Part shown: in pieces, positions 1-64,000 of the stretch
Layout of the letters: each line of letters opens with the position of its first letter
How positions within the stretch are numbered: position 1 is the stretch's first letter
DNA from: a virus
Direction: 5' to 3' (one strand)
Length of the DNA: 64,000 bases
Virus record (IMG/VR): IMGVR_UViG_3300048929_000741
Span: 14,351-78,350 of that record
Notes under the pieces: generated by a model
Databases searched by the model: none
What the model saw: only the letters and a program-made list of their open reading frames with translations
Told to the model about the DNA's origin: nothing
Position numbers and translations under genes: made by a program

Positions 1-41
1 AAAGCTCAAAAGGAAGTAGTTATTGACGGGAGGGTGTAAAT

Positions 42-806
42 ATGACACATAGTTTTGATTCAGAAATAGCAGGGGAATATGGAATTTTAGAAGCCGTTCT
101 CCTCAACCATATTTATTATTGGATTGAAAAGAATCGTGCAAATGAACAAAACTTTTATGACGGTAATTACTGGACTTATAACAGTACAAGAGCATTTAAT
201 GAACTATTCCCTTATGTGTCTGAGCGACAAATTAAAAATGCCCTGAAGCATTTACGTGAAGAGGAGATTATCATTACCGGAAATTACAATGAAAATGCCT
301 ATGATCGTACTTTGTGGTATGCATTGTCTGAAAAAGGATTATCCATTGTGCAAAAACGTCCAATGGAAGAGACAAAAGCGTCCAATGGAAAGGGCGATAA
401 TGTTCGACCTATACCAGATATAAAACCAGATAATAAACCAAATATAGAACCAGATAATAATACAGTATCTAACGATACTGTTCGTAGCACTGACGTGCAA
501 CGCGTAGTTGAGGCTTGGAACTCTTTACCGGCAGTAAAGCACATAGCAAGATTGGTGCCGGAATCTCAAAGGCATGAATGGCTAAAAGTTCGGATAAGAG
601 ATTACGGGATTGATGATGTTCTAAATGCCATTGATAATATTCGCTATAGCCCTTTTCTTCTTGGGCAAAGCAAAGGAGGCTGGACCGTAACTTTTGACTG
701 GTTTGTAAGACCAAATAATTTTCCTAAAGTCCTTGATGGTAATTATCTTGAGAATAAGCCGGAAGAACCACAGCCTACGGATAGCGGAGGAGAGATATGG
801 CAGTAG
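42..806 (+). CDS. Phage replication initiator protein
   Basis: N-terminal wHTH-like segment, low-complexity linker with repeats, C-terminal 'FDWFVRPNNFPKVLDGNY' typical of phage replisome organisers; RBS GGAGGG. Confidence 0.8.
   Translation: MTHSFDSEIAGEYGILEAVLLNHIYYWIEKNRANEQNFYDGNYWTYNSTRAFNELFPYVSERQIKNALKHLREEEIIITGNYNENAYDRTLWYALSEKGLSIVQKRPMEETKASNGKGDNVRPIPDIKPDNKPNIEPDNNTVSNDTVRSTDVQRVVEAWNSLPAVKHIARLVPESQRHEWLKVRIRDYGIDDVLNAIDNIRYSPFLLGQSKGGWTVTFDWFVRPNNFPKVLDGNYLENKPEEPQPTDSGGEIWQ
357..456. repeat. Iteron-like repeats, probable phage replication origin inside the initiator gene
   Basis: CGTCCAATGGAA at 357 and 379 (22-bp period); ACCARATA at 413, 425, 437, 449 (12-bp period). 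Confidence 0.6.
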
Positions 807-1228
807 CGGATAACGAATCAGATAAAATCATAATTTACACTGATGGTTCAGCTCTTAATAATGGTTCTCCTGATTCTGGCTGTGGTTGGGCAGCCAAATT
901 AATCTACAATGGGAAATACCGCCTTAAGAGTGGTGGATGTCGTGGGAAAACTAATAACCAGATGGAAATGTTAGCAGTTTTGAATGCTTTGAAGTCCATA
1001 ACAGATCGAGATATTCCTGTAGTTCTTTACTCAGACAGTAAGTATGTCATTGAAACATTAAACGGAAATTACCGTATGAACAAAAACATAGAACTGTGGA
1101 ATGAGTTGATACCTGTTTATAAGAGTTTCGCTGATATCAAATCAATCTGGATACGAGGTCATAACGGTGAATCCCACAACGAGGAAGTTGACAGAGCTGC
1201 AGTGGAGGAATCAAAGAAATGGCAGTAG
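797..1228 (+). CDS. rnhA: Ribonuclease HI
   Basis: YTDGS, TNNQMEMLA, SDSKYV, WIRGHNG..NEEVD catalytic motifs. Confidence 0.9.
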   Translation: MAVADNESDKIIIYTDGSALNNGSPDSGCGWAAKLIYNGKYRLKSGGCRGKTNNQMEMLAVLNALKSITDRDIPVVLYSDSKYVIETLNGNYRMNKNIELWNELIPVYKSFADIKSIWIRGHNGESHNEEVDRAAVEESKKWQ

Positions 1229-3258
1229 GACAGAAATTATTTGATCCTGATGAAATCCGCAAAACAATAAATGTCATCAAGCCTGATGGTGAACTGTTTG
1301 AGGTTCGATGCCTGGAAGCAAATGGTCGGAAAGTTTACAGTGGATATTTTAAATCTCCGGAATCCTTGATTGACCAGCTGTGCCGGCTAAATTCTACTGA
1401 TAGCAATATTTACATAACCCTGGGCAAGGTGAAGGAAGAATGCTATTCCCGGGAGCAGCGAGAAAAGTTTGTTATGAATGCAAAGAATACGACTAATGAT
1501 AATGACATTGTGGGATATAAATGGCTTTTCATAGATGTGGATCCACAAAGGCCGGCCGGCGTTTCCAGTTCTGAAGAACAGCTACAGAAAGCAAAAGAAC
1601 GTGGCAATCGGATTTATGTATTCATGAAGAATCTTGGATTTAATGATCCGGTAACGGCATTGAGCGGTAACGGTATCCATCTACTATATCGGATACAGAT
1701 TGCTAATAACGATGATAACAAGAAGCTGGTCAAAGCTTGCTTGACCGCGCTGGATATGTTCTTCAGTGATGATGAATTAAAGATTGATACCACCAATTTC
1801 AATCCCTCTCGGATTTGTAAGTTATATGGGACCATGGCTCGAAAAGGCAGCAATACGGAACAGAATCCTCATAGGCTCAGCCATTTGCTTTCAGAGGGCA
1901 GCAGGGAGCCAACGGATAGAATTTATCTGGAAAAGTTAGTTGCTATGATACCTGAAAAAGAGGAGAAACCGCAGAAATATAACAACTATAATCCAAAAGA
2001 ATTCGATCTGGAAGATTGGCTGCAACGGTATAATATCCGGTACAGAAAAGGCAGCTATAGTGACGGGATTAAATACATTCTGGACGAATGTCCTTTTGAC
2101 AGCAATCACAAAGGCAAAGATGCCTGTATCTTTCAGACTCGGTCAGGCGCCATAGGATTTCACTGTTTCCATAATTCCTGCTCAGACAAAACATGGCAGG
2201 ACGTTAGAAAGCTATTTGAGCCTGACGCCTATGAAAAGCGGCAACAGGAGTATGAGCGGAAGATATATTCCCGGCAGCCGGTTCAGCAGCGACCAATTCA
2301 AAGTATAGTTCCAGTCCAAGGGAACCCGGTATTCTTTACTGCGAGGAACATACTGGATCTCATGGTTCCTGAGGAGCGTTTTGTAAAAAGTGGTATTGCT
2401 GATATTGACAAGAAACTGAGGGGGCTAAAAAAGGGATATGTAACTGTTATGTCTGGCTTAAGAGCTTCCGGAAAGTCAAGTGTTATTTCCGAAATGACAT
2501 TGGATGCAGTAGAATCCGGAAATAATGTGGGAATCTTTTCAGGGGAATTGGCTCCAAAGAATTTCATGAGATGGATGGATCTGCAGGCAGCCGGTAGAGG
2601 ATATACGGAGCCTACACAGTTCGAGGGATATTACAATGTATCACGGAAATATAAAGAGCAGATCGCGGATTGGCTGGGGCAACATTTCTTCCTGTATAAC
2701 AACGATTACGGCAATGATTACCGGGCGGTGGCAGAACAGTTTGAAAAAGCTATCGTGGAAAAGAAACTGGACTTGCTGATTTTGGATAACTTGATGGCGT
2801 TCAATATCCTTTGCCTATCGGATAACAAATTTGAAGCACAGACAGCATTTATTCTGGATATGCAGCGGATTGCTAAAAAACACAATGCCCATGTGCTATT
2901 TATAGCGCACCCCAGAAAAGCAATGGGATTTCTTCGACTTGATGATATTTCTGGTACCGCAGATCTAGGGAATGCAGTTGATAATGCCCTAATAGTTCAC
3001 AGGGTTAACAATGACTTTAAAAGACTTGGTAAGCAGATGTTTGGCTGGAATGATAACAACCCCTTGTTTGAATCCACCAACGTTATTGAAATCGCAAAGG
3101 ATCGTGATGGCGGAACAATGGATTATTTCGTTCCCCTGCATTACGAACCAGAAACTAAGCGGTTGAAAAATTCCCCTGCTGAAAACAAAATCTATGGCTG
3201 GAATAAATCAGATGATGGATTCCTGAATGTGGAGCAGGGAGAAATACCTTTTGATTAA
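1219..3258 (+). CDS. Primase-helicase fusion (AEP-like N-terminus, Zn-binding linker, DnaB-like helicase)
   Basis: DVD and SGNGIH prim-pol motifs; CPF..H..CFHNSC; Walker A GLRASGKS; LILDNL, AHPRK, KDRDG DnaB-like motifs. Confidence 0.8.
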   Translation: MAVGQKLFDPDEIRKTINVIKPDGELFEVRCLEANGRKVYSGYFKSPESLIDQLCRLNSTDSNIYITLGKVKEECYSREQREKFVMNAKNTTNDNDIVGYKWLFIDVDPQRPAGVSSSEEQLQKAKERGNRIYVFMKNLGFNDPVTALSGNGIHLLYRIQIANNDDNKKLVKACLTALDMFFSDDELKIDTTNFNPSRICKLYGTMARKGSNTEQNPHRLSHLLSEGSREPTDRIYLEKLVAMIPEKEEKPQKYNNYNPKEFDLEDWLQRYNIRYRKGSYSDGIKYILDECPFDSNHKGKDACIFQTRSGAIGFHCFHNSCSDKTWQDVRKLFEPDAYEKRQQEYERKIYSRQPVQQRPIQSIVPVQGNPVFFTARNILDLMVPEERFVKSGIADIDKKLRGLKKGYVTVMSGLRASGKSSVISEMTLDAVESGNNVGIFSGELAPKNFMRWMDLQAAGRGYTEPTQFEGYYNVSRKYKEQIADWLGQHFFLYNNDYGNDYRAVAEQFEKAIVEKKLDLLILDNLMAFNILCLSDNKFEAQTAFILDMQRIAKKHNAHVLFIAHPRKAMGFLRLDDISGTADLGNAVDNALIVHRVNNDFKRLGKQMFGWNDNNPLFESTNVIEIAKDRDGGTMDYFVPLHYEPETKRLKNSPAENKIYGWNKSDDGFLNVEQGEIPFD

Positions 3259-3273
3259 GAGGAGGTAGGTATT

Positions 3274-3594
3274 ATGACATTAAGCGCACCAAAGCCAACA
3301 CGGGAGGAACGTGCGGCTATGACTAAAGATGAATTGCTAAGAACGGTTTGGCTACTCGATGATGTGCTTGAATCTTTAAGGTGGATACCGACTAAGGAAA
3401 GACTGCCTAAATATGACGGAGAGTATGAAGTAACAGTAAGAACCATACCAGGCTTTAAAGGGGTTGCCCCCGGAGTTGTTCAGAATATAAGAATGGTTTA
3501 TGTTTCTGGGAAATGGAAAAGTCAATGGTTTCAGGAAGTTCCCTATTATCAGGTATTGGCATGGCGTGAAGTTGCAGAGCCGTTTAAAGGGTGA
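3274..3594 (+). CDS. Phage protein (DUF551-like)
   Basis: WIP..ERLP ... VLAW...EPF pattern; RBS GGAGG. Confidence 0.6.
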   Translation: MTLSAPKPTREERAAMTKDELLRTVWLLDDVLESLRWIPTKERLPKYDGEYEVTVRTIPGFKGVAPGVVQNIRMVYVSGKWKSQWFQEVPYYQVLAWREVAEPFKG

Positions 3595-3624
3595 TACATA
3601 ACCTGCTTAGGCAGAAAGGAAAAC

Positions 3625-4050
3625 ATGAATACATATTTGATTACTTTAACAGGATATGATAGACCGGTAACTGCTTACGGTGAAACATCGGGAAAGGCTA
3701 AGTATGATTCCTATTTAGAAATGGGGGACTTGTTTGATGGGTTTGCTGAGTTTTTGCGATTTGTAAAAAGCATAAAGCTGATCCATAAATTTAGACCATG
3801 CGATTTGTTTGGTGATATTGAACAGTTCGAGAGAATGAAAAAATGCCGTGATATCCCATTCGCCTTTATGGGAATGAAGGTGATTTTAAAATCCAGAAGC
3901 AGGGGAGAGATTAAAGGGACCATTGTAGGATCCAATGACAGTATGAATCTGGATATTTGTTTTGATGGGACCTGCCACAAAGAGAATTGTCACCCGCATT
4001 ACGAATTGATCTATTTGGATAATAGCGGAAATGTCATAGCTGAATTTTAA
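3625..4050 (+). CDS. Hypothetical phage protein
   Basis: ORF with AAGGA RBS in operon context. Confidence 0.6.
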   Translation: MNTYLITLTGYDRPVTAYGETSGKAKYDSYLEMGDLFDGFAEFLRFVKSIKLIHKFRPCDLFGDIEQFERMKKCRDIPFAFMGMKVILKSRSRGEIKGTIVGSNDSMNLDICFDGTCHKENCHPHYELIYLDNSGNVIAEF

Positions 4051-4086
4051 ACTGAACCATAATAAAACAGAAAGGATAGGAGAAAC

Positions 4087-4347
4087 ATGACAGAATATTT
4101 AGCAGAAAGAACCCTTGCAAACATGAGATTCGGCTTGTCTGTAAAGAGGCCTGGATTTGCATTTAGTGAGAAAATGGCCCTTGAAATGGGGGTGAAGGCA
4201 TTAGAAAAACAGATTCAGGCGCAGCCAGTAAATGACGGAGCATTCGGTAAGTGCCCGGATTGTGGATATGAATTCAATTCGGAACTTTTATCAGAGTATG
4301 ATTTGAAATTCTGCATTAATTGTGGGAAGAAGATTGGTAACTCTTAA
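4087..4347 (+). CDS. Small Zn-ribbon phage protein
   Basis: ALEKQI..CPDC...FCINCG. Confidence 0.65.
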   Translation: MTEYLAERTLANMRFGLSVKRPGFAFSEKMALEMGVKALEKQIQAQPVNDGAFGKCPDCGYEFNSELLSEYDLKFCINCGKKIGNS

Positions 4348-4370
4348 CCTGTTTTTGAGGAGATGAAGGC

Positions 4371-4823
4371 TTGAAGAAAATATTAGATGCATGTTGTGGC
4401 AGCCGAATGTTTTATTTTGATCGGAATGATCCTGATGTGATATATGCGGATAACCGAGAACTTGAAACAACTCTGTGCGATGGTCGGAAACTTTTAATAA
4501 AGCCAGATGTTCAAATGGATTTTAGAAATATGCCATACAAGGATAATTCTTTTAAGGTAGTGGTATTTGATCCTCCTCACTTGGAACATGCAGGCACCGG
4601 CTCATGGTTAGGGTTGAAGTACGGGATACTTCCAAAGGATTGGCCAGAATATTTAAAAGCAGGATTTAACGAATGCATAAGGGTATTAGAACCGGATGGA
4701 CTATTAGTCTTTAAATGGAATGAAGATCAAATACCGTTGGTCAAGGTGTTGGAAATTTTTGATAGAAAGCCACTCTTGGGGGATCAGAGAGGGAAAACAA
4801 GGTGGTTGGTGTTTATCAAGTAA
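4371..4823 (+). CDS. Small SAM-dependent (amino) methyltransferase
   Basis: ILDACCGSRMF motif I and VVFDPPH motif. Confidence 0.8.
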   Translation: MKKILDACCGSRMFYFDRNDPDVIYADNRELETTLCDGRKLLIKPDVQMDFRNMPYKDNSFKVVVFDPPHLEHAGTGSWLGLKYGILPKDWPEYLKAGFNECIRVLEPDGLLVFKWNEDQIPLVKVLEIFDRKPLLGDQRGKTRWLVFIK

Positions 4824-4929
4824 ACCCGAATTTGACGGATTACTGTACTTTGATAACTTAATATTGATAGTTGGTAGAAATTTCTGTATTATATAAGTTA
4901 GATACGGAATTTATATAGGAGAATGTGAA

Positions 4930-5709
4930 ATGAATGACATGATTGATTTTTTAAATGATGATAGAAATCCTAGTATGTATGGCATTTTGACTGGTATATG
5001 TAAAGGTGAGCATTGGTCTTTAAATGAAGATTTCCTGATCTTAGACGTAGCATACTCTTATTGTGTCGGTGGTTGTGGCGTGGTTGGTAGGATTCCATTT
5101 GAGAAAACGAAACAAGCAAGAGTATTTTTTGAAAGAATTTTTTCTTCACTTAAGGAAAAGAATATATGTGAATTTGAATTTTCATCAGAGGACAATGCGT
5201 TATGTGCAAAGATACTGGATATTTTTTCTGATAAAGAACTATATTCAGAGGAAGAATATTCATATCGGAAAGCAGATAAGTGCGTAGATAATGCTGTTAT
5301 GCCATCTTATACATTTTTAGAAGTAAATAGAAGTTTTATGAAAATGATAGATATATATATAAATGCTGATATGTTGCTTGAACGCTTGAATAACTCATGG
5401 TATTGCCAAGAAGATTTTTTTAGATATAGTAAGTGTTTTGTAGCAATACAAGGAAAGGAAATTGTTGGCATTATATTTGGTTCTGCAAGATTTTTAAATA
5501 TTATTGATGTTGATATTGAAGTGTTAAAAGAACATAGAGGAAAAGGGATTGCTACAACGCTGACTTCTTATTTTGTAGATGCTTGTATTAGTAATGGGTG
5601 GATAGTACAATGGGATTGCGTTGAATCCAATATTAAATCTAGAGCAGTCGCTGAAAAATGTGGATTTCAGTTGTTCAAAAAGAGACCATATTACTGGTTT
5701 ACTTTATAA
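4930..5709 (+). CDS. GNAT family acetyltransferase (moron)
   Basis: EHRGKGIAT acetyl-CoA motif, N..S..VAEKCGF; AT-rich with own promoter and terminator. Confidence 0.85.
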   Translation: MNDMIDFLNDDRNPSMYGILTGICKGEHWSLNEDFLILDVAYSYCVGGCGVVGRIPFEKTKQARVFFERIFSSLKEKNICEFEFSSEDNALCAKILDIFSDKELYSEEEYSYRKADKCVDNAVMPSYTFLEVNRSFMKMIDIYINADMLLERLNNSWYCQEDFFRYSKCFVAIQGKEIVGIIFGSARFLNIIDVDIEVLKEHRGKGIATTLTSYFVDACISNGWIVQWDCVESNIKSRAVAEKCGFQLFKKRPYYWFTL

Positions 5710-5859
5710 AATTAAATTTATATGTGTATTATTAAAAAATTACTAACTATCAGTATTAAGCTGGTAGTTTTTTTGTTGTAGTAAATCCAGAAAACTGAAA
5801 TTTAGCAGCCAACTGCTAAGCGTTGGAGAAAAGAGAAGATCGAGCCGGAGGTGATTTAA

Positions 5860-6801
5860 TTGGGGACAGGTAGAAGCTGGGCTCCTGCGGAAGAATCCTA
5901 CTTGGAGGAAAAATGGGGGACCATATCAATTAAGGGTATTGCAAAGAATTTAAACCGATCAGAGAATGCTATTGTTGTGCGGAGTCAGAGAATGGGTTTA
6001 GGAGCCTTTCTTGACGCTGGGGATTATATTACTTGGAACCAGCTCCAGATTGCACTTGGAATGGGCTTATCAGGTAGTGGATACAAAATGATTTCGTGGG
6101 TAAAGAACAGAGACTTTCCTATACATACTAAACTGATCAGAAGCAAATCGTTCAAAATAGTATTTTTAAATGAGTTCTGGGTGTGGGCGGAAAAGAATCA
6201 GACGTTTCTTGATTTCTCTCGATTCGAGCCTTTGACGTTGGGGGAAGAACCTGCGTGGGTACAAGGGAAACGCAGACATGATTGTGAAAACCGGAGACGG
6301 ATTAAAAATATACCATGGTCTACCTCAGAGGATAATAAATTAATCAGACTGGTTAAGAAGCAGCAATACGGAGTTCTGGAATTATCAAATCTGATGGGGC
6401 GCACTGAAGGAGCAATACAACGCCGACTAATAGATCTTAAGATTAAGGATCGCCCTGTAAAAGCGGATAATACAGTCAGATGGACAGACGGCGAATTCAA
6501 ATTACTTGGTGAGATGATTGTAGCAGGAAAGAAGTACGAGATGATGGCGGCAGTTCTTGGTAAGTCAACAAAAGCCATTCGCGGACGGGTATATCAGATG
6601 TATTTAACAGAGAATCTGGACAAGGCCAGGGCTATGATAGGACAAGGACCTTGGGGTGCTGGTCGCCCAGAACGCAGGATTAAGCATTACCTGCATATGG
6701 ATGAAAATGAGCGTAGGCAGACCAAAGAATTAATAGCAAGATTAGCGGTAGCTCTCCAAGCAGCACCTTTTAGCACAAAAAGAAGGGAGAATAAAATTTG
6801 A
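5860..6801 (+). CDS. Phage DNA-binding protein with repeated W(T/S)..E..L helical units
   Basis: Three Myb/HTH-like repeats (WAPAEE, WSTSED, WTDGE); GGAGG RBS. Confidence 0.6.
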   Translation: MGTGRSWAPAEESYLEEKWGTISIKGIAKNLNRSENAIVVRSQRMGLGAFLDAGDYITWNQLQIALGMGLSGSGYKMISWVKNRDFPIHTKLIRSKSFKIVFLNEFWVWAEKNQTFLDFSRFEPLTLGEEPAWVQGKRRHDCENRRRIKNIPWSTSEDNKLIRLVKKQQYGVLELSNLMGRTEGAIQRRLIDLKIKDRPVKADNTVRWTDGEFKLLGEMIVAGKKYEMMAAVLGKSTKAIRGRVYQMYLTENLDKARAMIGQGPWGAGRPERRIKHYLHMDENERRQTKELIARLAVALQAAPFSTKRRENKI

Positions 6802-6911
6802 AGAATTGGGTTAAATGGGTAAGCGTAGGTGTCGCAATCTCCGTAGGAATTTTTATTACGAAGAACCCTAATTGCTTATGGGCGTTTTTCATTCCGGTTT
6901 TCTGTGAATAA
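6798..6911 (+). CDS. Small membrane protein (37 aa)
   Basis: TTG start after GGGAG; MKNWVKWVSVGVAISVGIFITKNPNCLWAFFIPVFCE is hydrophobic; below the ORF-track cutoff. Confidence 0.5.
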   Translation: MKNWVKWVSVGVAISVGIFITKNPNCLWAFFIPVFCE

Positions 6912-6927
6912 CGAAGGTACATTGGCT

Positions 6928-7083
6928 ATGAAATATAACTTACATATGCTTTTACGAAAGATTGTAATGCGATGGACCGGGAAGAACTGCGGGACCTGTA
7001 AGCATTATGATGGGAGATTTGGTGATGATACTTGTTTCCTCTGTGAACAAAGCGTAAAGGCGGTGGAATATGAACAAAGGTAG
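6928..7083 (+). CDS. Small Cys-rich protein (51 aa)
   Basis: CGTC...CFLC; overlaps next gene. Confidence 0.45.
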   Translation: MKYNLHMLLRKIVMRWTGKNCGTCKHYDGRFGDDTCFLCEQSVKAVEYEQR

Positions 7084-7420
7084 AAAGTATACGATTTATG
7101 CCGTAGATTTTGATGGGACTTTATGCGAAAGTGTTTGGCCTGGAATTGGTAGCCCAAATACTGTACTGATTAATCATTTGATAAGAAGGCGGAGAGAGGG
7201 TAATAAAATAATCCTCTGGACATGTCGGTGTGAGAAGCGTCTGGAAGCGGCTGTTTCATGGTGCAGGTCTCATGGTCTGGAATTTGACGCTGTGAATGAG
7301 AATTTATCTGAAATGTTGGAGTTCTATGGAAATGATTCAAGGAAGATATTTGCTGATGTTTACATAGATGATAAGGCAAAGATTAAAGCACGGTATTGCA
7401 TTCCATTCAAGGCGGTATAA
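7070..7420 (+). CDS. HAD-superfamily hydrolase
   Basis: AVDFDGT, WTCR, DVYIDDK motifs. Confidence 0.85.
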   Translation: MNKGRKYTIYAVDFDGTLCESVWPGIGSPNTVLINHLIRRRREGNKIILWTCRCEKRLEAAVSWCRSHGLEFDAVNENLSEMLEFYGNDSRKIFADVYIDDKAKIKARYCIPFKAV

Positions 7421-7834
7421 ATGATGGAAGAAAATCTGCTTAGAAAATACTGGTCCACTTATACGGACGCTTGGAAACTTATGAAAAATCGTCACATGGT
7501 TGAACCGGAGCATGTGGCACAGATGATAAAAAAGCATGAGAATCCTGTCATGAACCGGGTGTTTTGTCTGGTTGTCTGGCAGGAAATAAAAAGAATTAAA
7601 TCCGGCGGCGTTCCTCTTCAGGACAAGCAGTACGAAGAATGTCTTACCGGAGCCTGGAAACTTTTCAAACAGTACATCTAACCAAATGATTCAGATGAAT
7701 ACTGGAATGGCCTTGTTGATATGATCAGGGCCATGTCCAAGCAATATGACAATTGTAGTTTTATAAGTAATCTCCTGATCCATGTAACACTGGAAGAACT
7801 TGAACGGATTTGGAGAGCGGGAAAACAAAAATAA
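7421..7834 (+). pseudogene. Phage hypothetical gene with internal TAA
   Basis: Frame stays open after TAA 7679-7681 (PNDSDEYWNGLVDM...GKQK) to TAA 7832-7834. Confidence 0.6.
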
Positions 7835-7886
7835 TGAAAGGAGCCGTTCCCCGGCCGGGAGAGTGTACACGGAACCTTTTTGAAAG

Positions 7887-9629
7887 ATGAGAGACTTAAT
7901 TATTGATTGCTTTGCCGGTGGAGGAGGGGCGAGTGTTGGAATTGAGATGGCATTAGGACGACATGTAGACATTGCAATTAACCACAATCCTCAGGCTATC
8001 CGGATGCATAAAACGAATCACCCAGACACACTGCATCTGACAGAGGATATCTTCAAGGTTGACCTGCAGAAGTATGTAAAAGGTCGCCACGTAGCTTTGA
8101 TGTGGGCCAGTCCTGATTGTACCAGCCATAGTAAAGCAAAGGGTGGAAAGCCACGAGAGAAAGGGCTAAGAATTCTTCCCTGGGCAGTATATAAACATGC
8201 GAAAACTATTTTGCCCGATGTTATTTTAATGGAGAATGTTGAAGAGATCCAGCAGTGGGGACCGTTGGATAAAGAGGGGTATCCCATAAAGGAACGCAAA
8301 GGAGAAGACTACCAGAAGTTTGTAAGAGCAATGAAATCGCTTGGTTATGTGTTTGATAGCCGGGAACTGGTAGCAGCTGATTATGGAGCTCCTACCACAA
8401 GAAAAAGATGGTATGCAATCTTCCGGAGAGATGGGAAACCGATTGTTTGGCCGGAACCAACTCATAATAAAAACGGAAATGATGGATTTAAAAAATGGGA
8501 ACCTATCTGGAAGTATCTGGATTTGACAGATTTAGGAAAATCTATCTTTGGTAGAAAAAAGCCACTGGCAGACAAGACAATGAACCGGATTGCCAGAGGA
8601 CTTGATAAGTTTTTATTTAACTGTCCAGAACCATTTATAGTCCAAGTCAACCATGGGGGCGATCACTTCCGAGGTCAGAATATTCATGAGCCTATGCCCA
8701 CCATAACACAGAAACATGGATTTGGAACTGTAACGCCTTATATTGTCCCAATAGGATACGGGGAACGGGAAGGGCAGCTCCCACGGATAAACAGTGCAGA
8801 AGATCCGGTTAGCACGATTGTTGCCAGTGGAAACAAGCATTATTTATGTTCTCCATATATCATGCAGCTGGGACAAACAGGATTTTGCGCAGATAGGAAT
8901 AGATCCCTTGAAGATCCAATGAGTACAGTGGTTACGAAGAATGAACATTGTTATATTAGTCCTCTTTTGATTCAGTATCATTCCCAAACTTCTAAGTCAG
9001 AGGTGAGAGGGCAATCGGTCGATGAACCGATAATGACGATTGACACCAGTAACCGCTATGGACTGGTGGCGGCTTTCCTCACGAAGTTTTATAAGACGGG
9101 AGTGGGACAGCCTTTATGGGAACCGATACACACAATCACAACCAGTCCGGGACATTTTGGACATGTAAGCATTCTTGCGATTAGCAAGGAAGAACTGCTA
9201 AAGAATGGTGTTGATGAAGAAACGGCGCAGAAATGTACTTGGGTGAGTCAGTTTATCATTAAGTACTATGGTGGTGATGTAACTGGAGTAAGCCTAGAAG
9301 AACCGTTACATACGATCGTGACAAAGGATAGATTCGCCCTGGTTACGGTTCTTGGAAACGAGTATGTGATTTTGGATATCTTTCTCCGAATGCTAAAAGC
9401 TGAACCGGAATTAAAACTGGGACAGGGATTTCCGGAAGATTACATCATAGATCATGATTATGAAGGAAAGAAATATGCAGCATCAGAACAAGTGGCCCGT
9501 ATTGGAAACAGTGTTGTTCCCATTGTGGCTGAAGCATTGGTTACGGCTAATTGCCCGCATCTAAAAATTGGAGAGCGAATGCCGAATTTGAAAATTGATG
9601 ACAGCCAGGCACAGCTTAGATTTGCTTAA
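7887..9629 (+). CDS. dcm: C5-cytosine DNA methyltransferase with repetitive variable region
   Basis: FAGGGG, SPDC, ENV, R.R, IGNSV motifs; repeated 'EP(M/L)xTI' units. Confidence 0.9.
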   Translation: MRDLIIDCFAGGGGASVGIEMALGRHVDIAINHNPQAIRMHKTNHPDTLHLTEDIFKVDLQKYVKGRHVALMWASPDCTSHSKAKGGKPREKGLRILPWAVYKHAKTILPDVILMENVEEIQQWGPLDKEGYPIKERKGEDYQKFVRAMKSLGYVFDSRELVAADYGAPTTRKRWYAIFRRDGKPIVWPEPTHNKNGNDGFKKWEPIWKYLDLTDLGKSIFGRKKPLADKTMNRIARGLDKFLFNCPEPFIVQVNHGGDHFRGQNIHEPMPTITQKHGFGTVTPYIVPIGYGEREGQLPRINSAEDPVSTIVASGNKHYLCSPYIMQLGQTGFCADRNRSLEDPMSTVVTKNEHCYISPLLIQYHSQTSKSEVRGQSVDEPIMTIDTSNRYGLVAAFLTKFYKTGVGQPLWEPIHTITTSPGHFGHVSILAISKEELLKNGVDEETAQKCTWVSQFIIKYYGGDVTGVSLEEPLHTIVTKDRFALVTVLGNEYVILDIFLRMLKAEPELKLGQGFPEDYIIDHDYEGKKYAASEQVARIGNSVVPIVAEALVTANCPHLKIGERMPNLKIDDSQAQLRFA

Positions 9630-9705
9630 TTTATTGTTCTTTGATAATTGAATATTGATAGTTGATGAAGTATAATAAATTTATTACAATTGATGGAGGG
9701 GTAGC

Positions 9706-10266
9706 ATGAAAGACGAGATGAAGAGAGTTATCGAAGAAGATATACAAAAGGCAACAGAAATATTAAGAGATAATAAAGAAGATGAATGTGAGACTTTTTA
9801 TCAAAGCCTTATATCGAAATATTCTCCATACATAAAAGGATTTGGAGATAACTTATTTTACATAAGTATGTATGATGATTTTTCTACTACAATGGATAAT
9901 ATTCAAATTTTGCGTGATAAATTAGTTTTATTTAAAGCTGGAGGTTTTATGGATTTTAGTGAAAGTCAAAAAAATTCATCACCCTTAATTACAATTACAA
10001 ATGAAAATAAAAATGAAAACGCAAATTCTGTAAACATTACTATTTCTTTTAACGAAGTTCGAAAAAGCATAGAAAATATGTCGGCACTTACAGATTTTGA
10101 AATAGAAGAAATTCTGTTAAAAATAAATAATCTTGAAGAAATTGTAAATTCTAAAGACAGAAAATCTAAAAAATGGGAAAATGCAAAAGGTATAATCAAT
10201 TGGATTGCAGATAAAGGTGTAGATGTTGGAATTGCATTATTACCGTTACTATTGCAAATAAAATAA
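9706..10266 (+). CDS. Hypothetical moron protein
   Basis: AT-rich; TTGAAT-17-TATAAT promoter 9648-9676; terminator 10272-10304. Confidence 0.7.
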   Translation: MKDEMKRVIEEDIQKATEILRDNKEDECETFYQSLISKYSPYIKGFGDNLFYISMYDDFSTTMDNIQILRDKLVLFKAGGFMDFSESQKNSSPLITITNENKNENANSVNITISFNEVRKSIENMSALTDFEIEEILLKINNLEEIVNSKDRKSKKWENAKGIINWIADKGVDVGIALLPLLLQIK

Positions 10267-10549
10267 TATTCAGCCAGCTATCAATATTTGATGGCTGGTT
10301 TTTTATTGCAAAAAATGAAAGGAGGCTGGATCTCCTGCGGGGCAAAGTCATGACGGTTCCTTTCAAAAGAAACCATTTATTAAATACACGAGAGAAACAG
10401 GGAGAGTTCCGTTCATTGGAACAACACAATACGAGGGATTTGTGAGAGCTCGCCTTTATTCACACACAGGCTGTAATGTGTATGATGGAAAGACGATTAA
10501 AAGCCAACCCATCATTATTATAGTCAAATATAATTTATTGGAGGATATA

Positions 10550-11008
10550 ATGGAGGAAATTAAACGACTGGTGAAACAATTTCGAGATGCAATAGATAAA
10601 GCGAGAGATGCAGGGGAATTTGATAAGGACTTTTCATTTTACAAATTTCCATGTGGGTGCTGCGGTGATGCCAGTGAGTTATTAGCTCAATTTTTATTGG
10701 AAAACGGTATTACAACATTTTATGTATGGGGTATGTATTCCAGTAGTCTGTCTGAAAGTCCTCAATCTCATGCGTGGCTATTGGATCATAATCATACTAT
10801 TATAGACATCACTGGTGATCAGTTTAGAGATAATCCTATTTATCTGAATTATTATAAATCAGTCTATGTTGGAGACGAAGATGATTTTCATAGATTATTT
10901 AGAGTTAATCCAAGAAATATTAAAAAAAATATTGGCATAGGTTCATTGGCGAGCCACTGCCAACCGAGGTTATATAATTTGTATGATAAGATCATTAAAC
11001 ATAGTTAG
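10550..11008 (+). CDS. Protein with Cys-His-Asp (transglutaminase/papain-like) motif arrangement
   Basis: CCGDAS...HAWL...IIDITGDQF; ATG 10550 after GGAGG. Confidence 0.55.
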   Translation: MEEIKRLVKQFRDAIDKARDAGEFDKDFSFYKFPCGCCGDASELLAQFLLENGITTFYVWGMYSSSLSESPQSHAWLLDHNHTIIDITGDQFRDNPIYLNYYKSVYVGDEDDFHRLFRVNPRNIKKNIGIGSLASHCQPRLYNLYDKIIKHS

Positions 11009-11063
11009 AATTATAAATTGATACAAGCCGGGGCATAGACCCCGGTAAAAAAATAGCATAAAA

Positions 11064-11077
11064 AGAACATACATTCG
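11064..11077. promoter_or_regulatory. Possible LexA (SOS) box upstream of tyrosine recombinase
   Basis: AGAACATACATTCG, one mismatch to the GAAC-N4-GTTC core. Confidence 0.4.
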
Positions 11078-11205
11078 ATTTAACGGAAATAAACAAGCGG
11101 CAGAGTCACCGACCAAAGATCTTCTACCGCTTCACGCTTAAGGATATTATAAAAGAAAATGTCTCCTTAAGCAACTGAAATTTAACGAAAAGGAGATTAC
11201 ATATT

Positions 11206-12243
11206 ATGAATGGACAAACCATAAAAGCACAGGTAATTAATAATATCATTGTTGCCATGGCGGAGCATGTGACTAAGGACGTTTTAGAAATTCTTCACCA
11301 GACGATAATAAAGGAATTTGTCAATGTCAATATGGAGGAAATAACCACTCTTCCAGTAGAGTACCAGAATGACACGGATCAGAAGAATAAGTATATCGTT
11401 CAACTTTTTATAGTGAAGAAGAAAATCAAAGATAATACTAAGCAAGCATACCTTAGTTCAGTTAAACGCCTGATTACCTTAATTGATAAACCACTGGACA
11501 GGATAGAGGAATCCGATATCAGCTATTACCTTTCATGGTATGAGAAGCGGAATATTAATGTCGGCGGCAAGAAGAATCAGGCCATTACCGTAAATAATGA
11601 AAGGCGTTTCCTATCAGCGTTCTTCACATGGATGCGAAAGGAGAAATTGATTGGAGAAAATCCGGTTGAAGCAACGGATCCGCTCAAAGCTATTAAAAAA
11701 CCAATTGATTATTTTAGGCCAGAGGAAATGACAAAAATGAAAGACGCCTGTAAGAGTTTCCGGGAACGTGCCTTAATAGAGGTGCTGCGCAGCACTGGTG
11801 CCAGAGTAGGGGAGTTGGTAGAGATAACCCTTGACCAGATAGACTGGAATACCGGGGATATCATGATCCTGGGTGAGAAGAGCGACAAATATCGTCCGAT
11901 ATTCTTAGATGATGATGCCAGGTATTATTACCGGAAGTATATGGAGTCCCGGAACGATGATAGCCCCTTTATGTTCCCTCAGTGTAAGGCACCACATGAT
12001 CAGATGACGACTTCCGGAATCAGGAGCATACTTAAAACTATTGGAAAGCGCGCCATGGTGAAAAGTAGGGTGTATCCCCATAAGATCCGTAAAACGCTCG
12101 GAATGACACTTAAAAACAAAGGTGTGGATATTGGAACAATACAGGAAATCATGGGACATGGAAGTCCTTCTGTGACTGCGGCATACTATGCTCAATCGAC
12201 TCCTGACACTTTGAGAAACATAAGAGAGAGGTGCATAGCCTAA
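11206..12243 (+). CDS. Tyrosine recombinase (XerD-like, with N-terminal core-binding domain)
   Basis: STGARVGE, HKIRKT, MGH, YY catalytic pattern. Confidence 0.9.
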   Translation: MNGQTIKAQVINNIIVAMAEHVTKDVLEILHQTIIKEFVNVNMEEITTLPVEYQNDTDQKNKYIVQLFIVKKKIKDNTKQAYLSSVKRLITLIDKPLDRIEESDISYYLSWYEKRNINVGGKKNQAITVNNERRFLSAFFTWMRKEKLIGENPVEATDPLKAIKKPIDYFRPEEMTKMKDACKSFRERALIEVLRSTGARVGELVEITLDQIDWNTGDIMILGEKSDKYRPIFLDDDARYYYRKYMESRNDDSPFMFPQCKAPHDQMTTSGIRSILKTIGKRAMVKSRVYPHKIRKTLGMTLKNKGVDIGTIQEIMGHGSPSVTAAYYAQSTPDTLRNIRERCIA

Positions 12244-12605
12244 TGGAAAATAAGACGAGAACTCAACTGAAAAACTTGGCTGCAATAAATGCTGCTATTG
12301 CTGAAGCTGATGAAGAAATTCAGATATTACAGAAAGAAGCGTCTACACATGGGTTTGAAGTAGAATATGTTTCTGCCTTGAATGAATTAAAACAAAAAAT
12401 TATATATTATCGCTATCAAAAAGTAAAGATATGTTTGGAAGTGTATGATCAGATAGAGACCCTGGAAAATGAGCAGGAAAAGCGATTATTGAAATATAGG
12501 TATATAAGGGGTTACCGCTGGGAGGTTATTGCAGAAAAAATGGGATATAGTATCAGACAGATTTTTAATATACATAAAGTTGCATTATATGGATTAAAAC
12601 CATAG
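12243..12605 (+). CDS. ArpU/RinA-like transcriptional activator
   Basis: LKYRYIRGYRWEVIAEKMGYS.RQIFNIH sigma-4-type HTH. Confidence 0.75.
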   Translation: MENKTRTQLKNLAAINAAIAEADEEIQILQKEASTHGFEVEYVSALNELKQKIIYYRYQKVKICLEVYDQIETLENEQEKRLLKYRYIRGYRWEVIAEKMGYSIRQIFNIHKVALYGLKP

Positions 12606-12702
12606 AGTTCTTAAAGAAAAGAAAGCCTCAGAAAAAAAAGACAACATTAATTCGTGGGGCTTTCTATTAATGCAATGTTCTATCTGATGCCTATATAGCT
12701 TT

Positions 12703-13785
12703 TTAAGTAGTATCTCTTAAACCAGTATATTCACCAATTTCATCCACCGTAGGGTGAAGAATAATATCTTGCAATTCTAATTTTTTTACAGATAATCCTT
12801 TAAAGAAAGATTGGTTTTTATATTTTAATAAAATTTCGTAATCATCATTACTTATATCTGTTTCCCCGTGCATGGAAGTGTTTCGGAATTGATACAAATC
12901 ATCTAAGGCCTCATGTAACTTAAATGGCAAATAATCGATATTGATGCCTCTTTTTCTCACGTAGTTTTTCATGTCGTACCATTTTAAATGCTTTGATTGT
13001 GTGTTTGGTAAATTAGACAATTGTATAATGGCATTAACCTCACGTTCAATTATAGCAAGATACTGCTTCATGAGTAAACTTGGCGCTATAGTGAATCGCT
13101 CATCTTTAATATAATATTCCTCTTCAATTACGTCAGCGGATACTAGATCTAATATTGAAGATTTTTCAAGACCAGGATACTGCGTAAGATACAGCATATA
13201 TAAATCGTTAATCTTATTTATTCCATGCCAATCTACAATTATGACTTTTGGTTTGTTTTTAGATGATAAAAGTGAGATTTCTGTTACTGTATCATAAATA
13301 TCTACGGTAATATCGATCTCAGAAACGAAATTGTTTATTCCTCTAGAAATTATACAATATGTAGTTATAATAAATGCATTCATAGCTGTATAACAGCAGG
13401 ATATAAAATCGTCTTTCATGAGATATTCATGATATATGTGTTGCATCAGTTCATGTAAAATAATACGTTCACTTGGTGACAAAGGCTCTTTATTTTCACA
13501 TTGGTTTAGCTTTAGGGGGTCTATGTATGTTAAAAAATTAATGTATTCATTATGCGATAAGCTTGTGCGTAACAATGTTTGAGTATGTATAATAATCAGC
13601 CTATCATTTTTATGTGGCCTTTTTAATAATCCAGCTAGTTGTTCCATTACGGATAATACGAAGTAACGTTCCCCATTAAAAGGATTAGATTTACCTATAA
13701 TTTTATCTGTATAGTCAATAAACATGTTATAAGTATTTTGTTCTATTTCGTGTGTACTTATTAAAGTATTTTTGGAATTATTCAT
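12703..13785 (-). CDS. Moron protein with C-terminal R-x4-H (HEPN-like) motif
   Basis: AT-rich, antisense to phage genes; FRNTSMH. Confidence 0.6.
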   Translation of the reverse strand: MNNSKNTLISTHEIEQNTYNMFIDYTDKIIGKSNPFNGERYFVLSVMEQLAGLLKRPHKNDRLIIIHTQTLLRTSLSHNEYINFLTYIDPLKLNQCENKEPLSPSERIILHELMQHIYHEYLMKDDFISCCYTAMNAFIITTYCIISRGINNFVSEIDITVDIYDTVTEISLLSSKNKPKVIIVDWHGINKINDLYMLYLTQYPGLEKSSILDLVSADVIEEEYYIKDERFTIAPSLLMKQYLAIIEREVNAIIQLSNLPNTQSKHLKWYDMKNYVRKRGINIDYLPFKLHEALDDLYQFRNTSMHGETDISNDDYEILLKYKNQSFFKGLSVKKLELQDIILHPTVDEIGEYTGLRDTT

Positions 13786-14070
13786 GTTTATATCCTTTCT
13801 TACTCAATTATTATTAATACAATAATTTAATATTAAGCACTAATTTTTATATTCACTTTTATTTTCTTAGTGATTTTCTTATCTTTAAAAACTCTAATAA
13901 GTAAAAAAGTTTTATATAAAGTATATGCTTTATAAATAAATAAGTAAAGAAAAATTATGTAATAATTGTACATAGAATTGCAGTAATAGATAGTGATATG
14001 CTTGTCTACGATATCAAATTAAAAGGAGATAAAGCTGTCCGGATGAAAGCTGCAGTTGCTTTTTTAAAGA

Positions 14071-15099
14071 ATGAATTTTACGTTTTTAGATTTTTTTTCT
14101 GGCATAGGTGGATTTAGAAAAGGTATGGAACTTGCCGGCCATAAATGTGTTGGTTTTTGTGAATGGGATAAGTATGCTGTAATGAGTTATACATCAATGC
14201 ATTTAATATCCAGAGAGCAAAATGAATACCTTCTTCAACTTCCATTGCGAGAAAGGCAAAAAGAGATTTTAAAGGAGAATTATAGAAATGGGGAATGGTA
14301 CGCAAATGACATCAGAAATATTGCAGCCAGAGAATTGCCCAGAGCAGATGTATGGTGTTTCGGATTCCCATGCCAAGACATTTCCATTGCCGGGAAGAGA
14401 CTTGGATTTGCTGGGAAACGTTCAAGTCTGTTTTTCACAGTTACAGGACTTATTAGAGACCTGCCGGAAGAAAATAAACCCTCAATCCTATTTATTGAGA
14501 ACGTTAAAAACTTACTTAGTGTTAATAGAGGGCTCGATTTTGCCAAACTTCTCATTGAATTGGACGAAGTCGGCTATGATGCAGAATGGCAAGTTCTCAA
14601 TACCAAAGATTTTGGAATCCCACAAAGTAGAGAAAGGGTGTTTATTGTTGGATTTCTTAGAGGAAGAACCAGAAGAAAAGTATTACCTATCAGAGGAACA
14701 GGCAGCAAAAATAATCTTTCATTAAAGATCAAGAAACATAGAGAAGGTTTTTTAATCAGGGATGCAAATGAAAAAGGTTACACTCGAGCTGAGGTAGGAG
14801 ATGGTATAAAATTAGATTTCCCCAATAGTACGACTAAGCATGGTCGAGTTGGGAAAGGAAAGGTTCATACATTAACAACCGCATGTAATCAAGGTGTTGT
14901 TTGTATGAAAGATAAGGTCCCTAAGATTCGCAAGCTTACCCCGAGAGAATGTTTTCGTCTGCAGGGATGGAAAGACAAATATTTTGAACAGGCAGCTATG
15001 GTTAATAGCGATAATCAGCTTTATAAGCAGGCGGGTAATGGAGTAACTGTGAATGTAATTCAGGAAATAGCAAGTAAGTTTCATCTTTTAGATTCATAA
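14071..15099 (+). CDS. dcm: C5-cytosine DNA methyltransferase
   Basis: FSGIGG, GFPCQD, ENV, QSRERVF, LTPRECFRLQG, YKQAGN. Confidence 0.92.
   Translation: MNFTFLDFFSGIGGFRKGMELAGHKCVGFCEWDKYAVMSYTSMHLISREQNEYLLQLPLRERQKEILKENYRNGEWYANDIRNIAARELPRADVWCFGFPCQDISIAGKRLGFAGKRSSLFFTVTGLIRDLPEENKPSILFIENVKNLLSVNRGLDFAKLLIELDEVGYDAEWQVLNTKDFGIPQSRERVFIVGFLRGRTRRKVLPIRGTGSKNNLSLKIKKHREGFLIRDANEKGYTRAEVGDGIKLDFPNSTTKHGRVGKGKVHTLTTACNQGVVCMKDKVPKIRKLTPRECFRLQGWKDKYFEQAAMVNSDNQLYKQAGNGVTVNVIQEIASKFHLLDS
14288..14725 (+). CDS. Overprinted alternative-frame ORF, possible methyltransferase beta-type polypeptide
   Basis: 145-aa open frame inside the MTase ending LLDFLEEEPEEKYYLS. Confidence 0.45.
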   Translation: MGNGTQMTSEILQPENCPEQMYGVSDSHAKTFPLPGRDLDLLGNVQVCFSQLQDLLETCRKKINPQSYLLRTLKTYLVLIEGSILPNFSLNWTKSAMMQNGKFSIPKILESHKVEKGCLLLDFLEEEPEEKYYLSEEQAAKIIFH

Positions 15100-15141
15100 A
15101 ATTTGTTCTATTGAGATTCTCCATAAAAAGGAGGTTTTGTT

Positions 15142-15897
15142 ATGAATAGTTTTATTAGTTGGATTGGTGGAAAGAAATTGTTACGAAAGCAGATCATGGA
15201 GCAGTTTCCGGATCAGGGTTCATACAGCCGGTATATTGAGGTGTTCGGCGGAGCCGGCTGGGTATTATTCTCAAAAGATAAACATGCATCATTGGAAGTC
15301 TTCAACGATGTTAACGGCGAATTGATTAATCTTTACCGGGTGGTAAAATATCACCCGGAACCACTACAGAAAGAATTAGAATGGTTGCTTATGTCCCGGG
15401 AACAGTTCTTTGATGAATTAAACAGGAATACCAGAGGAATGACCGACATACAACGAGCCGCCCGGTTCTTTTGCCTGATCAGGGAGAGTTTTGGAACAGA
15501 CTGCAAATCGTTTGGAGTAAGTTCAAGGGATATAAATAAGGCGGTTGATTATTTAAAAGAGGTATCAGGAAGATTAAATCGGGTGGTAATTGAGAATCAA
15601 GACTTTGAGCGACTGATAAAGACATATGACAGGCCCGATGCACTGTTTTACCTGGACCCTCCTTACTTCGAAGCGGAGAAGTATTATCCAGATCGATTCA
15701 ATCCGGAAGACCATGAACGGCTGCGGGAGTGCTTGGGTAGTATTAAAGGGAAATTCATTTTATCTTATAACGATTGTCACCAAATCAGGGATCTTTATAA
15801 GGGATATACCATTATTGAGATTGACAGAATGGATAATCTTGTTAATAAGAACATGAGTAGACGGTATAAGGAATTGATTATTAAAAGCCATCCATGA
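15142..15897 (+). CDS. dam: N6-adenine DNA methyltransferase (Dam/D12 class)
   Basis: WIGGK, EVFGGAG, ND, YLDPPY, LSYND. Confidence 0.9.
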   Translation: MNSFISWIGGKKLLRKQIMEQFPDQGSYSRYIEVFGGAGWVLFSKDKHASLEVFNDVNGELINLYRVVKYHPEPLQKELEWLLMSREQFFDELNRNTRGMTDIQRAARFFCLIRESFGTDCKSFGVSSRDINKAVDYLKEVSGRLNRVVIENQDFERLIKTYDRPDALFYLDPPYFEAEKYYPDRFNPEDHERLRECLGSIKGKFILSYNDCHQIRDLYKGYTIIEIDRMDNLVNKNMSRRYKELIIKSHP

Positions 15898-15964
15898 TAT
15901 ATTTGAGTTTCTTTTTATACTTTAATGTTGTAAAATAAAGTAAAGAATTGAAAGGAAAATACAA

Positions 15965-16513
15965 ATGAAAAATGGAAACCACTTTACCGGAAATAATAAT
16001 GGAAATGCAATCGCTAATGAGAATTGCACAGTTTATATAGAGGATAAAAACTCTAATGCTGTACCCTATGAAGAATTGTGTAAGGCTGTTAGGATTAAAA
16101 AGACCGATCAATTTTTTAAAAGGGAATGGATTACTATAGCTGCAGAAGTTTTAACCATTATTACAGGTATGGCTGCAATTTTTAATTTTAACTTCAAAAT
16201 CGAGTGGAAAATAGTTATATTAATCTTTTTATTTTATTTGTTTTTATGGGCTCGTTCTCAATATAGAATGTTAGATCAAATAAAATCTAAAAAGTCATTC
16301 AATTTTGATGAGACTGCCATTATTGAGCGCCAAGGATATATTTATTCTATCTATCCAAAGAAGTGCCCTAAATGTGGTGAAAAAGCAGGTGGAATGCTAA
16401 AGTTTGTGAGGCAAACAGATGATAAATGGATTCTTCAATGTAATGTTCAGCCTCAACATACATTTGAGTATGATCATACAGAGGTTGTTTTTAAAGTTGA
16501 TGATAATTCTTAA
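15965..16513 (+). CDS. Membrane protein with C-terminal Zn-ribbon (moron)
   Basis: Two hydrophobic segments; CPKC...C...H. Confidence 0.6.
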   Translation: MKNGNHFTGNNNGNAIANENCTVYIEDKNSNAVPYEELCKAVRIKKTDQFFKREWITIAAEVLTIITGMAAIFNFNFKIEWKIVILIFLFYLFLWARSQYRMLDQIKSKKSFNFDETAIIERQGYIYSIYPKKCPKCGEKAGGMLKFVRQTDDKWILQCNVQPQHTFEYDHTEVVFKVDDNS

Positions 16514-16574
16514 TAATAAAATGAAAAAAATGCATATCCAAATTAAAAAGTAAGGAAATGTTTGGGGGGATAAT

Positions 16575-17340
16575 ATGAGTAACAATGATGATGATGATGA
16601 TGATCGTCTGAATTTATTTGATTTTATGGGTTTTCCGGACCGTCAAAAGCGAGATGAAGCACTGCAAATTTGTGATATCAATAAAATTTGTTTATTGCAA
16701 GTAGAAGATGTTAATTTACGTTTTTTTGATACTTTTTAGAACAATATAGTGTATGGTGCTATCATATTAATAATTTTAGAAGCCATTTATGGACGCATTT
16801 TTTATTAATGTATTATCAATATTCCCAGAATCCATTAGATATTATTGATTTACACAGATTGCAATCGCCTGAAGCTGCACACAAAACGTTTTTTGATACT
16901 TTTGCAGAAGATGTAGCACTTTATTCAATTTCTTATTTCGATAAACATTTAGAAATGTTCAATGACTTATACGATTTAAAAAAATTACCTGGGAAGAAAG
17001 GCAATCTAAATCGATATGAAATAATTAAAGAGATGAAAAAAGTTGAAGTACTTAAAGAACTTGCTTATGAATATCAGCATATAGTACAATCAGATGCATT
17101 CTACCAAATTTTAAATATACGGAAATTTTTTGTTCACAATAAATCATTGTCCTACTATGGGATGGAAGTCACAAAAATCGGACCTGGCATATACGCAAGT
17201 GGCAATAGTGATGGAATCTCTACAGAATTAGTATATAAATCAGTCTGTGAACTGCTAAGAGTTATGAGCGATTGTGCGAACATGTAAACGCTTTTATTAA
17301 TGCGAGGGTGGAAGCGTCAAAGCAAAGATACGGAATATAA
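16575..17340 (+). pseudogene. Frameshifted HEPN-like (Cthe_2314-type) gene
   Basis: ATG 16575 frame stops at TAG 16737-16739 in a T-run; continues in the 16808 frame with IRKFFVHNK (R-x4-H); probable second shift near 17260. Confidence 0.5.
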
Positions 17341-17508
17341 TGTTTATGATTCAAGGACTGACGGTTGTTGGCACTTTTTTGGTATAATAAGATTTGAATT
17401 CTTTGGGTATTCCTATTGACATTGATAAATAAAAAAATATATATTACCAATAGATATCTAATATTAAACTCTATAATTTATATTGGAATAATACTGGGGG
17501 AGATAAGG

Positions 17509-18057
17509 TTGATTGACTTCAACGAGATGAGCAAAAGAGAATATGATGAACTTGGCTTCTTATATGAGCAAAGATATGGACCATATAAGCCATTTAAAGA
17601 GTGGATAATTGTAGACGATGACATCAATCCTTACATAAGGCAGCTTATGGATATTACTTTTGAGAACGAAGTGGAAAAAATCAAAATAGACACTGTAGAA
17701 AAATTCTTGTTCAACAAAATATCTAGAGAAGAATCGCGCAAAATTTTGTCGTTACTCCTGAAGAATAAAATTATATCCGAACAAGGGAATTTGCTTATGA
17801 GCAATAAAGAATATGCAGAATTCACTCATAAATTCTTAGATGAAATAAAGCGAAAAGAAAAATTGGTAGAACAAGAACGTGAAGTAAAGGAGGCAAAAGA
17901 AGCAAAAGAATTTAATATGCAGCTATTTGCTTTTTACTTAATATTGCTAGCTATTTCAATACCTTTGTGCGCTTTAACATTTAGGATTTTTGGTTTTGCT
18001 TTAATGATTCCGGCATTTGTAATGACCATTGCATTGGTGTATAAATTTACAAGGTGA
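17509..18057 (+). CDS. Membrane protein (two C-terminal TM helices)
   Basis: TTG start after GGGGAG; hydrophobic C-terminus. Confidence 0.6.
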   Translation: MIDFNEMSKREYDELGFLYEQRYGPYKPFKEWIIVDDDINPYIRQLMDITFENEVEKIKIDTVEKFLFNKISREESRKILSLLLKNKIISEQGNLLMSNKEYAEFTHKFLDEIKRKEKLVEQEREVKEAKEAKEFNMQLFAFYLILLAISIPLCALTFRIFGFALMIPAFVMTIALVYKFTR

Positions 18058-18570
18058 TTAATAAAATTTGCTTTCCTCCTGGTCATTAAAAGTTTGTTAA
18101 TAATTGTCGTTTATAAACAAAAGAAAAGCCCTGCATCATTTGCAAGGCTGAACCTCTCCGACATGCCGATTGGGGGCAGCTATGTCGGTAGCTGTTATAA
18201 TACAAATAGCACAAATAAAATTTCTTGTCAAGGGTTGATTTGAAATTTATTTTATGCTAATCTGAAAAAGCCGAGGGGGCTCTACAAGAAATACTCAAGG
18301 GTATATCTTCCGGACATTGAGAATTTATCATGGTGATTAAATCAGGCAGGCAGAAGAGCAGATAAAGCTTTGAAGCCTGCTTTTTGTATTCAAAAATATG
18401 CATTTTTAAGCCCTATATATTATAAAATATATATAGACATATTAGTTTATTAATAATATACTCTTAGGCTTTCTGTATCCCCTGAGGTAAGTATAATAAC
18501 TATATAGGGGGATATAAAAAACTTTATACCAGATATTGACAGAATATTAAATATCTGCTAGAGTGTAAAT

Positions 18571-18709
18571 AATTAAATATTAAAGCGTGTATATGCTAGC
18601 CTGGTTGGTCTTGACCATATACTACGTCCCCGTAATAGGCGGGAAAGAACCAATGACTTCCAGTCCTTGTGTTGTACGGTATTCACTCCGTATAGCGCAG
18701 GGACTTTTT
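18571..18709 (+). ncRNA. Putative ~140-nt small RNA
   Basis: TTGACA(18536)-17-TAGAGT with extended TG; strong terminator 18662-18709; no ORF with RBS seen. Confidence 0.45.
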
Positions 18710-18875
18710 ATTTGCCCGTAAATCGATTTGACATTGACAGGTGAGAAAATGTCCACGAAAGACATTTAAAACGGCGCACGGGGCAAAATTAAGCGTTAAA
18801 ATGGGTTTTAAATCTATTAGTCATAGCACAGATAGAACAGAAACAGATAGAATCTAAAATCAAGGAGTTGATAAC

Positions 18876-19046
18876 ATGCAGGGAATAAGTGATAAGTGTG
18901 GCCGGGAAAGCTGCAGGTTTCAGGACACTGGGAAATGTACGAATACGGAGCAGCGGGATGAATGTCTGAAACTGCTGAATCAAATCATTCCTGATCCAGA
19001 AGACCGGATAACTTTGGCATTATCAGATCAGGTAGTTAAAGATTAA
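18876..19046 (+). CDS. Small Cys-containing phage protein (56 aa)
   Basis: AAGGAG RBS; C-x4-C-x6-C...C. Confidence 0.5.
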   Translation: MQGISDKCGRESCRFQDTGKCTNTEQRDECLKLLNQIIPDPEDRITLALSDQVVKD

Positions 19047-19143
19047 TAAATCTGTGGTATTTACCCAGATAAATAATATATAAAGCTTTTATATGTATCT
19101 GTATGATACCTGTATAAGACACAGAAAGGAGATATAAAACATT

Positions 19144-19776
19144 ATGTCAGATAATATTAATTACACTACTGTAGCTGATACTGATGGGAATACAGTAGAT
19201 GTCTTTGAAAATGAGATATCTCTATATCTCCAAGAATACATAGATGAACGTGGTATATCTGATATGCGTAAAGAACCACAGAGTCGTTGGAACGCTGCTC
19301 TTATATATATAAATAAAGCTTTATTTGGTGTTAATAAAGATAAATTAATTATAGATAGCAGAGTAAGTAATGCTTATAATATAGACCTTATTAGTAGTAT
19401 ATGTGATGTTTATATAACTCTCTGTTATGAATATGACAAGGAGATTAGTATTATAGGTTTCTCTAAGTTAACAGGTATTAATCAAGATACTTTCTATTCT
19501 TGGGGCAATAATGAGACGCAAGTCGGTTCTGGTGCCTCCGAGATATACAAAAAACTTAATTCCGAAAGAGAAGAAAGTTTGAGCAACAAATTGATTTCTG
19601 GCGGTTCCAATCCCATGAAAATACTCCCGGCACTCAACCGACATTACGGGTGGAACATGGGACAGCCAAGAGGAGCGGACGGCGCGGCGCGCATATCAGT
19701 GAGTCGTGAGGAGATAGAAGCTAGGGCTCACACAGTGGATCTGCTGCCGGAATCGGCTGACGAATTACCTGATTAA
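19144..19776 (+). CDS. Putative terminase small subunit / DNA packaging protein
   Basis: HTH-like 'SIIGFSKLTGINQDTFYSW' then 'LNRHYGW'; no other TerS candidate seen. Confidence 0.5.
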   Translation: MSDNINYTTVADTDGNTVDVFENEISLYLQEYIDERGISDMRKEPQSRWNAALIYINKALFGVNKDKLIIDSRVSNAYNIDLISSICDVYITLCYEYDKEISIIGFSKLTGINQDTFYSWGNNETQVGSGASEIYKKLNSEREESLSNKLISGGSNPMKILPALNRHYGWNMGQPRGADGAARISVSREEIEARAHTVDLLPESADELPD

Positions 19777-19814
19777 GGGCATAAGAAAAGCCCCGGCGAT
19801 TGCCAGGGCAGTGA

Positions 19815-20393
19815 TTAAATCAAGAATAGATTTTTTTGAATAGCTTCTTCAATTTGCTTCGGTTGAATGCCAATGTATCGCTGAGTAACAGCAGCACTTG
19901 AGTGTTGCAGGAGTTGCCGAACAAGCTCAATATTGTATCCATTGTCATTGTAAAGGTTGGTCGCGTAGAATTTGCGGAAGCTGTGGGAACCAATATTATC
20001 AAGGCTTAGAGCCTCGCAGACCAGTTTTAAATGCTTTTGAATGGCTCTTTCGCTGATATCAAACAGTTTCGCACGACTGGATATGTTATTATCAAGCGCA
20101 TATTGCAAGATGTAATTATACAGCTCGACCGGCACAGTAAAGTTTCTTTCCTTTTTGGTTTTCCCCTCTGTGATATTAAGGCGATACCGTTCGCCATCTT
20201 TGATAATGTCACATGCGTGGAGCTGCAGCACATCACCAATACGTAAGCCCAGGTTGGCTTCCAGTACTAAGGCAGTAGCGATCCGGTTGTTCGGCTTACA
20301 GGCGGTACCGTCCTTGGCTATGAACCCAGATCGGATAGTGTCAATGATAAGCTGATATGATTCGCGGGTTAGTGTCACGGTTTTTTTATTCAT
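19815..20393 (-). CDS. Catalytic-domain-only tyrosine recombinase (resolvase-like)
   Basis: LGLRIGD, HSFRK, LQH, TQRY; ATG 20393 after AAGGAGG. Confidence 0.88.
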   Translation of the reverse strand: MNKKTVTLTRESYQLIIDTIRSGFIAKDGTACKPNNRIATALVLEANLGLRIGDVLQLHACDIIKDGERYRLNITEGKTKKERNFTVPVELYNYILQYALDNNISSRAKLFDISERAIQKHLKLVCEALSLDNIGSHSFRKFYATNLYNDNGYNIELVRQLLQHSSAAVTQRYIGIQPKQIEEAIQKNLFLI

Positions 20394-20409
20394 TCTATAC
20401 TCCTCCTTG

Positions 20410-20521
20410 AAAGTTCGTAAAATACTTCTGAAAAGTTCGTATAATCTATTAACACCATCATACCACACGATAAAACCATTGTAAATACGTAATAGTTCGT
20501 TTGCTAACCATTTTACGAACT
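20410..20521. repeat. AGTTCGT direct and inverted repeats upstream of the small recombinase
   Basis: AAAGTTCGTA at 20410 and 20432, AGTTCGT at 20494, inverted ATTTTACGAACT 20510-20521. Confidence 0.6.
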
Positions 20522-20667
20522 CAGAAACACCAATAGAAAAAGTACCCGGGACGGGGTCTATAGGAAAGCTGTTTTCGGCCTTGTTATGTACGGAAAGTCC
20601 GAAAAATTCAAAAAGGGCTTTTCGTCAAAGATAAGAATTTGATCAAGAAAGTAAAGGGGTAAATATC

Positions 20668-21126
20668 GTGATAGACCTTACAGGAAAGTTTATAACCACT
20701 ACGACAAATGAAGAAAGTGAAAGATTGCTTAGAATGGCATCTGCACGAGGATATAGAACAGATATTGGATTGAAAGTGTTGGTCAACAAAAGACTTTTCC
20801 ATTTTTCTGAGTTTCCTAAATGGATAACTACACCGGCTTATTTTCATATACCGGATAATGCTTATACATACCAGGAATTATTCGGAGAAGAAGATGAGGA
20901 AATGAGCAGAATATTATCTGATTCATTACGATTCTGCCGGGCGCATGGATATAGCCTTTTCAGGATTTACGTAGATGATGAGACCATGTCATTCAAGGGG
21001 AAAGCGATAGCCAAAGGAGATTCAGGAGATCGTAAAGAGATTGAAAAGAGTATTGGTAAGCCAATTAAACTTTCAAAGGCTGACATTGAACTGCTTGTAG
21101 GATGTCCTGTGGAGATCGTTTCTTAG
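20668..21126 (+). CDS. Hypothetical phage protein
   Basis: ORF with RBS; C-terminal 'IELLVGCPVEIV'. Confidence 0.6.
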   Translation: MIDLTGKFITTTTNEESERLLRMASARGYRTDIGLKVLVNKRLFHFSEFPKWITTPAYFHIPDNAYTYQELFGEEDEEMSRILSDSLRFCRAHGYSLFRIYVDDETMSFKGKAIAKGDSGDRKEIEKSIGKPIKLSKADIELLVGCPVEIVS

Positions 21127-21187
21127 AAAAGTAATTCTCAAAAATTTTAAAATTTATAAAAAGGCCTTTCCTCAGGAGGATACATTA

Positions 21188-21634
21188 ATGTTTAATCGAA
21201 AACTATTGTTTGCCAAAAGGCATAGAGGAACTTTCCTGTTTGCATTTGTGAACTTCAAAACTCAGGAATGTTATGAATGGTATATTCAGTTCTCTTTAAA
21301 GAACCCCTGGTGGATCCCTAAATATGATCCATATTACCTGAATGGGAAGTGGCCGTTAGCCGGTTGGTTGTTTTTCTATTTTGGCAGACATACCAGAGGA
21401 GCAATCATTCCATGTATGGAACGCGAGATTCCCGAAGGCAAGAAGCCCATTATTGATAAAACTGGTAAGAAGTATATGATTTACAATCTTCCTGATGAAG
21501 AACTGGCCAGAAATTTCCGGAGGACGATTCTCCGGTATAACTGCAATGTAGAGATTGAAAAAGATGGGGATACGGTGACAGTTGTGAATCGTGTTCAGTC
21601 CAGAAGATGGATTTCAAATTTTCTTAAAAAATAA
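21188..21634 (+). CDS. Hypothetical phage protein
   Basis: GGAGG RBS. Confidence 0.6.
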   Translation: MFNRKLLFAKRHRGTFLFAFVNFKTQECYEWYIQFSLKNPWWIPKYDPYYLNGKWPLAGWLFFYFGRHTRGAIIPCMEREIPEGKKPIIDKTGKKYMIYNLPDEELARNFRRTILRYNCNVEIEKDGDTVTVVNRVQSRRWISNFLKK

Positions 21635-21650
21635 AAAAGGGTTGTATGCT

Positions 21651-21836
21651 ATGAAGAAAAAACTGTACATGGCAGTAGAGACCGATGAATATGAGCTGCC
21701 GCTTTATGTGGCAGATACTTCAAGAGAACTGGCTGACTGGTCTGGATTAAGTATTGGATATATATTGAGTGCTATATCACACGGCTATTCCGGAAAGAAA
21801 GCTGGAATGAAGTTTCTGAGAATTGAAGTTGAATAG
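21651..21836 (+). CDS. Small phage DNA-binding-like protein
   Basis: YMAVETDEYELPLYVADT..ELA pattern common in Firmicute phages. Confidence 0.6.
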   Translation: MKKKLYMAVETDEYELPLYVADTSRELADWSGLSIGYILSAISHGYSGKKAGMKFLRIEVE

Positions 21837-21875
21837 GAGAAATTAATTATAACTAAACCAATAGGCAAGCGCCCA

Positions 21876-22856
21876 TTAGTTTAGCCGAATATTACATTTA
21901 GTCGTATAATCATTTATTTCAAGATATGCATAAAAAGAAGAACCCGCTTTATTTATTTGATATCTTTGGTATGCACTACCTGTAACCTTATTTAAGTCAA
22001 CAATGTTTAATGATAATAATAACGGGCAAATATTTTTCCTTACAAAATCGATTTCTGGTAATGATTTATTATTGGCCGTTTTAATACTAATTAACCCCGT
22101 ACATAACTTTCCAAAAAAAGCAATAAATATATCTAAAAAAGACGCATTAATATTTCCATCTGTAGTGGGTAGATCATAATATTTACTATTCATTAAATTG
22201 ATGAGTTCTGGATAAGGTATTCCGTTTATTGATTGAGTAGTATTCTTGTTTATTTTTAGTTTTTCGTTTTCTTTAACTAATTTCAGGTTTTCTGCAGCTA
22301 ACGTAGTGTTATTTTTTAAGAGTTTAGTTAATTCTTGATTACCAGTATCTTTAATCCAACCGGATAATTTGTATGTGCTTTGAAATTCACTTAGAGTTGT
22401 GAGAACAGCAATTTTAATATCCTTACAATCTTCTACTGGACGAATTACTTTACTCATGACATATTTTTTAAATGATTGATACTTCCCAGGCTCAATTTGC
22501 TCTATTGTGTTAGATAAGCCTAAAATTGCAGCTTTTTCTGTCAGCCAACTTTCTTTTATTAGAACTGCAAATACAGGGATTTTCTTCTTGATAGCATAGC
22601 GGTATTCGAGTTCAGTATAACTTAAACCAGAATTTATTTCTATGGAACCATATCGTCCACCAAGAATTAACATATATACATCTGATTCATCAATCCATTT
22701 ATATATTGTATTTAATTGTGACTGATTGCCAGCTTTGAATAATTCCATGCCTGCAGGAATATGACCAGCATCAAGGATCGCTTGTACGGCAGCCTGTCTT
22801 TCTTCTATCAGATCAGTATATGTTGAAGATACAAAAACCTGTAATTTTTTATCCAT
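21876..22856 (-). CDS. DUF4062-domain protein (moron, defence candidate)
   Basis: QVFVSSTYTDL.EER, GMELF, GGRYGS, SYTELEY. Confidence 0.85.
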   Translation of the reverse strand: MDKKLQVFVSSTYTDLIEERQAAVQAILDAGHIPAGMELFKAGNQSQLNTIYKWIDESDVYMLILGGRYGSIEINSGLSYTELEYRYAIKKKIPVFAVLIKESWLTEKAAILGLSNTIEQIEPGKYQSFKKYVMSKVIRPVEDCKDIKIAVLTTLSEFQSTYKLSGWIKDTGNQELTKLLKNNTTLAAENLKLVKENEKLKINKNTTQSINGIPYPELINLMNSKYYDLPTTDGNINASFLDIFIAFFGKLCTGLISIKTANNKSLPEIDFVRKNICPLLLSLNIVDLNKVTGSAYQRYQINKAGSSFYAYLEINDYTTKCNIRLN

Positions 22857-22970
22857 TTAATGCTACCCCCCTCTTTGTAAACTATAACAATTATACTTCA
22901 TTATTAGGGATAAAGCAATTTTAAAAGAAGTATTTAGTCTATAAAAAATAAAATAATAGGAGGGTTATTT

Positions 22971-23222
22971 ATGTTTGATAAGACCATTAATAATTTTAGA
23001 GCCGGGAGGCTCCGAGAAGCTGCAACTATTATCAGTAATGAGTTTATGCAGAAAGGTGACTGGTACAATGCTTTAGTAGCCTCTATCCATGGATATTTAC
23101 AGGAAACCGATGGCTCAATTCCTTATGATCAGATGGCGCTGGAATTAGCAAACAGGATAGTTGGTATAGAACCAGATCCTGTAGAAGATACAGAATGCGG
23201 TTCTGAAGACTATGAATTTTGA
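22971..23222 (+). CDS. Hypothetical phage protein
   Basis: GGAGG RBS. Confidence 0.6.
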   Translation: MFDKTINNFRAGRLREAATIISNEFMQKGDWYNALVASIHGYLQETDGSIPYDQMALELANRIVGIEPDPVEDTECGSEDYEF

Positions 23223-23234
23223 AAGGGGATATCC

Positions 23235-23627
23235 ATGGATAAAAAAGAATTAGCCCATATAATTAATGGTCGGGAATATGGCTATGAGATCTTCAGAGAC
23301 GTGCGTCGCGCTGCCATAGATGCCGGTCTGGTTATCGTAAGCGGTGCTTCTGATGACTTGATTGAGTTTGATGGAGCTATTTATGATGAAGGCGGTTGCT
23401 TTGATGGTAGAAAAGTATATTTTGACCGGAATGGCGTTTCGCAAGATGGTTCAGAACGGGCAAACTGTATTGAAGCCTTCTGGTGCGATAAAGCCGCATT
23501 AGATGAAAATGGTAATGTGATTCCATGGACATATAAAACGGATATCCCTCATGAAACATTTATGATTTATGAAGACGGGGAGCCGTATTGTAAGGGTATC
23601 GTGTTTGATTTGTTAGATGTGAAGTAG
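23235..23627 (+). CDS. Conserved phage protein
   Basis: GASDDLIEF.G ... WTYKTDIPHETF.IYEDGE.YC.GIVF pattern. Confidence 0.7.
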   Translation: MDKKELAHIINGREYGYEIFRDVRRAAIDAGLVIVSGASDDLIEFDGAIYDEGGCFDGRKVYFDRNGVSQDGSERANCIEAFWCDKAALDENGNVIPWTYKTDIPHETFMIYEDGEPYCKGIVFDLLDVK

Positions 23628-23638
23628 GAGGTAAGATT

Positions 23639-23803
23639 TTGGAAGTTTTGAAGTGGATTGTAACAGTTTGGAATGTATTTATGGCGGTATTTATCTGTTG
23701 GTTTTCCAGAGGAATGACTTGGAAAAGAGAAAAAGCAGCTATGATCGGATTTGGATTGATGGCAATTATGTATGTTCTGGCCTTGGCGCCAATTTGGAGA
23801 TAA
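23639..23803 (+). CDS. Small two-TM membrane protein
   Basis: TTG after GGAGG; hydrophobic 54 aa. Confidence 0.5.
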   Translation: MEVLKWIVTVWNVFMAVFICWFSRGMTWKREKAAMIGFGLMAIMYVLALAPIWR

Positions 23804-23806
23804 CTG

Positions 23807-24544
23807 ATGGACAAAACAAAGATTGATTGGTGTGATAGCAGCTGGAATCCGGTAACGGGTTGTCTACATAATTGCGAATATTGTTACGCAAGGAGTATTG
23901 CTAATCGTTTTGGCTTTCATACTAGCGAACCAGATATAAGTGAAAGAATCTTAGAAGAGGTTCCGATAAGTAGAGGTAAGAAAGTCCCATACCTATTTGA
24001 TTTTCAGCCGACTTTACACAAATATCGCCTTGATGAGTACCTGTATAAAAAAGGCAGAAATATTTTTGTCTGTTCCATGGCTGATCTATTTGGCGAATGG
24101 GTTCCGGATTCTTGGATTAATGAGGTTATGAGTGGATGTCAAAATGCTCCTCAGCACAATTATCTATTTCTTACAAAGAATCCAGTTCGATATGCTAAAT
24201 TGGCGGCTAAAGAACTTCTTCCAAAGAAGAATAATATGTGGTATGGATTTTCATGCACAAGGCCTGGATATACAGGGTGGTTTAACAAGCGGTTCAATAC
24301 ATTCGCAAGCATTGAGCCGATATTAGAACCGTTAGAAATTCCGGTAGTTGATTGGGTGATTGTTGGAGCGGAGACGGGTAGGCGAAAAGATAAAGTCATT
24401 CCAAAGCGTGAATGGATTGAAGATATTGTTAGTCAGTGTGCAAAATCTGACATTCCTGTATTCATGAAGTCCAGTCTATCAGAAATATGGGGACAGCCTT
24501 TAATTCAGGAATTTCCAGAGCAGTTAAGGAGGCCGGGAATATGA
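23807..24544 (+). CDS. Phage Gp37/Gp68 (DUF5131) family protein
   Basis: TKIDW.D.SWNPVTGC...C.YCYA, SMADLF, LTKNP, DWVIVGAE. Confidence 0.85.
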   Translation: MDKTKIDWCDSSWNPVTGCLHNCEYCYARSIANRFGFHTSEPDISERILEEVPISRGKKVPYLFDFQPTLHKYRLDEYLYKKGRNIFVCSMADLFGEWVPDSWINEVMSGCQNAPQHNYLFLTKNPVRYAKLAAKELLPKKNNMWYGFSCTRPGYTGWFNKRFNTFASIEPILEPLEIPVVDWVIVGAETGRRKDKVIPKREWIEDIVSQCAKSDIPVFMKSSLSEIWGQPLIQEFPEQLRRPGI

Positions 24545-24846
24545 TTTGCTTCACAGAACAGCAGAAACAGGAAATAGTACATACAGGAATACTGGTAATC
24601 GAATTTAAGAGGTCAATATTGAGGGCCTGTGAAGTACTGAAAGACATGTTTATGTTTGTCAAAGATGTATTTCTTCAAATTGCAGACAAAATCTCCAAAT
24701 GCGTGCAGGTGATTCGGAAAGAATATCGAGATGTGCCGCCAAAGAAAAAATATAAGGTTATCAGCAAGCTGGACAAGTGCGGATTTACAGAAAAGGAAAT
24801 AAACTTGATGGTAGGCGGTGTATACCACTGCCGGAATAATTGTTAG
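24541..24846 (+). CDS. Hypothetical phage protein
   Basis: ATGA overlap with upstream gene. Confidence 0.55.
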   Translation: MICFTEQQKQEIVHTGILVIEFKRSILRACEVLKDMFMFVKDVFLQIADKISKCVQVIRKEYRDVPPKKKYKVISKLDKCGFTEKEINLMVGGVYHCRNNC

Positions 24847-24939
24847 AGAGGATGTAAGATAAATTGATTTTTACATATTTGGGAATTGTCCTGTTCTTCA
24901 CGTTCGAATGGGTTAAATTCATAAAATTAGATTCACTGA

Positions 24940-25620
24940 CTTTATCCGAACGGCTTAGCGGTGCCTGGATAATAGACAGTTCGAGGCACCCAGTTTAGAT
25001 GGTGTCTGTATCGAAGAAAAGTGCTGAATATAATGATTATACCGCTTAAAGCAGTTAGTAATTGTTACAGACGATGGCAACGCAGTAATGACGGTAAGTT
25101 GCTGAGAAGTCCGTTAGAGTGAAATATCCTCATGGCTGAATGCTAATTAAGGGCCGTCACTGGCCCGTGGGAATTTGCCCGGAAACGGGCATTGGCGTAT
25201 TTACCTTTCGCCTCATAGCTGTTTGCTGTTAAGGCGGAGTGAATCCCCCGTGAGGTTTTTATCCTTATCTCCACTTAGTGGGATTTCCTGCATGAAGTCC
25301 TGTCGATGGGTGATGTATGGGATAGCAGGTATTAGTTTTATGATGGTTAAAACAGGCTGAAGCGTATGTAAAGACATGCAGGTTCAGGTTCACATACATA
25401 CGTCAGGAAGCAAGACGTGCGGTTCGATTCCGCATATACCTGTTGGAAATAATCTGGCTTAGTCAGTCAGAAAATTTCAAGTAAGAGGTTGCAAACTCTT
25501 GCGTGATTGCGGTGGTGGTTCAAATCCACAATCCTGTTATATGAGTATGTGTGAGGCTAACATTGAAAGTTTGGCAGGTAAGGCGTAGGATAATCGCAGG
25601 TTCGACTCCTGCCACTGTAA
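24940..25620 (+). ncRNA. Large structured noncoding RNA locus with tRNA-like modules
   Basis: Pseudoknot 24942-24990, GAAA-tetraloop hairpin 25176-25191, three T-arm hairpins (25418, 25515, 25596), tRNA-like fold 25326-25442. Confidence 0.55.
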
Positions 25621-25695
25621 TTTGCACATTGGAAATTGAATATTGATGGTTGGTGAGTTATAATGTACTCAAACACAAATGATGAGGGGGTTCTT

Positions 25696-26694
25696 ATGGA
25701 TAAGCGATATCAGGTATTTATAAGTTCTACATTTACCGATTTGAAAGAAGAAAGAAAGGCTATTATTGAAGGACTTTTAAATGCGAAGTATATACCTTCA
25801 GGGATGGAAATGTTCTCAGCTTCTAATGATGAGCAATTTAAGTACATAAAGAAAATTATTGATACTTGTGATTATTATGTTCTTATTGTGGGGGCAAGAT
25901 ATGGTTCGATTAATTCCACCACAGGTAAAAGTTTTACTGAACAGGAATATGATTATGCTATTAAAAAGGGGATTCCAGTGTTAGCTTTTCTACATGATGA
26001 TCCTTATAATCTTCCAGCTGAAAAACGAGAAGATGAAAAAAAAGAACTATTAGAAAAATTTAGAAATAAGGTTTTAAATGCTGATCGGTTATGCAAGATG
26101 TGGCATTCGTCATCTGAGCTTACATCATTGGTTATAATAAGCCTTGTTGAAGAAGTAGCAGAAAATCCGCAGATGGGTTGGATAAGAGGTGATATTGCTG
26201 ATACAACTGAATTGCTGTCTCAAATAAATATGTTAAGGAATAAAAATGATGATTTAAAAAAAGAATATGATAACTTGAAAAAAGAATATGAGTTCTTAAT
26301 AACTCCTGTAAATGATAATATTGCATCAGGAGATGATGTATTTGAAGTTATTGGAGAAAAAGAAGCTTATTTGTATGATGATGATTCGTGGCTCGAGGAA
26401 ACAAGAAAAGAATTTACTTGGAAGGAAATTTTTTCTGCAGTAGGTCCATATTTGTTTGTACAACGAATATATGATGATTTCACATATTACTTGAGAGAAT
26501 CATTAAATTCTGCGTATGATTTTAATTTTATAAAATTGAATGATAATTGCGTTCAAGTCATAAAAATTCAATTATGCGTTTTAGGTCTTATTGAGATAAA
26601 TAATATGAAATTTAATGGAGCAGATGTAGAGGGAATTGTTATTACAGAAAGAGGTAAGACGTATTTATTAGAAATAAAAACAGTTAAGAAGTGA
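25696..26694 (+). CDS. DUF4062-domain protein (moron, defence candidate)
   Basis: QVFISSTFTDL.EER, GMEMF, GARYGS, SFTEQEY; promoter TTGAAT-17-TATAAT 25636-25664. Confidence 0.85.
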   Translation: MDKRYQVFISSTFTDLKEERKAIIEGLLNAKYIPSGMEMFSASNDEQFKYIKKIIDTCDYYVLIVGARYGSINSTTGKSFTEQEYDYAIKKGIPVLAFLHDDPYNLPAEKREDEKKELLEKFRNKVLNADRLCKMWHSSSELTSLVIISLVEEVAENPQMGWIRGDIADTTELLSQINMLRNKNDDLKKEYDNLKKEYEFLITPVNDNIASGDDVFEVIGEKEAYLYDDDSWLEETRKEFTWKEIFSAVGPYLFVQRIYDDFTYYLRESLNSAYDFNFIKLNDNCVQVIKIQLCVLGLIEINNMKFNGADVEGIVITERGKTYLLEIKTVKK

Positions 26695-26739
26695 CTTACA
26701 CTACCAACCATCAATATTCGGTGGTTGGTTTTTTGGCGA

Positions 26740-27303
26740 TTAAATAAGTTTATCACTTAGATTTCTAATGCTTCGATTAATTTGTTTTAATCCAGAGACT
26801 TCGTTTTTTATCTCTGGATCATTATGCAATGTATGATTTTTGAATGTTAAGTCAATTACATAATTTTCTGTATATGCTTTGCCACATGTTTCTTAACATA
26901 TTTCTACCTCAAAAGAATCGAAGGTCAATTTTGATAGTTCAAAAGAAGATTTAATATGTTGCTTAGGTGCTAAAAAGATATTTTTGAGTTGAGAAAAATT
27001 GAATTCTTTTAAATTTGGCTTACCTACACTTTCCCAACTTAACTCAGGGGAGAAATTAATATATTTTAATTTTGCAGGAGAATTACCAAAGTTTTTAAGT
27101 ACTAAATATGACAATGCTTCTACGGCACTGTAGTCTAAATAAAAAACCAATTGTCCTCTGTTTTGTTCAAAAAATTGATTTTGGATTTCTTTTAAGTTTT
27201 TATATGTATAGACTATGGCAATTATTGAACATATGGTGGCCGTGAAACTAAAAAGGATACCTATGGATTGCAAAAGCAAATCATAATGTTCGTATGGTGA
27301 CAT
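26740..27303 (-). pseudogene. Membrane-anchored moron gene with internal TAA
   Basis: Frame continues past TAA 26893-26895 (ETCGKAYTENYVIDL...DKLI) to stop 26740-26742. Confidence 0.55.
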
Positions 27304-27381
27304 GATTTTTTCTCCTTTGTAAAGTATATATATGATTATAGCACAAGGTATAATTTATTCAATAATAGAAGAGGTGATTTT

Positions 27382-27573
27382 ATGGATCTTGAAAAGGTAA
27401 TGAATCCCCCTGAAGATGGGTTTGACGGGCAGGCAGATATAAAATTGGGCTGGATTATTTGCCCTTATTGCGCAAAAAAGCAATTCAAGGTTAATTCAGA
27501 TACAAGGATTGAGAAAATGCCGCATAAGTGCAAGAATAGCAAGTGTCAACGAGAGTTTATTGTAAATGTATAA
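27382..27573 (+). CDS. Zn-finger protein (Com-like)
   Basis: CPYC...CKNSKC. Confidence 0.65.
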   Translation: MDLEKVMNPPEDGFDGQADIKLGWIICPYCAKKQFKVNSDTRIEKMPHKCKNSKCQREFIVNV

Positions 27574-27656
27574 TTAAATTTAATCGTCTGATTTAAATAT
27601 AGAGCCTTATGAGCCTTCAGACCTTTGTTAAACACAAGGGAAAGGAGGCTTTTTCT

Positions 27657-29372
27657 ATGGATTTCCATGGACACCGGGAAATAATCAAAAAATTAAAGCG
27701 GCAGATTGAAGCGCCGCCGTCTTACGACATTCTAAATATTCTACTATCAGAACTCCAATATACAATGCAAGATAATCCAGATCTGCCGGTTGAGGATAGG
27801 GACTTCATCATGGCCTATTCCGGGTTTATCAAAAAATGGGCTGTTACAAGATTCGTTCAGACCATGGACACCAGATGGGATGATCTCTACTGGAAGACTT
27901 TACATTTTGAAGCTCCTTTCCTTTTTGAATCATTTTTGATTTATATGGAAAAAGATCGGAAGGCAGATAAACGGTTTTATCTCCCACGGCGCAACACGCT
28001 AAAAGTGGTTGCCGATGATCTTCAGGATCTAGAAGATAATAAACTTGACTTCTACGGTCTCTCAATGCCCTCTCGAGTCGGAAAGAGTACTATCTGTATT
28101 TTCTTCATGGCCTGGATTATTGGAAAGCGGCCAGACAGCCATAATGCCATGGGCGGCCACTCCGGGAAGCTGGCAAAGGGTTTCTATGGTGAGGCCATAA
28201 ATCTTATAAACACAAAGGAATATACCTTTGCGGAGATATTTCCAGATTCTAAGTTACAGAAGACAAGTGCAGAGGATTTTGAAATCAACCTGGGCGAGCC
28301 AGATCGCTTCGCCAGTCTTACATGTCGTGGTATTGATGGAACATGGACCGGAGCTGTTGATATATCTGCAGATGGCTATCTTTATGTAGATGACCTTATT
28401 CGTGACCGTGAGCATTCTTTGAACCCAATCCGTATGGAAAATACCTATCAAGAGTACCTAAACAAGATGGTTGACCGTAAAAATGATGGGGCCAGGGAAC
28501 TAATGGTGGGGACCAGGTGGTCCATTTTAGATTGTTTGGGAAGAATCGAAAAAGAAAATTCTCATAACCCACGATATAGGTTTAGAAAAATACCAGCATT
28601 AAACGAAGATGATGAATCAAACTTTCAGTACGAAATAAAAGGATTTTCAACAAAATATTATCGTGACATGAAGGATAGGCTAGACAAAAACGAATGGGAA
28701 GCAAAATACCAACAACGGCCATTTATTCGTGAAGGATTGTTGTTTCCAGAAGATGAACTTCGATTCTTTTATGGAATATTACCGGAGAGTGGGTTTATTC
28801 GTGTTGTGACGGCAGGTGATGTGGCATGGGGCGGCGGAGATAGTTTCTCCATGCCTATTGGTTTTGAATATGAGAACGGTGATGTCTATATTGTAGACTG
28901 GGTATTTAACAAAGGGGTAAAAGAGATTACCATACCGATTGTTGAAGGAAAAATCGTAGGAAATAAAATTCAGCAGATAAATTTTGAAGCAAACAATGGT
29001 GGTGAGATGTACGCCAAATATGTGAATGATGATTTAATTCGTCAAGGATATAAATGTTCTATAACATCAACTAAAGCCCCATCAACTATGGCAAAGCTGG
29101 CAAAAATTATTCAGTATTCTGGGGATATTAAGAGACGGTTTATTTTCCTGGCACCAAACTCCTTGATAAAAAGACATGCAGAGAATGATCTACCAGATAT
29201 AAAGCGATATATGCGTACCAGGGAATACGATGATGCAATGGAAGAACTTACGTTATTTGTTCAAATTGGCAAGAATGAGCATGATGACAGCCCGGACAGC
29301 TTGAGTCAGCTGGAAAGATTCTTAGAAGGTGGTTTTACTGCAGAAGTGAAACCTATGAAACGACCATTTTAG
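27657..29372 (+). CDS. terL: Terminase large subunit
   Basis: SMPSRVGKS Walker A, YVDDL Walker B, GTRW, YQQRP, FEANNGG, HDDSPD nuclease motif. Confidence 0.93.
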   Translation: MDFHGHREIIKKLKRQIEAPPSYDILNILLSELQYTMQDNPDLPVEDRDFIMAYSGFIKKWAVTRFVQTMDTRWDDLYWKTLHFEAPFLFESFLIYMEKDRKADKRFYLPRRNTLKVVADDLQDLEDNKLDFYGLSMPSRVGKSTICIFFMAWIIGKRPDSHNAMGGHSGKLAKGFYGEAINLINTKEYTFAEIFPDSKLQKTSAEDFEINLGEPDRFASLTCRGIDGTWTGAVDISADGYLYVDDLIRDREHSLNPIRMENTYQEYLNKMVDRKNDGARELMVGTRWSILDCLGRIEKENSHNPRYRFRKIPALNEDDESNFQYEIKGFSTKYYRDMKDRLDKNEWEAKYQQRPFIREGLLFPEDELRFFYGILPESGFIRVVTAGDVAWGGGDSFSMPIGFEYENGDVYIVDWVFNKGVKEITIPIVEGKIVGNKIQQINFEANNGGEMYAKYVNDDLIRQGYKCSITSTKAPSTMAKLAKIIQYSGDIKRRFIFLAPNSLIKRHAENDLPDIKRYMRTREYDDAMEELTLFVQIGKNEHDDSPDSLSQLERFLEGGFTAEVKPMKRPF

Positions 29373-29383
29373 GAGGGAATAAA

Positions 29384-30133
29384 ATGTCACGATATTTGAA
29401 AAATCCGATAAAAGAAAATCGAAGACTTTGGAACATATATCATGGAATGAAAAAGAGATGCCTCTCTCCCAACTGTGATAGATATAAGGATTATGGTGGA
29501 AGAGGAATTACTATATGCCATGATTGGCTTTTAAGCTTTGATAATTTTGCGGATTGGGCAAAAGAAAACGGTTACTTTGAGGGTCTCACAATTGAAAGAA
29601 AAAACGTAGATGGAAATTATGACCCTGAAAATTGTAAGTGGATTACTTTGAAGCAACAGGCAAGAAATAAGAGAGAGACGATAAAGGTGAAATATCGGGG
29701 GAAAGAGAAACCTTTAATTGAATGGTGTGAAGAACTAGGTTTAGAATATGATACCATGCACGACAGAATAATTAATCGAGGTTGGAATATAGATAAGGCA
29801 TTTACAACACCCTCACAACAAGAAAATTCATTTCTAAGCCGGTGTAAGACACATGGTATGAATCCTGCAACAGTTCATGATAGGGTTTATAAGTTTGGCT
29901 GGCCCTTGGAAAAAGCGTTGTCTACTCCATGTTTGGGCAGAGGTGCAAATTCAAAATCATATAATCCGGAGCAGTTTGGATATGCAAATTGCATAGTTTG
30001 TGGATCAAATTTTTTGCGTAACAGCGGTAAGCAGATATATTGCGGAGAACGCTGCAGAAACATAACTAAGCGTACCAGCTTCAAAAGAACAGGTTTGATA
30101 TATGACGGGCGAACAAGTAGGGGAATGAAATAA
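29384..30133 (+). CDS. HNH-type homing endonuclease-like protein
   Basis: YKDYGGRGI, TIER.NVDGNY.PENCKW...QARN. Confidence 0.8.
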   Translation: MSRYLKNPIKENRRLWNIYHGMKKRCLSPNCDRYKDYGGRGITICHDWLLSFDNFADWAKENGYFEGLTIERKNVDGNYDPENCKWITLKQQARNKRETIKVKYRGKEKPLIEWCEELGLEYDTMHDRIINRGWNIDKAFTTPSQQENSFLSRCKTHGMNPATVHDRVYKFGWPLEKALSTPCLGRGANSKSYNPEQFGYANCIVCGSNFLRNSGKQIYCGERCRNITKRTSFKRTGLIYDGRTSRGMK

Positions 30134-30142
30134 ATCTATAGA

Positions 30143-30595
30143 ATGGAGGATTTGATTATGAAATTAACGAGGGAATATTTGGCTACTTATACATACCTGG
30201 AATCTGAAATTAAGCGTCTCAGGCGCAGAATAAAATACTATGAAAATAATCCATTGACTTCTGAATATGGAATTGTGAAAGGATCTCTGAAGCAGTTCCC
30301 ATTTACAGAATGCCATTTTGTGGTTTCCGGTGCAAGTGTAAAATCAAATGAGGAAAGAGAAAAGATGGTACGGCAGCTCCTGATTGATTTAAAAGGAAAT
30401 GAGCAGCTGTTTGAGGACATGAAACTTGAAATAGAATGTTTTCTTGAAAAGTTACCTGTAGAGGAAGTTGAAATAAAGCATATTCTGGCTATGAAATATA
30501 TTGAAAGAATTTCTGAAAATGATATAGCAAATGAACTAGGATATGAGAGAAGGACTATTGGGAAAAAAATAGATAGATTTTTACCTAAACAATGA
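30143..30595 (+). CDS. Late transcriptional activator (ArpU/RinA-like)
   Basis: C-terminal MKYIE..SE.DIA.ELGYERRTI HTH; position after terL. Confidence 0.75.
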   Translation: MEDLIMKLTREYLATYTYLESEIKRLRRRIKYYENNPLTSEYGIVKGSLKQFPFTECHFVVSGASVKSNEEREKMVRQLLIDLKGNEQLFEDMKLEIECFLEKLPVEEVEIKHILAMKYIERISENDIANELGYERRTIGKKIDRFLPKQ

Positions 30596-30865
30596 AATAT
30601 ATGATGATTATGGTAAAGTATATTTGCTGCAAAATTGAAATATATGCTAGAAAATAGTCATTTTGGAAAAACAAAAAACGATTTAATTACTAGATTATCC
30701 TTTTGAATTATAAAAAGCGCTAAACCAAGACCAAGCGTTTGCTATTGCTTAAATTAGGTAGTAATATGACATTTAAGAGAAATGTGCGGGAAGTTTAGAT
30801 ATATATCAGATCTTTATCTTCAAGTCTTTTAATAAATATTGTATAGCCACACACAATTAGTTTTT

Positions 30866-30918
30866 AGATGCAGAGGGGAGAGATTAAATAATGTCTCCCC
30901 TCTGCATCTTCTTGTTTT
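30866..30918. terminator. 16-bp stem hairpin terminator
   Basis: AGATGCAGAGGGGAGA ... TCTCCCCTCTGCATCT, T-rich tail on +. Confidence 0.7.
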
Positions 30919-30925
30919 AGAAAAT

Positions 30926-31120
30926 TTAAAGCACTGTAATTAAGTTACTGTTGCTCATCCTAGCATCAAGAATTATTTTGGAGTCGTCAAATTTACGTAT
31001 CATTTCTTCATCTAATTCAACTCCATTTTCTTCTAAAAATCTCATGACGGAAGCTTTATATTTAAATCGTGCGACTTCGTCATTAATAAGTGTTTCTTTT
31101 AATTCATTAATATTTGCCAC
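30926..31120 (-). CDS. 64-aa peptide, putative radical SAM substrate
   Basis: Strong AGGAGGTG RBS, directly downstream of the radical SAM gene. Confidence 0.65.
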   Translation of the reverse strand: MANINELKETLINDEVARFKYKASVMRFLEENGVELDEEMIRKFDDSKIILDARMSNSNLITVL

Positions 31121-31164
31121 GTTTAATCACCTCCTTTCTGCATTCACTAATGGGTATGTTTTAT

Positions 31165-32190
31165 TTAACTAGAGAGATTATTCTCTAAATTATACATTTC
31201 TATCTTTTTCCACCAGTTATCTAAATCAGATGTTAGGTAATCGATTTCCATTTTATTATAAATCTCATCAAGGCGTTTCATTAATGATTCGTTAGAATGA
31301 ATAAAGGTGCATATTTGACAAATTGTATCAATTTCAGAAAAATTGATTAATTCCTTAAACAGACTTTGATCTTCTTCTTTTATTAATTCGTATAGTTTTC
31401 CAAATCCAATGTCTTTAGCTATGCGTAAATGAAAACTAAAATAGAGATTAGATATTATTTTATTTATTTCATCTTTATATACGTTTCCGCAACTTAGTTT
31501 AGCATCTTTACTAAAACCACCAGCGCAACAAGGATATACTTCACCATCTGGATAAATTGATAAACTATAAAAAAAAGGCTGACCACATGTGCTCTTTTTC
31601 TTTACAATATAACTATATCTTTTTTTTTGGTGAAAGAATTCCGCAGCCCTACCTGTGGGCATTACGAGATTGTTTCTTTCTATAACACTTTTATTAAGTT
31701 TTATTAAATCATCTAAAGTTTCATTTTCATTCCAGAAAGTTCCTGATACTTCAATTTTAATTCCATTTTTTTGTGCGTATTTAACAATTCTTAATATTGA
31801 TTTTACCGATACGTACTTAGCATGTTCATAATCATAAGAGAGGCTTATTTCATCTATTCCTAGTAATTTTAGAATATTTAATACATATTCCACCTTATCA
31901 TCTTCAGTGGCCCAGAAGCCAGAAGTTACAATTCTAAAAGGTTGTGTCACATTATTCTCTCGAATTATTTTAAGTGCTTTAATTATATCGTCAATATACA
32001 GAAATGGTTCACCACCAGTTATAACAAATCTTTCTACTTCTTGAAAATTAGAAAATTTAATAACAAGTTCAATCAAATTTTGGGTAGTAAACTCATTCTC
32101 TCCTATCACAGATTTAGGATTACCACAGAAATTGCATTTTAATGGGCATCTATATGTGTAGTTAAATCCAACTAAGATATGATTTTTCAT
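31165..32190 (-). CDS. Radical SAM enzyme resembling YydG/EpeE peptide epimerase
   Basis: CPLKCNFC, TGGEPF, SGFWA, SYD..H..V, DGEVYPCC, ICQIC. Confidence 0.8.
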   Translation of the reverse strand: MKNHILVGFNYTYRCPLKCNFCGNPKSVIGENEFTTQNLIELVIKFSNFQEVERFVITGGEPFLYIDDIIKALKIIRENNVTQPFRIVTSGFWATEDDKVEYVLNILKLLGIDEISLSYDYEHAKYVSVKSILRIVKYAQKNGIKIEVSGTFWNENETLDDLIKLNKSVIERNNLVMPTGRAAEFFHQKKRYSYIVKKKSTCGQPFFYSLSIYPDGEVYPCCAGGFSKDAKLSCGNVYKDEINKIISNLYFSFHLRIAKDIGFGKLYELIKEEDQSLFKELINFSEIDTICQICTFIHSNESLMKRLDEIYNKMEIDYLTSDLDNWWKKIEMYNLENNLSS

Positions 32191-32332
32191 TAAACCCTGT
32201 TCCTTTCAATTTGCTATGCTACAAGTCTTCAAATATAATATTAGGTAGAATTATTATTATAATTCCCATTTGAAATTGTTATATACAATTTAAGTAACTA
32301 TTAATTGTATATCGTTTTAATGATATGGTTTC

Positions 32333-32375
32333 AACATTCCCACATTTCCCATATATAATATGGTAAAATGATATT
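32333..32375 (+). promoter_or_regulatory. Late promoter motif copy 1
   Basis: AACATTCCCACATTTCCCAT..ATAATATG.TA..ATGATAT, shared with 50116-50158; tandem TTCCCA repeats like ArpU/RinA-type sites. Confidence 0.7.
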
Positions 32376-32443
32376 ATGGTATAGAATGAAAAGAAAGCGT
32401 TATCGTTTAGATGGCGCTTTTTTGTATGTCTGGAGGTGAGAGA

Positions 32444-32842
32444 TTGGCATTTGAAAGCTGGCTATTAAAAATAAATGGAACAGTGTTTCCAAATGAATTA
32501 ATTGCACTGGAATCATATAAGTGTACGCCGGATCAGATAATGGACATGGATCCCTACCGAGATGGGAACGGAGAACTTCATCGTAATGCCTTACCCCATA
32601 CCGCAACCTCCATGGAATTTTCCACCACATATTTGCGATTAATGGACGTAGATAGGCTGAATGTATTTGTCCCACACGGGAACAGAGTTAAATGTCAAAT
32701 TGAATATTGGAATCCAAACACGTCCTCGTATAAATCGGGGGCGTTTTATATTTCAGATATTCCCTATGAGATCGTGAACGTTGATGAGAAGAAAAAAGAC
32801 ATACTCTACAAGCCGATTAAGATAACAATAACTGAGTATTAA
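32444..32842 (+). CDS. Distal tail (Dit-like) protein
   Basis: D.YRDGNG.LHR motif; precedes tail-tip gene; TTG after GGAGG. Confidence 0.65.
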   Translation: MAFESWLLKINGTVFPNELIALESYKCTPDQIMDMDPYRDGNGELHRNALPHTATSMEFSTTYLRLMDVDRLNVFVPHGNRVKCQIEYWNPNTSSYKSGAFYISDIPYEIVNVDEKKKDILYKPIKITITEY

Positions 32843-32854
32843 GGAGGTTGTGAA

Positions 32855-34831
32855 GTGCTGAATATTCCAGAAGAAATAAAAGAATTGTTTCGGGCAGATA
32901 ACTTAAGTTCTGCTACTCAGCGACATATAAAATTGCGGTTCTTTGATGAAGGGATAAAGATGATTTATCCGGAAGATACCCTGTTCCCTAGCGACGATTT
33001 ATTTCCGGTCGACCAGGAACCAGTATATGTCATTGATAATAGCCAGATAATTTCTGAATCTATGACAATAACAGAGAGCTTATGCTCAAGCCAGAATTTA
33101 ACCTTTGGCGAATGTTGTGCTTCCATGTTTGAAGTTACGGTTGCTGATGTATTGATGGATCTGACCGGGAAAGAATTTATGGCCACTGTTGAGATCGGCG
33201 GCTATGAAATGGCATTGGGGATTTATAGAGTGGAAAGCTTTGTCCGGGAACAAGCTGATAGGCGGCGCAAGAAGATAACGGCTTATGACCGTATGCTGAA
33301 TTTTGATATTGATGTTGCTGACTGGTACCAAGGATTGACCTTCCCATTAACATTGAAGCAGTTTAGAGATTCTCTCTGCAGCTATGTGGGTGTTACGCAG
33401 GTCATGGCAGAATTGCCCCTGGACAATATGCAGCTGACAAAAACTATTGAACCTGAGCAGTTAGACGGACGTAAGGTTTTAATGGCTATCTGTGAGATAA
33501 ATGGCTGTTTTGGAAACATTGATAAGACCGGCCGGCTTACATATAAGTTTCTTGGGACTTCCGGATTATTTCCATCGGAAACCTTATACCCTGATGATGA
33601 ATTATTTCCAGCGGAAATGACTAATGCGGAAACATTGTCTTATTACAAGCAATCGGAAACGCATTATGAAGATTACGTGGTGAGTCCTATTGACAAAGTG
33701 CAGATCAGGCAGGAGGAAGGTGACGTTGGTGCTTCCTACGGTCCAGGAAGTAATTGCTATGTTATTCAGGGCAATTACCTGGTATATGGCAAATCGGGGC
33801 AGGAGCTTCTTACGATAGCAGCTACTTTGTATGGACAAATTTCAGGGAGACTGTACAGGCCATGTCAAATCGTTGGCCCGGCGTTGCCCTGGGTGGAAGT
33901 TGGAGACGGTATTATCTGCTATACTACAGATGATGTGATTGAGACCTACTGTCTTGAGCGTACTTTAAAAGGCATACAGGGTATGACGGATACTTATGTT
34001 GCGAAAGGCAATGTTGAACAGGAACAAAGCTTTGGGCTTGGGGATCAGATTATCCAGTTGGAGGGAAAGACAGCTGTCATTAAGAAATCTGTGGAAGAAG
34101 TCTCTATCCGGGTAACAGATTTGAAAGAAGAAACGGAAGCGCAGTTTAAGGTGACAGCCGAGCAGATCCTCCAGGAAGTGACCAGGGCGCAGCAGGCAGA
34201 AGCATCTTTAAAGATTAGAGCGGATGAAATTGACGCTACAGTGAAAGACTTTAAAGAGGATACAAACGCACAGTTTAAGATAACAGCTAATCAGATATTA
34301 CAGAAGGTAAGCAAAGGTGAGGTTTCTTCACAGCTTTCAGTTGAAAGTGATAAGGTGACGATATCCGGCAACAGGCTTATTGTAAACAGTACAAACTTTC
34401 AACTCGACGGTGACGGTAATGCTACTTTCAGCGGAAGAGTAGTTGGTGGATCTATAAACATAGGAGCAAATTTGTTCGTGGCAAATAATTCGGTTGTGCG
34501 ATTAGGAGACTATCAGGTAAGTGCTAATGGAACCGGGACTCTCATGTCTGCTAACGGGTATGTAAATATTACAGATATTGTTACAAGTGGACCGTCCGGA
34601 GAGCTGGCACGAATGACAATTGGAAGTGACCTTATGCGTGAAGCTATTGAACTTAAAGGGACTGGTGATATTAAAACTGCAAGAATTTATTGTCGGCAGG
34701 ATTATTATTTTGAAGGCGATGATTGGGCTGGATCGTGGGGAGTTTTGAGAATGTTAAAACAGGTATATAACAGATTAGATGCAATAAGGTATTCAATTCA
34801 AAATATAGGAGGAAATGTTGACTGGGATTAG
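32855..34831 (+). CDS. Tail tip/baseplate (Tal-like) protein
   Basis: ESLCS..NLTFG.C, ICEINGCFG, coiled-coil 'AQFKVTA.QI' repeats, beta-rich C-terminus. Confidence 0.75.
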   Translation: MLNIPEEIKELFRADNLSSATQRHIKLRFFDEGIKMIYPEDTLFPSDDLFPVDQEPVYVIDNSQIISESMTITESLCSSQNLTFGECCASMFEVTVADVLMDLTGKEFMATVEIGGYEMALGIYRVESFVREQADRRRKKITAYDRMLNFDIDVADWYQGLTFPLTLKQFRDSLCSYVGVTQVMAELPLDNMQLTKTIEPEQLDGRKVLMAICEINGCFGNIDKTGRLTYKFLGTSGLFPSETLYPDDELFPAEMTNAETLSYYKQSETHYEDYVVSPIDKVQIRQEEGDVGASYGPGSNCYVIQGNYLVYGKSGQELLTIAATLYGQISGRLYRPCQIVGPALPWVEVGDGIICYTTDDVIETYCLERTLKGIQGMTDTYVAKGNVEQEQSFGLGDQIIQLEGKTAVIKKSVEEVSIRVTDLKEETEAQFKVTAEQILQEVTRAQQAEASLKIRADEIDATVKDFKEDTNAQFKITANQILQKVSKGEVSSQLSVESDKVTISGNRLIVNSTNFQLDGDGNATFSGRVVGGSINIGANLFVANNSVVRLGDYQVSANGTGTLMSANGYVNITDIVTSGPSGELARMTIGSDLMREAIELKGTGDIKTARIYCRQDYYFEGDDWAGSWGVLRMLKQVYNRLDAIRYSIQNIGGNVDWD

Positions 34832-34904
34832 TATATTGGTACAAGCTATTTACACCACACACAAATAATGGTACTATTTACTTATAATTATTTGGAGGTG
34901 CGGA

Positions 34905-35321
34905 ATGAAAAAGATTGTAACCGTTTTACTAACTCTTTCAATAATGTTAATTATGCCAAGTAGCGTGTTTGCACAAAATGCAGCATCTATTCCATGGACA
35001 GACAGTATTCGCGATATGCCATTCAGTTCAAGGACTGATAGCAATGGACAGGAGAGATGGGTATACTATAAGCAAGATGGAAGCCTTGCCCAGAGCCAAT
35101 GGGTTCAAAACCACAAATATGACTGGTATTATTGTGACGAAGACGGATTTTTACTGAAAAGCACCTGGTTTCATGATCCGGCAGATGGTAAGTATTATTA
35201 TCTTGGAGATGACTGGGCAATGATCCATGACACCACAACCCCAGACGGCTATACTGTAGGATCAGATGGAGCCTGGGTAAAAGACGGACAGGTGGTAGTT
35301 GAAACAGTGACCAATAATTAA
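34905..35321 (+). CDS. Secreted cell-wall-binding repeat protein (moron)
   Basis: Signal peptide; WYY..DG repeats; TTPDGYTVGSDGAW. Confidence 0.8.
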   Translation: MKKIVTVLLTLSIMLIMPSSVFAQNAASIPWTDSIRDMPFSSRTDSNGQERWVYYKQDGSLAQSQWVQNHKYDWYYCDEDGFLLKSTWFHDPADGKYYYLGDDWAMIHDTTTPDGYTVGSDGAWVKDGQVVVETVTNN

Positions 35322-35568
35322 ATAGTATTATTACTAGGAGTAGGGAAAATTTCCTGCTCCTTTTGTTATACCAATTTCTAATATCTAACATTGCTATATA
35401 TTGGTATGGTTTTGTATGGTGTTGTATCATTTGGTATATTTTCTTGGTTCTATAACTTAGTCTTATAATACACTTATAGTCTTGATTTTAGGCTGTTTAC
35501 AAAGGTTTTTAGGAGTGATACGATATGTCTAACAAATATAAATTTTTAGAAGAATGAGGAGGATATAT

Positions 35569-35811
35569 ATGTACGAATACATATTTAAAGCAGGAAGTGA
35601 AGCAACTATTGACACATCTGCGTTTTGTAAGGACTTTAAAGAAATAAAACATGAAAATATTAATGTGGCCCCGAATTGTACCTGTATGCGTTCTACGTAT
35701 CCAAATGGCTTTATTATGGATATGGAAGAATATGCAGATAAAATTGTATTAAAAACCAACCGTGAGTTAATTGATAATGGAAATGGAACTCTTAGTGTAT
35801 CTGAAAAGTAA
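35569..35811 (+). CDS. Hypothetical protein
   Basis: GAGGAGG RBS. Confidence 0.55.
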   Translation: MYEYIFKAGSEATIDTSAFCKDFKEIKHENINVAPNCTCMRSTYPNGFIMDMEEYADKIVLKTNRELIDNGNGTLSVSEK

Positions 35812-35950
35812 TAAAACAACTATTGCGAAGGTAAGAGTATATTCCTGTTTTTAATTATGCTCTTACAAAGAAGGTACGTCAAATTTGACGCAGGGGTACT
35901 GCCTATGGGGCAGAGCCAGTATCTTTTAACCCTATTGTAAAATAAAAAGA

Positions 35951-36190
35951 TTGACGTTCGACATCAAACGTGATACTGTATATACAGGAGGTGAGAATGT
36001 GACCGATGTAAGAGAGGTCTTTATCACGAGGGAAGTTGCTGATGAATTAAATTTAACTCCGACATATCTGATTAAGTTAGCAAAAAGAATGGGGTTAAAT
36101 GAAACGGAAATGCGAGAAGCAGGAAACCGAAATTATTTATTCAGTAAAGAGGCAGTAGAAAAACTCAAAAATCGTAGTAAAGTCTATTAA
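35951..36190 (+). CDS. Small HTH DNA-binding protein (true start probably ~35999)
   Basis: TREVADELNLTPTYL; GGAGGTG RBS. Confidence 0.65.
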   Translation: MTFDIKRDTVYTGGENVTDVREVFITREVADELNLTPTYLIKLAKRMGLNETEMREAGNRNYLFSKEAVEKLKNRSKVY

Positions 36191-36339
36191 AAGCACCCGT
36201 CCTACCTACCAAGTAACAACGAGTGCTTATCTCGAGGAAAACCTCTATGAAATATATTATCATAGAGCGTTCTTCCTTTCAAGGCCAAATGGCCATGAGA
36301 TGTGTTTAAATATGTTTTTTATTATCGGGAGGTATTAAT

Positions 36340-37200
36340 ATGTTGAGCGAAAGACAACTTACACCCGAAAAAGACCTTATTGGTAAAGATACGATTGAGA
36401 TTTTTAAGAATGAAGTGATGTGTCTACAATGCCGTGCGTTGTTAAATCCGGACGGAAGCATTTCCATAAACGCTGAAGATACAGCAATTGGATTAGGGTG
36501 GACGCAAGAAAAAGGGAACAAAACCTATGTAAGATGGGAAACACTTAATGCATATTTAAAAGATTTTGGTTTTTCCCAAGAAGTTGGGAAGGAAGATTTT
36601 ATTCCAGAGAGTCTGTTTTATATGTTGGGCTTTAAAGCTGGAAATGAACGGGCAATGAAGTTTCAACAGTGGCTGGCAATGGACGTTCTTCCCTCTATAC
36701 GTAAAAACGGATTATATGCTACAGATCAAACGATCGATAAAATTCTATCTAACCCAGATTTTGGAATCCAGTTGCTTACTAATCTGAAAGTGGAAAGAGA
36801 AAAGAATAAATTTCTGACTGGACAGATTGAGAAACAGCAACAGGTCATTGAAGCCCAACAGCCAAAAGTTACGTATTATGATATGGTTTTGCAGTGTACT
36901 TCCTTGATTAAGACCACAGATATCGCAAAGGATTACGGGGAAAGTGCGCAATGGCTTAACAAGTACTTACATGACAAGGAAATTATTTTCTGGCAGGGAA
37001 ACCGTAAAAATGGTCGTTACTATTTGTATGCTGATTACGCCCCTATGGGGTATGCACAATCTCAAACTTACAGTTACCAAAATTCCAAAGGAATGTATGA
37101 CTCAAAGACACATCTTTATTGGACACAGAAAGGCCGTTATTTTATCTATGAAACATTGAAAGCAGATGGCATTTTGCCGATTGTGGAAAGAGTTGCATAG
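36340..37200 (+). CDS. Phage antirepressor (Bro-N-like + KilA-C/ANT domain)
   Basis: FQQWLA.DVLPSIRKNG.Y, PKV.YYD.VL, IAKDYG, WTQKGR.FI. Confidence 0.88.
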   Translation: MLSERQLTPEKDLIGKDTIEIFKNEVMCLQCRALLNPDGSISINAEDTAIGLGWTQEKGNKTYVRWETLNAYLKDFGFSQEVGKEDFIPESLFYMLGFKAGNERAMKFQQWLAMDVLPSIRKNGLYATDQTIDKILSNPDFGIQLLTNLKVEREKNKFLTGQIEKQQQVIEAQQPKVTYYDMVLQCTSLIKTTDIAKDYGESAQWLNKYLHDKEIIFWQGNRKNGRYYLYADYAPMGYAQSQTYSYQNSKGMYDSKTHLYWTQKGRYFIYETLKADGILPIVERVA

Positions 37201-37249
37201 AAGATAATCTTACACTTACAAAAGATGAAACCGTAAAGGAGAATGTACC

Positions 37250-37429
37250 ATGAGTAAATACAGAATGATTGTTTTATATATATTGAGGAGTAACAGCATT
37301 AGAGAACTGGAAGATACGTTACATGATGATGCATATTTGAGTACTTTAAATGATGGATTTAGAGAATTACTTATAGAAGATATAAAAAAGGTTATTATGG
37401 AAAAAGAGATGGAACAAATAACCGCATAA
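37250..37429 (+). CDS. Small hypothetical protein (59 aa)
   Basis: AAGGAG RBS; followed by terminator 37438-37472. Confidence 0.5.
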   Translation: MSKYRMIVLYILRSNSIRELEDTLHDDAYLSTLNDGFRELLIEDIKKVIMEKEMEQITA

Positions 37430-37813
37430 CGATGCATAAGAGAGCGAGGATTGATTTCCCCGCTCTTTTCTTCTGCTTTTAAATAAAGAAAAAATTGACA
37501 GGCTTTTGTAAATCTGTTATTGTATATACAGCTAAAATTGAAAGAAGGTCGTATATAGCCACGTTAATATATACATATACAGGGAGTGTTGACATGTCCA
37601 CCCCGGTGCTTGGTAGCTCTTGGAGCCGTGACCCGTTGTGAAACGTACACAACAGGACATGTCTCTTTTTTTGTTTAAAATTCCGGGATTTATTCCTGTG
37701 AATATATAGGGGTGAAACTCCTTTCCGGGCATGCTCCGGGAACGCCCCGAAATAATTTTACTGGCTCTGCGGAATGTAGAGTCGGAAGTGAAAATTTAGG
37801 AGGGTACGCTTAG

Positions 37814-38449
37814 ATGGGCAGAGCCGAAATTTTTACTACAGGATAAATTAAGAAAACACAGACAATTACCACTTTGGAAATTGCGGAGATGATGGATGTT
37901 CCTCATGCAGATCTTTTAAAGAAATTAGAAGGTCGAAGAGATAGGAAGGGTTATATCCAAATTTTAGGTGAAGGACAAATGTCCGTTACCGATTATTTTA
38001 TTAAATCTACATACGTCACAGGACAAAATAAGGAAATGCCTTGCTACCTTGCCACCAAAATGGGTTGTGATTTTCTGGCCAATAAATTTACCGGGGAAAA
38101 AGGAATCCTTTTCACAGCAAAATATGTGAAGAAATTCCATGAGATGGAAGCGGCTTTTACACCGAAACGCCCTCAAACATACATTGAGGCATTAGAAGAG
38201 CTTTTACAGTCAGAAAAGCAAAAAGAACAGCTTCGATTGGAATTGGATCGTAGCAAAGACTGGTATTCCATTAAACGGGTGGCCGCTCTAAATGGAGTTG
38301 ACTGGAGAACCTTTGATTGGCGAAAGTTGAAGCGTACTGGTTTGGATATGGGATATGAAGTCAAAAAGATTTTCGATGCCAATTATGGCGAGGTCAATAC
38401 ATATCACCGGGAAGTATGGGAAGCAGTATATCCCGAATATGAAATTTAA
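37814..38449 (+). pseudogene. Rha-family regulator, N-terminus interrupted by TAA
   Basis: ATG 37814 after GGAGG in frame with TAA 37844-37846; ITTLEIAEMM..H, KMGCDFLANKFTGEKG..FTAKYV..F Rha motifs. Confidence 0.65.
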
Positions 38450-38518
38450 TAAAGAAATGTATTTAGAAAGGACGTCTTTAACCGGGCGTTCTTTTTCTAT
38501 GCCCGAAAGGAGGAGCTC

Positions 38519-38704
38519 ATGAAAAATATAATTGCATATACCGAGGATCAGGTAAAACAAATTGTTGGACTTTTAAACGGTGTGACCGTTGCTGGTATCC
38601 AGAATTCTAAGCAGATTGCTGCAGTTGCTCAGATTTTGGATTCAGGAACGCCGGGAGAAATAAAGGATCCGGTCAAAACAACAGAAGTGTGCCGCTCAAA
38701 ATAA
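38519..38704 (+). CDS. Hypothetical phage protein
   Basis: AGGAGG RBS. Confidence 0.55.
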   Translation: MKNIIAYTEDQVKQIVGLLNGVTVAGIQNSKQIAAVAQILDSGTPGEIKDPVKTTEVCRSK

Positions 38705-38738
38705 TGCTAGACCAGCAAAAGGAATGGGGTGAAGTTAA

Positions 38739-39857
38739 ATGGGATATCAACCTTTTCATGTTCTAAGAAACTGGCTGAATTTACCTTCTCAAAAGACTCC
38801 TATTAATGCATTGAGTCTAAACTATATGGATAATGGCATTAAGGAATTGGACAACAGAACTGTCCAGTTAGATGCAAATAAAGCAGAGAAATCATCACTA
38901 AATACTTTGGTTAAAGATGTAACGCTGGATACAAACACAGGAATACTTACCGTTACTTTACAGAATGGTACCGTAAAAACATACGATCTGGACATTGAGA
39001 AAGTAGTTACTAACTTTGATATAAACGATCAAAATCAGCTTGTATTAACTCTGGCAGATGGAACACAGAAAGTGATTGATCTGACACGGTTCGTTTATTC
39101 CGTGGAAAGCACTGCCACGATTTCCATGACAATCACTGACCGGGTCATGAGGGCGGTTATTGTAGATGGATCTGTGACTATGGATAAACTTGAGGCAGCC
39201 ATTCAGACAGAATTTAGACAGTATTTGCTTGACGCTCAGTCGGCCCGTGATGCCGCACTCAATTATCAGAAGTTTGCAAAGCGGTATACTTTGGGTGACC
39301 CGGATTTTCCGGGAAGCGAGAATGATTGCGCGAAGTTTTATTATGAACAGGTAAAGGGGGATTCCGCTACCTCCAGCCAGAATGCTCAGCAGGCCGCAGA
39401 CAGCGCAGCAGTATCAACCACACAGGCGGGAATCGCTACTACTAAGGCGGCAACGGCCACTGCAGCAGCAAATCAGACAGCGGCAGATGTTTTAACCACA
39501 ACTCAGAAAGCAGCGGCAGCTGGCGCCAGCGAGCAGGTGGCAAGGGATAAGGCAGCGGAGGCAGTATCAAGCCAGACGGCAGCGGGGCAGAGCGCAACAG
39601 CGGCACAGGCCAGTGCATTAGAAGCTAAAAGCCTTACCCGTGGAGGAGTTGTCCCAGAAGACGCTGAGGACAATGCAAGATGGTACTGGCAGCAGGTGCA
39701 GGATCTAAAGAAGCAGATTGACCAAGCGGCTAAAATATCAATACCACAATTTTATGTTGATATGAGTAAAATGCAACTTAAGAGCAATACGGCAGCAAAG
39801 GGTATTAGTTTTAGAATGGAAGCAGGTAAATTTATTGGAAAGGAGATCATGCAATAA
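38739..39857 (+). CDS. Tail fibre/baseplate structural protein (Ala-rich)
   Basis: TPINA..LN.MD.GI N-terminus, Ala/Ser/Gln-rich repeats, DNARWY. Confidence 0.75.
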   Translation: MGYQPFHVLRNWLNLPSQKTPINALSLNYMDNGIKELDNRTVQLDANKAEKSSLNTLVKDVTLDTNTGILTVTLQNGTVKTYDLDIEKVVTNFDINDQNQLVLTLADGTQKVIDLTRFVYSVESTATISMTITDRVMRAVIVDGSVTMDKLEAAIQTEFRQYLLDAQSARDAALNYQKFAKRYTLGDPDFPGSENDCAKFYYEQVKGDSATSSQNAQQAADSAAVSTTQAGIATTKAATATAAANQTAADVLTTTQKAAAAGASEQVARDKAAEAVSSQTAAGQSATAAQASALEAKSLTRGGVVPEDAEDNARWYWQQVQDLKKQIDQAAKISIPQFYVDMSKMQLKSNTAAKGISFRMEAGKFIGKEIMQ

Positions 39858-40819
39858 TGATTGAATCAGATGAAGTTATATATGGAACGATAGGAATGCT
39901 TCCTGATGGGGAGTTTGATCCTGATAAAAAGTATGAGCTGTTAAATTTAGTATCCTATGATGGTAGCAGTTATGTGGTACACACTGATCCGCCTAAGGGT
40001 ACTCCGCCGACTGATTTAAACTACTGGCAAGTATCAGCACTGGGAACCAGCAAGGCCACGGCTGACAGCGTGGGTACAGTTAAGCCAGACGGCACAACAA
40101 CGGAGGTAAGTACTGACGGCAGTCTGAGCGTAAAGACAGCCACGCAGAACACCCTGGGGCTGGTAAAGGGCAGTAATGGAATTACGGTAGGATCTGATGG
40201 GAGCATCGATATAAACACGCTCTTCACGCAAGCTACGGAGTTGGCCAACATCATAGCAGGGGAAGCTATTGCTTCTGTATTTGGGAAAGTAGCTAAATCC
40301 ATAGCTGTAACAATGGGATTGAATGAAAATGCCCTGCTTAAGAATATGCTGACCAACATGGATGCAAATGATCAGAATAAGGTCCCAACGTCAGCATTTG
40401 TGCATACCCTCTGGGCGCGGATCGGCATGGGTGAAGATCTGGATATCGGTGCGAATTTGACCGCAGTGGTTAAAGCGCTAAATAGCAATTTAAGTAACAC
40501 ATCAAGTGTAACTGTTACAGCCCCTAGCGGGTTTGGAGGCACGGTAAATGTGGAATTAATAAAAACTGGTAATCAAGTTGATTGCCGAATAACGGTAAAT
40601 AACAGCGGTGATATTCCGTCAGTAACTGCAATCACTAATGTCATTACTGAAGCTTACCGCCCTAAAACACAAGTATTTATTGTGCTAAGAAAAAACAATT
40701 CAGACAGCACCGCAGCCGTTATGTATTCGAACACTATAAATGCAATTAGATCAACCGATCAACCAATTTCCGCTGGGACTTGGTATGGCTTCGCACATTG
40801 GTCTACTGCAACTTACTAA
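39857..40819 (+). CDS. Tail fibre / receptor-binding protein with switchable C-terminus
   Basis: Y..L..VSY.GSSYV N-domain, G.VK.DG repeats, LNSNL crossover, RBP head-like 'I.EAYRP'. Confidence 0.8.
   Translation: MIESDEVIYGTIGMLPDGEFDPDKKYELLNLVSYDGSSYVVHTDPPKGTPPTDLNYWQVSALGTSKATADSVGTVKPDGTTTEVSTDGSLSVKTATQNTLGLVKGSNGITVGSDGSIDINTLFTQATELANIIAGEAIASVFGKVAKSIAVTMGLNENALLKNMLTNMDANDQNKVPTSAFVHTLWARIGMGEDLDIGANLTAVVKALNSNLSNTSSVTVTAPSGFGGTVNVELIKTGNQVDCRITVNNSGDIPSVTAITNVITEAYRPKTQVFIVLRKNNSDSTAAVMYSNTINAIRSTDQPISAGTWYGFAHWSTATY
40479..40493 (+). repeat. Crossover site A (TAAATAGCAATTTAA) in expressed fibre gene
   Basis: Perfect inverted copies at 41205-41219 and 48865-48879. Confidence 0.85.
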
Positions 40820-40830
40820 ATGATCATTTA
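40817..40830. repeat. Palindromic cassette-end site TAAATGATCATTTA
   Basis: 14-bp palindrome supplying TAA stops to both converging frames; 12-bp core repeated at 48590-48601. Confidence 0.8.
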
Positions 40831-41220
40831 TTCAAGTGGAATAACTAAGTAATCTATGTAAGCGTATCTGTTGTCAGAACTAGCGTATATCGTTGTAGCC
40901 CAGTTACTACTTGATCCCACCGTGATGGTAAATTGTTTACCTGCATCGGCAATTTTTACCACCTGTGGAGTAAAAAGACGACGGACATCTGAGACTAAAT
41001 CCACGAAAGCATAATGACAGTTATCAAAGAAAAACTCAACAGCTCCGTTTGTGTTTCTGGAAAATTCCATAGATCCTAATGCTACTACAATAGATTTTTG
41101 AGGTACAGTATAGCTCAACTCAGTTATTGGCTCCCAATTGGTATTATTAAATATTTTGTTGGATTGTATTGTTTTCCTCACAGTATAAGCTGATTTTATC
41201 TTATTTAAATTGCTATTTAA
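40828..41220 (-). other. Silent alternative fibre C-terminal cassette 2
   Basis: Begins LNSNLNKIKS.. at site B in the same codon register; beta-rich ~130 aa. Confidence 0.8.
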
Positions 41221-41222
41221 CG
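41202..41222 (-). repeat. Crossover site B
   Basis: TATTTAAATTGCTATTTAA identical to 48862-48880. Confidence 0.85.
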
Positions 41223-41263
41223 TAGAACCGGAGCTGTCCGAAAAAACAGCAGAAAGGGAAATT

Positions 41264-41425
41264 ATGATACAAATAATTGTAACATGTATAATAACAGCAA
41301 TTATAACTTCTCTATTAACGACAAAAATATTAGCCACCTACTATTTTAAAATAATAGATGGCTATGTAAGTAATATGGTTGAAATGTCAAAAGATTTATT
41401 ACGGACAACATATTTGAAGAAATGA
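41264..41425 (+). CDS. Small membrane protein (53 aa)
   Basis: Hydrophobic N-terminus; AAGGG RBS. Confidence 0.5.
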   Translation: MIQIIVTCIITAIITSLLTTKILATYYFKIIDGYVSNMVEMSKDLLRTTYLKK

Positions 41426-42193
41426 AATACCTAAGGAGGTTAATTGAATAACACGTTTTTCTAATTTTAAATTAGGATTAGGATGTATTGATGTATAATT
41501 ATTTAAAAATTCTTCATATACATCATATGCATTTGGCTGTTCGAGATATTGATTATACAAACTTTCTATTAATCCAAGTCTGGTTAAAGAGGAAATGGAT
41601 TGAGATGATTCTTGCATTTTAGTACAATCTGGATTCATTAAAAAAAGATTGGTAATTACATAACTATAAGTGGGCTTTTCGGACTTAATTAACTTAACAT
41701 CGCAAACTGGTAGATATCTTTTGTCCTGTAACAATAATAAGTTTTGTGCGTCTAAAGTCGACATCGTTTTTAATAGTTCTCCAAATGAAGGGTGTACTAA
41801 ATCACTTTTACGGTTATCAATAGAAGCAGAAATCAAATTAGAGAACATTTCTCTTAATTCGTCTTCTTCAACACAGTATTTTGAATTTTCTAATGCTGGC
41901 ATAATCGTTTGGATTTTACCCTCAATACGATTTTCTTCTGGTATTTTAGCAATTTTATCTTCTAATGATTTTTTGAAGATTTCTAAATCAAGTGCATATT
42001 TGATTTTTCGCTTTTCTGCCATTTGAGAGATTCCACCGAAAACTAAGTACCAGCAGTCGGCTAAAGTTTGTCCTGCATTTTTAGTTGGTAAATCCGTTAG
42101 GTTCTTAGCGGCATTATCAACCGAATCGGGAACTTCTACATTTAATAAAGAAAAATTATTTGTTGTTTCTGACATATTAACACGACCTTTCAA
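41399..42193 (-). CDS. DUF4393 / Abi-alpha-like protein
   Basis: PALE.SKY..E..LREMF.NLI..S.D, VHPSF...L..MS..DA, L.RLGLI, LT.LG..F. Confidence 0.75.
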   Translation of the reverse strand: MKGRVNMSETTNNFSLLNVEVPDSVDNAAKNLTDLPTKNAGQTLADCWYLVFGGISQMAEKRKIKYALDLEIFKKSLEDKIAKIPEENRIEGKIQTIMPALENSKYCVEEDELREMFSNLISASIDNRKSDLVHPSFGELLKTMSTLDAQNLLLLQDKRYLPVCDVKLIKSEKPTYSYVITNLFLMNPDCTKMQESSQSISSLTRLGLIESLYNQYLEQPNAYDVYEEFLNNYTSIHPNPNLKLEKRVIQLTSLGISFLQICCP

Positions 42194-42262
42194 TTTGATA
42201 ATAATATCTTATCAGATTGTGAAGAAATAACAATGATTTTGTAGGAAATGTTGTTATGAATT

Positions 42263-42275
42263 TTGCTATTTAACG
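42263..42275 (-). repeat. Crossover site C (TTGCTATTTAACG)
   Basis: 13-bp direct repeat of 41210-41222. Confidence 0.7.
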
Positions 42276-42349
42276 AACTAAATAAACTTGTAAACCAGTC
42301 CCGTACCGGGTCTTATTTTTATGCCCAAGAGGCGGAAAGGAATTTAATC

Positions 42350-42775
42350 ATGAGTAATATTGAAAAAATAAAGTTTGGGGATCAGCCTTTTGATCTGGTT
42401 CCTAACGGGGTGAAACTGGAAGAAACCGGAGGAACAATAACCTTTCAGAAAGGACCGGCCTCCTTTGACAGCATCAAGGCGCTTTTAAAAGCCAATGGTG
42501 AAATCGCTCAGACAGGTTTGTCTGGCAATACTGTTTGGGTTCGTGAAGATTTGGTATATGCAAAAAGATTAACAGAAGAGTCTGATTATGTGATCGGTAA
42601 GGATGAGGACGGAGTAACGGATATCAAGGCGGATGTAATGATTGCCTATTTTAAGACTCCTGATCTGAATGATCGGGTAGCAGCATTGGAAGCAGAGAAT
42701 GCGGAAATTAAAAAGGATAATGAATCCTTAAAAACAACCGTTGGTACTTTAGTTTTATCAAGTCTGGAGGTGTAA
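42350..42775 (+). CDS. Tail-associated protein (XkdW-like position)
   Basis: C-terminal coiled coil; precedes XkdX-like gene. Confidence 0.55.
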   Translation: MSNIEKIKFGDQPFDLVPNGVKLEETGGTITFQKGPASFDSIKALLKANGEIAQTGLSGNTVWVREDLVYAKRLTEESDYVIGKDEDGVTDIKADVMIAYFKTPDLNDRVAALEAENAEIKKDNESLKTTVGTLVLSSLEV

Positions 42776-42777
42776 GT

Positions 42778-42909
42778 ATGTTTGAAATGTTAATGTGGCT
42801 ATATGATGGTGGCAAAGGTAAACTTACGGTCACTATGTTATCAAATGCAGTAATTAAGGGCTGGATCACTGATACAGAAAAGCAGGAGATATTGGCAACT
42901 AAAAAATAA
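42778..42909 (+). CDS. XkdX-like small protein
   Basis: AV.KGWIT..EK.EI motif; GGAGG RBS. Confidence 0.7.
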   Translation: MFEMLMWLYDGGKGKLTVTMLSNAVIKGWITDTEKQEILATKK

Positions 42910-42927
42910 TGAAACGGAGGTGCCGCC

Positions 42928-43242
42928 ATGACAGAAACGGAGGTTGCCGTTAAATTGGAAGCGCATGAGCATGAAATTAAATCATTAAAACATCGGATGG
43001 AAGATCAGGAGGCACAGAGTAAGACAATCCAGGAACTGGTTTTGTCAGTTAAAGAACTGGCTCTAAATATGCAGGCCATGTTAAAAGAGCAGGGAAGCCA
43101 AGGAGAAAGACTGGCAAAGCTTGAAGCTGCACCCGGAGAAGCGTGGAGTAGCATGAAACGTACAATCATTAATACAATAGTAGGGGCAGGAGCCGGAGCA
43201 CTTGCTACCGGGATATTTTATATTATAGCTCAAAATTTATAA
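42928..43242 (+). CDS. XhlA-like lysis-module membrane protein
   Basis: Coiled coil plus C-terminal TM helix before holin. Confidence 0.65.
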   Translation: MTETEVAVKLEAHEHEIKSLKHRMEDQEAQSKTIQELVLSVKELALNMQAMLKEQGSQGERLAKLEAAPGEAWSSMKRTIINTIVGAGAGALATGIFYIIAQNL

Positions 43243-43255
43243 GGAGGGAAAAGGA

Positions 43256-43456
43256 ATGAACAAAGAATATTTAGTAAAATGGGGTAAGGCTGCAGGAATC
43301 AGGGCAATTAAAACTATGGCACAAACCGCTATAGCCACAATAGGCACCACAGCAGCAATGTCAGAAGTTAACTGGGTTATGGTAACTTCTACTGCTGGAT
43401 TGGCAGGTATCATATCGGTTCTAACATCATTAGCCGGTTTACCTGAATTAAAATAG
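43256..43456 (+). CDS. Holin (r1t-like)
   Basis: KAAGIRAIKTMAQTA...SVLTSLAGLPE. Confidence 0.88.
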   Translation: MNKEYLVKWGKAAGIRAIKTMAQTAIATIGTTAAMSEVNWVMVTSTAGLAGIISVLTSLAGLPELK

Positions 43457-43499
43457 CTTGTTGCGACCGTCGCAACGGTTGTAATGTTACAATTTTTAT

Positions 43500-43527
43500 G
43501 GACCTGGGACAATCCTGGGTCCTTTTT
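43500..43527 (+). terminator. Hairpin with U-tract between holin and endolysin
   Basis: GGACCTGGGA-CAA-TCCTGGGTCC-TTTTT. Confidence 0.5.
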
Positions 43528-43544
43528 CGATTGGAGGAAAATAT

Positions 43545-44312
43545 ATGCAGATCAATAAATTACTTACACCCTATAACTACAGCAATGGCGAATTGAACCG
43601 TATTAAATATATCGTAATTCATTATGTGGGAGCGCTGGGAGGAGCAGAGGCTAACTGTAGATACTATGCTTCACAGTATGTTGGTGCCAGTGCTCACTAC
43701 TTTGTAGGCTTTTCCGGAGGAATCTGGCAGTCCGTTGAAGACAAAAATATTGCATGGCATTGCGGAGCCAAAACCTATATCCATCCTGAATGTCGCAACA
43801 GCAACAGCATTGGCATTGAGCTGTGTGTCAGAAACAAAGGCAGCCAGTCCGATACCAGCCGGGACTGGTATTTTGAAGATGCAACAGTTCAGGCAGCCAT
43901 TGAATTAACCAAAGATCTCATGGCGAAGTATAACGTACCTGCAGATCGTGTAATCCGGCATTATGATGTGACTGGGAAGATCTGTCCGAACCCTTATGTC
44001 TATAATCATACGCAGCACACATGGGAGGATTTTAAGGCAGCACTGGTGAAAATACCAACTGAATATACTAAGGGCTGGAACCATGATAAAAATGGCTGGT
44101 GGTATGCTGATACGAAAATTACTTACCATAAATTTTGTTGGCAGATAATCAATGGCCATAAGTACTATTTTAATCCGGACGGATACGCTGTTACCGGTTG
44201 GCAGGAGATAGATGGTAAATGGTATTACTTTGAGCCCAGAGCCGGCCATAACCTGGAGTGTGCGCTGTATGTATCAGATCAGGAAGGAGCGCAGCGTATT
44301 GGTGAGTTTTGA
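43545..44312 (+). CDS. Endolysin, N-acetylmuramoyl-L-alanine amidase (Amidase_2) with cell-wall-binding repeats
   Basis: IVIHY, SAHYFV, AWHCG, SIGIELC, RHYDVTGK.CP; WYYF repeats. Confidence 0.92.
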   Translation: MQINKLLTPYNYSNGELNRIKYIVIHYVGALGGAEANCRYYASQYVGASAHYFVGFSGGIWQSVEDKNIAWHCGAKTYIHPECRNSNSIGIELCVRNKGSQSDTSRDWYFEDATVQAAIELTKDLMAKYNVPADRVIRHYDVTGKICPNPYVYNHTQHTWEDFKAALVKIPTEYTKGWNHDKNGWWYADTKITYHKFCWQIINGHKYYFNPDGYAVTGWQEIDGKWYYFEPRAGHNLECALYVSDQEGAQRIGEF

Positions 44313-44555
44313 GATTAGTGAAATAGTGCTATATTTGTTTGGCAAGGTTACCAATTGCCCAGGTTGATATAAGATGATAATATGAATGCATTCTAAAACA
44401 TAAATCAAATGCTGAAATCCCAGAATACTATAATCGATTATATTAAAAATTTACAAGTCATATGTTACATTCTAATGGCTTTCTTTTCTGCACTTATTTA
44501 TTGCTTAGAATGATAATACAACAATTACAAAAGATAAATTTTGGAGGTATATTGT

Positions 44556-46151
44556 ATGAAAAAGAGAGCATTGCTAAGATTGGCAACGAGTATTTGTTTT
44601 ATGTTTTGTATAATGGTTTTAGGGCAATTCACTACTATGGCTGATGAGGTTGAACCTACATGGATAACATTAACTTCAATGTCTACTGGTAGATCTGACT
44701 TTCAAATGGAAGTAATAAATGGTAAAATTTATGCTATGGGTGGGATTGATAATGGTGTTATTAATAATTCAACAGAGGTATATGATCCAAGTACAAATCA
44801 ATGGGAACCATTAGCTTCGATGTCAACAGCCAGGTATTCATTTCAAACAGAAGTAATAGATGGAAAAATTTATGCTATTGGTGGAGTGATTAAAAATAGT
44901 TCAAGAACTAATTCAATAGAGGTTTATGACCCGGCTACTAATAAATGGACAACATTAGCTTCAATGTCTACAGGTAGGTCTGATTTCCAAACGGAAGTAA
45001 TTAATGGCAAAATATATGCTATTGGTGGAACTACCAATAATAATGCTACCAATTCAACAGAGGTATATGATCCAATTACAAATCATTGGACGACACTAGC
45101 TTCTATGTCAATATCTAAGTGTAGATTTCAAACAGAAGTAATAGATGGAAAAATATATGTTATCGGTGGTTCTGATTTGAATAAAAATAAAACAACAGAA
45201 GTATATAATCCATCTACTAATCAATGGACAACACTAGCTTCTATGTCTATATGTAGGCAGAACTTTCAAACAGTAGTAATAGATGGAAAGATATATGCTA
45301 TGGGAGGACAAGGGCTAAATATTGATGGAGGATTTTTTGTATCAACAGAGGTATATGATCCAGCAATCAATCAATGGACAACATTGGCTTCTATGTCTAC
45401 TAGCAGGACAATGTTTCAAACAGAAGTAATAAATGGGAAAATATATGCTATAGGGGGTTGCGATGCCACTACTCACAAAAATTCAACAGAGACATATGAT
45501 CCATCTACTAATCAATGGACAACATTAGTTTCAATGTCTAAAGATAGGCAAAGATTTCAAACAAAAGTAATTGATAGAAAAATTTATGCTGTTGGTGGTG
45601 ATAGTAATTCCTCTGTGGAAGTATATACAATTCCAGAAACACTATCAAACCTTAAAGCTATTGGCGGAGATTCCAGAGTAGACTTAACCTGGAATCCTGT
45701 AACCGATGCAACAAGCTACACCGTTAAGCGCTTCACGACTGCAGGAGGCCCATATACAACAATAGCGACAGGTATAACAGGAACTACCTATACAGACACG
45801 GGCGTTACTAATGGTACTACATACTATTACGTTGTAACTGCAATCGTAAATGGGAGTGAAAGTTGGAGTTCTAACGAAGCCTCAGCAACTCCACAAGCTT
45901 CCACTAATCCAAATCAGCCAACCGGAAACAAGGCTCTTCTTGTGATCTCAATGGTTACTGGCGAACGTAAAGAATATGAAATGACCACTGATAAAATTAA
46001 CGATTTCATTGCATGGTATAACAGCAAGGCAGCTTCCAGCCCAACCTATGTTATTGAAAAGGAGTATAACAAAGCTTCGTTTACAGCTCGAAAAGATTAT
46101 ATTTCTTACGAACAGATTTCAAACTTTGAGGTGAATGAATATAACAATTAA
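44556..46151 (+). CDS. Secreted Kelch-repeat beta-propeller + fibronectin type III protein (moron)
   Basis: Signal peptide; ~6 repeats GKIYA.GG..EVYDP.TN.W; FnIII LTW..V..ATSY.V.R ... YYYVVTA. Confidence 0.88.
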   Translation: MKKRALLRLATSICFMFCIMVLGQFTTMADEVEPTWITLTSMSTGRSDFQMEVINGKIYAMGGIDNGVINNSTEVYDPSTNQWEPLASMSTARYSFQTEVIDGKIYAIGGVIKNSSRTNSIEVYDPATNKWTTLASMSTGRSDFQTEVINGKIYAIGGTTNNNATNSTEVYDPITNHWTTLASMSISKCRFQTEVIDGKIYVIGGSDLNKNKTTEVYNPSTNQWTTLASMSICRQNFQTVVIDGKIYAMGGQGLNIDGGFFVSTEVYDPAINQWTTLASMSTSRTMFQTEVINGKIYAIGGCDATTHKNSTETYDPSTNQWTTLVSMSKDRQRFQTKVIDRKIYAVGGDSNSSVEVYTIPETLSNLKAIGGDSRVDLTWNPVTDATSYTVKRFTTAGGPYTTIATGITGTTYTDTGVTNGTTYYYVVTAIVNGSESWSSNEASATPQASTNPNQPTGNKALLVISMVTGERKEYEMTTDKINDFIAWYNSKAASSPTYVIEKEYNKASFTARKDYISYEQISNFEVNEYNN

Positions 46152-46264
46152 TGAAGACTAAATACAGGCGGGTATCTGGTATACGAACCCGCCCTTAAAA
46201 ATACTTTCCATATTTGATCCATCGTGGTATTATAGTAATGTAGAGTGGCAGAAAGGATAGCCAT

Positions 46265-46447
46265 ATGAATATAAATGATAATACACTTAAAGCAATCAAT
46301 GTAATTCCTTATAATGGAAAATCAATAAATCTTAATGATCTGTGCATGTCCTACACAAATTTCCAACCAAATCAAGTGTTAGAAGCAGCAGTACATGGAG
46401 ATATGATAGTTATAACAACAGCTATAAAAAACAATCTAACTAGTTAA
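46265..46447 (+). CDS. Small hypothetical protein
   Basis: AAGGA RBS. Confidence 0.4.
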   Translation: MNINDNTLKAINVIPYNGKSINLNDLCMSYTNFQPNQVLEAAVHGDMIVITTAIKNNLTS

Positions 46448-46822
46448 AATTTTAAATGTCGCTCTACTCCCGTTGAAATAAGCCTATAAGTATTACTGTA
46501 TTCGCTGTTTGCATAACGCTGAAGCTGCATTAATCACTTTCTGGTTCCTACGGTAAAAGGAAAGGTCCTGCTGCCGTTAATGGAACTCAGTTCCGCTATA
46601 CAGTTATAGCAAAATCCTCCGGTTTTGTAGTTGGCAAACCTACAATCGAATGACATAGGAGATTTTTTGCTTGATGCTGATGCTATTTGGAAATACACCT
46701 GCATAGCAGAAGGTTTATTTTCTCTATTCTATAATTTAGAATCCCGGACATTCTATAAATACCTTCATAGAATCTCCGGGATTTTGTAAACTTTTAGGAC
46801 AAAAATTAAGCTTTAGATTAAA

Positions 46823-47533
46823 TTAAAAGTTATCATAATAAGATAATCCAAAATTACTTATGTTATAATTCTTTCCATGAACAATGCCAACACCATATCT
46901 AATAGCTTCTCTTCTTTCCTGACCGTCAGCACTTATTACATAAGTATGTATTGCCGTTAAAATATCTGGATCACCAGCCCAAGCCGATCCTTTTGCTAAT
47001 TTATAGCCGGCAATAGATGATAGCATATCAGACTTAGAAACGCTAAATGACCATTCGTGTACAGACTGATCAAAGAGATATGCCAATCCCTGTGTGGTTG
47101 TGATTCCAAAATCACTTGCATAATTTAATGCATGATTAAAATAATCTTCTGCATGACTGATTTGAAGAGAAATACAGTAGGAATTTTTGCCTAATGCTTC
47201 AAAACATGCCTGCCAATCAGAAACTAATGCCCCTTTTGGTGTAGAAATACTATCCCCCCAAGCTACCTGTTTAGAGGTTGAAATTTTTAACATATCTTTT
47301 ACAGATTTAGCTTTAGTTGCACCGAAAATGCTTGTAAAATCTGTATTATGTGATGCAATAAATTCTTTAAGTAACGGCTGTAGTGTTTCTTGTCCTAAAT
47401 TATACTGGATAATACCAAATGACATACCTTGACCATCAGCATTTCCAGTAACATTTGAGTATCCGTTATTGCCTTCAAAAAATCCTGTATTTGATAATAA
47501 TTTTTTCTTAAGACTTAAAGTAATGCTCTTCAT
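46823..47533 (-). CDS. Putative lysozyme/chitosanase-fold glycoside hydrolase
   Basis: FEG...Y....GN.DGQG.SFG.IQ.N motif; GGAGG RBS. Confidence 0.55.
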   Translation of the reverse strand: MKSITLSLKKKLLSNTGFFEGNNGYSNVTGNADGQGMSFGIIQYNLGQETLQPLLKEFIASHNTDFTSIFGATKAKSVKDMLKISTSKQVAWGDSISTPKGALVSDWQACFEALGKNSYCISLQISHAEDYFNHALNYASDFGITTTQGLAYLFDQSVHEWSFSVSKSDMLSSIAGYKLAKGSAWAGDPDILTAIHTYVISADGQERREAIRYGVGIVHGKNYNISNFGLSYYDNF

Positions 47534-47738
47534 ATATTAATCCTCCATATTTTTATTGTAATTAAAAATTTATCATGAGGGGAATTACAAGATGGAAATA
47601 ACATTCCCTATTATTCCATGCTTGTCTCACTGGAATTTTTGATTACACTATATAAAAATAAATTTTTTTATTTTTAGCAACTAAATTTATATTATTTTAT
47701 ATTTATTTAAAAAGTATCATAACTTAAAAGGTTATGGT

Positions 47739-48000
47739 ACTCTCAGACTGTAGACAAAATCCCGGGCTACCGCCCGGGATTTTTCTTTGAAAAGTTTCTA
47801 AAAGTTGAGTATAATAAGGACTTGAAGGCATTTTTCTGATATAATAGGAGTATCAAAATAAGGCGGTGATTCTACCTACTTATGATGACTCAAAATGCTA
47901 ATAAGAAAAGAGAACAGATTAGTTTATGTGTATGGATGATATGGTTACTCAGAATCATCTTCTTAGAATCATTGATAATGCAATTGATCGGAACTTTATA
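47739..48000 (+). mobile_element. IS1182-like remnant (left end and degenerate transposase start)
   Basis: CAGACTGTAGACAAA terminus; MMTQNANKKREQI../..MDDMVTQNHLLRIIDNAID fragments, frameshifted. Confidence 0.55.
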
Positions 48001-48042
48001 ATTGGAATAGGATATTGAACTTCAATGAGTATACGGTAACGT

Positions 48043-48174
48043 CTAAACTTTACAATCTATTGCCAGCTTATCATCTCTTATGCCTTTGAAAACAGGCTGC
48101 CTAAAGCTATCCTTTTCATTTAGACCGGTCTCAAGAAAAGTTAAGCATTCATTTTTTTCACAATTATTTAGCAT
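48043..48174 (-). pseudogene. 43-aa deletion fusion ending in an ATP-dependent DNA ligase-like C-terminus
   Basis: AAGGAG RBS; MLNNCEKNECLTFLETGL-NEKDSFRQPVFKGIRDDKLAIDCKV. Confidence 0.5.
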
Positions 48175-48245
48175 TTGTTTGACTCCTTAACAAAATATAG
48201 TAAAATTTGTCTTTCTGTAGTATATCATATTCTCTATCAAAAAAA

Positions 48246-48259
48246 CAAACATTTGTTCG
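48246..48259. promoter_or_regulatory. LexA (SOS) box
   Basis: CGAACAAATGTTTG on minus strand matches Firmicute consensus CGAACRNRYGTTYG; abuts site D. Confidence 0.7.
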
Positions 48260-48260
48260 A

Positions 48261-48555
48261 AAATAGCAATTTAGCACTAAAAGCAAATGCCAGCGATTTG
48301 GAGAGCAAAGCCGGACTCGGAACAAATAGTTATGATGGTGTACAGTCCATTATATATCCTTCCGGTATAGGCAATACATCATATACAAATGCCCAGGTTT
48401 TATCACGCGCACCATATTCGCAGAACCCAGGTGTACGCGCGATGTATGGATTTGAAAATGTTGGAAGTAACGCAGGCGCATTATATTTAGATACTGATGG
48501 ACGACTTAAATGGATAGCCCATGATGGTAATACAAAAGTAATTGATTGGACATAA
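48261..48555 (+). other. Silent alternative fibre C-terminal cassette 3 (starts at site D, AAATAGCAATTTA)
   Basis: NSNLALKANASDL.. in the same register; beta-rich end 'GALYLDTDGRLKW'. Confidence 0.75.
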
Positions 48556-48595
48556 ATACGCCCGTATCAAACAAAGGATTCTCTAATACAAATGA

Positions 48596-48880
48596 TCATT
48601 TTAATGAAATATTAACTCGAACATATCCGTAGTTTCCGGGCGCAGAACTAAACAATGAAGGATCATTGGTATAAATGCTAAAACTGTTGGGGCTCATGTG
48701 AATTTGCCACTTACTGTAGTCAACATCGTTATCTTGTACGTTAACTCCAGTAATGGTTACATTATACCTGGAACTATGAGGAAGCGATATTCCAGATGAA
48801 GAAGCATATCCACTGCTTCCACCTCCAAAAATAATAGGATATTCTATGTCAGTTCCAATAATATTTAAATTGCTATTTAA
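48596..48880 (-). other. Silent alternative fibre C-terminal cassette 4 (starts at site E)
   Basis: Hand translation: 94-aa open frame LNSNLNIIGTDIEYP...GYVRVNISLK, TGA inside AAATGATCATTT; absent from ORF track. Confidence 0.8.
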
Positions 48881-48984
48881 TTTAGAGGAAAAATAGATAA
48901 AAATAAATGTTAAAATCTATTAAATTATTGTAAATTTTACTTCTTTTTATTATAATATAGTTAAAAAGACTAGGAGTAATAAAT

Positions 48985-50088
48985 ATGTATAATCCTTTTT
49001 TATTATTTAATTTAAACTTACCTGGCGAACTTAAAAACATACCACAAAAAGAAGTAATCGAGGCTAAAAGAAAAGTTAACTCTCTTCTAAAAGATAGTAA
49101 AGCCCAAGCTAAATTAGGTAAGTGCTACTATTGCAATAATGATTATAATAGTTTTTGCAATTCTCATACAATACCTCAATTTTGCTTGAAGAATATAGCG
49201 ATAGATGGAAAAATATATTGCATGAATACAATAATAGAGTTACCTGTTATAAAAGATGAAAAAGGTATAAATGAAGCTGGGGTCTTTCATCTGATTTGTC
49301 GTGACTGTGATAGCAAAATTTTTAAAGATTATGAGAATCCGGAGAATTACAATGATGTTCCTACAATAAAAATGCTTGCACAAATTGATATGAAAAACAA
49401 CCTAAAAAACATTAGTAAGAGATTGATGGAAATAGAATTATACAAACTAATGGGGGAAAGATTATCGGTATCGAATGATTATGTAAGTTATAGAAATGAA
49501 ATTAATGAAATGGATTTAAAAGAATATCATGAAGCCTACTTGAACGCGAAGAAAGTAGATCTAAAACCCACAAATGGTGAATATTTTATTGGCTTTTATG
49601 AAGTACTTCCATATTTAGTCCCAGTGGCTTTTCAAGGCACCATTGCATTAGTTTCAGATCTTAATAACAATATCATCAATGATATATATAATTCTAATCC
49701 TGATTACATAATAAAAAACATATCATTATGTATATTTCCATTTAAAAGTTCAAGTTTAGTTATGCTATTTGTTGAAAAAAATAATCGTAGATTTAGTCGC
49801 TTTTTTAGACAGTTGAAGAAATTTAGTTTAGAAGAGCAATTAAGTATAATTAATTTTATCTTATTTTCTTATACTGAAGATTATTTTATATCACCATCTA
49901 TACCCAAAGACATTATGGAAAAATTAAGTGATGCATCTGGTAAAACTACTAATATGTTAGCAGATGCAAATACAACTAAATCCCAGCAACTTCAAGAAAT
50001 TATTGATAATTTTAATTATAATGAAAGAAATAAAATCCCTAATTTGTTATCTGAGCAATTTGCATTAATTGCTCAAAGAGATAATTAA
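48985..50088 (+). CDS. Moron protein with HNH-like Zn motif
   Basis: CYYC...NSHTIP...FHLICRDCD; very AT-rich. Confidence 0.6.
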   Translation: MYNPFLLFNLNLPGELKNIPQKEVIEAKRKVNSLLKDSKAQAKLGKCYYCNNDYNSFCNSHTIPQFCLKNIAIDGKIYCMNTIIELPVIKDEKGINEAGVFHLICRDCDSKIFKDYENPENYNDVPTIKMLAQIDMKNNLKNISKRLMEIELYKLMGERLSVSNDYVSYRNEINEMDLKEYHEAYLNAKKVDLKPTNGEYFIGFYEVLPYLVPVAFQGTIALVSDLNNNIINDIYNSNPDYIIKNISLCIFPFKSSSLVMLFVEKNNRRFSRFFRQLKKFSLEEQLSIINFILFSYTEDYFISPSIPKDIMEKLSDASGKTTNMLADANTTKSQQLQEIIDNFNYNERNKIPNLLSEQFALIAQRDN

Positions 50089-50115
50089 AGTTTTATTAAA
50101 TTGTTTGATAACTAT

Positions 50116-50158
50116 AACATTCCCACATTTCCCATCCATAATATGTTATTATGATATC
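50116..50158 (+). promoter_or_regulatory. Late promoter motif copy 2
   Basis: First 20 bp identical to 32333-32352, then conserved ATAATATG and ATGATAT. Confidence 0.7.
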
Positions 50159-50347
50159 AGTGAAAAGTATATCAACGTGCGCTCGGCTCAGGCTGGGCGT
50201 ATTTTTCGTGGGTGGAATTATGGAAAAGAAAATTGAAAAACCAGAACAGAATAAAAAAGAAACTATTTGGAGGGACAGAAACTCACAACATCCTGAATGG
50301 AAGAGTTCAAGTGGAATGGTTTTTAAGTCTAAGAAGGTGAAAAGCGG

Positions 50348-51793
50348 ATGAATAAACGTAGCTTCGTAGATATCTGTAAAGGATCATTTGGACGTAAGGT
50401 AGCTTATACTGGCGCTTCAGTTATCACACCTGAAAATGTTTTAAAGGTAGTTGGTAGAGCAGTCGGTGTCTTGAACTATAACAGACCGTTCATTCGCTAC
50501 CTACATGATTATTACATGGGAGATCAACCGGTTTTATATCGAGAAAAAATTGTGCGCCCAGAAATAAATAATAAAACAGTTGAAAATCATGCTTTGGAAA
50601 TTGTTCGCTTTAAAACAGGGCAAACATACGGCGAGCCTATCCAATATGTAAGCCGCAAAAAGGATGATGCCATTAATAAAGCTGTTGATTCTCTTAATGA
50701 TTATATGAGGGACGCTCACAAGCAGGCGAGAGACATTGAACTCGGCACATGGCAAAGTTCTGTTGGAACCGCTTATAAGGCAACTTTAAAGGCAGTTAAA
50801 AATACGCCTGTTCCTTTCAGGATTCATGTCCCCACGCCTCTGAATACAATAATCGTGTATTCGTTGGAAGATGGACGCGATATGCTTTCTATTCAGCAGC
50901 TAAAGGATGAAAATGAGGAGCAATATTATCTTTGTTTTTCAGAGGATAAATATTTCATAATTAAAAATGGGCAAATAACAAAAGCCGGCATAAATGGGTT
51001 TGGAGGAATTCCATTAACGGAATATCCAAACAATCCGGATCGATTGTCAGATATTGAAATTGCTATTACGGCACTGGATCAGATAAATAAAATGCAGTCT
51101 GATCGAATGAATGGAATTGAGCAGTTTGTCCAGGCATTTATGCTTTTCAAAAACTGTGAAATCAACAAAGATGAATTTATAGAAATGAGCCAGTTGGGAG
51201 CAATACAGGTTAAAGATTCAGCGCAAACCAATAAGTCAGATGTAAAGCTTATGACTGCTGAGCTCAACCAGGAACAAACTCAGGTATCAAAAGATGATGT
51301 GTATCGTCAGGTTCTTGTAGTAGAGGGAATGCCAGATCGTCAGCAAAATTCCGGAGGAGATACTGGTCAGGCGGTGTACCTTAGAAATGGCTGGGATTTT
51401 GCAGAACAAAGGGCAAAGCTTGATGAACCATTTATCATTGAAGCGGAAAAGAAGCATTGTCAAATTGTTCTGAACATCATCAAGCAAACAACGAATGACG
51501 TCCCTTTGACTGTAAGAGATTTCGATGTAAAGATTACACGAAACTCTACAGATAACATGCTTGTCAAAGCTCAATCCTTAGATTATTTATTGAAAAATAA
51601 AGTGAATCCGTTAATTGCTTTAACAACTTGCGGTTTGTTTGGAGATCCTGAAAAAGTATGGATAATGAGCAAACCCTACATGGATACCATATTTAAAACT
51701 CAGGATCAGATTGATGTTGAAGCAGAAAAACAGAGAGCATATGAGTTGTTGAAGAGTCAACCAAATAATTCAGTTAAAACAGGAGAAGCGTAG
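50348..51793 (+). CDS. Portal protein (SPP1 gp6-like)
   Basis: YY.GDQ, NNK.V.NHA..IV.FK.G..YGEP, P..EYPNN...SD.E; 481 aa; first gene of head module. Confidence 0.9.
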   Translation: MNKRSFVDICKGSFGRKVAYTGASVITPENVLKVVGRAVGVLNYNRPFIRYLHDYYMGDQPVLYREKIVRPEINNKTVENHALEIVRFKTGQTYGEPIQYVSRKKDDAINKAVDSLNDYMRDAHKQARDIELGTWQSSVGTAYKATLKAVKNTPVPFRIHVPTPLNTIIVYSLEDGRDMLSIQQLKDENEEQYYLCFSEDKYFIIKNGQITKAGINGFGGIPLTEYPNNPDRLSDIEIAITALDQINKMQSDRMNGIEQFVQAFMLFKNCEINKDEFIEMSQLGAIQVKDSAQTNKSDVKLMTAELNQEQTQVSKDDVYRQVLVVEGMPDRQQNSGGDTGQAVYLRNGWDFAEQRAKLDEPFIIEAEKKHCQIVLNIIKQTTNDVPLTVRDFDVKITRNSTDNMLVKAQSLDYLLKNKVNPLIALTTCGLFGDPEKVWIMSKPYMDTIFKTQDQIDVEAEKQRAYELLKSQPNNSVKTGEA

Positions 51794-51897
51794 CAGCTTT
51801 TCTTTTTTTATTTAAAATTTGGAGCCATCCGTAAATGGCATAATCCAGCAGGTGCGACCTGCGTAACCAAAAGCGTGGATAAAAGGAGGAAATTATT

Positions 51898-52509
51898 ATG
51901 ACTAGAGAACAGGCTAAAAAAAATTTAATTGCCCTTGGAGTTGCTGAACCGACCGATGATCAGGTTACGAACTACCTAAATCAGCACAACGGAGAAGTGA
52001 AAAAAATCCAAGATGATGCTGATAAATGGAAAGAAGAAGCCAAAAAGGCTGGGGACCTGCAGACAAAGCTTGATGAAATTGAACAGCAAAATCTTACGGA
52101 ATTGGAAAAAGAAAAGAAGGCAAGGGAAACAGCTGAAAAAACAGCTGCTGACTTGCAAAAACAGCTTACACAGTCAGCTGTTCAAGGTATTTTCGCTAAG
52201 GCTAATTTATCTGGAGATGAGTTTTCAGGAATGCTAAATGCATTATCTACTATGGATTTAGAATCTGCCAAGACCAGTGCTGAAGCATTTGTAGCTGGAA
52301 TTTCTAAGCGAGATGAAGTAAATAAAACACAGTGGCAGAAAGAAACTTTTGAAAACACACCGAATCCAGGGGCTGGAGATCCACCGGCAAATACGGATCA
52401 GGGTAAGAAGAGTGCTGCGGCTGAATACGCAAAGCAGTATTCCCAGAATAAAAATCCGCAGCCAGTTGCAACACCTATTGTCGGCGCACAGCCGGAACCA
52501 TTAATTTAA
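51898..52509 (+). CDS. Capsid scaffolding protein
   Basis: Charged coiled coil; TPNPG tail; between portal and capsid. Confidence 0.75.
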   Translation: MTREQAKKNLIALGVAEPTDDQVTNYLNQHNGEVKKIQDDADKWKEEAKKAGDLQTKLDEIEQQNLTELEKEKKARETAEKTAADLQKQLTQSAVQGIFAKANLSGDEFSGMLNALSTMDLESAKTSAEAFVAGISKRDEVNKTQWQKETFENTPNPGAGDPPANTDQGKKSAAAEYAKQYSQNKNPQPVATPIVGAQPEPLI

Positions 52510-52521
52510 GGAGGATATGAC

Positions 52522-52866
52522 ATGGCTTACATGAAAGTGATTCAGGGAGAAACGCTCCCCAACTTTTTGGAAAGTGCCGTAGGATTGGTACAGAAAACTG
52601 AAATGGTTACTCAGGCAATGGCGACTACTGTAGACACCAAAAAACTGATTTATGGTGGAACGGCTTTCCCGTCTAATGACAGTAATGCAACAGGTATTGT
52701 TTTTGAGACTGTTGATATGATAGACGACACAAAGCGTCCTGCAAGTGTAATTAAAGCGGGCAGAATTTATGGAAACAGATTAAAGATCGAATTGACATCG
52801 GCAGCAAAAACAGCTTTGGCAGCAAAGGGGTTTGTTATCCTTGATGCTCCCGAAGTTGAATTTTAA
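52522..52866 (+). CDS. Head decoration-like protein
   Basis: G..FP.ND..A.GIV...VD pattern; precedes capsid. Confidence 0.6.
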   Translation: MAYMKVIQGETLPNFLESAVGLVQKTEMVTQAMATTVDTKKLIYGGTAFPSNDSNATGIVFETVDMIDDTKRPASVIKAGRIYGNRLKIELTSAAKTALAAKGFVILDAPEVEF

Positions 52867-52881
52867 TCAGGAGGTACTAAG

Positions 52882-54201
52882 ATGCCATTTAATGTATTGG
52901 ACGCTATTAGCGTAGAAGAAAGATTGAGCTTTGCTCAGAACTTTGCGGTTGCAAGACCAACGGTTCTGGATACCATTTTCCCGGATATAAAGACCCAGCA
53001 TTTTAAAGCTGAGTACTACCGATTAATGCAGGGCCAGAACCTGCCAACTCCAGCATATGTACATGCTCTGGATACAGAAGCTCATATCGGCACCCGTCCT
53101 ACATTCGAGAAGGTGTTGACCGAAAAACTCTTCATTAAAGAGAAGATCAATCAGTCAGAGCAGATTCAGATGTACATTACCAATGGTGTGCCTGATGATG
53201 ATGGTTTAATTAAGTGGGTATTTGATGATATGGGCCGTTTATCTGACAGTGTTGTTACCAGAACTAAGATTGCTAAAGGAAATGTAATGAGTACTGGAAT
53301 CATGAAAATCAAGGAAAACAACCTTGATATGACTATTGATTTCGGGATTCCTGCTGAGCAGAAGATTAACTTTGGTGATTGGTCTGATCCGGAATATGAT
53401 ATCTTTTCGGACATCCAAAAAGCCGTTAAGATCCTAAAAGATCAGGGGAAGATTGCTAATCGTATGCTGACCTCTGACACACAGGTGCAGCGTATGAGAA
53501 AAAATAGATCCATGCAAATTGCCATTTATGGTGCAACCAATGTTGGGAAACTGGTGACCATGGCTGAATTGCAGAGAATGTTACAGGAAGAATTTAAACT
53601 GCAGGTAATCTCATGTGATGAAATGTTTGCCTATGTAAAATCGAATGGCTCCAAAGCAAACAAGAGATACTTTGATGAAGATAAAATAACCTTTTATACT
53701 GCCGATGTTGCTGGTAGTGTTGGTATTGGTCTCTGGGGCCCAACTCCTGAAGAATCTGAATATACGGCATTCCAGGAAGCTTTGGAGAAGATGTTTGTCA
53801 CAGTAACTATGTGGTCCACAAAGGATCCCGTAGCCAAGTGGACAAAGGCTTCTGGTATGTTTATTCCCGTATTACCAGATCCTTACGGAATTGTAATTGC
53901 AACTGTTTTAACTGGATCTATAACGCTTGGGACGTTGACGGTTAGCTCTGCCGCCGGTACAGCTTCTGGAGATACCAAAGTAACTGTTTCCCCGACAAAG
54001 GAAAGCGGAAATCTTTATAAATACAAAGTTGCTGATGCAGCTACCACAGTAATTTATGGTCAGAATGTGCAGACATGGTCAGCATGGGATGGAAGCGCAG
54101 ATATTACAGCGATAACCGGTAAGGTAATTACCATTGTTGAATGTGATTCCACCTACAAAGCCATTAAGGCAGGTAATGCAACAGTAACAGCTAAGGCGTA
54201 A
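52882..54201 (+). CDS. Major capsid protein with C-terminal Ig-like extension
   Basis: W.DP..DI..DI, G.WG.TPEE, DPV..WTKAS capsid-E-like motifs; Thr/Ala-rich C-domain. Confidence 0.88.
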   Translation: MPFNVLDAISVEERLSFAQNFAVARPTVLDTIFPDIKTQHFKAEYYRLMQGQNLPTPAYVHALDTEAHIGTRPTFEKVLTEKLFIKEKINQSEQIQMYITNGVPDDDGLIKWVFDDMGRLSDSVVTRTKIAKGNVMSTGIMKIKENNLDMTIDFGIPAEQKINFGDWSDPEYDIFSDIQKAVKILKDQGKIANRMLTSDTQVQRMRKNRSMQIAIYGATNVGKLVTMAELQRMLQEEFKLQVISCDEMFAYVKSNGSKANKRYFDEDKITFYTADVAGSVGIGLWGPTPEESEYTAFQEALEKMFVTVTMWSTKDPVAKWTKASGMFIPVLPDPYGIVIATVLTGSITLGTLTVSSAAGTASGDTKVTVSPTKESGNLYKYKVADAATTVIYGQNVQTWSAWDGSADITAITGKVITIVECDSTYKAIKAGNATVTAKA

Positions 54202-54218
54202 GAAAGGTGGTGTGGTGA

Positions 54219-54539
54219 GTGGAAGCGGATATTCTGGCTGATGTAAGTACATATCTTGGTGACGAAGTAAGTGAACAGGATAATCCGGTTCTGCTCATTC
54301 TCATCAATCGGGCAATTCGCAAGGTATGCTCTAAGCGTTATCCCTATGGGTATACTGACGCGCAAAAGGAAGCGGCGGTTTCAAAGTACCGGGATGTGGT
54401 CTTTGATGGTGCTGTTTATTATTGGGCCAAGCAGGGGAGTGAGGGTCAGAATTCTCATTCTGAAAACGGGATTTCCCGTGGTTATCAGAGTGAAGATGAC
54501 CTTTACTTTGATGTGGTTCCTATGGCAAAGACTTTATAA
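54219..54539 (+). CDS. Head-tail connector protein
   Basis: G.EGQ.SHSENGISR.Y. Confidence 0.85.
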   Translation: MEADILADVSTYLGDEVSEQDNPVLLILINRAIRKVCSKRYPYGYTDAQKEAAVSKYRDVVFDGAVYYWAKQGSEGQNSHSENGISRGYQSEDDLYFDVVPMAKTL

Positions 54540-54717
54540 CTTATATTTTAGACGGTGCGTGTCTGGCTAACCTCCCGGCCAGACGCAGGGTGCATATCGG
54601 AATAATGGTGGTGGGCAGATATGCTTATAATGTCTGGGAGACAGTGAAAATGGAACTAATAACAAGATATATTGATATATCGGTATAAAACTAAGGTGGA
54701 TTTGAAGGGAGACTAAA

Positions 54718-55083
54718 ATGAGAGAATTGTCAACGATTCAGAAAAGAGAAAAGTTAAACAGAGTCTTTGCGGTAGATGGTGAAGGTCCGGGCGGTGCAAA
54801 CCATGAATATTTGATAGTGTCTGATTCTGGTCTTGCGGAGCCGAAAGAACAGAAAATCGAATTGCAGAAAGGACCTCGCAAAGAAGAGGACTCACATCAT
54901 GGCGTTATTGACACAGATTTATTGGAAATTGTGCGTGACAGATTAAAGAACTTTCAGGCTGGACCATTCTCTTCCAGAGAAAATGCCTGTGCTCTTACTC
55001 ACATTGAAGAGGCTCTTATGTGGCTTAATCGTAGGGTTGAGGACAGAATTGAGAGAGAAGTTCTTGGTCTTAATCAGAAATAA
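54718..55083 (+). CDS. tad1: Tad1 anti-Thoeris signal-sequestering protein
   Basis: [65 protein letters not shown] match clostridial Tad1 as recalled. Confidence 0.85.
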
Positions 55084-55167
55084 TAAATATATTGACTTGG
55101 TTATTGTAAATAGTTCCTTCCAAAAACTTCCTTTCTGTCGTATAATTGCGGTAAGGGGGAATGTGGC

Positions 55168-55830
55168 ATGGAAATAAAAGAAGTGTTCGAGATTGCCGGG
55201 GCCATATTGGCTAGTTTAGGTGGCGGTTCTGCGATTGTTTTAAGTTTTTCTAGCTGGTTTGGAAAAGTGTGGGCCAATAGGATTCTTGAGAAAGAAAAAG
55301 CAGAGCATAGCAAAGACTTGGAGCAATATAAAAGAGAACTATCAGAGGAGTTAGAAAAGGTAAAGTCTTTAAATGATAAAGCACTCTATGTATCTAAAGT
55401 TCAATATGATAATGAATATAGAATATATTTAGAGATATGGTCAGCTTTAAATGAGGCTATTATTTTTTCCGAGATGCTTTATCCTATTGTGGAAAAAACA
55501 CCAGAAGATAAAGAAGAAAAACAAAAATTTAAGGAAGAGAAATATAAAAAATTTGCAGAAAAATATAATTTATATTCCTTCTTGATTGATAAGTATGCTC
55601 CATTCTATAAAAAAGAGTTTTATGATTCATTTAAAGAAGTTAGAAAATTATGTAGTAACTTGGGAAATACCTTTGAAATTTATGAATTGGATTTAAAATC
55701 TAATGAGTCCAAAGATGCTGATTTACGTAAAGAAATTTACAGAGACATTCCACAAGAATTAGAAAAACTTAAAGATGATTTGCAACAAAAAATCAGGGAT
55801 TATTTATTGAGTTTGCAATTAACTGTATAA
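55168..55830 (+). CDS. Membrane-anchored moron protein
   Basis: N-terminal TM, coiled coil; own promoter (TATAAT 55141) and terminator 55837-55865. Confidence 0.7.
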   Translation: MEIKEVFEIAGAILASLGGGSAIVLSFSSWFGKVWANRILEKEKAEHSKDLEQYKRELSEELEKVKSLNDKALYVSKVQYDNEYRIYLEIWSALNEAIIFSEMLYPIVEKTPEDKEEKQKFKEEKYKKFAEKYNLYSFLIDKYAPFYKKEFYDSFKEVRKLCSNLGNTFEIYELDLKSNESKDADLRKEIYRDIPQELEKLKDDLQQKIRDYLLSLQLTV

Positions 55831-55887
55831 AGTGAGAGCAGAGAGGAAGTCTTCTCTGCTTTTTATGTTAGAAAAAAAGAAGGCGGT

Positions 55888-56307
55888 ATGGTGCGTGCTT
55901 TAAAAAGAAATCAAAAAACATTATATTACCAACTCTATTCGGAGCATATCCCGGTCTATGAGACCGATTTGGACGGAAATATCATCTATGACCCGGTGAC
56001 AGGCGAACCGCTCCTTACTGGAGATTATACGGTTGGCTATGCGGACCCGGTAAAGTTCGAGGCGAATGTATCCCCGGCACGGTCCGAAGCCCAGACAGAG
56101 CCTTTCGGAGTGAATACCGATTATGATAAAGTGATATGCTCCTGTGACCTTGCTCTTCCAATTGATGAGTTGTCACAAGTATTTGTTGACCGGAAGCCGG
56201 AGGCCGGCAAAGGAGCAGATTATAAGGTTGTCAAAGTGGCACGGAGTATTAATTCCGTGCTTTTTGCTATTAAACAGTTGCCAGACGGAGGTACGGCGAA
56301 TGGCTAA
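55888..56307 (+). CDS. Head closure/stopper-like protein
   Basis: L.RN...YY, ANVS, FG...DYD, ADY.V..V. Confidence 0.7.
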   Translation: MVRALKRNQKTLYYQLYSEHIPVYETDLDGNIIYDPVTGEPLLTGDYTVGYADPVKFEANVSPARSEAQTEPFGVNTDYDKVICSCDLALPIDELSQVFVDRKPEAGKGADYKVVKVARSINSVLFAIKQLPDGGTANG

Positions 56308-56653
56308 GTATAAAAAGAAACCAGTGGTGATAGAAGCTTTTAGATTCCAGATTGATGATGTAATGCCAGACTGGTTCAATAAAAAGCGAATCACAAATGA
56401 AATTATAACTCGTGAAGATGGAACGTGTGATATAAAAACTCTTGAAGGAACAATGAGAGCGGATAAAGGTGATTATGTAATCTTGGGAGTGAAGAGCGAA
56501 GTATACCCCTGTAAGCCTGATATCTTTGAAGCAACCTATGAAAAGGTTTTGCCTTTATCTCCATTACTGGAAAATCAAAAAATAGATGTTGGGTTCATGA
56601 CTGATGAAGAATGGAAAAAACATCTTGATGAATTGAAATGTCAAAGCGAGTAA
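56300..56653 (+). CDS. Conserved small phage protein (KKPVVIEA...TLEG...YPCKPDIF family)
   Basis: Motif pattern; ATG 56300 after GGAGG. Confidence 0.7.
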   Translation: MAKYKKKPVVIEAFRFQIDDVMPDWFNKKRITNEIITREDGTCDIKTLEGTMRADKGDYVILGVKSEVYPCKPDIFEATYEKVLPLSPLLENQKIDVGFMTDEEWKKHLDELKCQSE

Positions 56654-57171
56654 TCCGAGGAAACTTCTCCTCAAAAGGAATCCAGGATATCATAAATCAG
56701 CTTGAGCAGTACAAAGCCGATTTGCACCGGAAAGCTGAACTGCTATACCAACGTTTGGCAGAAGTCGGCCAGACAGTGGCTTTGCAAAGCATTAATGATT
56801 CACCCTTGGGGAAGACAATAACCCTGAGAATAGAAATGGCTCCCAGACCTGAAGGTTGTAAAGCTATACTGGTTGCCGCCGGGCAAACTAAATCCAATGA
56901 CCACGGAAATATAAATACATTACTTCTTGTTGAGTTTGGATCCGGTATCCGGTTAAATGCCAACGAGAATCCTAAAGCTGGTGAATTTGGCATGGGTGTG
57001 GGTACGTATCCCGGGCAGATTCATGCTTTCGACCCAGATGGTTGGTATTACTGGGGAGAAGACGAAAAATGGCATCATACATACGGTACAAAAGCCACAA
57101 TGCCAATGTATAATGCATCTGTGGCTATTCGTACGCAGGTGGCAACTATCACAAAGGAGGTATTTCAGTAA
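56638..57171 (+). CDS. Neck/tail completion protein (HK97 gp10-like)
   Basis: VEFGSG, W.Y, T.G..A.MPMY. Confidence 0.7.
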   Translation: MSKRVIRGNFSSKGIQDIINQLEQYKADLHRKAELLYQRLAEVGQTVALQSINDSPLGKTITLRIEMAPRPEGCKAILVAAGQTKSNDHGNINTLLLVEFGSGIRLNANENPKAGEFGMGVGTYPGQIHAFDPDGWYYWGEDEKWHHTYGTKATMPMYNASVAIRTQVATITKEVFQ

Positions 57172-57554
57172 TGCTTGATATTTCCTCTTTGGTTTATACC
57201 CGTTTGGTGAATAATGAAACACTTAAAAAACACCTCAAAGGAAGTGGAACTACGAGGAATGATAAACCTTCGGAATTCCCCTACTTATATTTCAAGAGCC
57301 TGGGACAGCCGACAATAAGCAGTTCCTTGCAGAATAAGCAATGTGCCATATCAGCGGACTTTGAAATTACCATTTATGATTCCGGTTCTTCCAGTAAGGC
57401 AAAACAATTGATTTTCCTTGCAGCAGATATTATGACAGAGCTTGGATTCGCTTTAAAATATGGTCCGTTAGAAATGGACCGTTCAAATACATCAGAAGCA
57501 TATCGTTGGATTGCAAGGTTTCATAGAACATACTGCGACGGCGATTTGATCTAA
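57171..57554 (+). CDS. Tail terminator protein
   Basis: FPY.Y, M..LGF, R..ARF; precedes tail tube. Confidence 0.7.
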   Translation: MLDISSLVYTRLVNNETLKKHLKGSGTTRNDKPSEFPYLYFKSLGQPTISSSLQNKQCAISADFEITIYDSGSSSKAKQLIFLAADIMTELGFALKYGPLEMDRSNTSEAYRWIARFHRTYCDGDLI

Positions 57555-57628
57555 AAAATATGAGCAATTAACTTTGAACTTTGCTTAATGGCGAGGTTCT
57601 TTTTTGTGCAAAAAGGAGGATATGACCT

Positions 57629-58111
57629 ATGGCAAAAGCTGTAGATTTATCAACTGCGGGTATCCATGTTGGATATGGAATAGAAACAACTGCCGGGACA
57701 AAGCCCACGGCTTTCACTGATCTGCCAAATCCTAAAAGTATTCCTGATGTAAATCCGGAAGTCGGTACCTATGATGTAACGTCTTTGAATGATACTGAAT
57801 GGAAACGTTATATCGAGGGATTAAAAGATGTTGGCGGCGCTTTGGCAATTACATTCGGCATGTCTCAGGTATTTCTTGATATGTGGGAAGATATTTGTGA
57901 CCAATATGAAACAGCCAGAGACGCCGACAAGAGAATGTGGATTGAGTTTTACCACCCTAGATTAACAAAAGGATTTTTCTTCACCTGTACACCTACCAGA
58001 ATGGGCTGGGCGGCTTCTGATGTTGACAGCGCATGGGATACCAGTGTTTCTGTAACTCCTACAGGAGAAATTGGCTGGACCACAGCCGTTGAGCCTACTG
58101 AAGCAGCTTAA
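57629..58111 (+). CDS. Major tail tube protein
   Basis: DVTSL.D...RYI.GL.D.GG. Confidence 0.85.
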   Translation: MAKAVDLSTAGIHVGYGIETTAGTKPTAFTDLPNPKSIPDVNPEVGTYDVTSLNDTEWKRYIEGLKDVGGALAITFGMSQVFLDMWEDICDQYETARDADKRMWIEFYHPRLTKGFFFTCTPTRMGWAASDVDSAWDTSVSVTPTGEIGWTTAVEPTEAA

Positions 58112-58135
58112 TAATTAAGAGGGAGGTATTTAGAT

Positions 58136-58639
58136 ATGAAGGTTTTAACAATTGGAGGCAAGGACTATAAAGTAGAGTTCTCCTTTGAAGCCGCAGAATA
58201 TAAAGACTGTGTTGACAAGATATTCAAGATTGTCTCTGGCAGCTACATAATGAAGAATGGTCCATCTGAAGATGGTGAAAAGGTATCTATGGCGACAGCG
58301 TTTGTGGACGGAACATCTGACATGGTTTCCGACATTCCCAAAATCGCGGTTACAGCCCTTTATGCTGGCTTACTGGAAAATAATCCTGTAGAGAATGAAC
58401 AGGAGACTAAAGCTCTGTTTAAGCAGTTTGTCAAAGAGAATCCAGATGATGAGCGCGCTTCTTTCTGGGGAATGTATGATTTCTTAAGGGAATGTATGGA
58501 AGATGATGGTTTTTTCAAACTCACCGGAATGGACAAGGTGATTGCCAAGATGAACGAAGCGGCAGAGGAAGCGGATCAGAAGTCCAAATCCGGGAAGATT
58601 CCACAGGATCACAAAAAGAAGTCAACTTCCACGAAATAA
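58136..58639 (+). CDS. Tail assembly chaperone
   Basis: Position between tube and tape measure; DDGFFK. Confidence 0.75.
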   Translation: MKVLTIGGKDYKVEFSFEAAEYKDCVDKIFKIVSGSYIMKNGPSEDGEKVSMATAFVDGTSDMVSDIPKIAVTALYAGLLENNPVENEQETKALFKQFVKENPDDERASFWGMYDFLRECMEDDGFFKLTGMDKVIAKMNEAAEEADQKSKSGKIPQDHKKKSTSTK

Positions 58640-59001
58640 TCTGGGAACAGTTTTTGCCAGCAGCTTTAGTAATGGAGGTTCCTTATGATTTATTCTGGCA
58701 TTTGAATCCTCGAAAGCTGTTGCCTTTTGCAGAAGCCTATCGAAGAAAACAGCAAGTTCGCAGTAATGAAATGTGGCTCATGGGTCAATATGTTGCTTCA
58801 GCTTTGGATGCTACAGTATGCAATGCTATGCCATTTATTAAACGAAAGCGGAAAGGTAAGTATTTTGAAGAACCAATTCGAGTAACACCAAAGACAGAAG
58901 AAGAGAAGAAAATGGAAGAAGATAAGGCCCTACAAAGCTTTTTGGGTTTTGCTGGTGCATTTGAAAAAGATGTTAAAAGAAGAAATGGAAAAGGCGAGTG
59001 A
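58510..59001 (+). CDS. Tail chaperone -1 frameshift extension
   Basis: -1 frame open from 58510 to 59001; slippery candidates T-TTT-TTC (58510) and C-AAA-AAG (58612). Confidence 0.65.
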   Translation, partial: FFQTHRNGQGDCQDERSGRGSGSEVQIREDSTGSQKEVNFHEIIWEQFLPAALVMEVPYDLFWHLNPRKLLPFAEAYRRKQQVRSNEMWLMGQYVASALDATVCNAMPFIKRKRKGKYFEEPIRVTPKTEEEKKMEEDKALQSFLGFAGAFEKDVKRRNGKGE

Positions 59002-59052
59002 TGGGCGAAAATTCACTCGCCTTTTTTTGTATGTGTAAAGGGTGGTGAAACC

Positions 59053-62000
59053 ATGGCTGATGTAATTGATGATCTGAAAGTCCAAATAGATGCCAATACA
59101 AACAGTGCTGATGCCAAAATAGATAAATTCATACAAAAGATGATATCTTTGCAATCTGCTATATCTGGGATTGAGATGTCCGGTGCAAATCAGGTGGCCT
59201 CTGGAATAAATCAGATTGCTTCATCTATCCAGAGTTTTAATGAACGAACTAAAACAGCAGATTTTTCAAGAGTAACTAGGGGATTAAATAAACTGGGAGC
59301 TGTTGATGTTCAAGGAGTAAGCAATGCTTCCAGAGCAATGTCGACTTTGTCGACTAATTTAGGTAGCATGGGGACAATTTCCTATGATTCACAGGGAATA
59401 ATTAATCTTGCGTACTCTATTTCCAAATTGGGTGGAAAAACAGTTACTCAAGCTACCCAGAATATCCCTTTGCTTAGAGGAAATCTGCAAGGTTTTATTC
59501 AGACAATGAATGGACTTAATTCAGTGACTTTCGATGCTTCCGGATTAAATTCACTGGTAGGTTCTATTTCCAAATTGGGTAGCAAGTCAGCGGGAAATGC
59601 CAATCCCAATATTCAGGCCCTTGGCGTTGCATTAAAAACCATGATGCAAACATTGTCTGGTGCGCCGGCGGTAAATAAGAATCTTATTCAGATGACCAAT
59701 GCGCTGGCAAATTTGGCTTCCAACGGTTCAAAGGTATCAAGTGCCAGCCATGCTATGACGAATAGCCTAAATTCCTATTCCATCAGTGCCGGAAAGGCTA
59801 AAGGCAGTACTAAAGGTCTTGTTTCTCAAATTGGTATGCTTTATGCGAAGTATTTTCTTTTAGTTCGTGGAATTAAGGGATTATGGAAAGCAACAGAATC
59901 TTCCATGGACTACATAGAGACACTTAATTATTTTGATGCTGCATGGGGGCAAGTAGCGGATAATGCTATCGGAAGTTGGAAGCAATCTGGCTATGATTCT
60001 GCCGAAGCCTATGCTGATTCCTTTAGCAAACGAGCCCAAGATTTAACTGGGAAGATGTCCGGGTTTAAGGCTGATGATAATGGTAACTTAGTTTCAACAG
60101 GTATGCCAAGCTTGGGTATTGATCCTGATAAGGTCATGAACTATCAGGCTACCTTTGGACAAATGGCATCTTCCATGGGCGTAGCTTCTGAGACTGCTTT
60201 GCAGTTGTCTAATGCTCTAACCATGATAGGAGCAGATCTTGCTTCTGTGAAAAACATGAATTTCGAAGATGTTTGGAATGACATGGCCTCTGGTATGGTT
60301 GGTATGAGCCGGACCCTGGATAAATACGGCGTTAATATCCGAAACGTGAACTTGCAAGAAAAACTGCATGAACTGGGAATAAAGACAAAAATAACAGCTT
60401 TAAACCAGCAGGATAAAGCATTATTGAGAACCATGATCCTATTAGATTCCACCCGTTATGCATGGGGAGATTTATCAAATACCCTGGGACAGCCTGCAAA
60501 CCAGTTACGATTATTACAATCCAATTTCGCCAATTTGGCGCGGACTATAGGAAATTTGTTTCTCCCTATTGTGGCAACAGTTCTCCCCTACATTAATGCG
60601 TTGGTGATTGCGGTTCAAAGATTATTTTCTTGGATCGGAAGCCTTCTTGGTATTAAAATCGGATCCCTTGGATCTTCTATTGGTTCGGCCTCCGTTGACA
60701 TGGACGGATTGGAAGAGGCTGCTGGCGGCGTAGCTGACAAGATGGGTGATGCTGCAGATAAGTCTAAAAAGATGGCAAGTAATTTACAATCCTTTGATAA
60801 ATTAAACGTAATAAATTCCAGTGATAGTTCTTCCGGATCCGGAAGTGGTGGAGCAGGGCCCGGTAGTGGATTGCTTGACGAGGCTTTCTTAGATTCATTT
60901 TCTGAATATCAAGCGGCATGGGACAAGGCCTTTTCCAATATGGAAAACTCTGCTCAGAACATGGCAGATAAAATTGAAAATGCCTTTAAGAGAGTTTGGG
61001 AAGCAGCAGAGCCCACAAGAGAGGCTTTGAATCGATTATGGAATGAAGGATTTGCGCAACTTGGAAACTTTACATGGACCGCCCTCAAGGACTTCTGGAG
61101 TGAGTTCTTAGTGCCACTTGGTAAATGGACATTGGGAACCGGACTTCCTATGTTCATTGATTGTATAAATAACTTTTTGATGAAGATTGATTTTCAAGCA
61201 ATTAACGCCGCATTAAAGAATTTCTGGCAGGCACTGGAACCATTTGCAGAAAAAGTAGGAGAAGGATTAATTAGATTTTTCGGTGATCTTTTATCATTTG
61301 GTGCTGACTTTATCAATGCAGTGGTACCAGGAGGACTTAACAGCATTGCAGATGCATTAAGAAAAATAAGCCCGGAGCAGGCTGAAAAGATAGGATATGC
61401 CTTGGGAGTTATTGCCACCGCTTTAACTGGACTGAAAATTATTGGAACAGTGGCGACAGGACTTGAAACAATTTCTAAGATATTTGGTGGTTCATCAATA
61501 GCAAAGGGCTTTGGCATATTAAAAGGAGGAGCTGGCATTGTAGGTAATTTAGCACTAAAATTATTGAATTTGCTAGGGGTGGGAAAGCTTCTTTTAAAAT
61601 TCACGCCGTTTTCCACATTGGCAACTGATATGGCTTTGTCTGGCGCATCTTTGCCTACACTTTTAAAGTCATTAATTTTAACGCCAATTATTACTTTTTT
61701 CACTTCTACATTGCCGACCGCTTTTGCTGGCTTAGCCGGCTCGATAGGAAGTTCATTAGGGTTAACTGGAGCTGCAGCTGTAACTGCCGGCGGAGCGCTC
61801 ATAATTGCAGCCATAGCGGCAGTAGTTGCAGGAATCGTTTATGCAGTCACACATTGGGACGAAATAAAGGAGTTTTGGACTCAGAAAGTCCCGGCGTGGT
61901 GGAACGGTACTGTATTACCATTCTTTGAATCTATCCCTGAAAAGCTCACTGGGGTATGGGACAAAGTAAAATCTACAGCTTTTTCAGCATGGGACAAATT

Positions 62001-63048
62001 AATTCAATATTTGACTGGGATTCCTGAGAGAATTGGAGTAATTGTCGAAAATATAGGAAATTGGTTTAGTGAACTGCCTGGAAAAATCGGATACGCTTTG
62101 GGATATGCTCTGGGAACTATAACCAAGTGGGGTATAGAAGTAGCTGATTATATGGCTAAGAAAATTCCTGAAATCGTAACTTCAGTGGTAATATGGTTTT
62201 CTGAAATGCCTGGGAAGATATATAATGCGATTGCTACATTTGCCGTTAATGTAGTTACATGGGGAGTTGAAACATATACTGCGTTTCAGCAAAAAGTATC
62301 TGAAATTATTGCCGGCGTAGTGATTTGGTTTACAGAGCTGCCTGGGAAAATATACGATGCGATAATCAAAATCAAAGATAACATTACTACTTGGGCTAAT
62401 AATACTATACAATTTTTTAAGACTGAGGTCCCCGTAATAATTGAAAAAGTAGTGGGATTCTTTGAAGAATTACCAAAGCAATTAATTACTGTAGGGGAAA
62501 ATATGATAAAAGGTTTGTGGAACGGTATTGCAAACTTAACGGATTGGATTGGAACAAATATAGCGAATTTCTGCGAAGGTGTGATAAAAGGATTTAAGGC
62601 AGGGTTTGATGAGCATTCACCTTCAAAAGAAGCGTTTCAAATTGGTGATTATTTTACTGTTGGACTTATGAATGGTATTGAGGATAAGTTTGGTGCTATT
62701 TATTCCAAAGTTGATGCCTTTGCAGATAATTTGACTGATTATCATATCGTGCTTCCATCAGTAGATAGTAGCGTACAGGTTAACCGAGAGTTCTTTGATA
62801 TGGTGGATACTTCCGCTAGTGTATCTTTTGATAATTCACAATATGATTTCAAAGCTGGCATATCTGCTGAGTTAAACGCGGCATTATCCGGAATTATTGA
62901 TTATGATCGTTTGGGAAATGTTCTGGCCGAGAAACTTGAGAGTGCCAAAATCACTGCAGAGTTGGATTCAGATAAAGCCTACAACAATGTAAAGGATAAC
63001 TGGAATAGGGAATATTCGCGGAATAAAAAGGCTCCGGTTCCTATTTAA
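59053..63048 (+). CDS. Tape measure protein
   Basis: 1331 aa helical, Trp/Phe periodic repeats, HSPSK motif. Confidence 0.92.
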   Translation: MADVIDDLKVQIDANTNSADAKIDKFIQKMISLQSAISGIEMSGANQVASGINQIASSIQSFNERTKTADFSRVTRGLNKLGAVDVQGVSNASRAMSTLSTNLGSMGTISYDSQGIINLAYSISKLGGKTVTQATQNIPLLRGNLQGFIQTMNGLNSVTFDASGLNSLVGSISKLGSKSAGNANPNIQALGVALKTMMQTLSGAPAVNKNLIQMTNALANLASNGSKVSSASHAMTNSLNSYSISAGKAKGSTKGLVSQIGMLYAKYFLLVRGIKGLWKATESSMDYIETLNYFDAAWGQVADNAIGSWKQSGYDSAEAYADSFSKRAQDLTGKMSGFKADDNGNLVSTGMPSLGIDPDKVMNYQATFGQMASSMGVASETALQLSNALTMIGADLASVKNMNFEDVWNDMASGMVGMSRTLDKYGVNIRNVNLQEKLHELGIKTKITALNQQDKALLRTMILLDSTRYAWGDLSNTLGQPANQLRLLQSNFANLARTIGNLFLPIVATVLPYINALVIAVQRLFSWIGSLLGIKIGSLGSSIGSASVDMDGLEEAAGGVADKMGDAADKSKKMASNLQSFDKLNVINSSDSSSGSGSGGAGPGSGLLDEAFLDSFSEYQAAWDKAFSNMENSAQNMADKIENAFKRVWEAAEPTREALNRLWNEGFAQLGNFTWTALKDFWSEFLVPLGKWTLGTGLPMFIDCINNFLMKIDFQAINAALKNFWQALEPFAEKVGEGLIRFFGDLLSFGADFINAVVPGGLNSIADALRKISPEQAEKIGYALGVIATALTGLKIIGTVATGLETISKIFGGSSIAKGFGILKGGAGIVGNLALKLLNLLGVGKLLLKFTPFSTLATDMALSGASLPTLLKSLILTPIITFFTSTLPTAFAGLAGSIGSSLGLTGAAAVTAGGALIIAAIAAVVAGIVYAVTHWDEIKEFWTQKVPAWWNGTVLPFFESIPEKLTGVWDKVKSTAFSAWDKLIQYLTGIPERIGVIVENIGNWFSELPGKIGYALGYALGTITKWGIEVADYMAKKIPEIVTSVVIWFSEMPGKIYNAIATFAVNVVTWGVETYTAFQQKVSEIIAGVVIWFTELPGKIYDAIIKIKDNITTWANNTIQFFKTEVPVIIEKVVGFFEELPKQLITVGENMIKGLWNGIANLTDWIGTNIANFCEGVIKGFKAGFDEHSPSKEAFQIGDYFTVGLMNGIEDKFGAIYSKVDAFADNLTDYHIVLPSVDSSVQVNREFFDMVDTSASVSFDNSQYDFKAGISAELNAALSGIIDYDRLGNVLAEKLESAKITAELDSDKAYNNVKDNWNREYSRNKKAPVPI

Positions 63049-63073
63049 AAATGTATTATTAGTCATTAAAAGT

Positions 63074-63103
63074 ACAAAGGCGAGATGTATTATCTCGCCT
63101 TTG
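63074..63103. terminator. Hairpin terminator after tape measure gene
   Basis: ACAAAGGCGAGAT-GTATT-ATCTCGCCTTTGT. Confidence 0.65.
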
Positions 63104-63379
63104 TGATAGAGAAGCTTCCTTATTATAATGCAAGATGAAACAGATAAAATTAATAGAGTAATATACAAGTAATATACAAAAACCTTAAAGTCCTCATGTA
63201 TGTGGAACTCTAATGCTACATCTAAAGTAGCTTAATCGCATATTCAAACCTCGGAAACCTCGTGTTTACGGGGTTTTTTGTTTTATATCAATAAGGAACT
63301 CTTCTGTGATAACCCTGTTCTATACTTGAATATTACTATATAGTATGGTATGTTTAAATATAAGATTGGGGGATTTAAT

Positions 63380-64000
63380 ATGAAAAAGCACCTTTTAACA
63401 GTGACATTGGCTCTTGGAATTATATGTATAACGGGCTGTTCAGAAAATGGTTCGGATATGCAAACAGCTGCTGAAATTAAAGGCGGTGTAAGCATTTATG
63501 AAGGAGATAAGAGAGTAATATTTAATTTGAGCACTTTGCCTTATGATATGGAATACAAAGAATACACTCCTCAATTTTCATCATGTGAAATGTATCAGGA
63601 TAAGTCAGACAATTTTTATACTCCTTACATCGTTGCAAAAGTTAAAATAGATGGAATTGATGATGAAACACTGCGTTGGTTTGATGAAGATTTATATGCT
63701 TATGGTACCATGTATAATGAGAAAAATCAATTAAACAACAATGAATTGTCAAAAATCTGTGTAACTGATAATAGCGGATATCGATATTATGTATTTTCAG
63801 ATTCATTACTTTTTTCTCATGATTATAGATACGATTTTTCGGAATCTTCTTTTAATGTGGGTTTTTTGATTCTTCAAGGAGAAGATTATAGAGCTTTGCA
63901 ATTTATTTATACTGGATTTTCAGGTTCAAATGTTAAGGATTTAAAAGATGCAGGCGAAGAAGTCTGGCGCGCAATCAAACAAAAACAAAATCCAAAGTAG
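63380..64000 (+). CDS. Lipoprotein (moron)
   Basis: Signal peptide with ITGC lipobox. Confidence 0.7.
   Translation: MKKHLLTVTLALGIICITGCSENGSDMQTAAEIKGGVSIYEGDKRVIFNLSTLPYDMEYKEYTPQFSSCEMYQDKSDNFYTPYIVAKVKIDGIDDETLRWFDEDLYAYGTMYNEKNQLNNNELSKICVTDNSGYRYYVFSDSLLFSHDYRYDFSESSFNVGFLILQGEDYRALQFIYTGFSGSNVKDLKDAGEEVWRAIKQKQNPK

Follow-up and report, generated by a model that had tools for sequence, protein, structure and literature searches.

Single-gene morons of Lachnospiraceae temperate phages share one chassis whose promoter is complementary to its own terminator

Temperate phages of Lachnospiraceae carry single-gene morons in one conserved chassis, and three such genes lie in the window analysed here (64,000 nucleotides of the viral record IMGVR_UViG_3300048929_000741, positions 14,351 to 78,350). 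This chassis is made up, in order, of a promoter, a short leader with a ribosome-binding site, an ORF slot and an intrinsic terminator. Its promoter box (P box), which spans the -35 hexamer and spacer over ~16-19 nt, retains complementarity to the 5' arm and loop of the terminator (T box), and the cargo ORFs are exchanged between chassis through recombination in the conserved flanks. The initial annotation had proposed a standard expression chassis with exchangeable cargo, which is strongly supported, together with three possible roles for the repeat (mobility or capture signal, operator, or a route for the 3' RNA end to act on its own promoter), all of which fare worse. The best-fitting reading, absent from that list and given a probability of about 0.45, is that the box acts as RNA in transcripts initiated upstream: as a cis antiterminator, it would make the terminator transparent to phage read-through while leaving it able to stop the cassette's own transcripts.

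The features of the three cassettes are collected in Table 1. The inverted matches had all been placed correctly, the P box agreeing with the reverse complement of the T box at 18/20 positions in cassette 1 (both mismatches are G:U-compatible in RNA), 13/14 in cassette 2 (the mismatch is U:G in RNA) and 17/17 in cassette 3. As had also been described, the upstream copies overlap the -35 and spacer of sigma-A-type promoter-like sites and the downstream copies form the 5' arm and loop of terminator-like hairpins in all three cassettes, and CTTTGATAA is present upstream of the first two genes. Each hairpin precedes a T-run. The box motif is matched 10 times in the window with up to two mismatches, against 2.36 expected, and none of 100 shuffles reaches 10; its recurrence is not due to chance, and the best matches are the six cassette sites (three forward, three reverse). 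The cassettes all stand out as islands of low GC (0.27-0.34 vs ~0.41 around them), and their neighbours are phage replication, methylase and terminase genes. A tyrosine recombinase gene is found ~0.9 kb downstream of cassette 2. The start of the DUF4062 gene is most likely 25696, since a GAGGGGG ribosome-binding site lies ahead of it and the ATG at 25663 shares bases with the -10 hexamer. PADLOC gave no match for the three window cargo proteins, nor did megablast of window positions 4000-12000 against deposited phage genomes, and ARAGORN and Rfam searches of the window found nothing. A look for RNA runs containing window positions 4000-11500 yielded none.

Table 1. Features of the three cassettes, in window positions
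Feature	Position	Strand	Remarks
Cassette 1 promoter region	4848..4892	+	Promoter-like, predicted from sequence
Cassette 1 CTTTGATAA	4848-4856
Cassette 1 P box	4857-4876
Cassette 1 promoter elements	4864-4892		TTGATA-17-TATTAT; -35 TTGATA 4864-4869; -10 TATTAT 4887-4892
Cargo 1, GNAT acetyltransferase	4930..5709	+	259 aa; PF12746, E 9e-20
Cassette 1 terminator	5741..5776	+	Terminator-like; T box 5741-5760
Cassette 1 hairpin	5745-5769	+	AACTATCAG/CTGGTAGTT, then T-run
Cassette 2 promoter region	9639..9676	+	Promoter-like; CTTTGATAA 9639-9647
Cassette 2 promoter elements	9648-9676		TTGAAT-17-TATAAT; -35 TTGAAT 9648-9653; -10 TATAAT 9671-9676
Cassette 2 P box	9651-9664	+
Cargo 2	9706..10266	+	186-aa protein; no Pfam or PADLOC family
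Cassette 2 terminator	10272..10306	+	T box 10275-10288; hairpin 10272-10300, then T-run
Cassette 3 promoter	25636..25664	+	TTGAAT-17-TATAAT; -35 TTGAAT 25636-25641; -10 TATAAT 25659-25664
Cassette 3 P box	25638-25654	+
Cargo 3, DUF4062 protein	25696..26694	+	332 aa from likely start; PF13271, E 1e-29
Cassette 3 terminator	26703..26735	+	T box 26703-26719
Cassette 3 hairpin	26703-26729	+	ACCAACCATC/GGTGGTTGGT, then T-run

Scans of viral and bacterial contigs recovered 146 distinct cassettes, nearly all from (pro)phages of Lachnospiraceae, with gut and soil as sources, and their cargo falls into ~76 unrelated families of at least 90 aa. When the box was found by its upstream half alone and the first downstream hairpin with a T-run was taken as the terminator, 156 of 179 cassettes had at most two mismatches in 15; in a scan anchored on the terminator, a promoter box was found upstream of 104 of the 115 terminators. 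A forward-strand ORF occupies the slot in the 33 cassettes checked, the forward strand being the one scanned. Many of the cargo genes resemble single-gene defences against phages, with matches among candidate single-gene defence systems such as AbiJ-like PDC-S32, KAP NTPase PDC-S20, SIR2, Mrr, RES, NYN and DUF2971; the majority of cargo families are without any annotation. The fetched loci (3.2 Mb) gave no second, unrelated family of the same architecture: their 124 terminators that have a complement of at least 12 nt upstream are all members of this box family. A 12-nt match at 47757, the sole other one in the 78-kb provirus, was rejected as two similar terminators around a minus-strand gene. 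No published description of a promoter-terminator-matched cassette design was found.

The two copies of the repeat covary, as the initial annotation had suggested checking. The promoter box follows the terminator 5' arm through Watson-Crick compensation at two to four positions, with the haplotypes (box/5' arm) GATGG/CCATC, GATAG/CTATC and GGTAG/CTACC, and with a fourth covarying position (GTTAG/CTAAC) in the subfamily of window cassette 1. In alignment A1, the helix between box and 5' arm is 95.5% paired and has 21 double-change cells; shuffles give 7.3, with none of 500 reaching 21, and slid controls give far lower values. These figures are to be read with the caution that two to four compensatory events suffice and that the sequences are related. 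The terminator hairpin has just five such cells and carries G:U where the promoter box is Watson-Crick: at the covarying positions its 3' arm pairs solely through wobbles (e.g., 3' arm GGTGG vs promoter box GGTAG), so that the box tracks the 5' arm rather than the 3' arm as a direct repeat. The hairpin register varies by subfamily (three stem registers and a form with an 18-nt loop) and the complement of the box is retained throughout. The helix is ~19 bp long (19-20 bp, positions -4 to +14, two U:G pairs included) and goes further than a block of the 5' arm would require, taking in the loop and the opening bases of the 3' arm. A single genome can hold two or three variants of the box, every one of which fits the terminator of its own cassette; when partners were swapped within genomes, the box paired better with its own terminator in 12 comparisons, equally well in four and worse in two. 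Mismatches were of the G:U type in 38 cases and of the A:C type in 15 (hand tally from the per-position table), a bias rejected as proof of RNA pairing because the constraint on the hairpin itself is a confounder and because the bias is gone on the promoter side alone.

The proposed mechanism depends on the position of the box ~20 nt upstream of the predicted transcription start of the cassette, so that only transcripts initiated further upstream carry it. RNA begun at the cassette promoter, as expected in the lysogen, would be without the box; the terminator would fold, transcription would stop and the downstream phage genes would be insulated. RNA begun in the phage early or late operons would include the box and carry this antiterminator over several hundred nucleotides, until it could pair with the emerging 5' arm and loop, block the hairpin and let the polymerase continue. 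As the box is present or absent according to the start site, the terminator would sense where a transcript began. Such a protein-free, cis-encoded terminator, sensing transcript origin, may be what lets temperate phages insert lysogen-expressed genes, many of them for defence, throughout their operons without breaking them, a somewhat more tentative proposal than the antiterminator itself. The suggestion that the 3' RNA end acts on its own promoter has no plausible target, since the spacer of the promoter stays double-stranded and does not form part of the cassette's own RNA.

Folding predictions and genomic context are in part consistent with antitermination. The duplex of box and 5' arm has a mean predicted energy of -22.9 kcal/mol and the hairpin one of -13.7; in 138 of 138 cassettes the duplex is the more stable of the two. 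Minimum-energy folds, which describe equilibrium only, contain this helix in the read-through RNA of 59 of 63 cassettes and keep the terminator in the cassette-initiated RNA of 62 of 63. Counter to the antitermination reading, the predicted fold of window cassette 2 retains the terminator. The pairing spans 250-1400 nt over a translated ORF and must outpace the local hairpin kinetically; the accessibility of the box in nascent RNA is not raised (unpaired probability 0.42 vs 0.44 overall). Among the 75 cassettes for which both neighbouring ORFs could be called, 53 are co-directional between their neighbours, and the next gene starts at a median of 34 nt past the terminator, too close for a separate promoter to fit in between; from this placement and short gap we infer a need for read-through. 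Weaker complementarity where the next ORF is convergent was not seen, which, like the restriction of the architecture to a single sequence family in the loci scanned, counts against antitermination.

The rival that survives best attributes the design to recombination. Promoter and terminator would then serve only as portable homology arms for cargo swaps, as PeSLs do in T4-type phages, and their complementarity would be a functionless remnant of a shared origin that co-inheritance or gene conversion has preserved; we consider this unlikely. Swapping of cargo within conserved flanks is itself clear. At the site of window cassette 2, the relative L364 carries in the same chassis an unrelated 182-aa ORF in place of the 186-aa cargo, and homology to the window ends where the ORF begins and, on the other side, at base one of the 5' arm. 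A further relative (L398) likewise has different cargo in a place matching a window cassette. Ten cargo families are found in chassis of differing haplotype, metagenome contigs branch or break at both boxes, and the entire design is a single sequence family. Descent alone, however, does not give three to four Watson-Crick-matched haplotypes in which the 3' arm still differs, and gene conversion would act poorly on an inverted repeat of 16 nt. Crossing-over between the copies would invert the cargo, and inversion was never seen; swaps between haplotypes should often produce mismatches, yet those at covarying positions are nearly all G:U.

Covariation fits equally well with a stalk for RNase III, in which the helix of box and terminator would loop out the cargo ORF in read-through RNA and be cut, as in rRNA stalks, thereby removing the cargo or splitting the upstream and downstream messages. 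The length of the helix, near the size of RNase III substrates, and its extension past the block of the 5' arm agree with such cleavage. Against it, the phage message downstream of the cut would carry a monophosphate at its 5' end and so be exposed to decay. We regard this stalk as improbable; it is compatible with antitermination and does not exclude it. A DNA operator, in which a phage or host protein would bind one and the same 16-bp box at the promoter (repression) and at the terminator (roadblock or loop), is slightly less probable again. The box does occupy a classic operator position over the -35 hexamer and spacer, and its core is strongly conserved. A single binder, however, needs none of the two or three partner-matched variants per genome, and the operator proposed initially leaves these cassette-specific compensatory changes unexplained; moreover, neither box alone is palindromic or a half-site repeat, and no regulator gene was found to travel with the cassettes.

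That the repeats are ends of a mobile or invertible element (transposon-like terminal inverted repeats, invertase sites or an integron-like core site and attC) is very improbable: they do flank the cargo in an integron-like topology (right half, cargo, left half plus right half), and a recombinase gene lies near cassette 2, but conserved sequence continues outside both copies in unrelated contexts (TTGAYAAYT upstream, 3' arm and T-run downstream), the cassettes checked hold forward-strand ORFs, most cassettes have no recombinase nearby, and the empty or scar sites sought for a mobility or capture signal (promoter box fused to the terminator T-tail) had 0 matches in the 2.9 million viral contigs of IMG/VR, with one scar-like site in a MAG (L177). 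The genes flanking cassettes 1 and 2 yielded no precise empty junction. The gene after cassette 2 aligns to relatives over 38 residues only, because the window copy is 5'-truncated, and relatives of the gene after cassette 1 show either another cassette (L398) or a difference across a wider block (L399).

Morons pose a design problem, in that a lysogen-expressed, self-terminated gene sits inside operons that need lytic read-through. If the antitermination reading is true, an RNA antiterminator embedded in a promoter would be a new portable solution to it and a new class of long-range transcription control, usable as a synthetic 'insulated insert' part. Whatever the mechanism, scanning for the box pair provides a practical search handle, which in Lachnospiraceae of gut and soil has yielded more than 70 prophage cargo families.

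Among known systems, transposons with terminal inverted repeats differ in that their repeats are outermost, which those described here are not. Integron cassettes have a core site, GTTRRRY, and an attC of 57-141 nt. The present cassettes resemble them as exchangeable units of the size of a promoterless ORF, followed by an imperfect palindrome and with a half-site copy upstream. However, the palindrome is here a terminator of 25-30 nt, the upstream copy complements the far arm instead of directly repeating the near arm, no IntI-type integrase is linked, and scars are limited to the one in L177.

Closer in organisation are the PeSL (promoter-early stem-loop) cassettes of T4-type phages, a compact composite motif in which a stem-loop overlaps or adjoins the promoter and which, as a direct repeat, can yield mini-circles (Arbiol et al., 2010, PMC2839356; Comeau et al., 2014, PMC4122927). 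In both cases conserved promoter and terminator motifs flank variable or orphan ORFs and mark points of modular exchange, which in the T4-type phages lie in variable regions. In contrast to PeSLs, promoter and terminator lie here at opposite ends of the gene in an inverted, covarying relation, and the promoter holds only one terminator strand, with no local hairpin or partner arm and hence no composite direct repeat. Recombination scars joining promoter box and terminator 3' arm are absent from the viral contigs, and the hosts are Gram-positive Lachnospiraceae, with temperate phages.

Lambdoid prophage morons were reportedly described as promoter-gene-terminator units by Juhala, Hendrix and co-workers (HK97/HK022). 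Passage of phage transcripts through them is credited to the protein antiterminators N and Q, and classical morons are not known to have a promoter or terminator sequence in common. The cassettes described here are like them in being single accessory genes of deviant composition between phage genes, with promoter-like and terminator-like sites of their own, replaced by other cargo in L364 and L398; the cargo is often a host-benefit or defence gene, and prophage expression is presumed. They differ in that one conserved chassis serves ~76 or more cargo families and in that the promoter complements its own terminator. In attenuators and riboswitch platforms, known antiterminators share a leader with the terminator, no more than ~100 nt from it, and a ligand, tRNA, protein or ribosome throws the switch. 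Here too, a complement of the 5' arm competes with the 3' arm, and the competing helix is predicted to be the more stable. However, the competitor is 250-1400 nt away, beyond an ORF and embedded in a promoter, and the switch would be promoter choice.

The sequences and positions that the initial annotation had listed for a repeat at three sites agree exactly with the window on re-inspection (positions 14351 to 78350 in an IMG/VR provirus record of 78 kb). Each site holds a unit of promoter, ORF and terminator, the cargo of cassettes 1, 2 and 3 being respectively a GNAT acetyltransferase, a 186-aa protein without family and a DUF4062 protein, all encoded in low-GC islands amid phage genes for a primase/helicase, two DNA methyltransferases, a D5-like regulator and a tyrosine recombinase. 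The upstream repeat copy (promoter box) overlaps a sigma-70-type promoter match, and the downstream copy forms the 5' arm and loop of a terminator-like hairpin followed by a T-run. With up to two mismatches, AATATTGATRGTTG can be found 10 times in the window against about 2.4 expected, a number reached in 0 of 100 shuffles, and its top-scoring matches are the six cassette sites.

Positions of the cassette elements and of neighbouring features in the window
Feature	Position	Remarks
Cassette 1 promoter	4864-4892	TTGATA-17-TATTAT
Cassette 1 hairpin	5745-5769	
Cassette 2 promoter	9648-9676	TTGAAT-17-TATAAT
Cassette 2 hairpin	10272-10300	
Gene after cassette 2	10365-11008	5'-truncated copy; counterpart L364:2383-3111 encodes a 242-aa ORF
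Tyrosine recombinase	11206-12243	integrase family, phrog_1; in replication/methylase block, ~0.9 kb 3' of cassette 2
tRNA-like 3' ends	25400-25620	two, GGTTCAAATCCAC... and GGTTCGACTCCTGCCAC...; directly 5' of cassette 3
Cassette 3 promoter	25636-25664	TTGAAT-17-TATAAT
Cassette 3 hairpin	26703-26729	
Second low-GC moron	26893-27362 (-)	136 aa, backward-facing, phrog_9607; between cassette 3 and large terminase gene
Its own promoter	27362-27335	TG-extended -10 type
Large terminase gene	27609-29372	a short way past cassette 3
Two G+C-rich hairpins	46740-46790, 47755-47790	alike (AATCCCGG...)
Gene between these hairpins	46823-47533 (-)	

Some neighbouring features can be mentioned in their own right. 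In the window, some 540 nt are missing from the 5' part of the gene that follows cassette 2, a region that is coding throughout in other relatives (...TQDEGF...), so that the 188-aa ORF listed with a GTG start probably represents a remnant. The tyrosine recombinase is kept in the relative L364 and has no general linkage to the cassettes. Neither ARAGORN nor Rfam calls a tRNA gene at the two tRNA-like 3' ends, which may represent degenerate phage tRNAs or attachment-site remnants. The two G+C-rich hairpins were rejected as a promoter/terminator pair, as they have the appearance of related terminators, one of them bidirectional.

The view that the three genes share a standard chassis with exchangeable cargo is borne out by 146 distinct cassettes with a spacing of 243-1400 nt, in which about 76 unrelated cargo families of at least 90 aa can be found, and by a swap in L364. 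At about 80% identity to the window, this locus matches cassette 2 in its methylase gene, its chassis and the sequence that follows, but has an unrelated ORF in the slot; homology is lost some 6 nt ahead of the start codon and returns with the first base of the 5' arm. Another relative, L398, has a different cassette at the place of cassette 1. Many cargos start with an N-terminal membrane helix, and the recognizable domains (Mrr, DUF2971, AbiJ, SIR2, KAP NTPase, RES, NYN, metallophosphatase, GNAT) are of kinds typical, by their annotation, of phage-bacterium conflict; several cargos match the PADLOC candidate single-gene systems PDC-S20, S25, S31, S32 and mREase_IV. In root metagenomes containing this phage, contigs break off or branch at both boxes. 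In three such runs (X1-X3), contigs with about 95% identity to the GNAT cassette (4753-5760) are about 10-fold deeper than the remainder of the phage (e.g., 174 vs. 15) and several distinct sequences adjoin its promoter box, so that further genomes of higher abundance in these communities evidently carry this cassette as well.

Collections were scanned with a 15-mer (viral contigs), a promoter-specific 18-mer (bacterial genomes) and a terminator-specific 18-mer (viral contigs). True matches in bacterial genomes are nearly all from Lachnospiraceae (Lacrimispora, Enterocloster, Mediterraneibacter, Blautia, Hungatella, Lachnoclostridium, Dorea, Tyzzerella), and chance matches in other phyla have no complementary partner. 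Candidate cultured lysogens with cassettes of this type, from the same scan, are Lachnoclostridium phytofermentans KNHs2131, Lacrimispora xylanisolvens DSM 3808, Lacrimispora amygdalina DSM 12857 and Enterocloster citroniae DSM 19261. When the promoter was located by its upstream half alone (TTGNNAAYTKAATA) and the terminator taken as the first downstream hairpin with a T-run, the promoter box matched the complement of the 5' arm and loop with at most 2 mismatches in 15 in 156 of 179 cassettes. Conversely, of 115 terminators, 104 are preceded by a promoter box at a distance of up to 3.5 kb, 3 have no such box, and for 8 there is too little upstream DNA. A small leader hairpin, CCGTA...TACGG, is found directly before the ribosome-binding site in L052, L055, L070, L267, L286 and L289 (columns 44-72 of A1, an alignment of 28 short cassettes); it is a chassis feature of a gut-phage subgroup, kept ahead of unrelated cargo ORFs.

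The compensatory covariation between the copies that the initial annotation had proposed to look for is present. Promoter box and 5' arm occur in three Watson-Crick haplotypes, GATGG/CCATC, GATAG/CTATC and GGTAG/CTACC, and the cassette-1 subfamily has a fourth covarying position (GTTAG/CTAAC) together with a covarying 5' extension, CTT:AAG vs. TTG:CGG or TTG:CAA elsewhere. In GGTAG/CTACC the 3' arm is still GGTGG, and the box therefore tracks the 5' arm as its complement, where a direct repeat would have tracked the 3' arm. Counts of AU, GC, GU and AC pairs are 109, 22, 7 and 0 at position 7, 62, 77, 1 and 0 at position 9, and 5, 129, 3 and 1 at position 13; when promoters are re-paired with terminators at random, the count of Watson-Crick pairs falls by 12 standard deviations. 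In A1, where helices were compared with 500 shuffles, the box:5' arm helix has 95.5% of cells paired and 21 double-change cells (shuffled mean 7.3, reached in 0/500), with slid controls far below, and the terminator hairpin has 96.4% and 5 (mean 1.6, 9/500), the same changes being taken up there by G:U pairs. The register of the hairpin stem varies between subfamilies and the complement of the box is kept in all. Two or three haplotypes are seen around each of ten cargo families, box and terminator matching in every case. In multi-cassette genomes, pairing of a box with the terminator of its own cassette is better than with that of another in 12 comparisons, equal in 4 and worse in 2. Judged from these alignments, the complementarity is maintained rather than just inherited, although, the sequences being related, strictly two to four compensatory events suffice. 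Service of promoter and terminator as handles for homologous exchange is certainly part of the explanation, but is unlikely to be all of it, since it leaves the covarying inverted relation unexplained.

The best-supported reading, to which we give a probability of roughly 0.45, is a putative long-range cis antiterminator embedded in the cassette promoter. The box ends about 5 nt upstream of the -10 hexamer and is therefore absent from the RNA of the cassette itself, being carried only by RNA started upstream. Transcripts starting at the cassette promoter would be halted at the terminator, and those starting upstream would read past it. The box:5' arm duplex is predicted to be more stable than the hairpin in 138/138 cassettes (mean -22.9 vs. 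-13.7 kcal/mol); in minimum-energy folds the long-range helix replaces the terminator in 59 of 63 read-through RNAs, and the terminator is retained in 62 of 63 cassette-initiated ones. Since 53 of the 75 cassettes with both neighbors callable are co-directional with both, and the median distance from the terminator to the start of the next gene is 34 nt, too short to fit a promoter of its own, phage transcription must cross these terminators. Unfavorable to antitermination is the fold of cassette 2, in which the terminator is predicted to be retained. Neither elevated computed accessibility of the box in nascent RNA nor weaker pairing where the next ORF is convergent was found, and an excess of G:U among mismatches is confounded by the constraint of the hairpin itself.

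The box:terminator helix, of about 19 bp and enclosing the cargo ORF, could also be an RNase III stalk, which is quite improbable as the explanation and is compatible with antitermination. A DNA operator at the box, as initially suggested, is very improbable, leaving cassette-specific box variants inside one genome unexplained, and an action of the 3' RNA end on its own promoter lacks an evident target. Terminal repeats, invertase sites or an integron-like arrangement, and with them the proposed mobility or capture signal, are implausible because conserved sequence continues outside both boxes, the slot holds a forward-strand ORF in the cassettes checked by forward-strand scan, and scars joining box to T-tail number 0 in 2.9 million viral contigs. 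The sole scar-like site, in MAG L177 (minus strand, around 6394-6440), has the promoter box fused straight to the T-tail (TTGAATATTGATGGTTGG then TTTTTTATTGCG), as expected, from its sequence, for a deletion between the box and the terminator loop plus 3' arm.

Full-text literature searches found no published description of this cassette design. The window cassettes are morons in the classical sense, i.e., single accessory genes with their own promoter and terminator among phage genes. In function they resemble the PeSL cassettes of T4-type phages, where modules are likewise shuffled by way of conserved regulatory flanks (PMC2839356, PMC4122927). Unlike in PeSLs, however, the gene separates promoter from terminator, one at each end, and the two are mutually complementary and, unlike in known attenuators, the distance is greater and the choice of promoter would act as the switch.

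Follow-up and report, generated by a model that had tools for sequence, protein, structure and literature searches.

The DNA analysed here (the window) is a stretch of 64,000 nucleotides from a 78-kb viral record, and carries at 39857..40819, on the plus strand, a tail-fibre gene of 320 aa with 20 homologues and a weak match to the virion structural protein family phrog_27494. The source is a temperate siphophage, present as a prophage in gut/soil Clostridia that resemble Lacrimispora (Lachnospiraceae, Lacrimispora/Hungatella type). Residues 1-212 make up the constant N-terminal part of the fibre, and the remainder, cassette 1 (KA-LNSNL-SNTSS, 113 aa), extends from 40478 to the stop codon. As far as LNSNL the 20 homologues share 57-89% identity with it; past this point they are unrelated. 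The reading supported by these alignments is that of a fibre gene whose C-terminal cassettes appear to be interchangeable and joined at a conserved site. Structure prediction for the whole fibre was unusable (pLDDT 41).

The joint coincides with a 15-mer, TAAATAGCAATTTAA, of which the whole 78-kb record holds only three exact copies: site A inside the fibre gene (40479..40493, plus strand, codons L208-L212), its exact inverted copy B (41205..41219, minus strand) and site E (48865-48879, minus strand). A fourth site, D (48260-48274, plus strand), has two mismatches. Translation and a site search confirmed the sequence-only reading that A, B, D and E lie in one codon register, all reading (L/E)NSNL in frame and each opening a different frame of 94-130 aa; its observation that B and E share 19 bp was likewise correct. 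Only A has an upstream gene, the open frame ahead of the site being 216 codons at A, 39 at B, 29 at D and 12 at E. The invariant 11-mer AATAGCAATTT occurs five times in the window vs 0.21 expected, a count of at least five being reached in 0 of 100 shuffles; the copy within the portal gene (51057), the fifth, lacks conservation in relatives and was dismissed as chance. The codons AAT AGC AAT TTA appear as one codon set in 18-20 of the 20 fibre homologues, conserved Leu, Gly and Thr columns near LNSNL use 3-4 synonymous codons, and the same 11-14 nt are invariant also at the silent sites, where coding constraint is absent. As judged from the sequence, the candidate crossover site is the 14-bp near-palindrome TAAAT-AGCA-ATTTA, which holds the LNSNL codons.

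Silent cassettes and the genes between them

Three further cassettes, all with open frames (3/3, 94-130 codons), lack start codons, and no ribosome-binding site can be read ahead of these frames. Cassette 2 (40828..41220, minus strand; ST-LNSNL-NKIKS) encodes 130 aa from LNSNL, without start codon or upstream gene, and has 83% identical relatives: in L021 the relative is joined to a fibre N-terminus, and in L022 it lies silent beside the portal gene. Cassette 3 (48259..48555, plus strand; F-ENSNL-ALKAN), headed by site D, encodes 98 aa. A word-index search for longer relatives of it was empty; an exhaustive search returned 96 relatives, many of them the C-termini of proteins of 185-834 aa, with P0007 joined at LNSNL, and a silent cassette of the G015 prophage is 38% identical. 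An AlphaFold2 model of cassette 3 reached pLDDT 88; its best fold matches were phage tail-fibre proteins (TM 0.58-0.65, E 0.02-0.3), Foldseek gave no match in the PDB at E <= 0.001, and VIA-align placed phage fibre tips at the top of its list with Z < 4, which yields no fold assignment. Cassette 4 (48596..48880, minus strand; SK-LNSNL-NIIGT), of 94 aa and including site E, is 73% identical, across 99% of its residues, to the C-terminal end of P0004, a 314-aa protein with a BppU_N domain, in which the joint reads TSNSNL. IMG/VR held no close relatives of cassettes 3 and 4. Comparison of the cassettes with related phages, which had been proposed as a check, found relatives of all three fused to fibre N-termini at the motif.

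The cassettes lie as convergent pairs that meet at short palindromes. M1, TAAATGATCATTTA (40817..40830), sits where cassettes 1 and 2 meet tail to tail and provides both stop codons; M2, AAATGATCATTT (48590..48601), lies between cassettes 3 and 4 and contains the cassette 4 stop codon. The sequence AATGATCATT occurs twice in the window vs 0.26 expected, each time between convergent cassettes, and is found at the tail-to-tail junction of most pairs; it occupies the equivalent position in L004, L007, L008, L010, L011, L038, L041, L042 and L043.

Directly beyond site B is a moron block (41220..42262) comprising a small membrane ORF (41264-41425, plus strand) and an Abi_alpha gene (41399-42193, minus strand; PF14337, E 2.6e-42), bracketed by the 13-bp direct repeat TTGCTATTTAACG and, by flank comparison, absent from L010, L044 and L011. 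At its far edge lies C (42263..42275, minus strand), which matches 10 of the 15 site bases and opens no cassette, and whose following flank matches the outer flank of B in the same three relatives. We therefore rejected C as a crossover partner: the half-site is a scar of moron insertion, which left the outer half of an ancestral B site together with its original flank. The C x D step proposed from the sequence was not borne out. Similar scars are present in L038, L042 and L004. Further on, within 42350..44312 and all on the plus strand, are a conserved 141-aa protein that matched no family (its position alone prompts the guess that it is XkdW-like), a 43-aa ORF, an XhlA-like protein (42928-43242), a holin-like ORF (43256-43456) and an amidase endolysin (43545-44312; PF01510, 3e-30; phrog_937) with choline-binding repeats. 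Their order and orientation are identical in all relatives. Two accessory genes, encoding a Kelch-repeat protein (44541-46151, plus strand) and a phrog_30036 protein (46823-47533, minus strand), separate the lysis genes from the distal pair. A promoter and terminator scan of 38-50.5 kb remained at chance level.

Related prophages and metagenome junctions

The relatives L007/L040 (L040 being the prophage of Lacrimispora xylanisolvens DSM 3808), L008, L010, L011, L042, L043 and L022 likewise carry a distal pair past the lysis genes; from these sequence comparisons it is a conserved feature of at least six relatives. Distal pairs share the anatomy of the proximal pair, namely site, cassette, palindrome, cassette and site. 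In the G015 prophage four intact pairs extend over 19 kb, with all seven silent frames open (76-106 codons). Decayed cassettes were encountered in L004, L008, L009 and L043, and the length of open frame ahead of silent cassettes ranges between 1 and 84 codons in different relatives. The site is common to at least three unrelated types of fibre N-terminus (the P0001, L021 and BppU_N types), and related LN(S/T)NL joints occur in unrelated fibres also.

Several relatives carry one cassette type in different positions. The A-position of L004 matches the B-position of L042 at 84% over 232 nt, inverted and with collinear flanks, the inverted block spanning site to cassette end; by this alignment the two prophages represent inversion isomers with respect to a single cassette, expressed in one position and silent and inverted in the other. 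The cassette 2 relatives of L021 (fibre-fused) and L022 (silent, E position) are identical at 125 of 125 nt, and the two loci diverge directly upstream of the AAATAGC core, where the site begins. The E-position cassette of L043 resembles that at the A-position of L049 (49% over 109 aa). The lysis genes are co-oriented with the fibre gene in all six large-phage relatives; since the lysis block is inverted in none of these six, the long-range A x E inversion must be rare, transient or unused, and the suggestion that host-range switching is coupled to lysis finds no support.

For this phage itself, Logan contigs of three root-metagenome runs, an assembly type that drops rare variants, all showed the orientation of the window and no inversion joint. 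In two of these runs, X1 and X2, the segment 40479-41219 was assembled into a contig of its own, roughly twofold deeper than its flanks, the contigs breaking exactly at 40479 and 41219, and was associated with a second pair of flanks, so that the breakpoints of exchange fall exactly on A and B. The predicted junctions of the N-terminus with cassette 2, 3 or 4, or of cassettes 1, 2 or 4 in foreign context, were absent from IMG/VR and JGI metagenome contigs, and a search of metagenome contigs with the fibre N-terminus gave no match. The proposal that A x B inversion would produce a second fibre variant receives partial support from the L004/L042 isomers; alternative junctions with breakpoints in the sites occur between relatives (L004 and L042, L021 and L022), and for this phage were found neither in its own contigs nor in IMG/VR or JGI.

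A candidate recombinase

Neither pair has a recombinase beside it, the flanking genes being Abi_alpha, the lysis genes, the Kelch protein and unknowns; the nearest non-integrase recombinase lies about 28 kb upstream of A. The whole 78-kb record contains no serine invertase (PF00239), in a search to which control genomes responded. At 11206..12605 on the plus strand, an armless Xer-like tyrosine recombinase of 345 aa (11206-12243; PF00589, 5.7e-32) is encoded together with an overlapping gene for a 124-aa phrog_36 regulator. The recombinase gives NCBIfam XerA/XerD-like matches below cut-offs, from residue 64-68 on, and its R, HxxR and Y residues align with those of P. abyssi XerA. It is separate from the integrase, found at the left end of the record, and is the sole intact full-length non-integrase recombinase there. 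Orthologues 84-98% identical occur in G001, G003, G004, G013, G015 and G018, and homologues 34-40% identical in G006 and G009; the enzyme is present in multi-pair relatives, and in G016, where it is a pseudogene, two of four cassettes have decayed. Five host genomes (G011, G017, G019, G020 and G021), whose prophages carry only the A/B pair with cassettes intact or largely intact, yielded no homologue at E <= 1e-20, and in the 41-kb record G005 the only recombinase is of integrase type. A 217-aa tyrosine recombinase at 19815-20468 is a weaker candidate, consisting of the catalytic part only and matched solely in G003 among the records compared. The 345-aa enzyme is tentatively put forward as the invertase acting in trans, at slightly less than even odds in our estimation; otherwise a recombinase of the host or of a co-resident element would serve.

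Discussion

Our study describes what is probably a shufflon-like host-range switch of a temperate Lachnospiraceae siphophage, with dispersed tip cassettes and an enzyme supplied in trans. The same 14-base site heads each tip, so that the phage can probably change the bacteria to which it attaches by site-specific rearrangement. Tips without promoter or start codon are stored as convergent pairs, A/B right behind the gene and D/E some 8 kb off, beyond the lysis genes. Judging from relatives, conservative site-specific recombination of A with an inverted site would fuse another tip in frame. A x B would be the simple local switch, and D/E a reserve, accessible perhaps through longer rearrangements or through a double exchange in which the 3' palindrome is used as well. 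The recombining enzyme would act in trans.

How far the distal store takes part in such switching is the point at which a narrower explanation, unlikely in our estimation, has to be weighed. Only the local A x B segment might invert, D/E and the extra pairs of relatives being an evolutionary reserve that is rarely exchanged between co-resident or co-infecting phages at conserved sites, outside any programmed intragenomic switch. The sole clear inversion isomers concern the A/B pair, six relatives keep their lysis blocks in one orientation, and the presence of 40479-41219 at 100% identity in a second fibre context (X1, X2) shows exchange between loci. However, the distal cassettes stay open and their sites exact, cassettes at E in some phages have relatives at A or B in others, and distal and proximal pairs are alike in anatomy.

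More improbable still is a fossil of past modular exchange that no longer recombines, LNSNL being kept as a structural joint of the fibre. The missing adjacent invertase, the cassettes decayed in four relatives and the LN(S/T)NL joints of unrelated fibres would fit such a relic, whereas invariance at the nucleotide level even at non-coding silent sites, conservation of the junction palindrome and the open silent frames (7/7 in G015, 3/3 here, each expected by chance at ~1e-3 in AT-rich DNA, a rough estimate and not a computed value) argue against it. That the frames without start codons represent small genes of their own or chance frames, with coincidental repeats, is hardly credible: the GTG 39 codons upstream of cassette 2 could be cited in its favor, but ribosome-binding sites are lacking, the upstream open stretch fluctuates widely among relatives, cognate cassettes occur as C-termini of full-length fibres, and the repeat statistics for AATAGCAATTT speak against coincidence.

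An extension of the switch model, which we regard as unlikely, would have every tip cassette bracketed by two heterospecific sites with common arms and different centres, TAAAT-AGCA-ATTTA at the 5' end and the palindrome TAAAT-GATC-ATTTA at the 3' end. A trans-acting recombinase would then perform natural recombinase-mediated cassette exchange among stores scattered through the late region, and the sites would double as landing pads for defence morons, the Abi_alpha block at B/C being one case. If this were true, an A x E exchange and then M1 x M2 would make cassettes 1 and 4 trade places and return the intervening lysis genes to their original orientation. Compared with the two-step route envisaged from the sequence, reaching D/E may take fewer inversions should the 3' palindrome serve as another crossover site.

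Switches of this kind are known already; unusual features here are that the layout is scattered and that no recombinase is encoded nearby. In the R64 shufflon, the tyrosine recombinase Rci acts at asymmetric sfx sites, and multiple inversions swap the C-termini of the adhesin PilV. An exchange of adhesin C-termini through several short sites is also what is proposed here, and the R64 enzyme, like the present candidate, is a tyrosine recombinase, but R64 concerns a plasmid pilus and a contiguous array with rci adjacent and unrelated sites. The Gin, Cin and Min systems use 26-bp sites and an enhancer. In these (of Mu, P1 and p15B, respectively), fibre C-termini are chosen by site-specific inversion at the constant/variable joint, Min having multiple sites and cassettes (PMC6109161). 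The placement of the site on that joint and the alternative fibre C-termini are as here; the Hin-family serine invertase beside the segment is not, none being present in this record.

Among known systems, the closest is the Rin shufflon of bifidobacterial prophages, described from Bifidobacterium and Eggerthella lenta (Mavrich et al. 2018, PMC6109161; PMC8778435), in which a constant N-terminus of the receptor-binding protein is combined with cassettes of ~95-100 aa, each following an 11-bp rix site, and an armless XerD-like tyrosine recombinase is the proposed invertase, the main evidence being inversion isomers among relatives (PMC6109161). Common to both are a Gram-positive temperate siphophage, a constant N-terminus with alternative repeat-headed cassettes and an armless Xer-like tyrosine recombinase encoded besides the integrase. 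Rin differs in its host phylum and in being a compact array flanked by the rin gene, whereas here convergent pairs are spread across 8 kb (19 kb in G015) and separated by lysis and other late genes, with the nearest non-integrase recombinase 28 kb away and a distinct palindrome as 3' site; rix, TTCCCTAACCC (PMC6109161), is unrelated to TAAATAGCAATTTA here. At a second bifidophage locus (689b-1 / Bb423phi2), inversion at an 8-bp repeat swaps the 3' end of a gene for a small inverted segment, and, as here, no recombinase is adjacent and a trans enzyme is proposed (PMC6109161); that locus, by contrast, has a single pair, no distal store and genes without assigned function.

Switching of receptor-binding tips is well documented in Mu/P1-type coliphages and in the Rin systems of Actinobacteria, and our literature search found no such tip switching described for phages of Clostridia. 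The present findings indicate that stores of cassettes can lie scattered among essential late genes, without an adjacent recombinase, and reach eight tips per prophage. LNSNL would offer a short, portable joint for studying natural exchange of fibre tips, and the second class of site, together with the moron scars, possibly reflects one recombination system for both tip exchange and gene capture. If active, the switch would provide a testable model of host-range bet-hedging in Lachnospiraceae prophages.

Repeat sites and the fibre joint

The window forms the final 64 kb of a 78,350-bp IMG/VR provirus record. Its fibre gene (39857-40819), preceded by that of a conserved 372-aa tail protein, carries the 15-mer TAAATAGCAATTTAA at site A (40479-40493, plus strand), and exact copies occur on the minus strand at sites B (41205-41219) and E (48865-48879); site D (48260-48274, plus strand) differs from it in two outer bases, and a partial copy, C, lies at 42263-42275. 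An invariant 11-mer, AATAGCAATTT, is present in five copies in the window versus 0.21 expected, the fifth of which, located in the portal gene and not conserved in relatives, is attributed to chance. In translation A, B, D and E all read (L/E)NSNL in the same codon register and open frames that are all different (113, 130, 98 and 94 codons, respectively), as the sequence-only reading had proposed; its statement that only A has an upstream gene also holds, the upstream open frame being long at A (216 codons) versus 39, 29 and 12 codons at B, D and E. The conserved element is TAAAT-AGCA-ATTTA, with 5-bp inverted arms and an asymmetric 4-bp centre.

Homologues of the fibre are encoded on nine viral and 12 bacterial contigs, the hosts of the relatives being Lacrimispora, Hungatella and allied Lachnospiraceae. 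Similarity to the window fibre is limited to residues 1-212 to 1-225, and thus ends at LNSNL. The codons AAT AGC AAT TTA are identical in 18-20 of 20 homologous fibre genes, in which, a few codons further upstream, the columns of conserved Leu, Gly and Thr are encoded by three or four synonymous codons. At the silent sites the same 11-14 nucleotides are invariant, although the DNA upstream is non-coding.

Silent cassettes as fibre tips

When the silent cassettes were searched for fibre fusions, relatives of cassettes 2, 3 and 4 (headed by B, D and E) were found joined at the NSNL motif. Those of cassette 2 (83% identical) occur on two contigs from a single metagenome: in L021 the cassette continues, in frame, a fibre N-terminus other than the window's (…DTANSNLNKIK…), and in L022 the same cassette DNA (125/125 nt identical) lies behind non-coding DNA and adjoins the portal gene, the E position. 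Agreement between the two contigs breaks off where the site starts, directly ahead of its AAATAGC core. Cassette 4 shares 73% identity with the final 94 residues of a 314-aa protein with a BppU_N domain (P0004), at the joint TSNSNL. A search of 1.84 billion representative proteins recovered 96 relatives of cassette 3, many of them the C-termini of proteins of 185-834 aa, and one (P0007) with the joint …SLNSNLNNKASL…. The structure predicted for cassette 3 (pLDDT 88) most resembles the C-terminal regions of tail-fibre proteins of phages (TM 0.58-0.65, E 0.02-0.3); comparison of the model with the PDB gave nothing significant.

Evidence for inversion, and the distal pair, in relatives

Two related loci, L004 and L042, are collinear in the fibre N-terminus (77% identity) and again in the outer flank beyond B. 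Between these lies a 232-nt block, from site to cassette end, that matches at 84% identity with its orientation reversed: L004 expresses it at A, and L042 has it in silent form at B. A silent cassette at the E position of L043 shares 49% identity over 109 residues with the expressed cassette of L049. A plus/minus site pair lies 3' of the lysis genes in L008, L010, L042 and L043; L007/L040 and L011 have a site of the D type, and L022 one of the E type. L040 is a prophage of Lacrimispora xylanisolvens DSM 3808, in which an A/B pair and a distal site occur together with a recombinase 98% identical to the 345-aa protein described below. In the G015 prophage four convergent pairs provide eight cassettes, spread across 19 kb of early and late genes, with all seven silent frames open (76-106 codons) and one cassette sharing 38% identity with the window's cassette 3. 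By these comparisons, the distal pair is no accident of the window's record.

Cassettes 1 and 2 both take their stop codon from a 14-bp palindrome, M1 (TAAATGATCATTTA, 40817-40830), and a second palindrome, M2 (AAATGATCATTT, 48590-48601), is placed where cassettes 3 and 4 meet. Their common sequence, AATGATCATT, has no other copy in the window (0.26 expected), and within the 20-kb loci of relatives it is found only at the tail-to-tail pair junction in nine (L004, L007, L008, L010, L011, L038, L041, L042 and L043). Its arms are identical to those of the 5' site and its centre is symmetric. If the palindrome were also a crossover site, recombination between A and E followed by recombination between M1 and M2 would make cassettes 1 and 4 trade places, with the lysis genes ending up in the orientation they had before. 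The one observation in support of this putative second crossover is that the inverted homology block of L004 and L042 ends at the palindrome junction.

The proposal of a shufflon of fibre tips stands as regards cassettes joined at a common site, family-wide, and is not supported in two other parts. Partial copy C had been given a possible role in crossover. In L010, L044 and L011, site B lies about 80 nt upstream of the conserved 141-aa gene, and its outer flank matches the flank following C in the window. There a moron block (41220-42262) lies between the full B site and half-site C, bracketed by the 13-bp direct repeat TTGCTATTTAACG. We conclude that C marks a gene insertion at the site, and reject this residual half-site as a cassette site; similar scars are seen in L038, L042 and L004. 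The suggested coupling of host-range switching to lysis likewise finds no support, the lysis genes having the fibre's orientation in all six large-phage relatives.

Gene context

Downstream of B come a small membrane ORF, a minus-strand Abi_alpha gene, and genes for the conserved 141-aa protein, which has no assigned function, an XhlA-like protein, a holin-like ORF, an amidase endolysin with choline-binding repeats and a 536-aa Kelch-repeat beta-propeller protein (44541-46151) directly 3' of the endolysin, followed by the phrog_30036 gene and the D/E pair. L007, L008 and L012 also have Kelch-like genes, close to the genes for fibre or lysis. The late region (27609-64000) is permuted, with large terminase (27609-29372), HNH, regulator, a tail-tip block (143-aa protein, 658-aa tail protein, fibre), lysis genes and D/E pair preceding portal, capsid and tape measure; in G005 and G009, relatives of 40 kb, the arrangement is the usual one of terminase, portal through tape measure, 135-aa protein, tail protein, fibre and lysis. 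In G015 cassette pairs bracket the moved block, and two extra intact pairs occupy the intergenic positions at which the window has minus-strand morons, a DUF4062 gene (21876-22856) and a radical-SAM/SPASM gene (31165-32190).

Just upstream of D (47928-48174) lies debris, including a plus-strand piece that we take to resemble an N-terminal fragment of an IS-type transposase and a 43-aa minus-strand ORF whose end, …FKGIRDDK, may resemble the C-terminus of ATP-dependent DNA ligases. A 367-aa ORF (48985-50088), without a match in Pfam, PHROG or NCBIfam, is inserted between site E and the 66-aa and portal genes; in L010 and L042 about 50 nt separate site E from the 66-aa gene. In another relative, L009 (IMGVR_UViG_3300048919_000233, 10000-19032), two decayed minus-strand sites come after the fibre gene, and tail-chaperone and tape-measure genes follow them immediately, lysis, portal and capsid genes being absent from between; it is either an element that is defective or has been rearranged, or the product of an assembly join made at a site.

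Sequence data for this phage

The data for this phage are assembled contigs of three runs. In one, a contig spans 39800-41488 in the window orientation. In runs X1 and X2, 40479-41219 forms a separate 741-nt contig at about twice the flank depth (30 versus 14-17), with a second set of flanks at both ends; one alternative flank belongs to another fibre gene, in which the NSNL motif is doubled and the frame …INSNLDNVNSNL continues into cassette 1. Alternative flanks and doubled depth together indicate that a second locus shares the A/B pair at full identity, with exchange breakpoints exactly at A and B, and so point to a second locus or phage with an identical cassette pair. No inversion joint was found in the contigs of the three runs, and exact searches of JGI metagenome contigs and IMG/VR for the predicted recombinant junctions were empty.

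Candidate recombinase

No serine recombinase is encoded in the 78,350-bp record, which has three tyrosine recombinases: an integrase at its left end, a 217-aa protein with a catalytic domain only (19815-20468, minus strand; 90% identical to one in G003), and a 345-aa armless Xer-like protein (11206-12243), whose gene overlaps that of a phrog_36 regulator and whose catalytic R, HxxR and Y align with XerA. Orthologues of the last (84-98% identity) occur in G001/G013, G003, G004, G014, G015 and G018, and homologues (34-40%) in G006 and G009, phages of different backbone that also have the site; G016 has a broken copy of the gene, and decay in two of its four cassettes. This pattern favours the 345-aa protein as the switch enzyme. 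Against it, five host genomes with prophages carrying only an A/B pair, whose cassettes are intact or largely intact, yield no homologue at E <= 1e-20; and the one tyrosine recombinase gene found in L. sinapis at up to about 40 kb from the fibre gene is integrase-like and 37 kb away. On balance we rate the 345-aa enzyme as a tentative candidate, slightly short of an even chance; otherwise the enzyme would come from the host or from a co-resident element.

Relation to known systems

Among described systems, the Rin shufflon (PMC6109161; PMC8778435) comes closest. It is a compact array with an adjacent recombinase; the window's system has neither feature, and the site sequences differ. Literature searches found no description of such a switch in Clostridia phages. 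The window holds a real, family-wide cassette system, a variant of described cassette switches, for which we infer that switching is active, that the candidate enzyme may drive it and that the distal pair may serve as a store.
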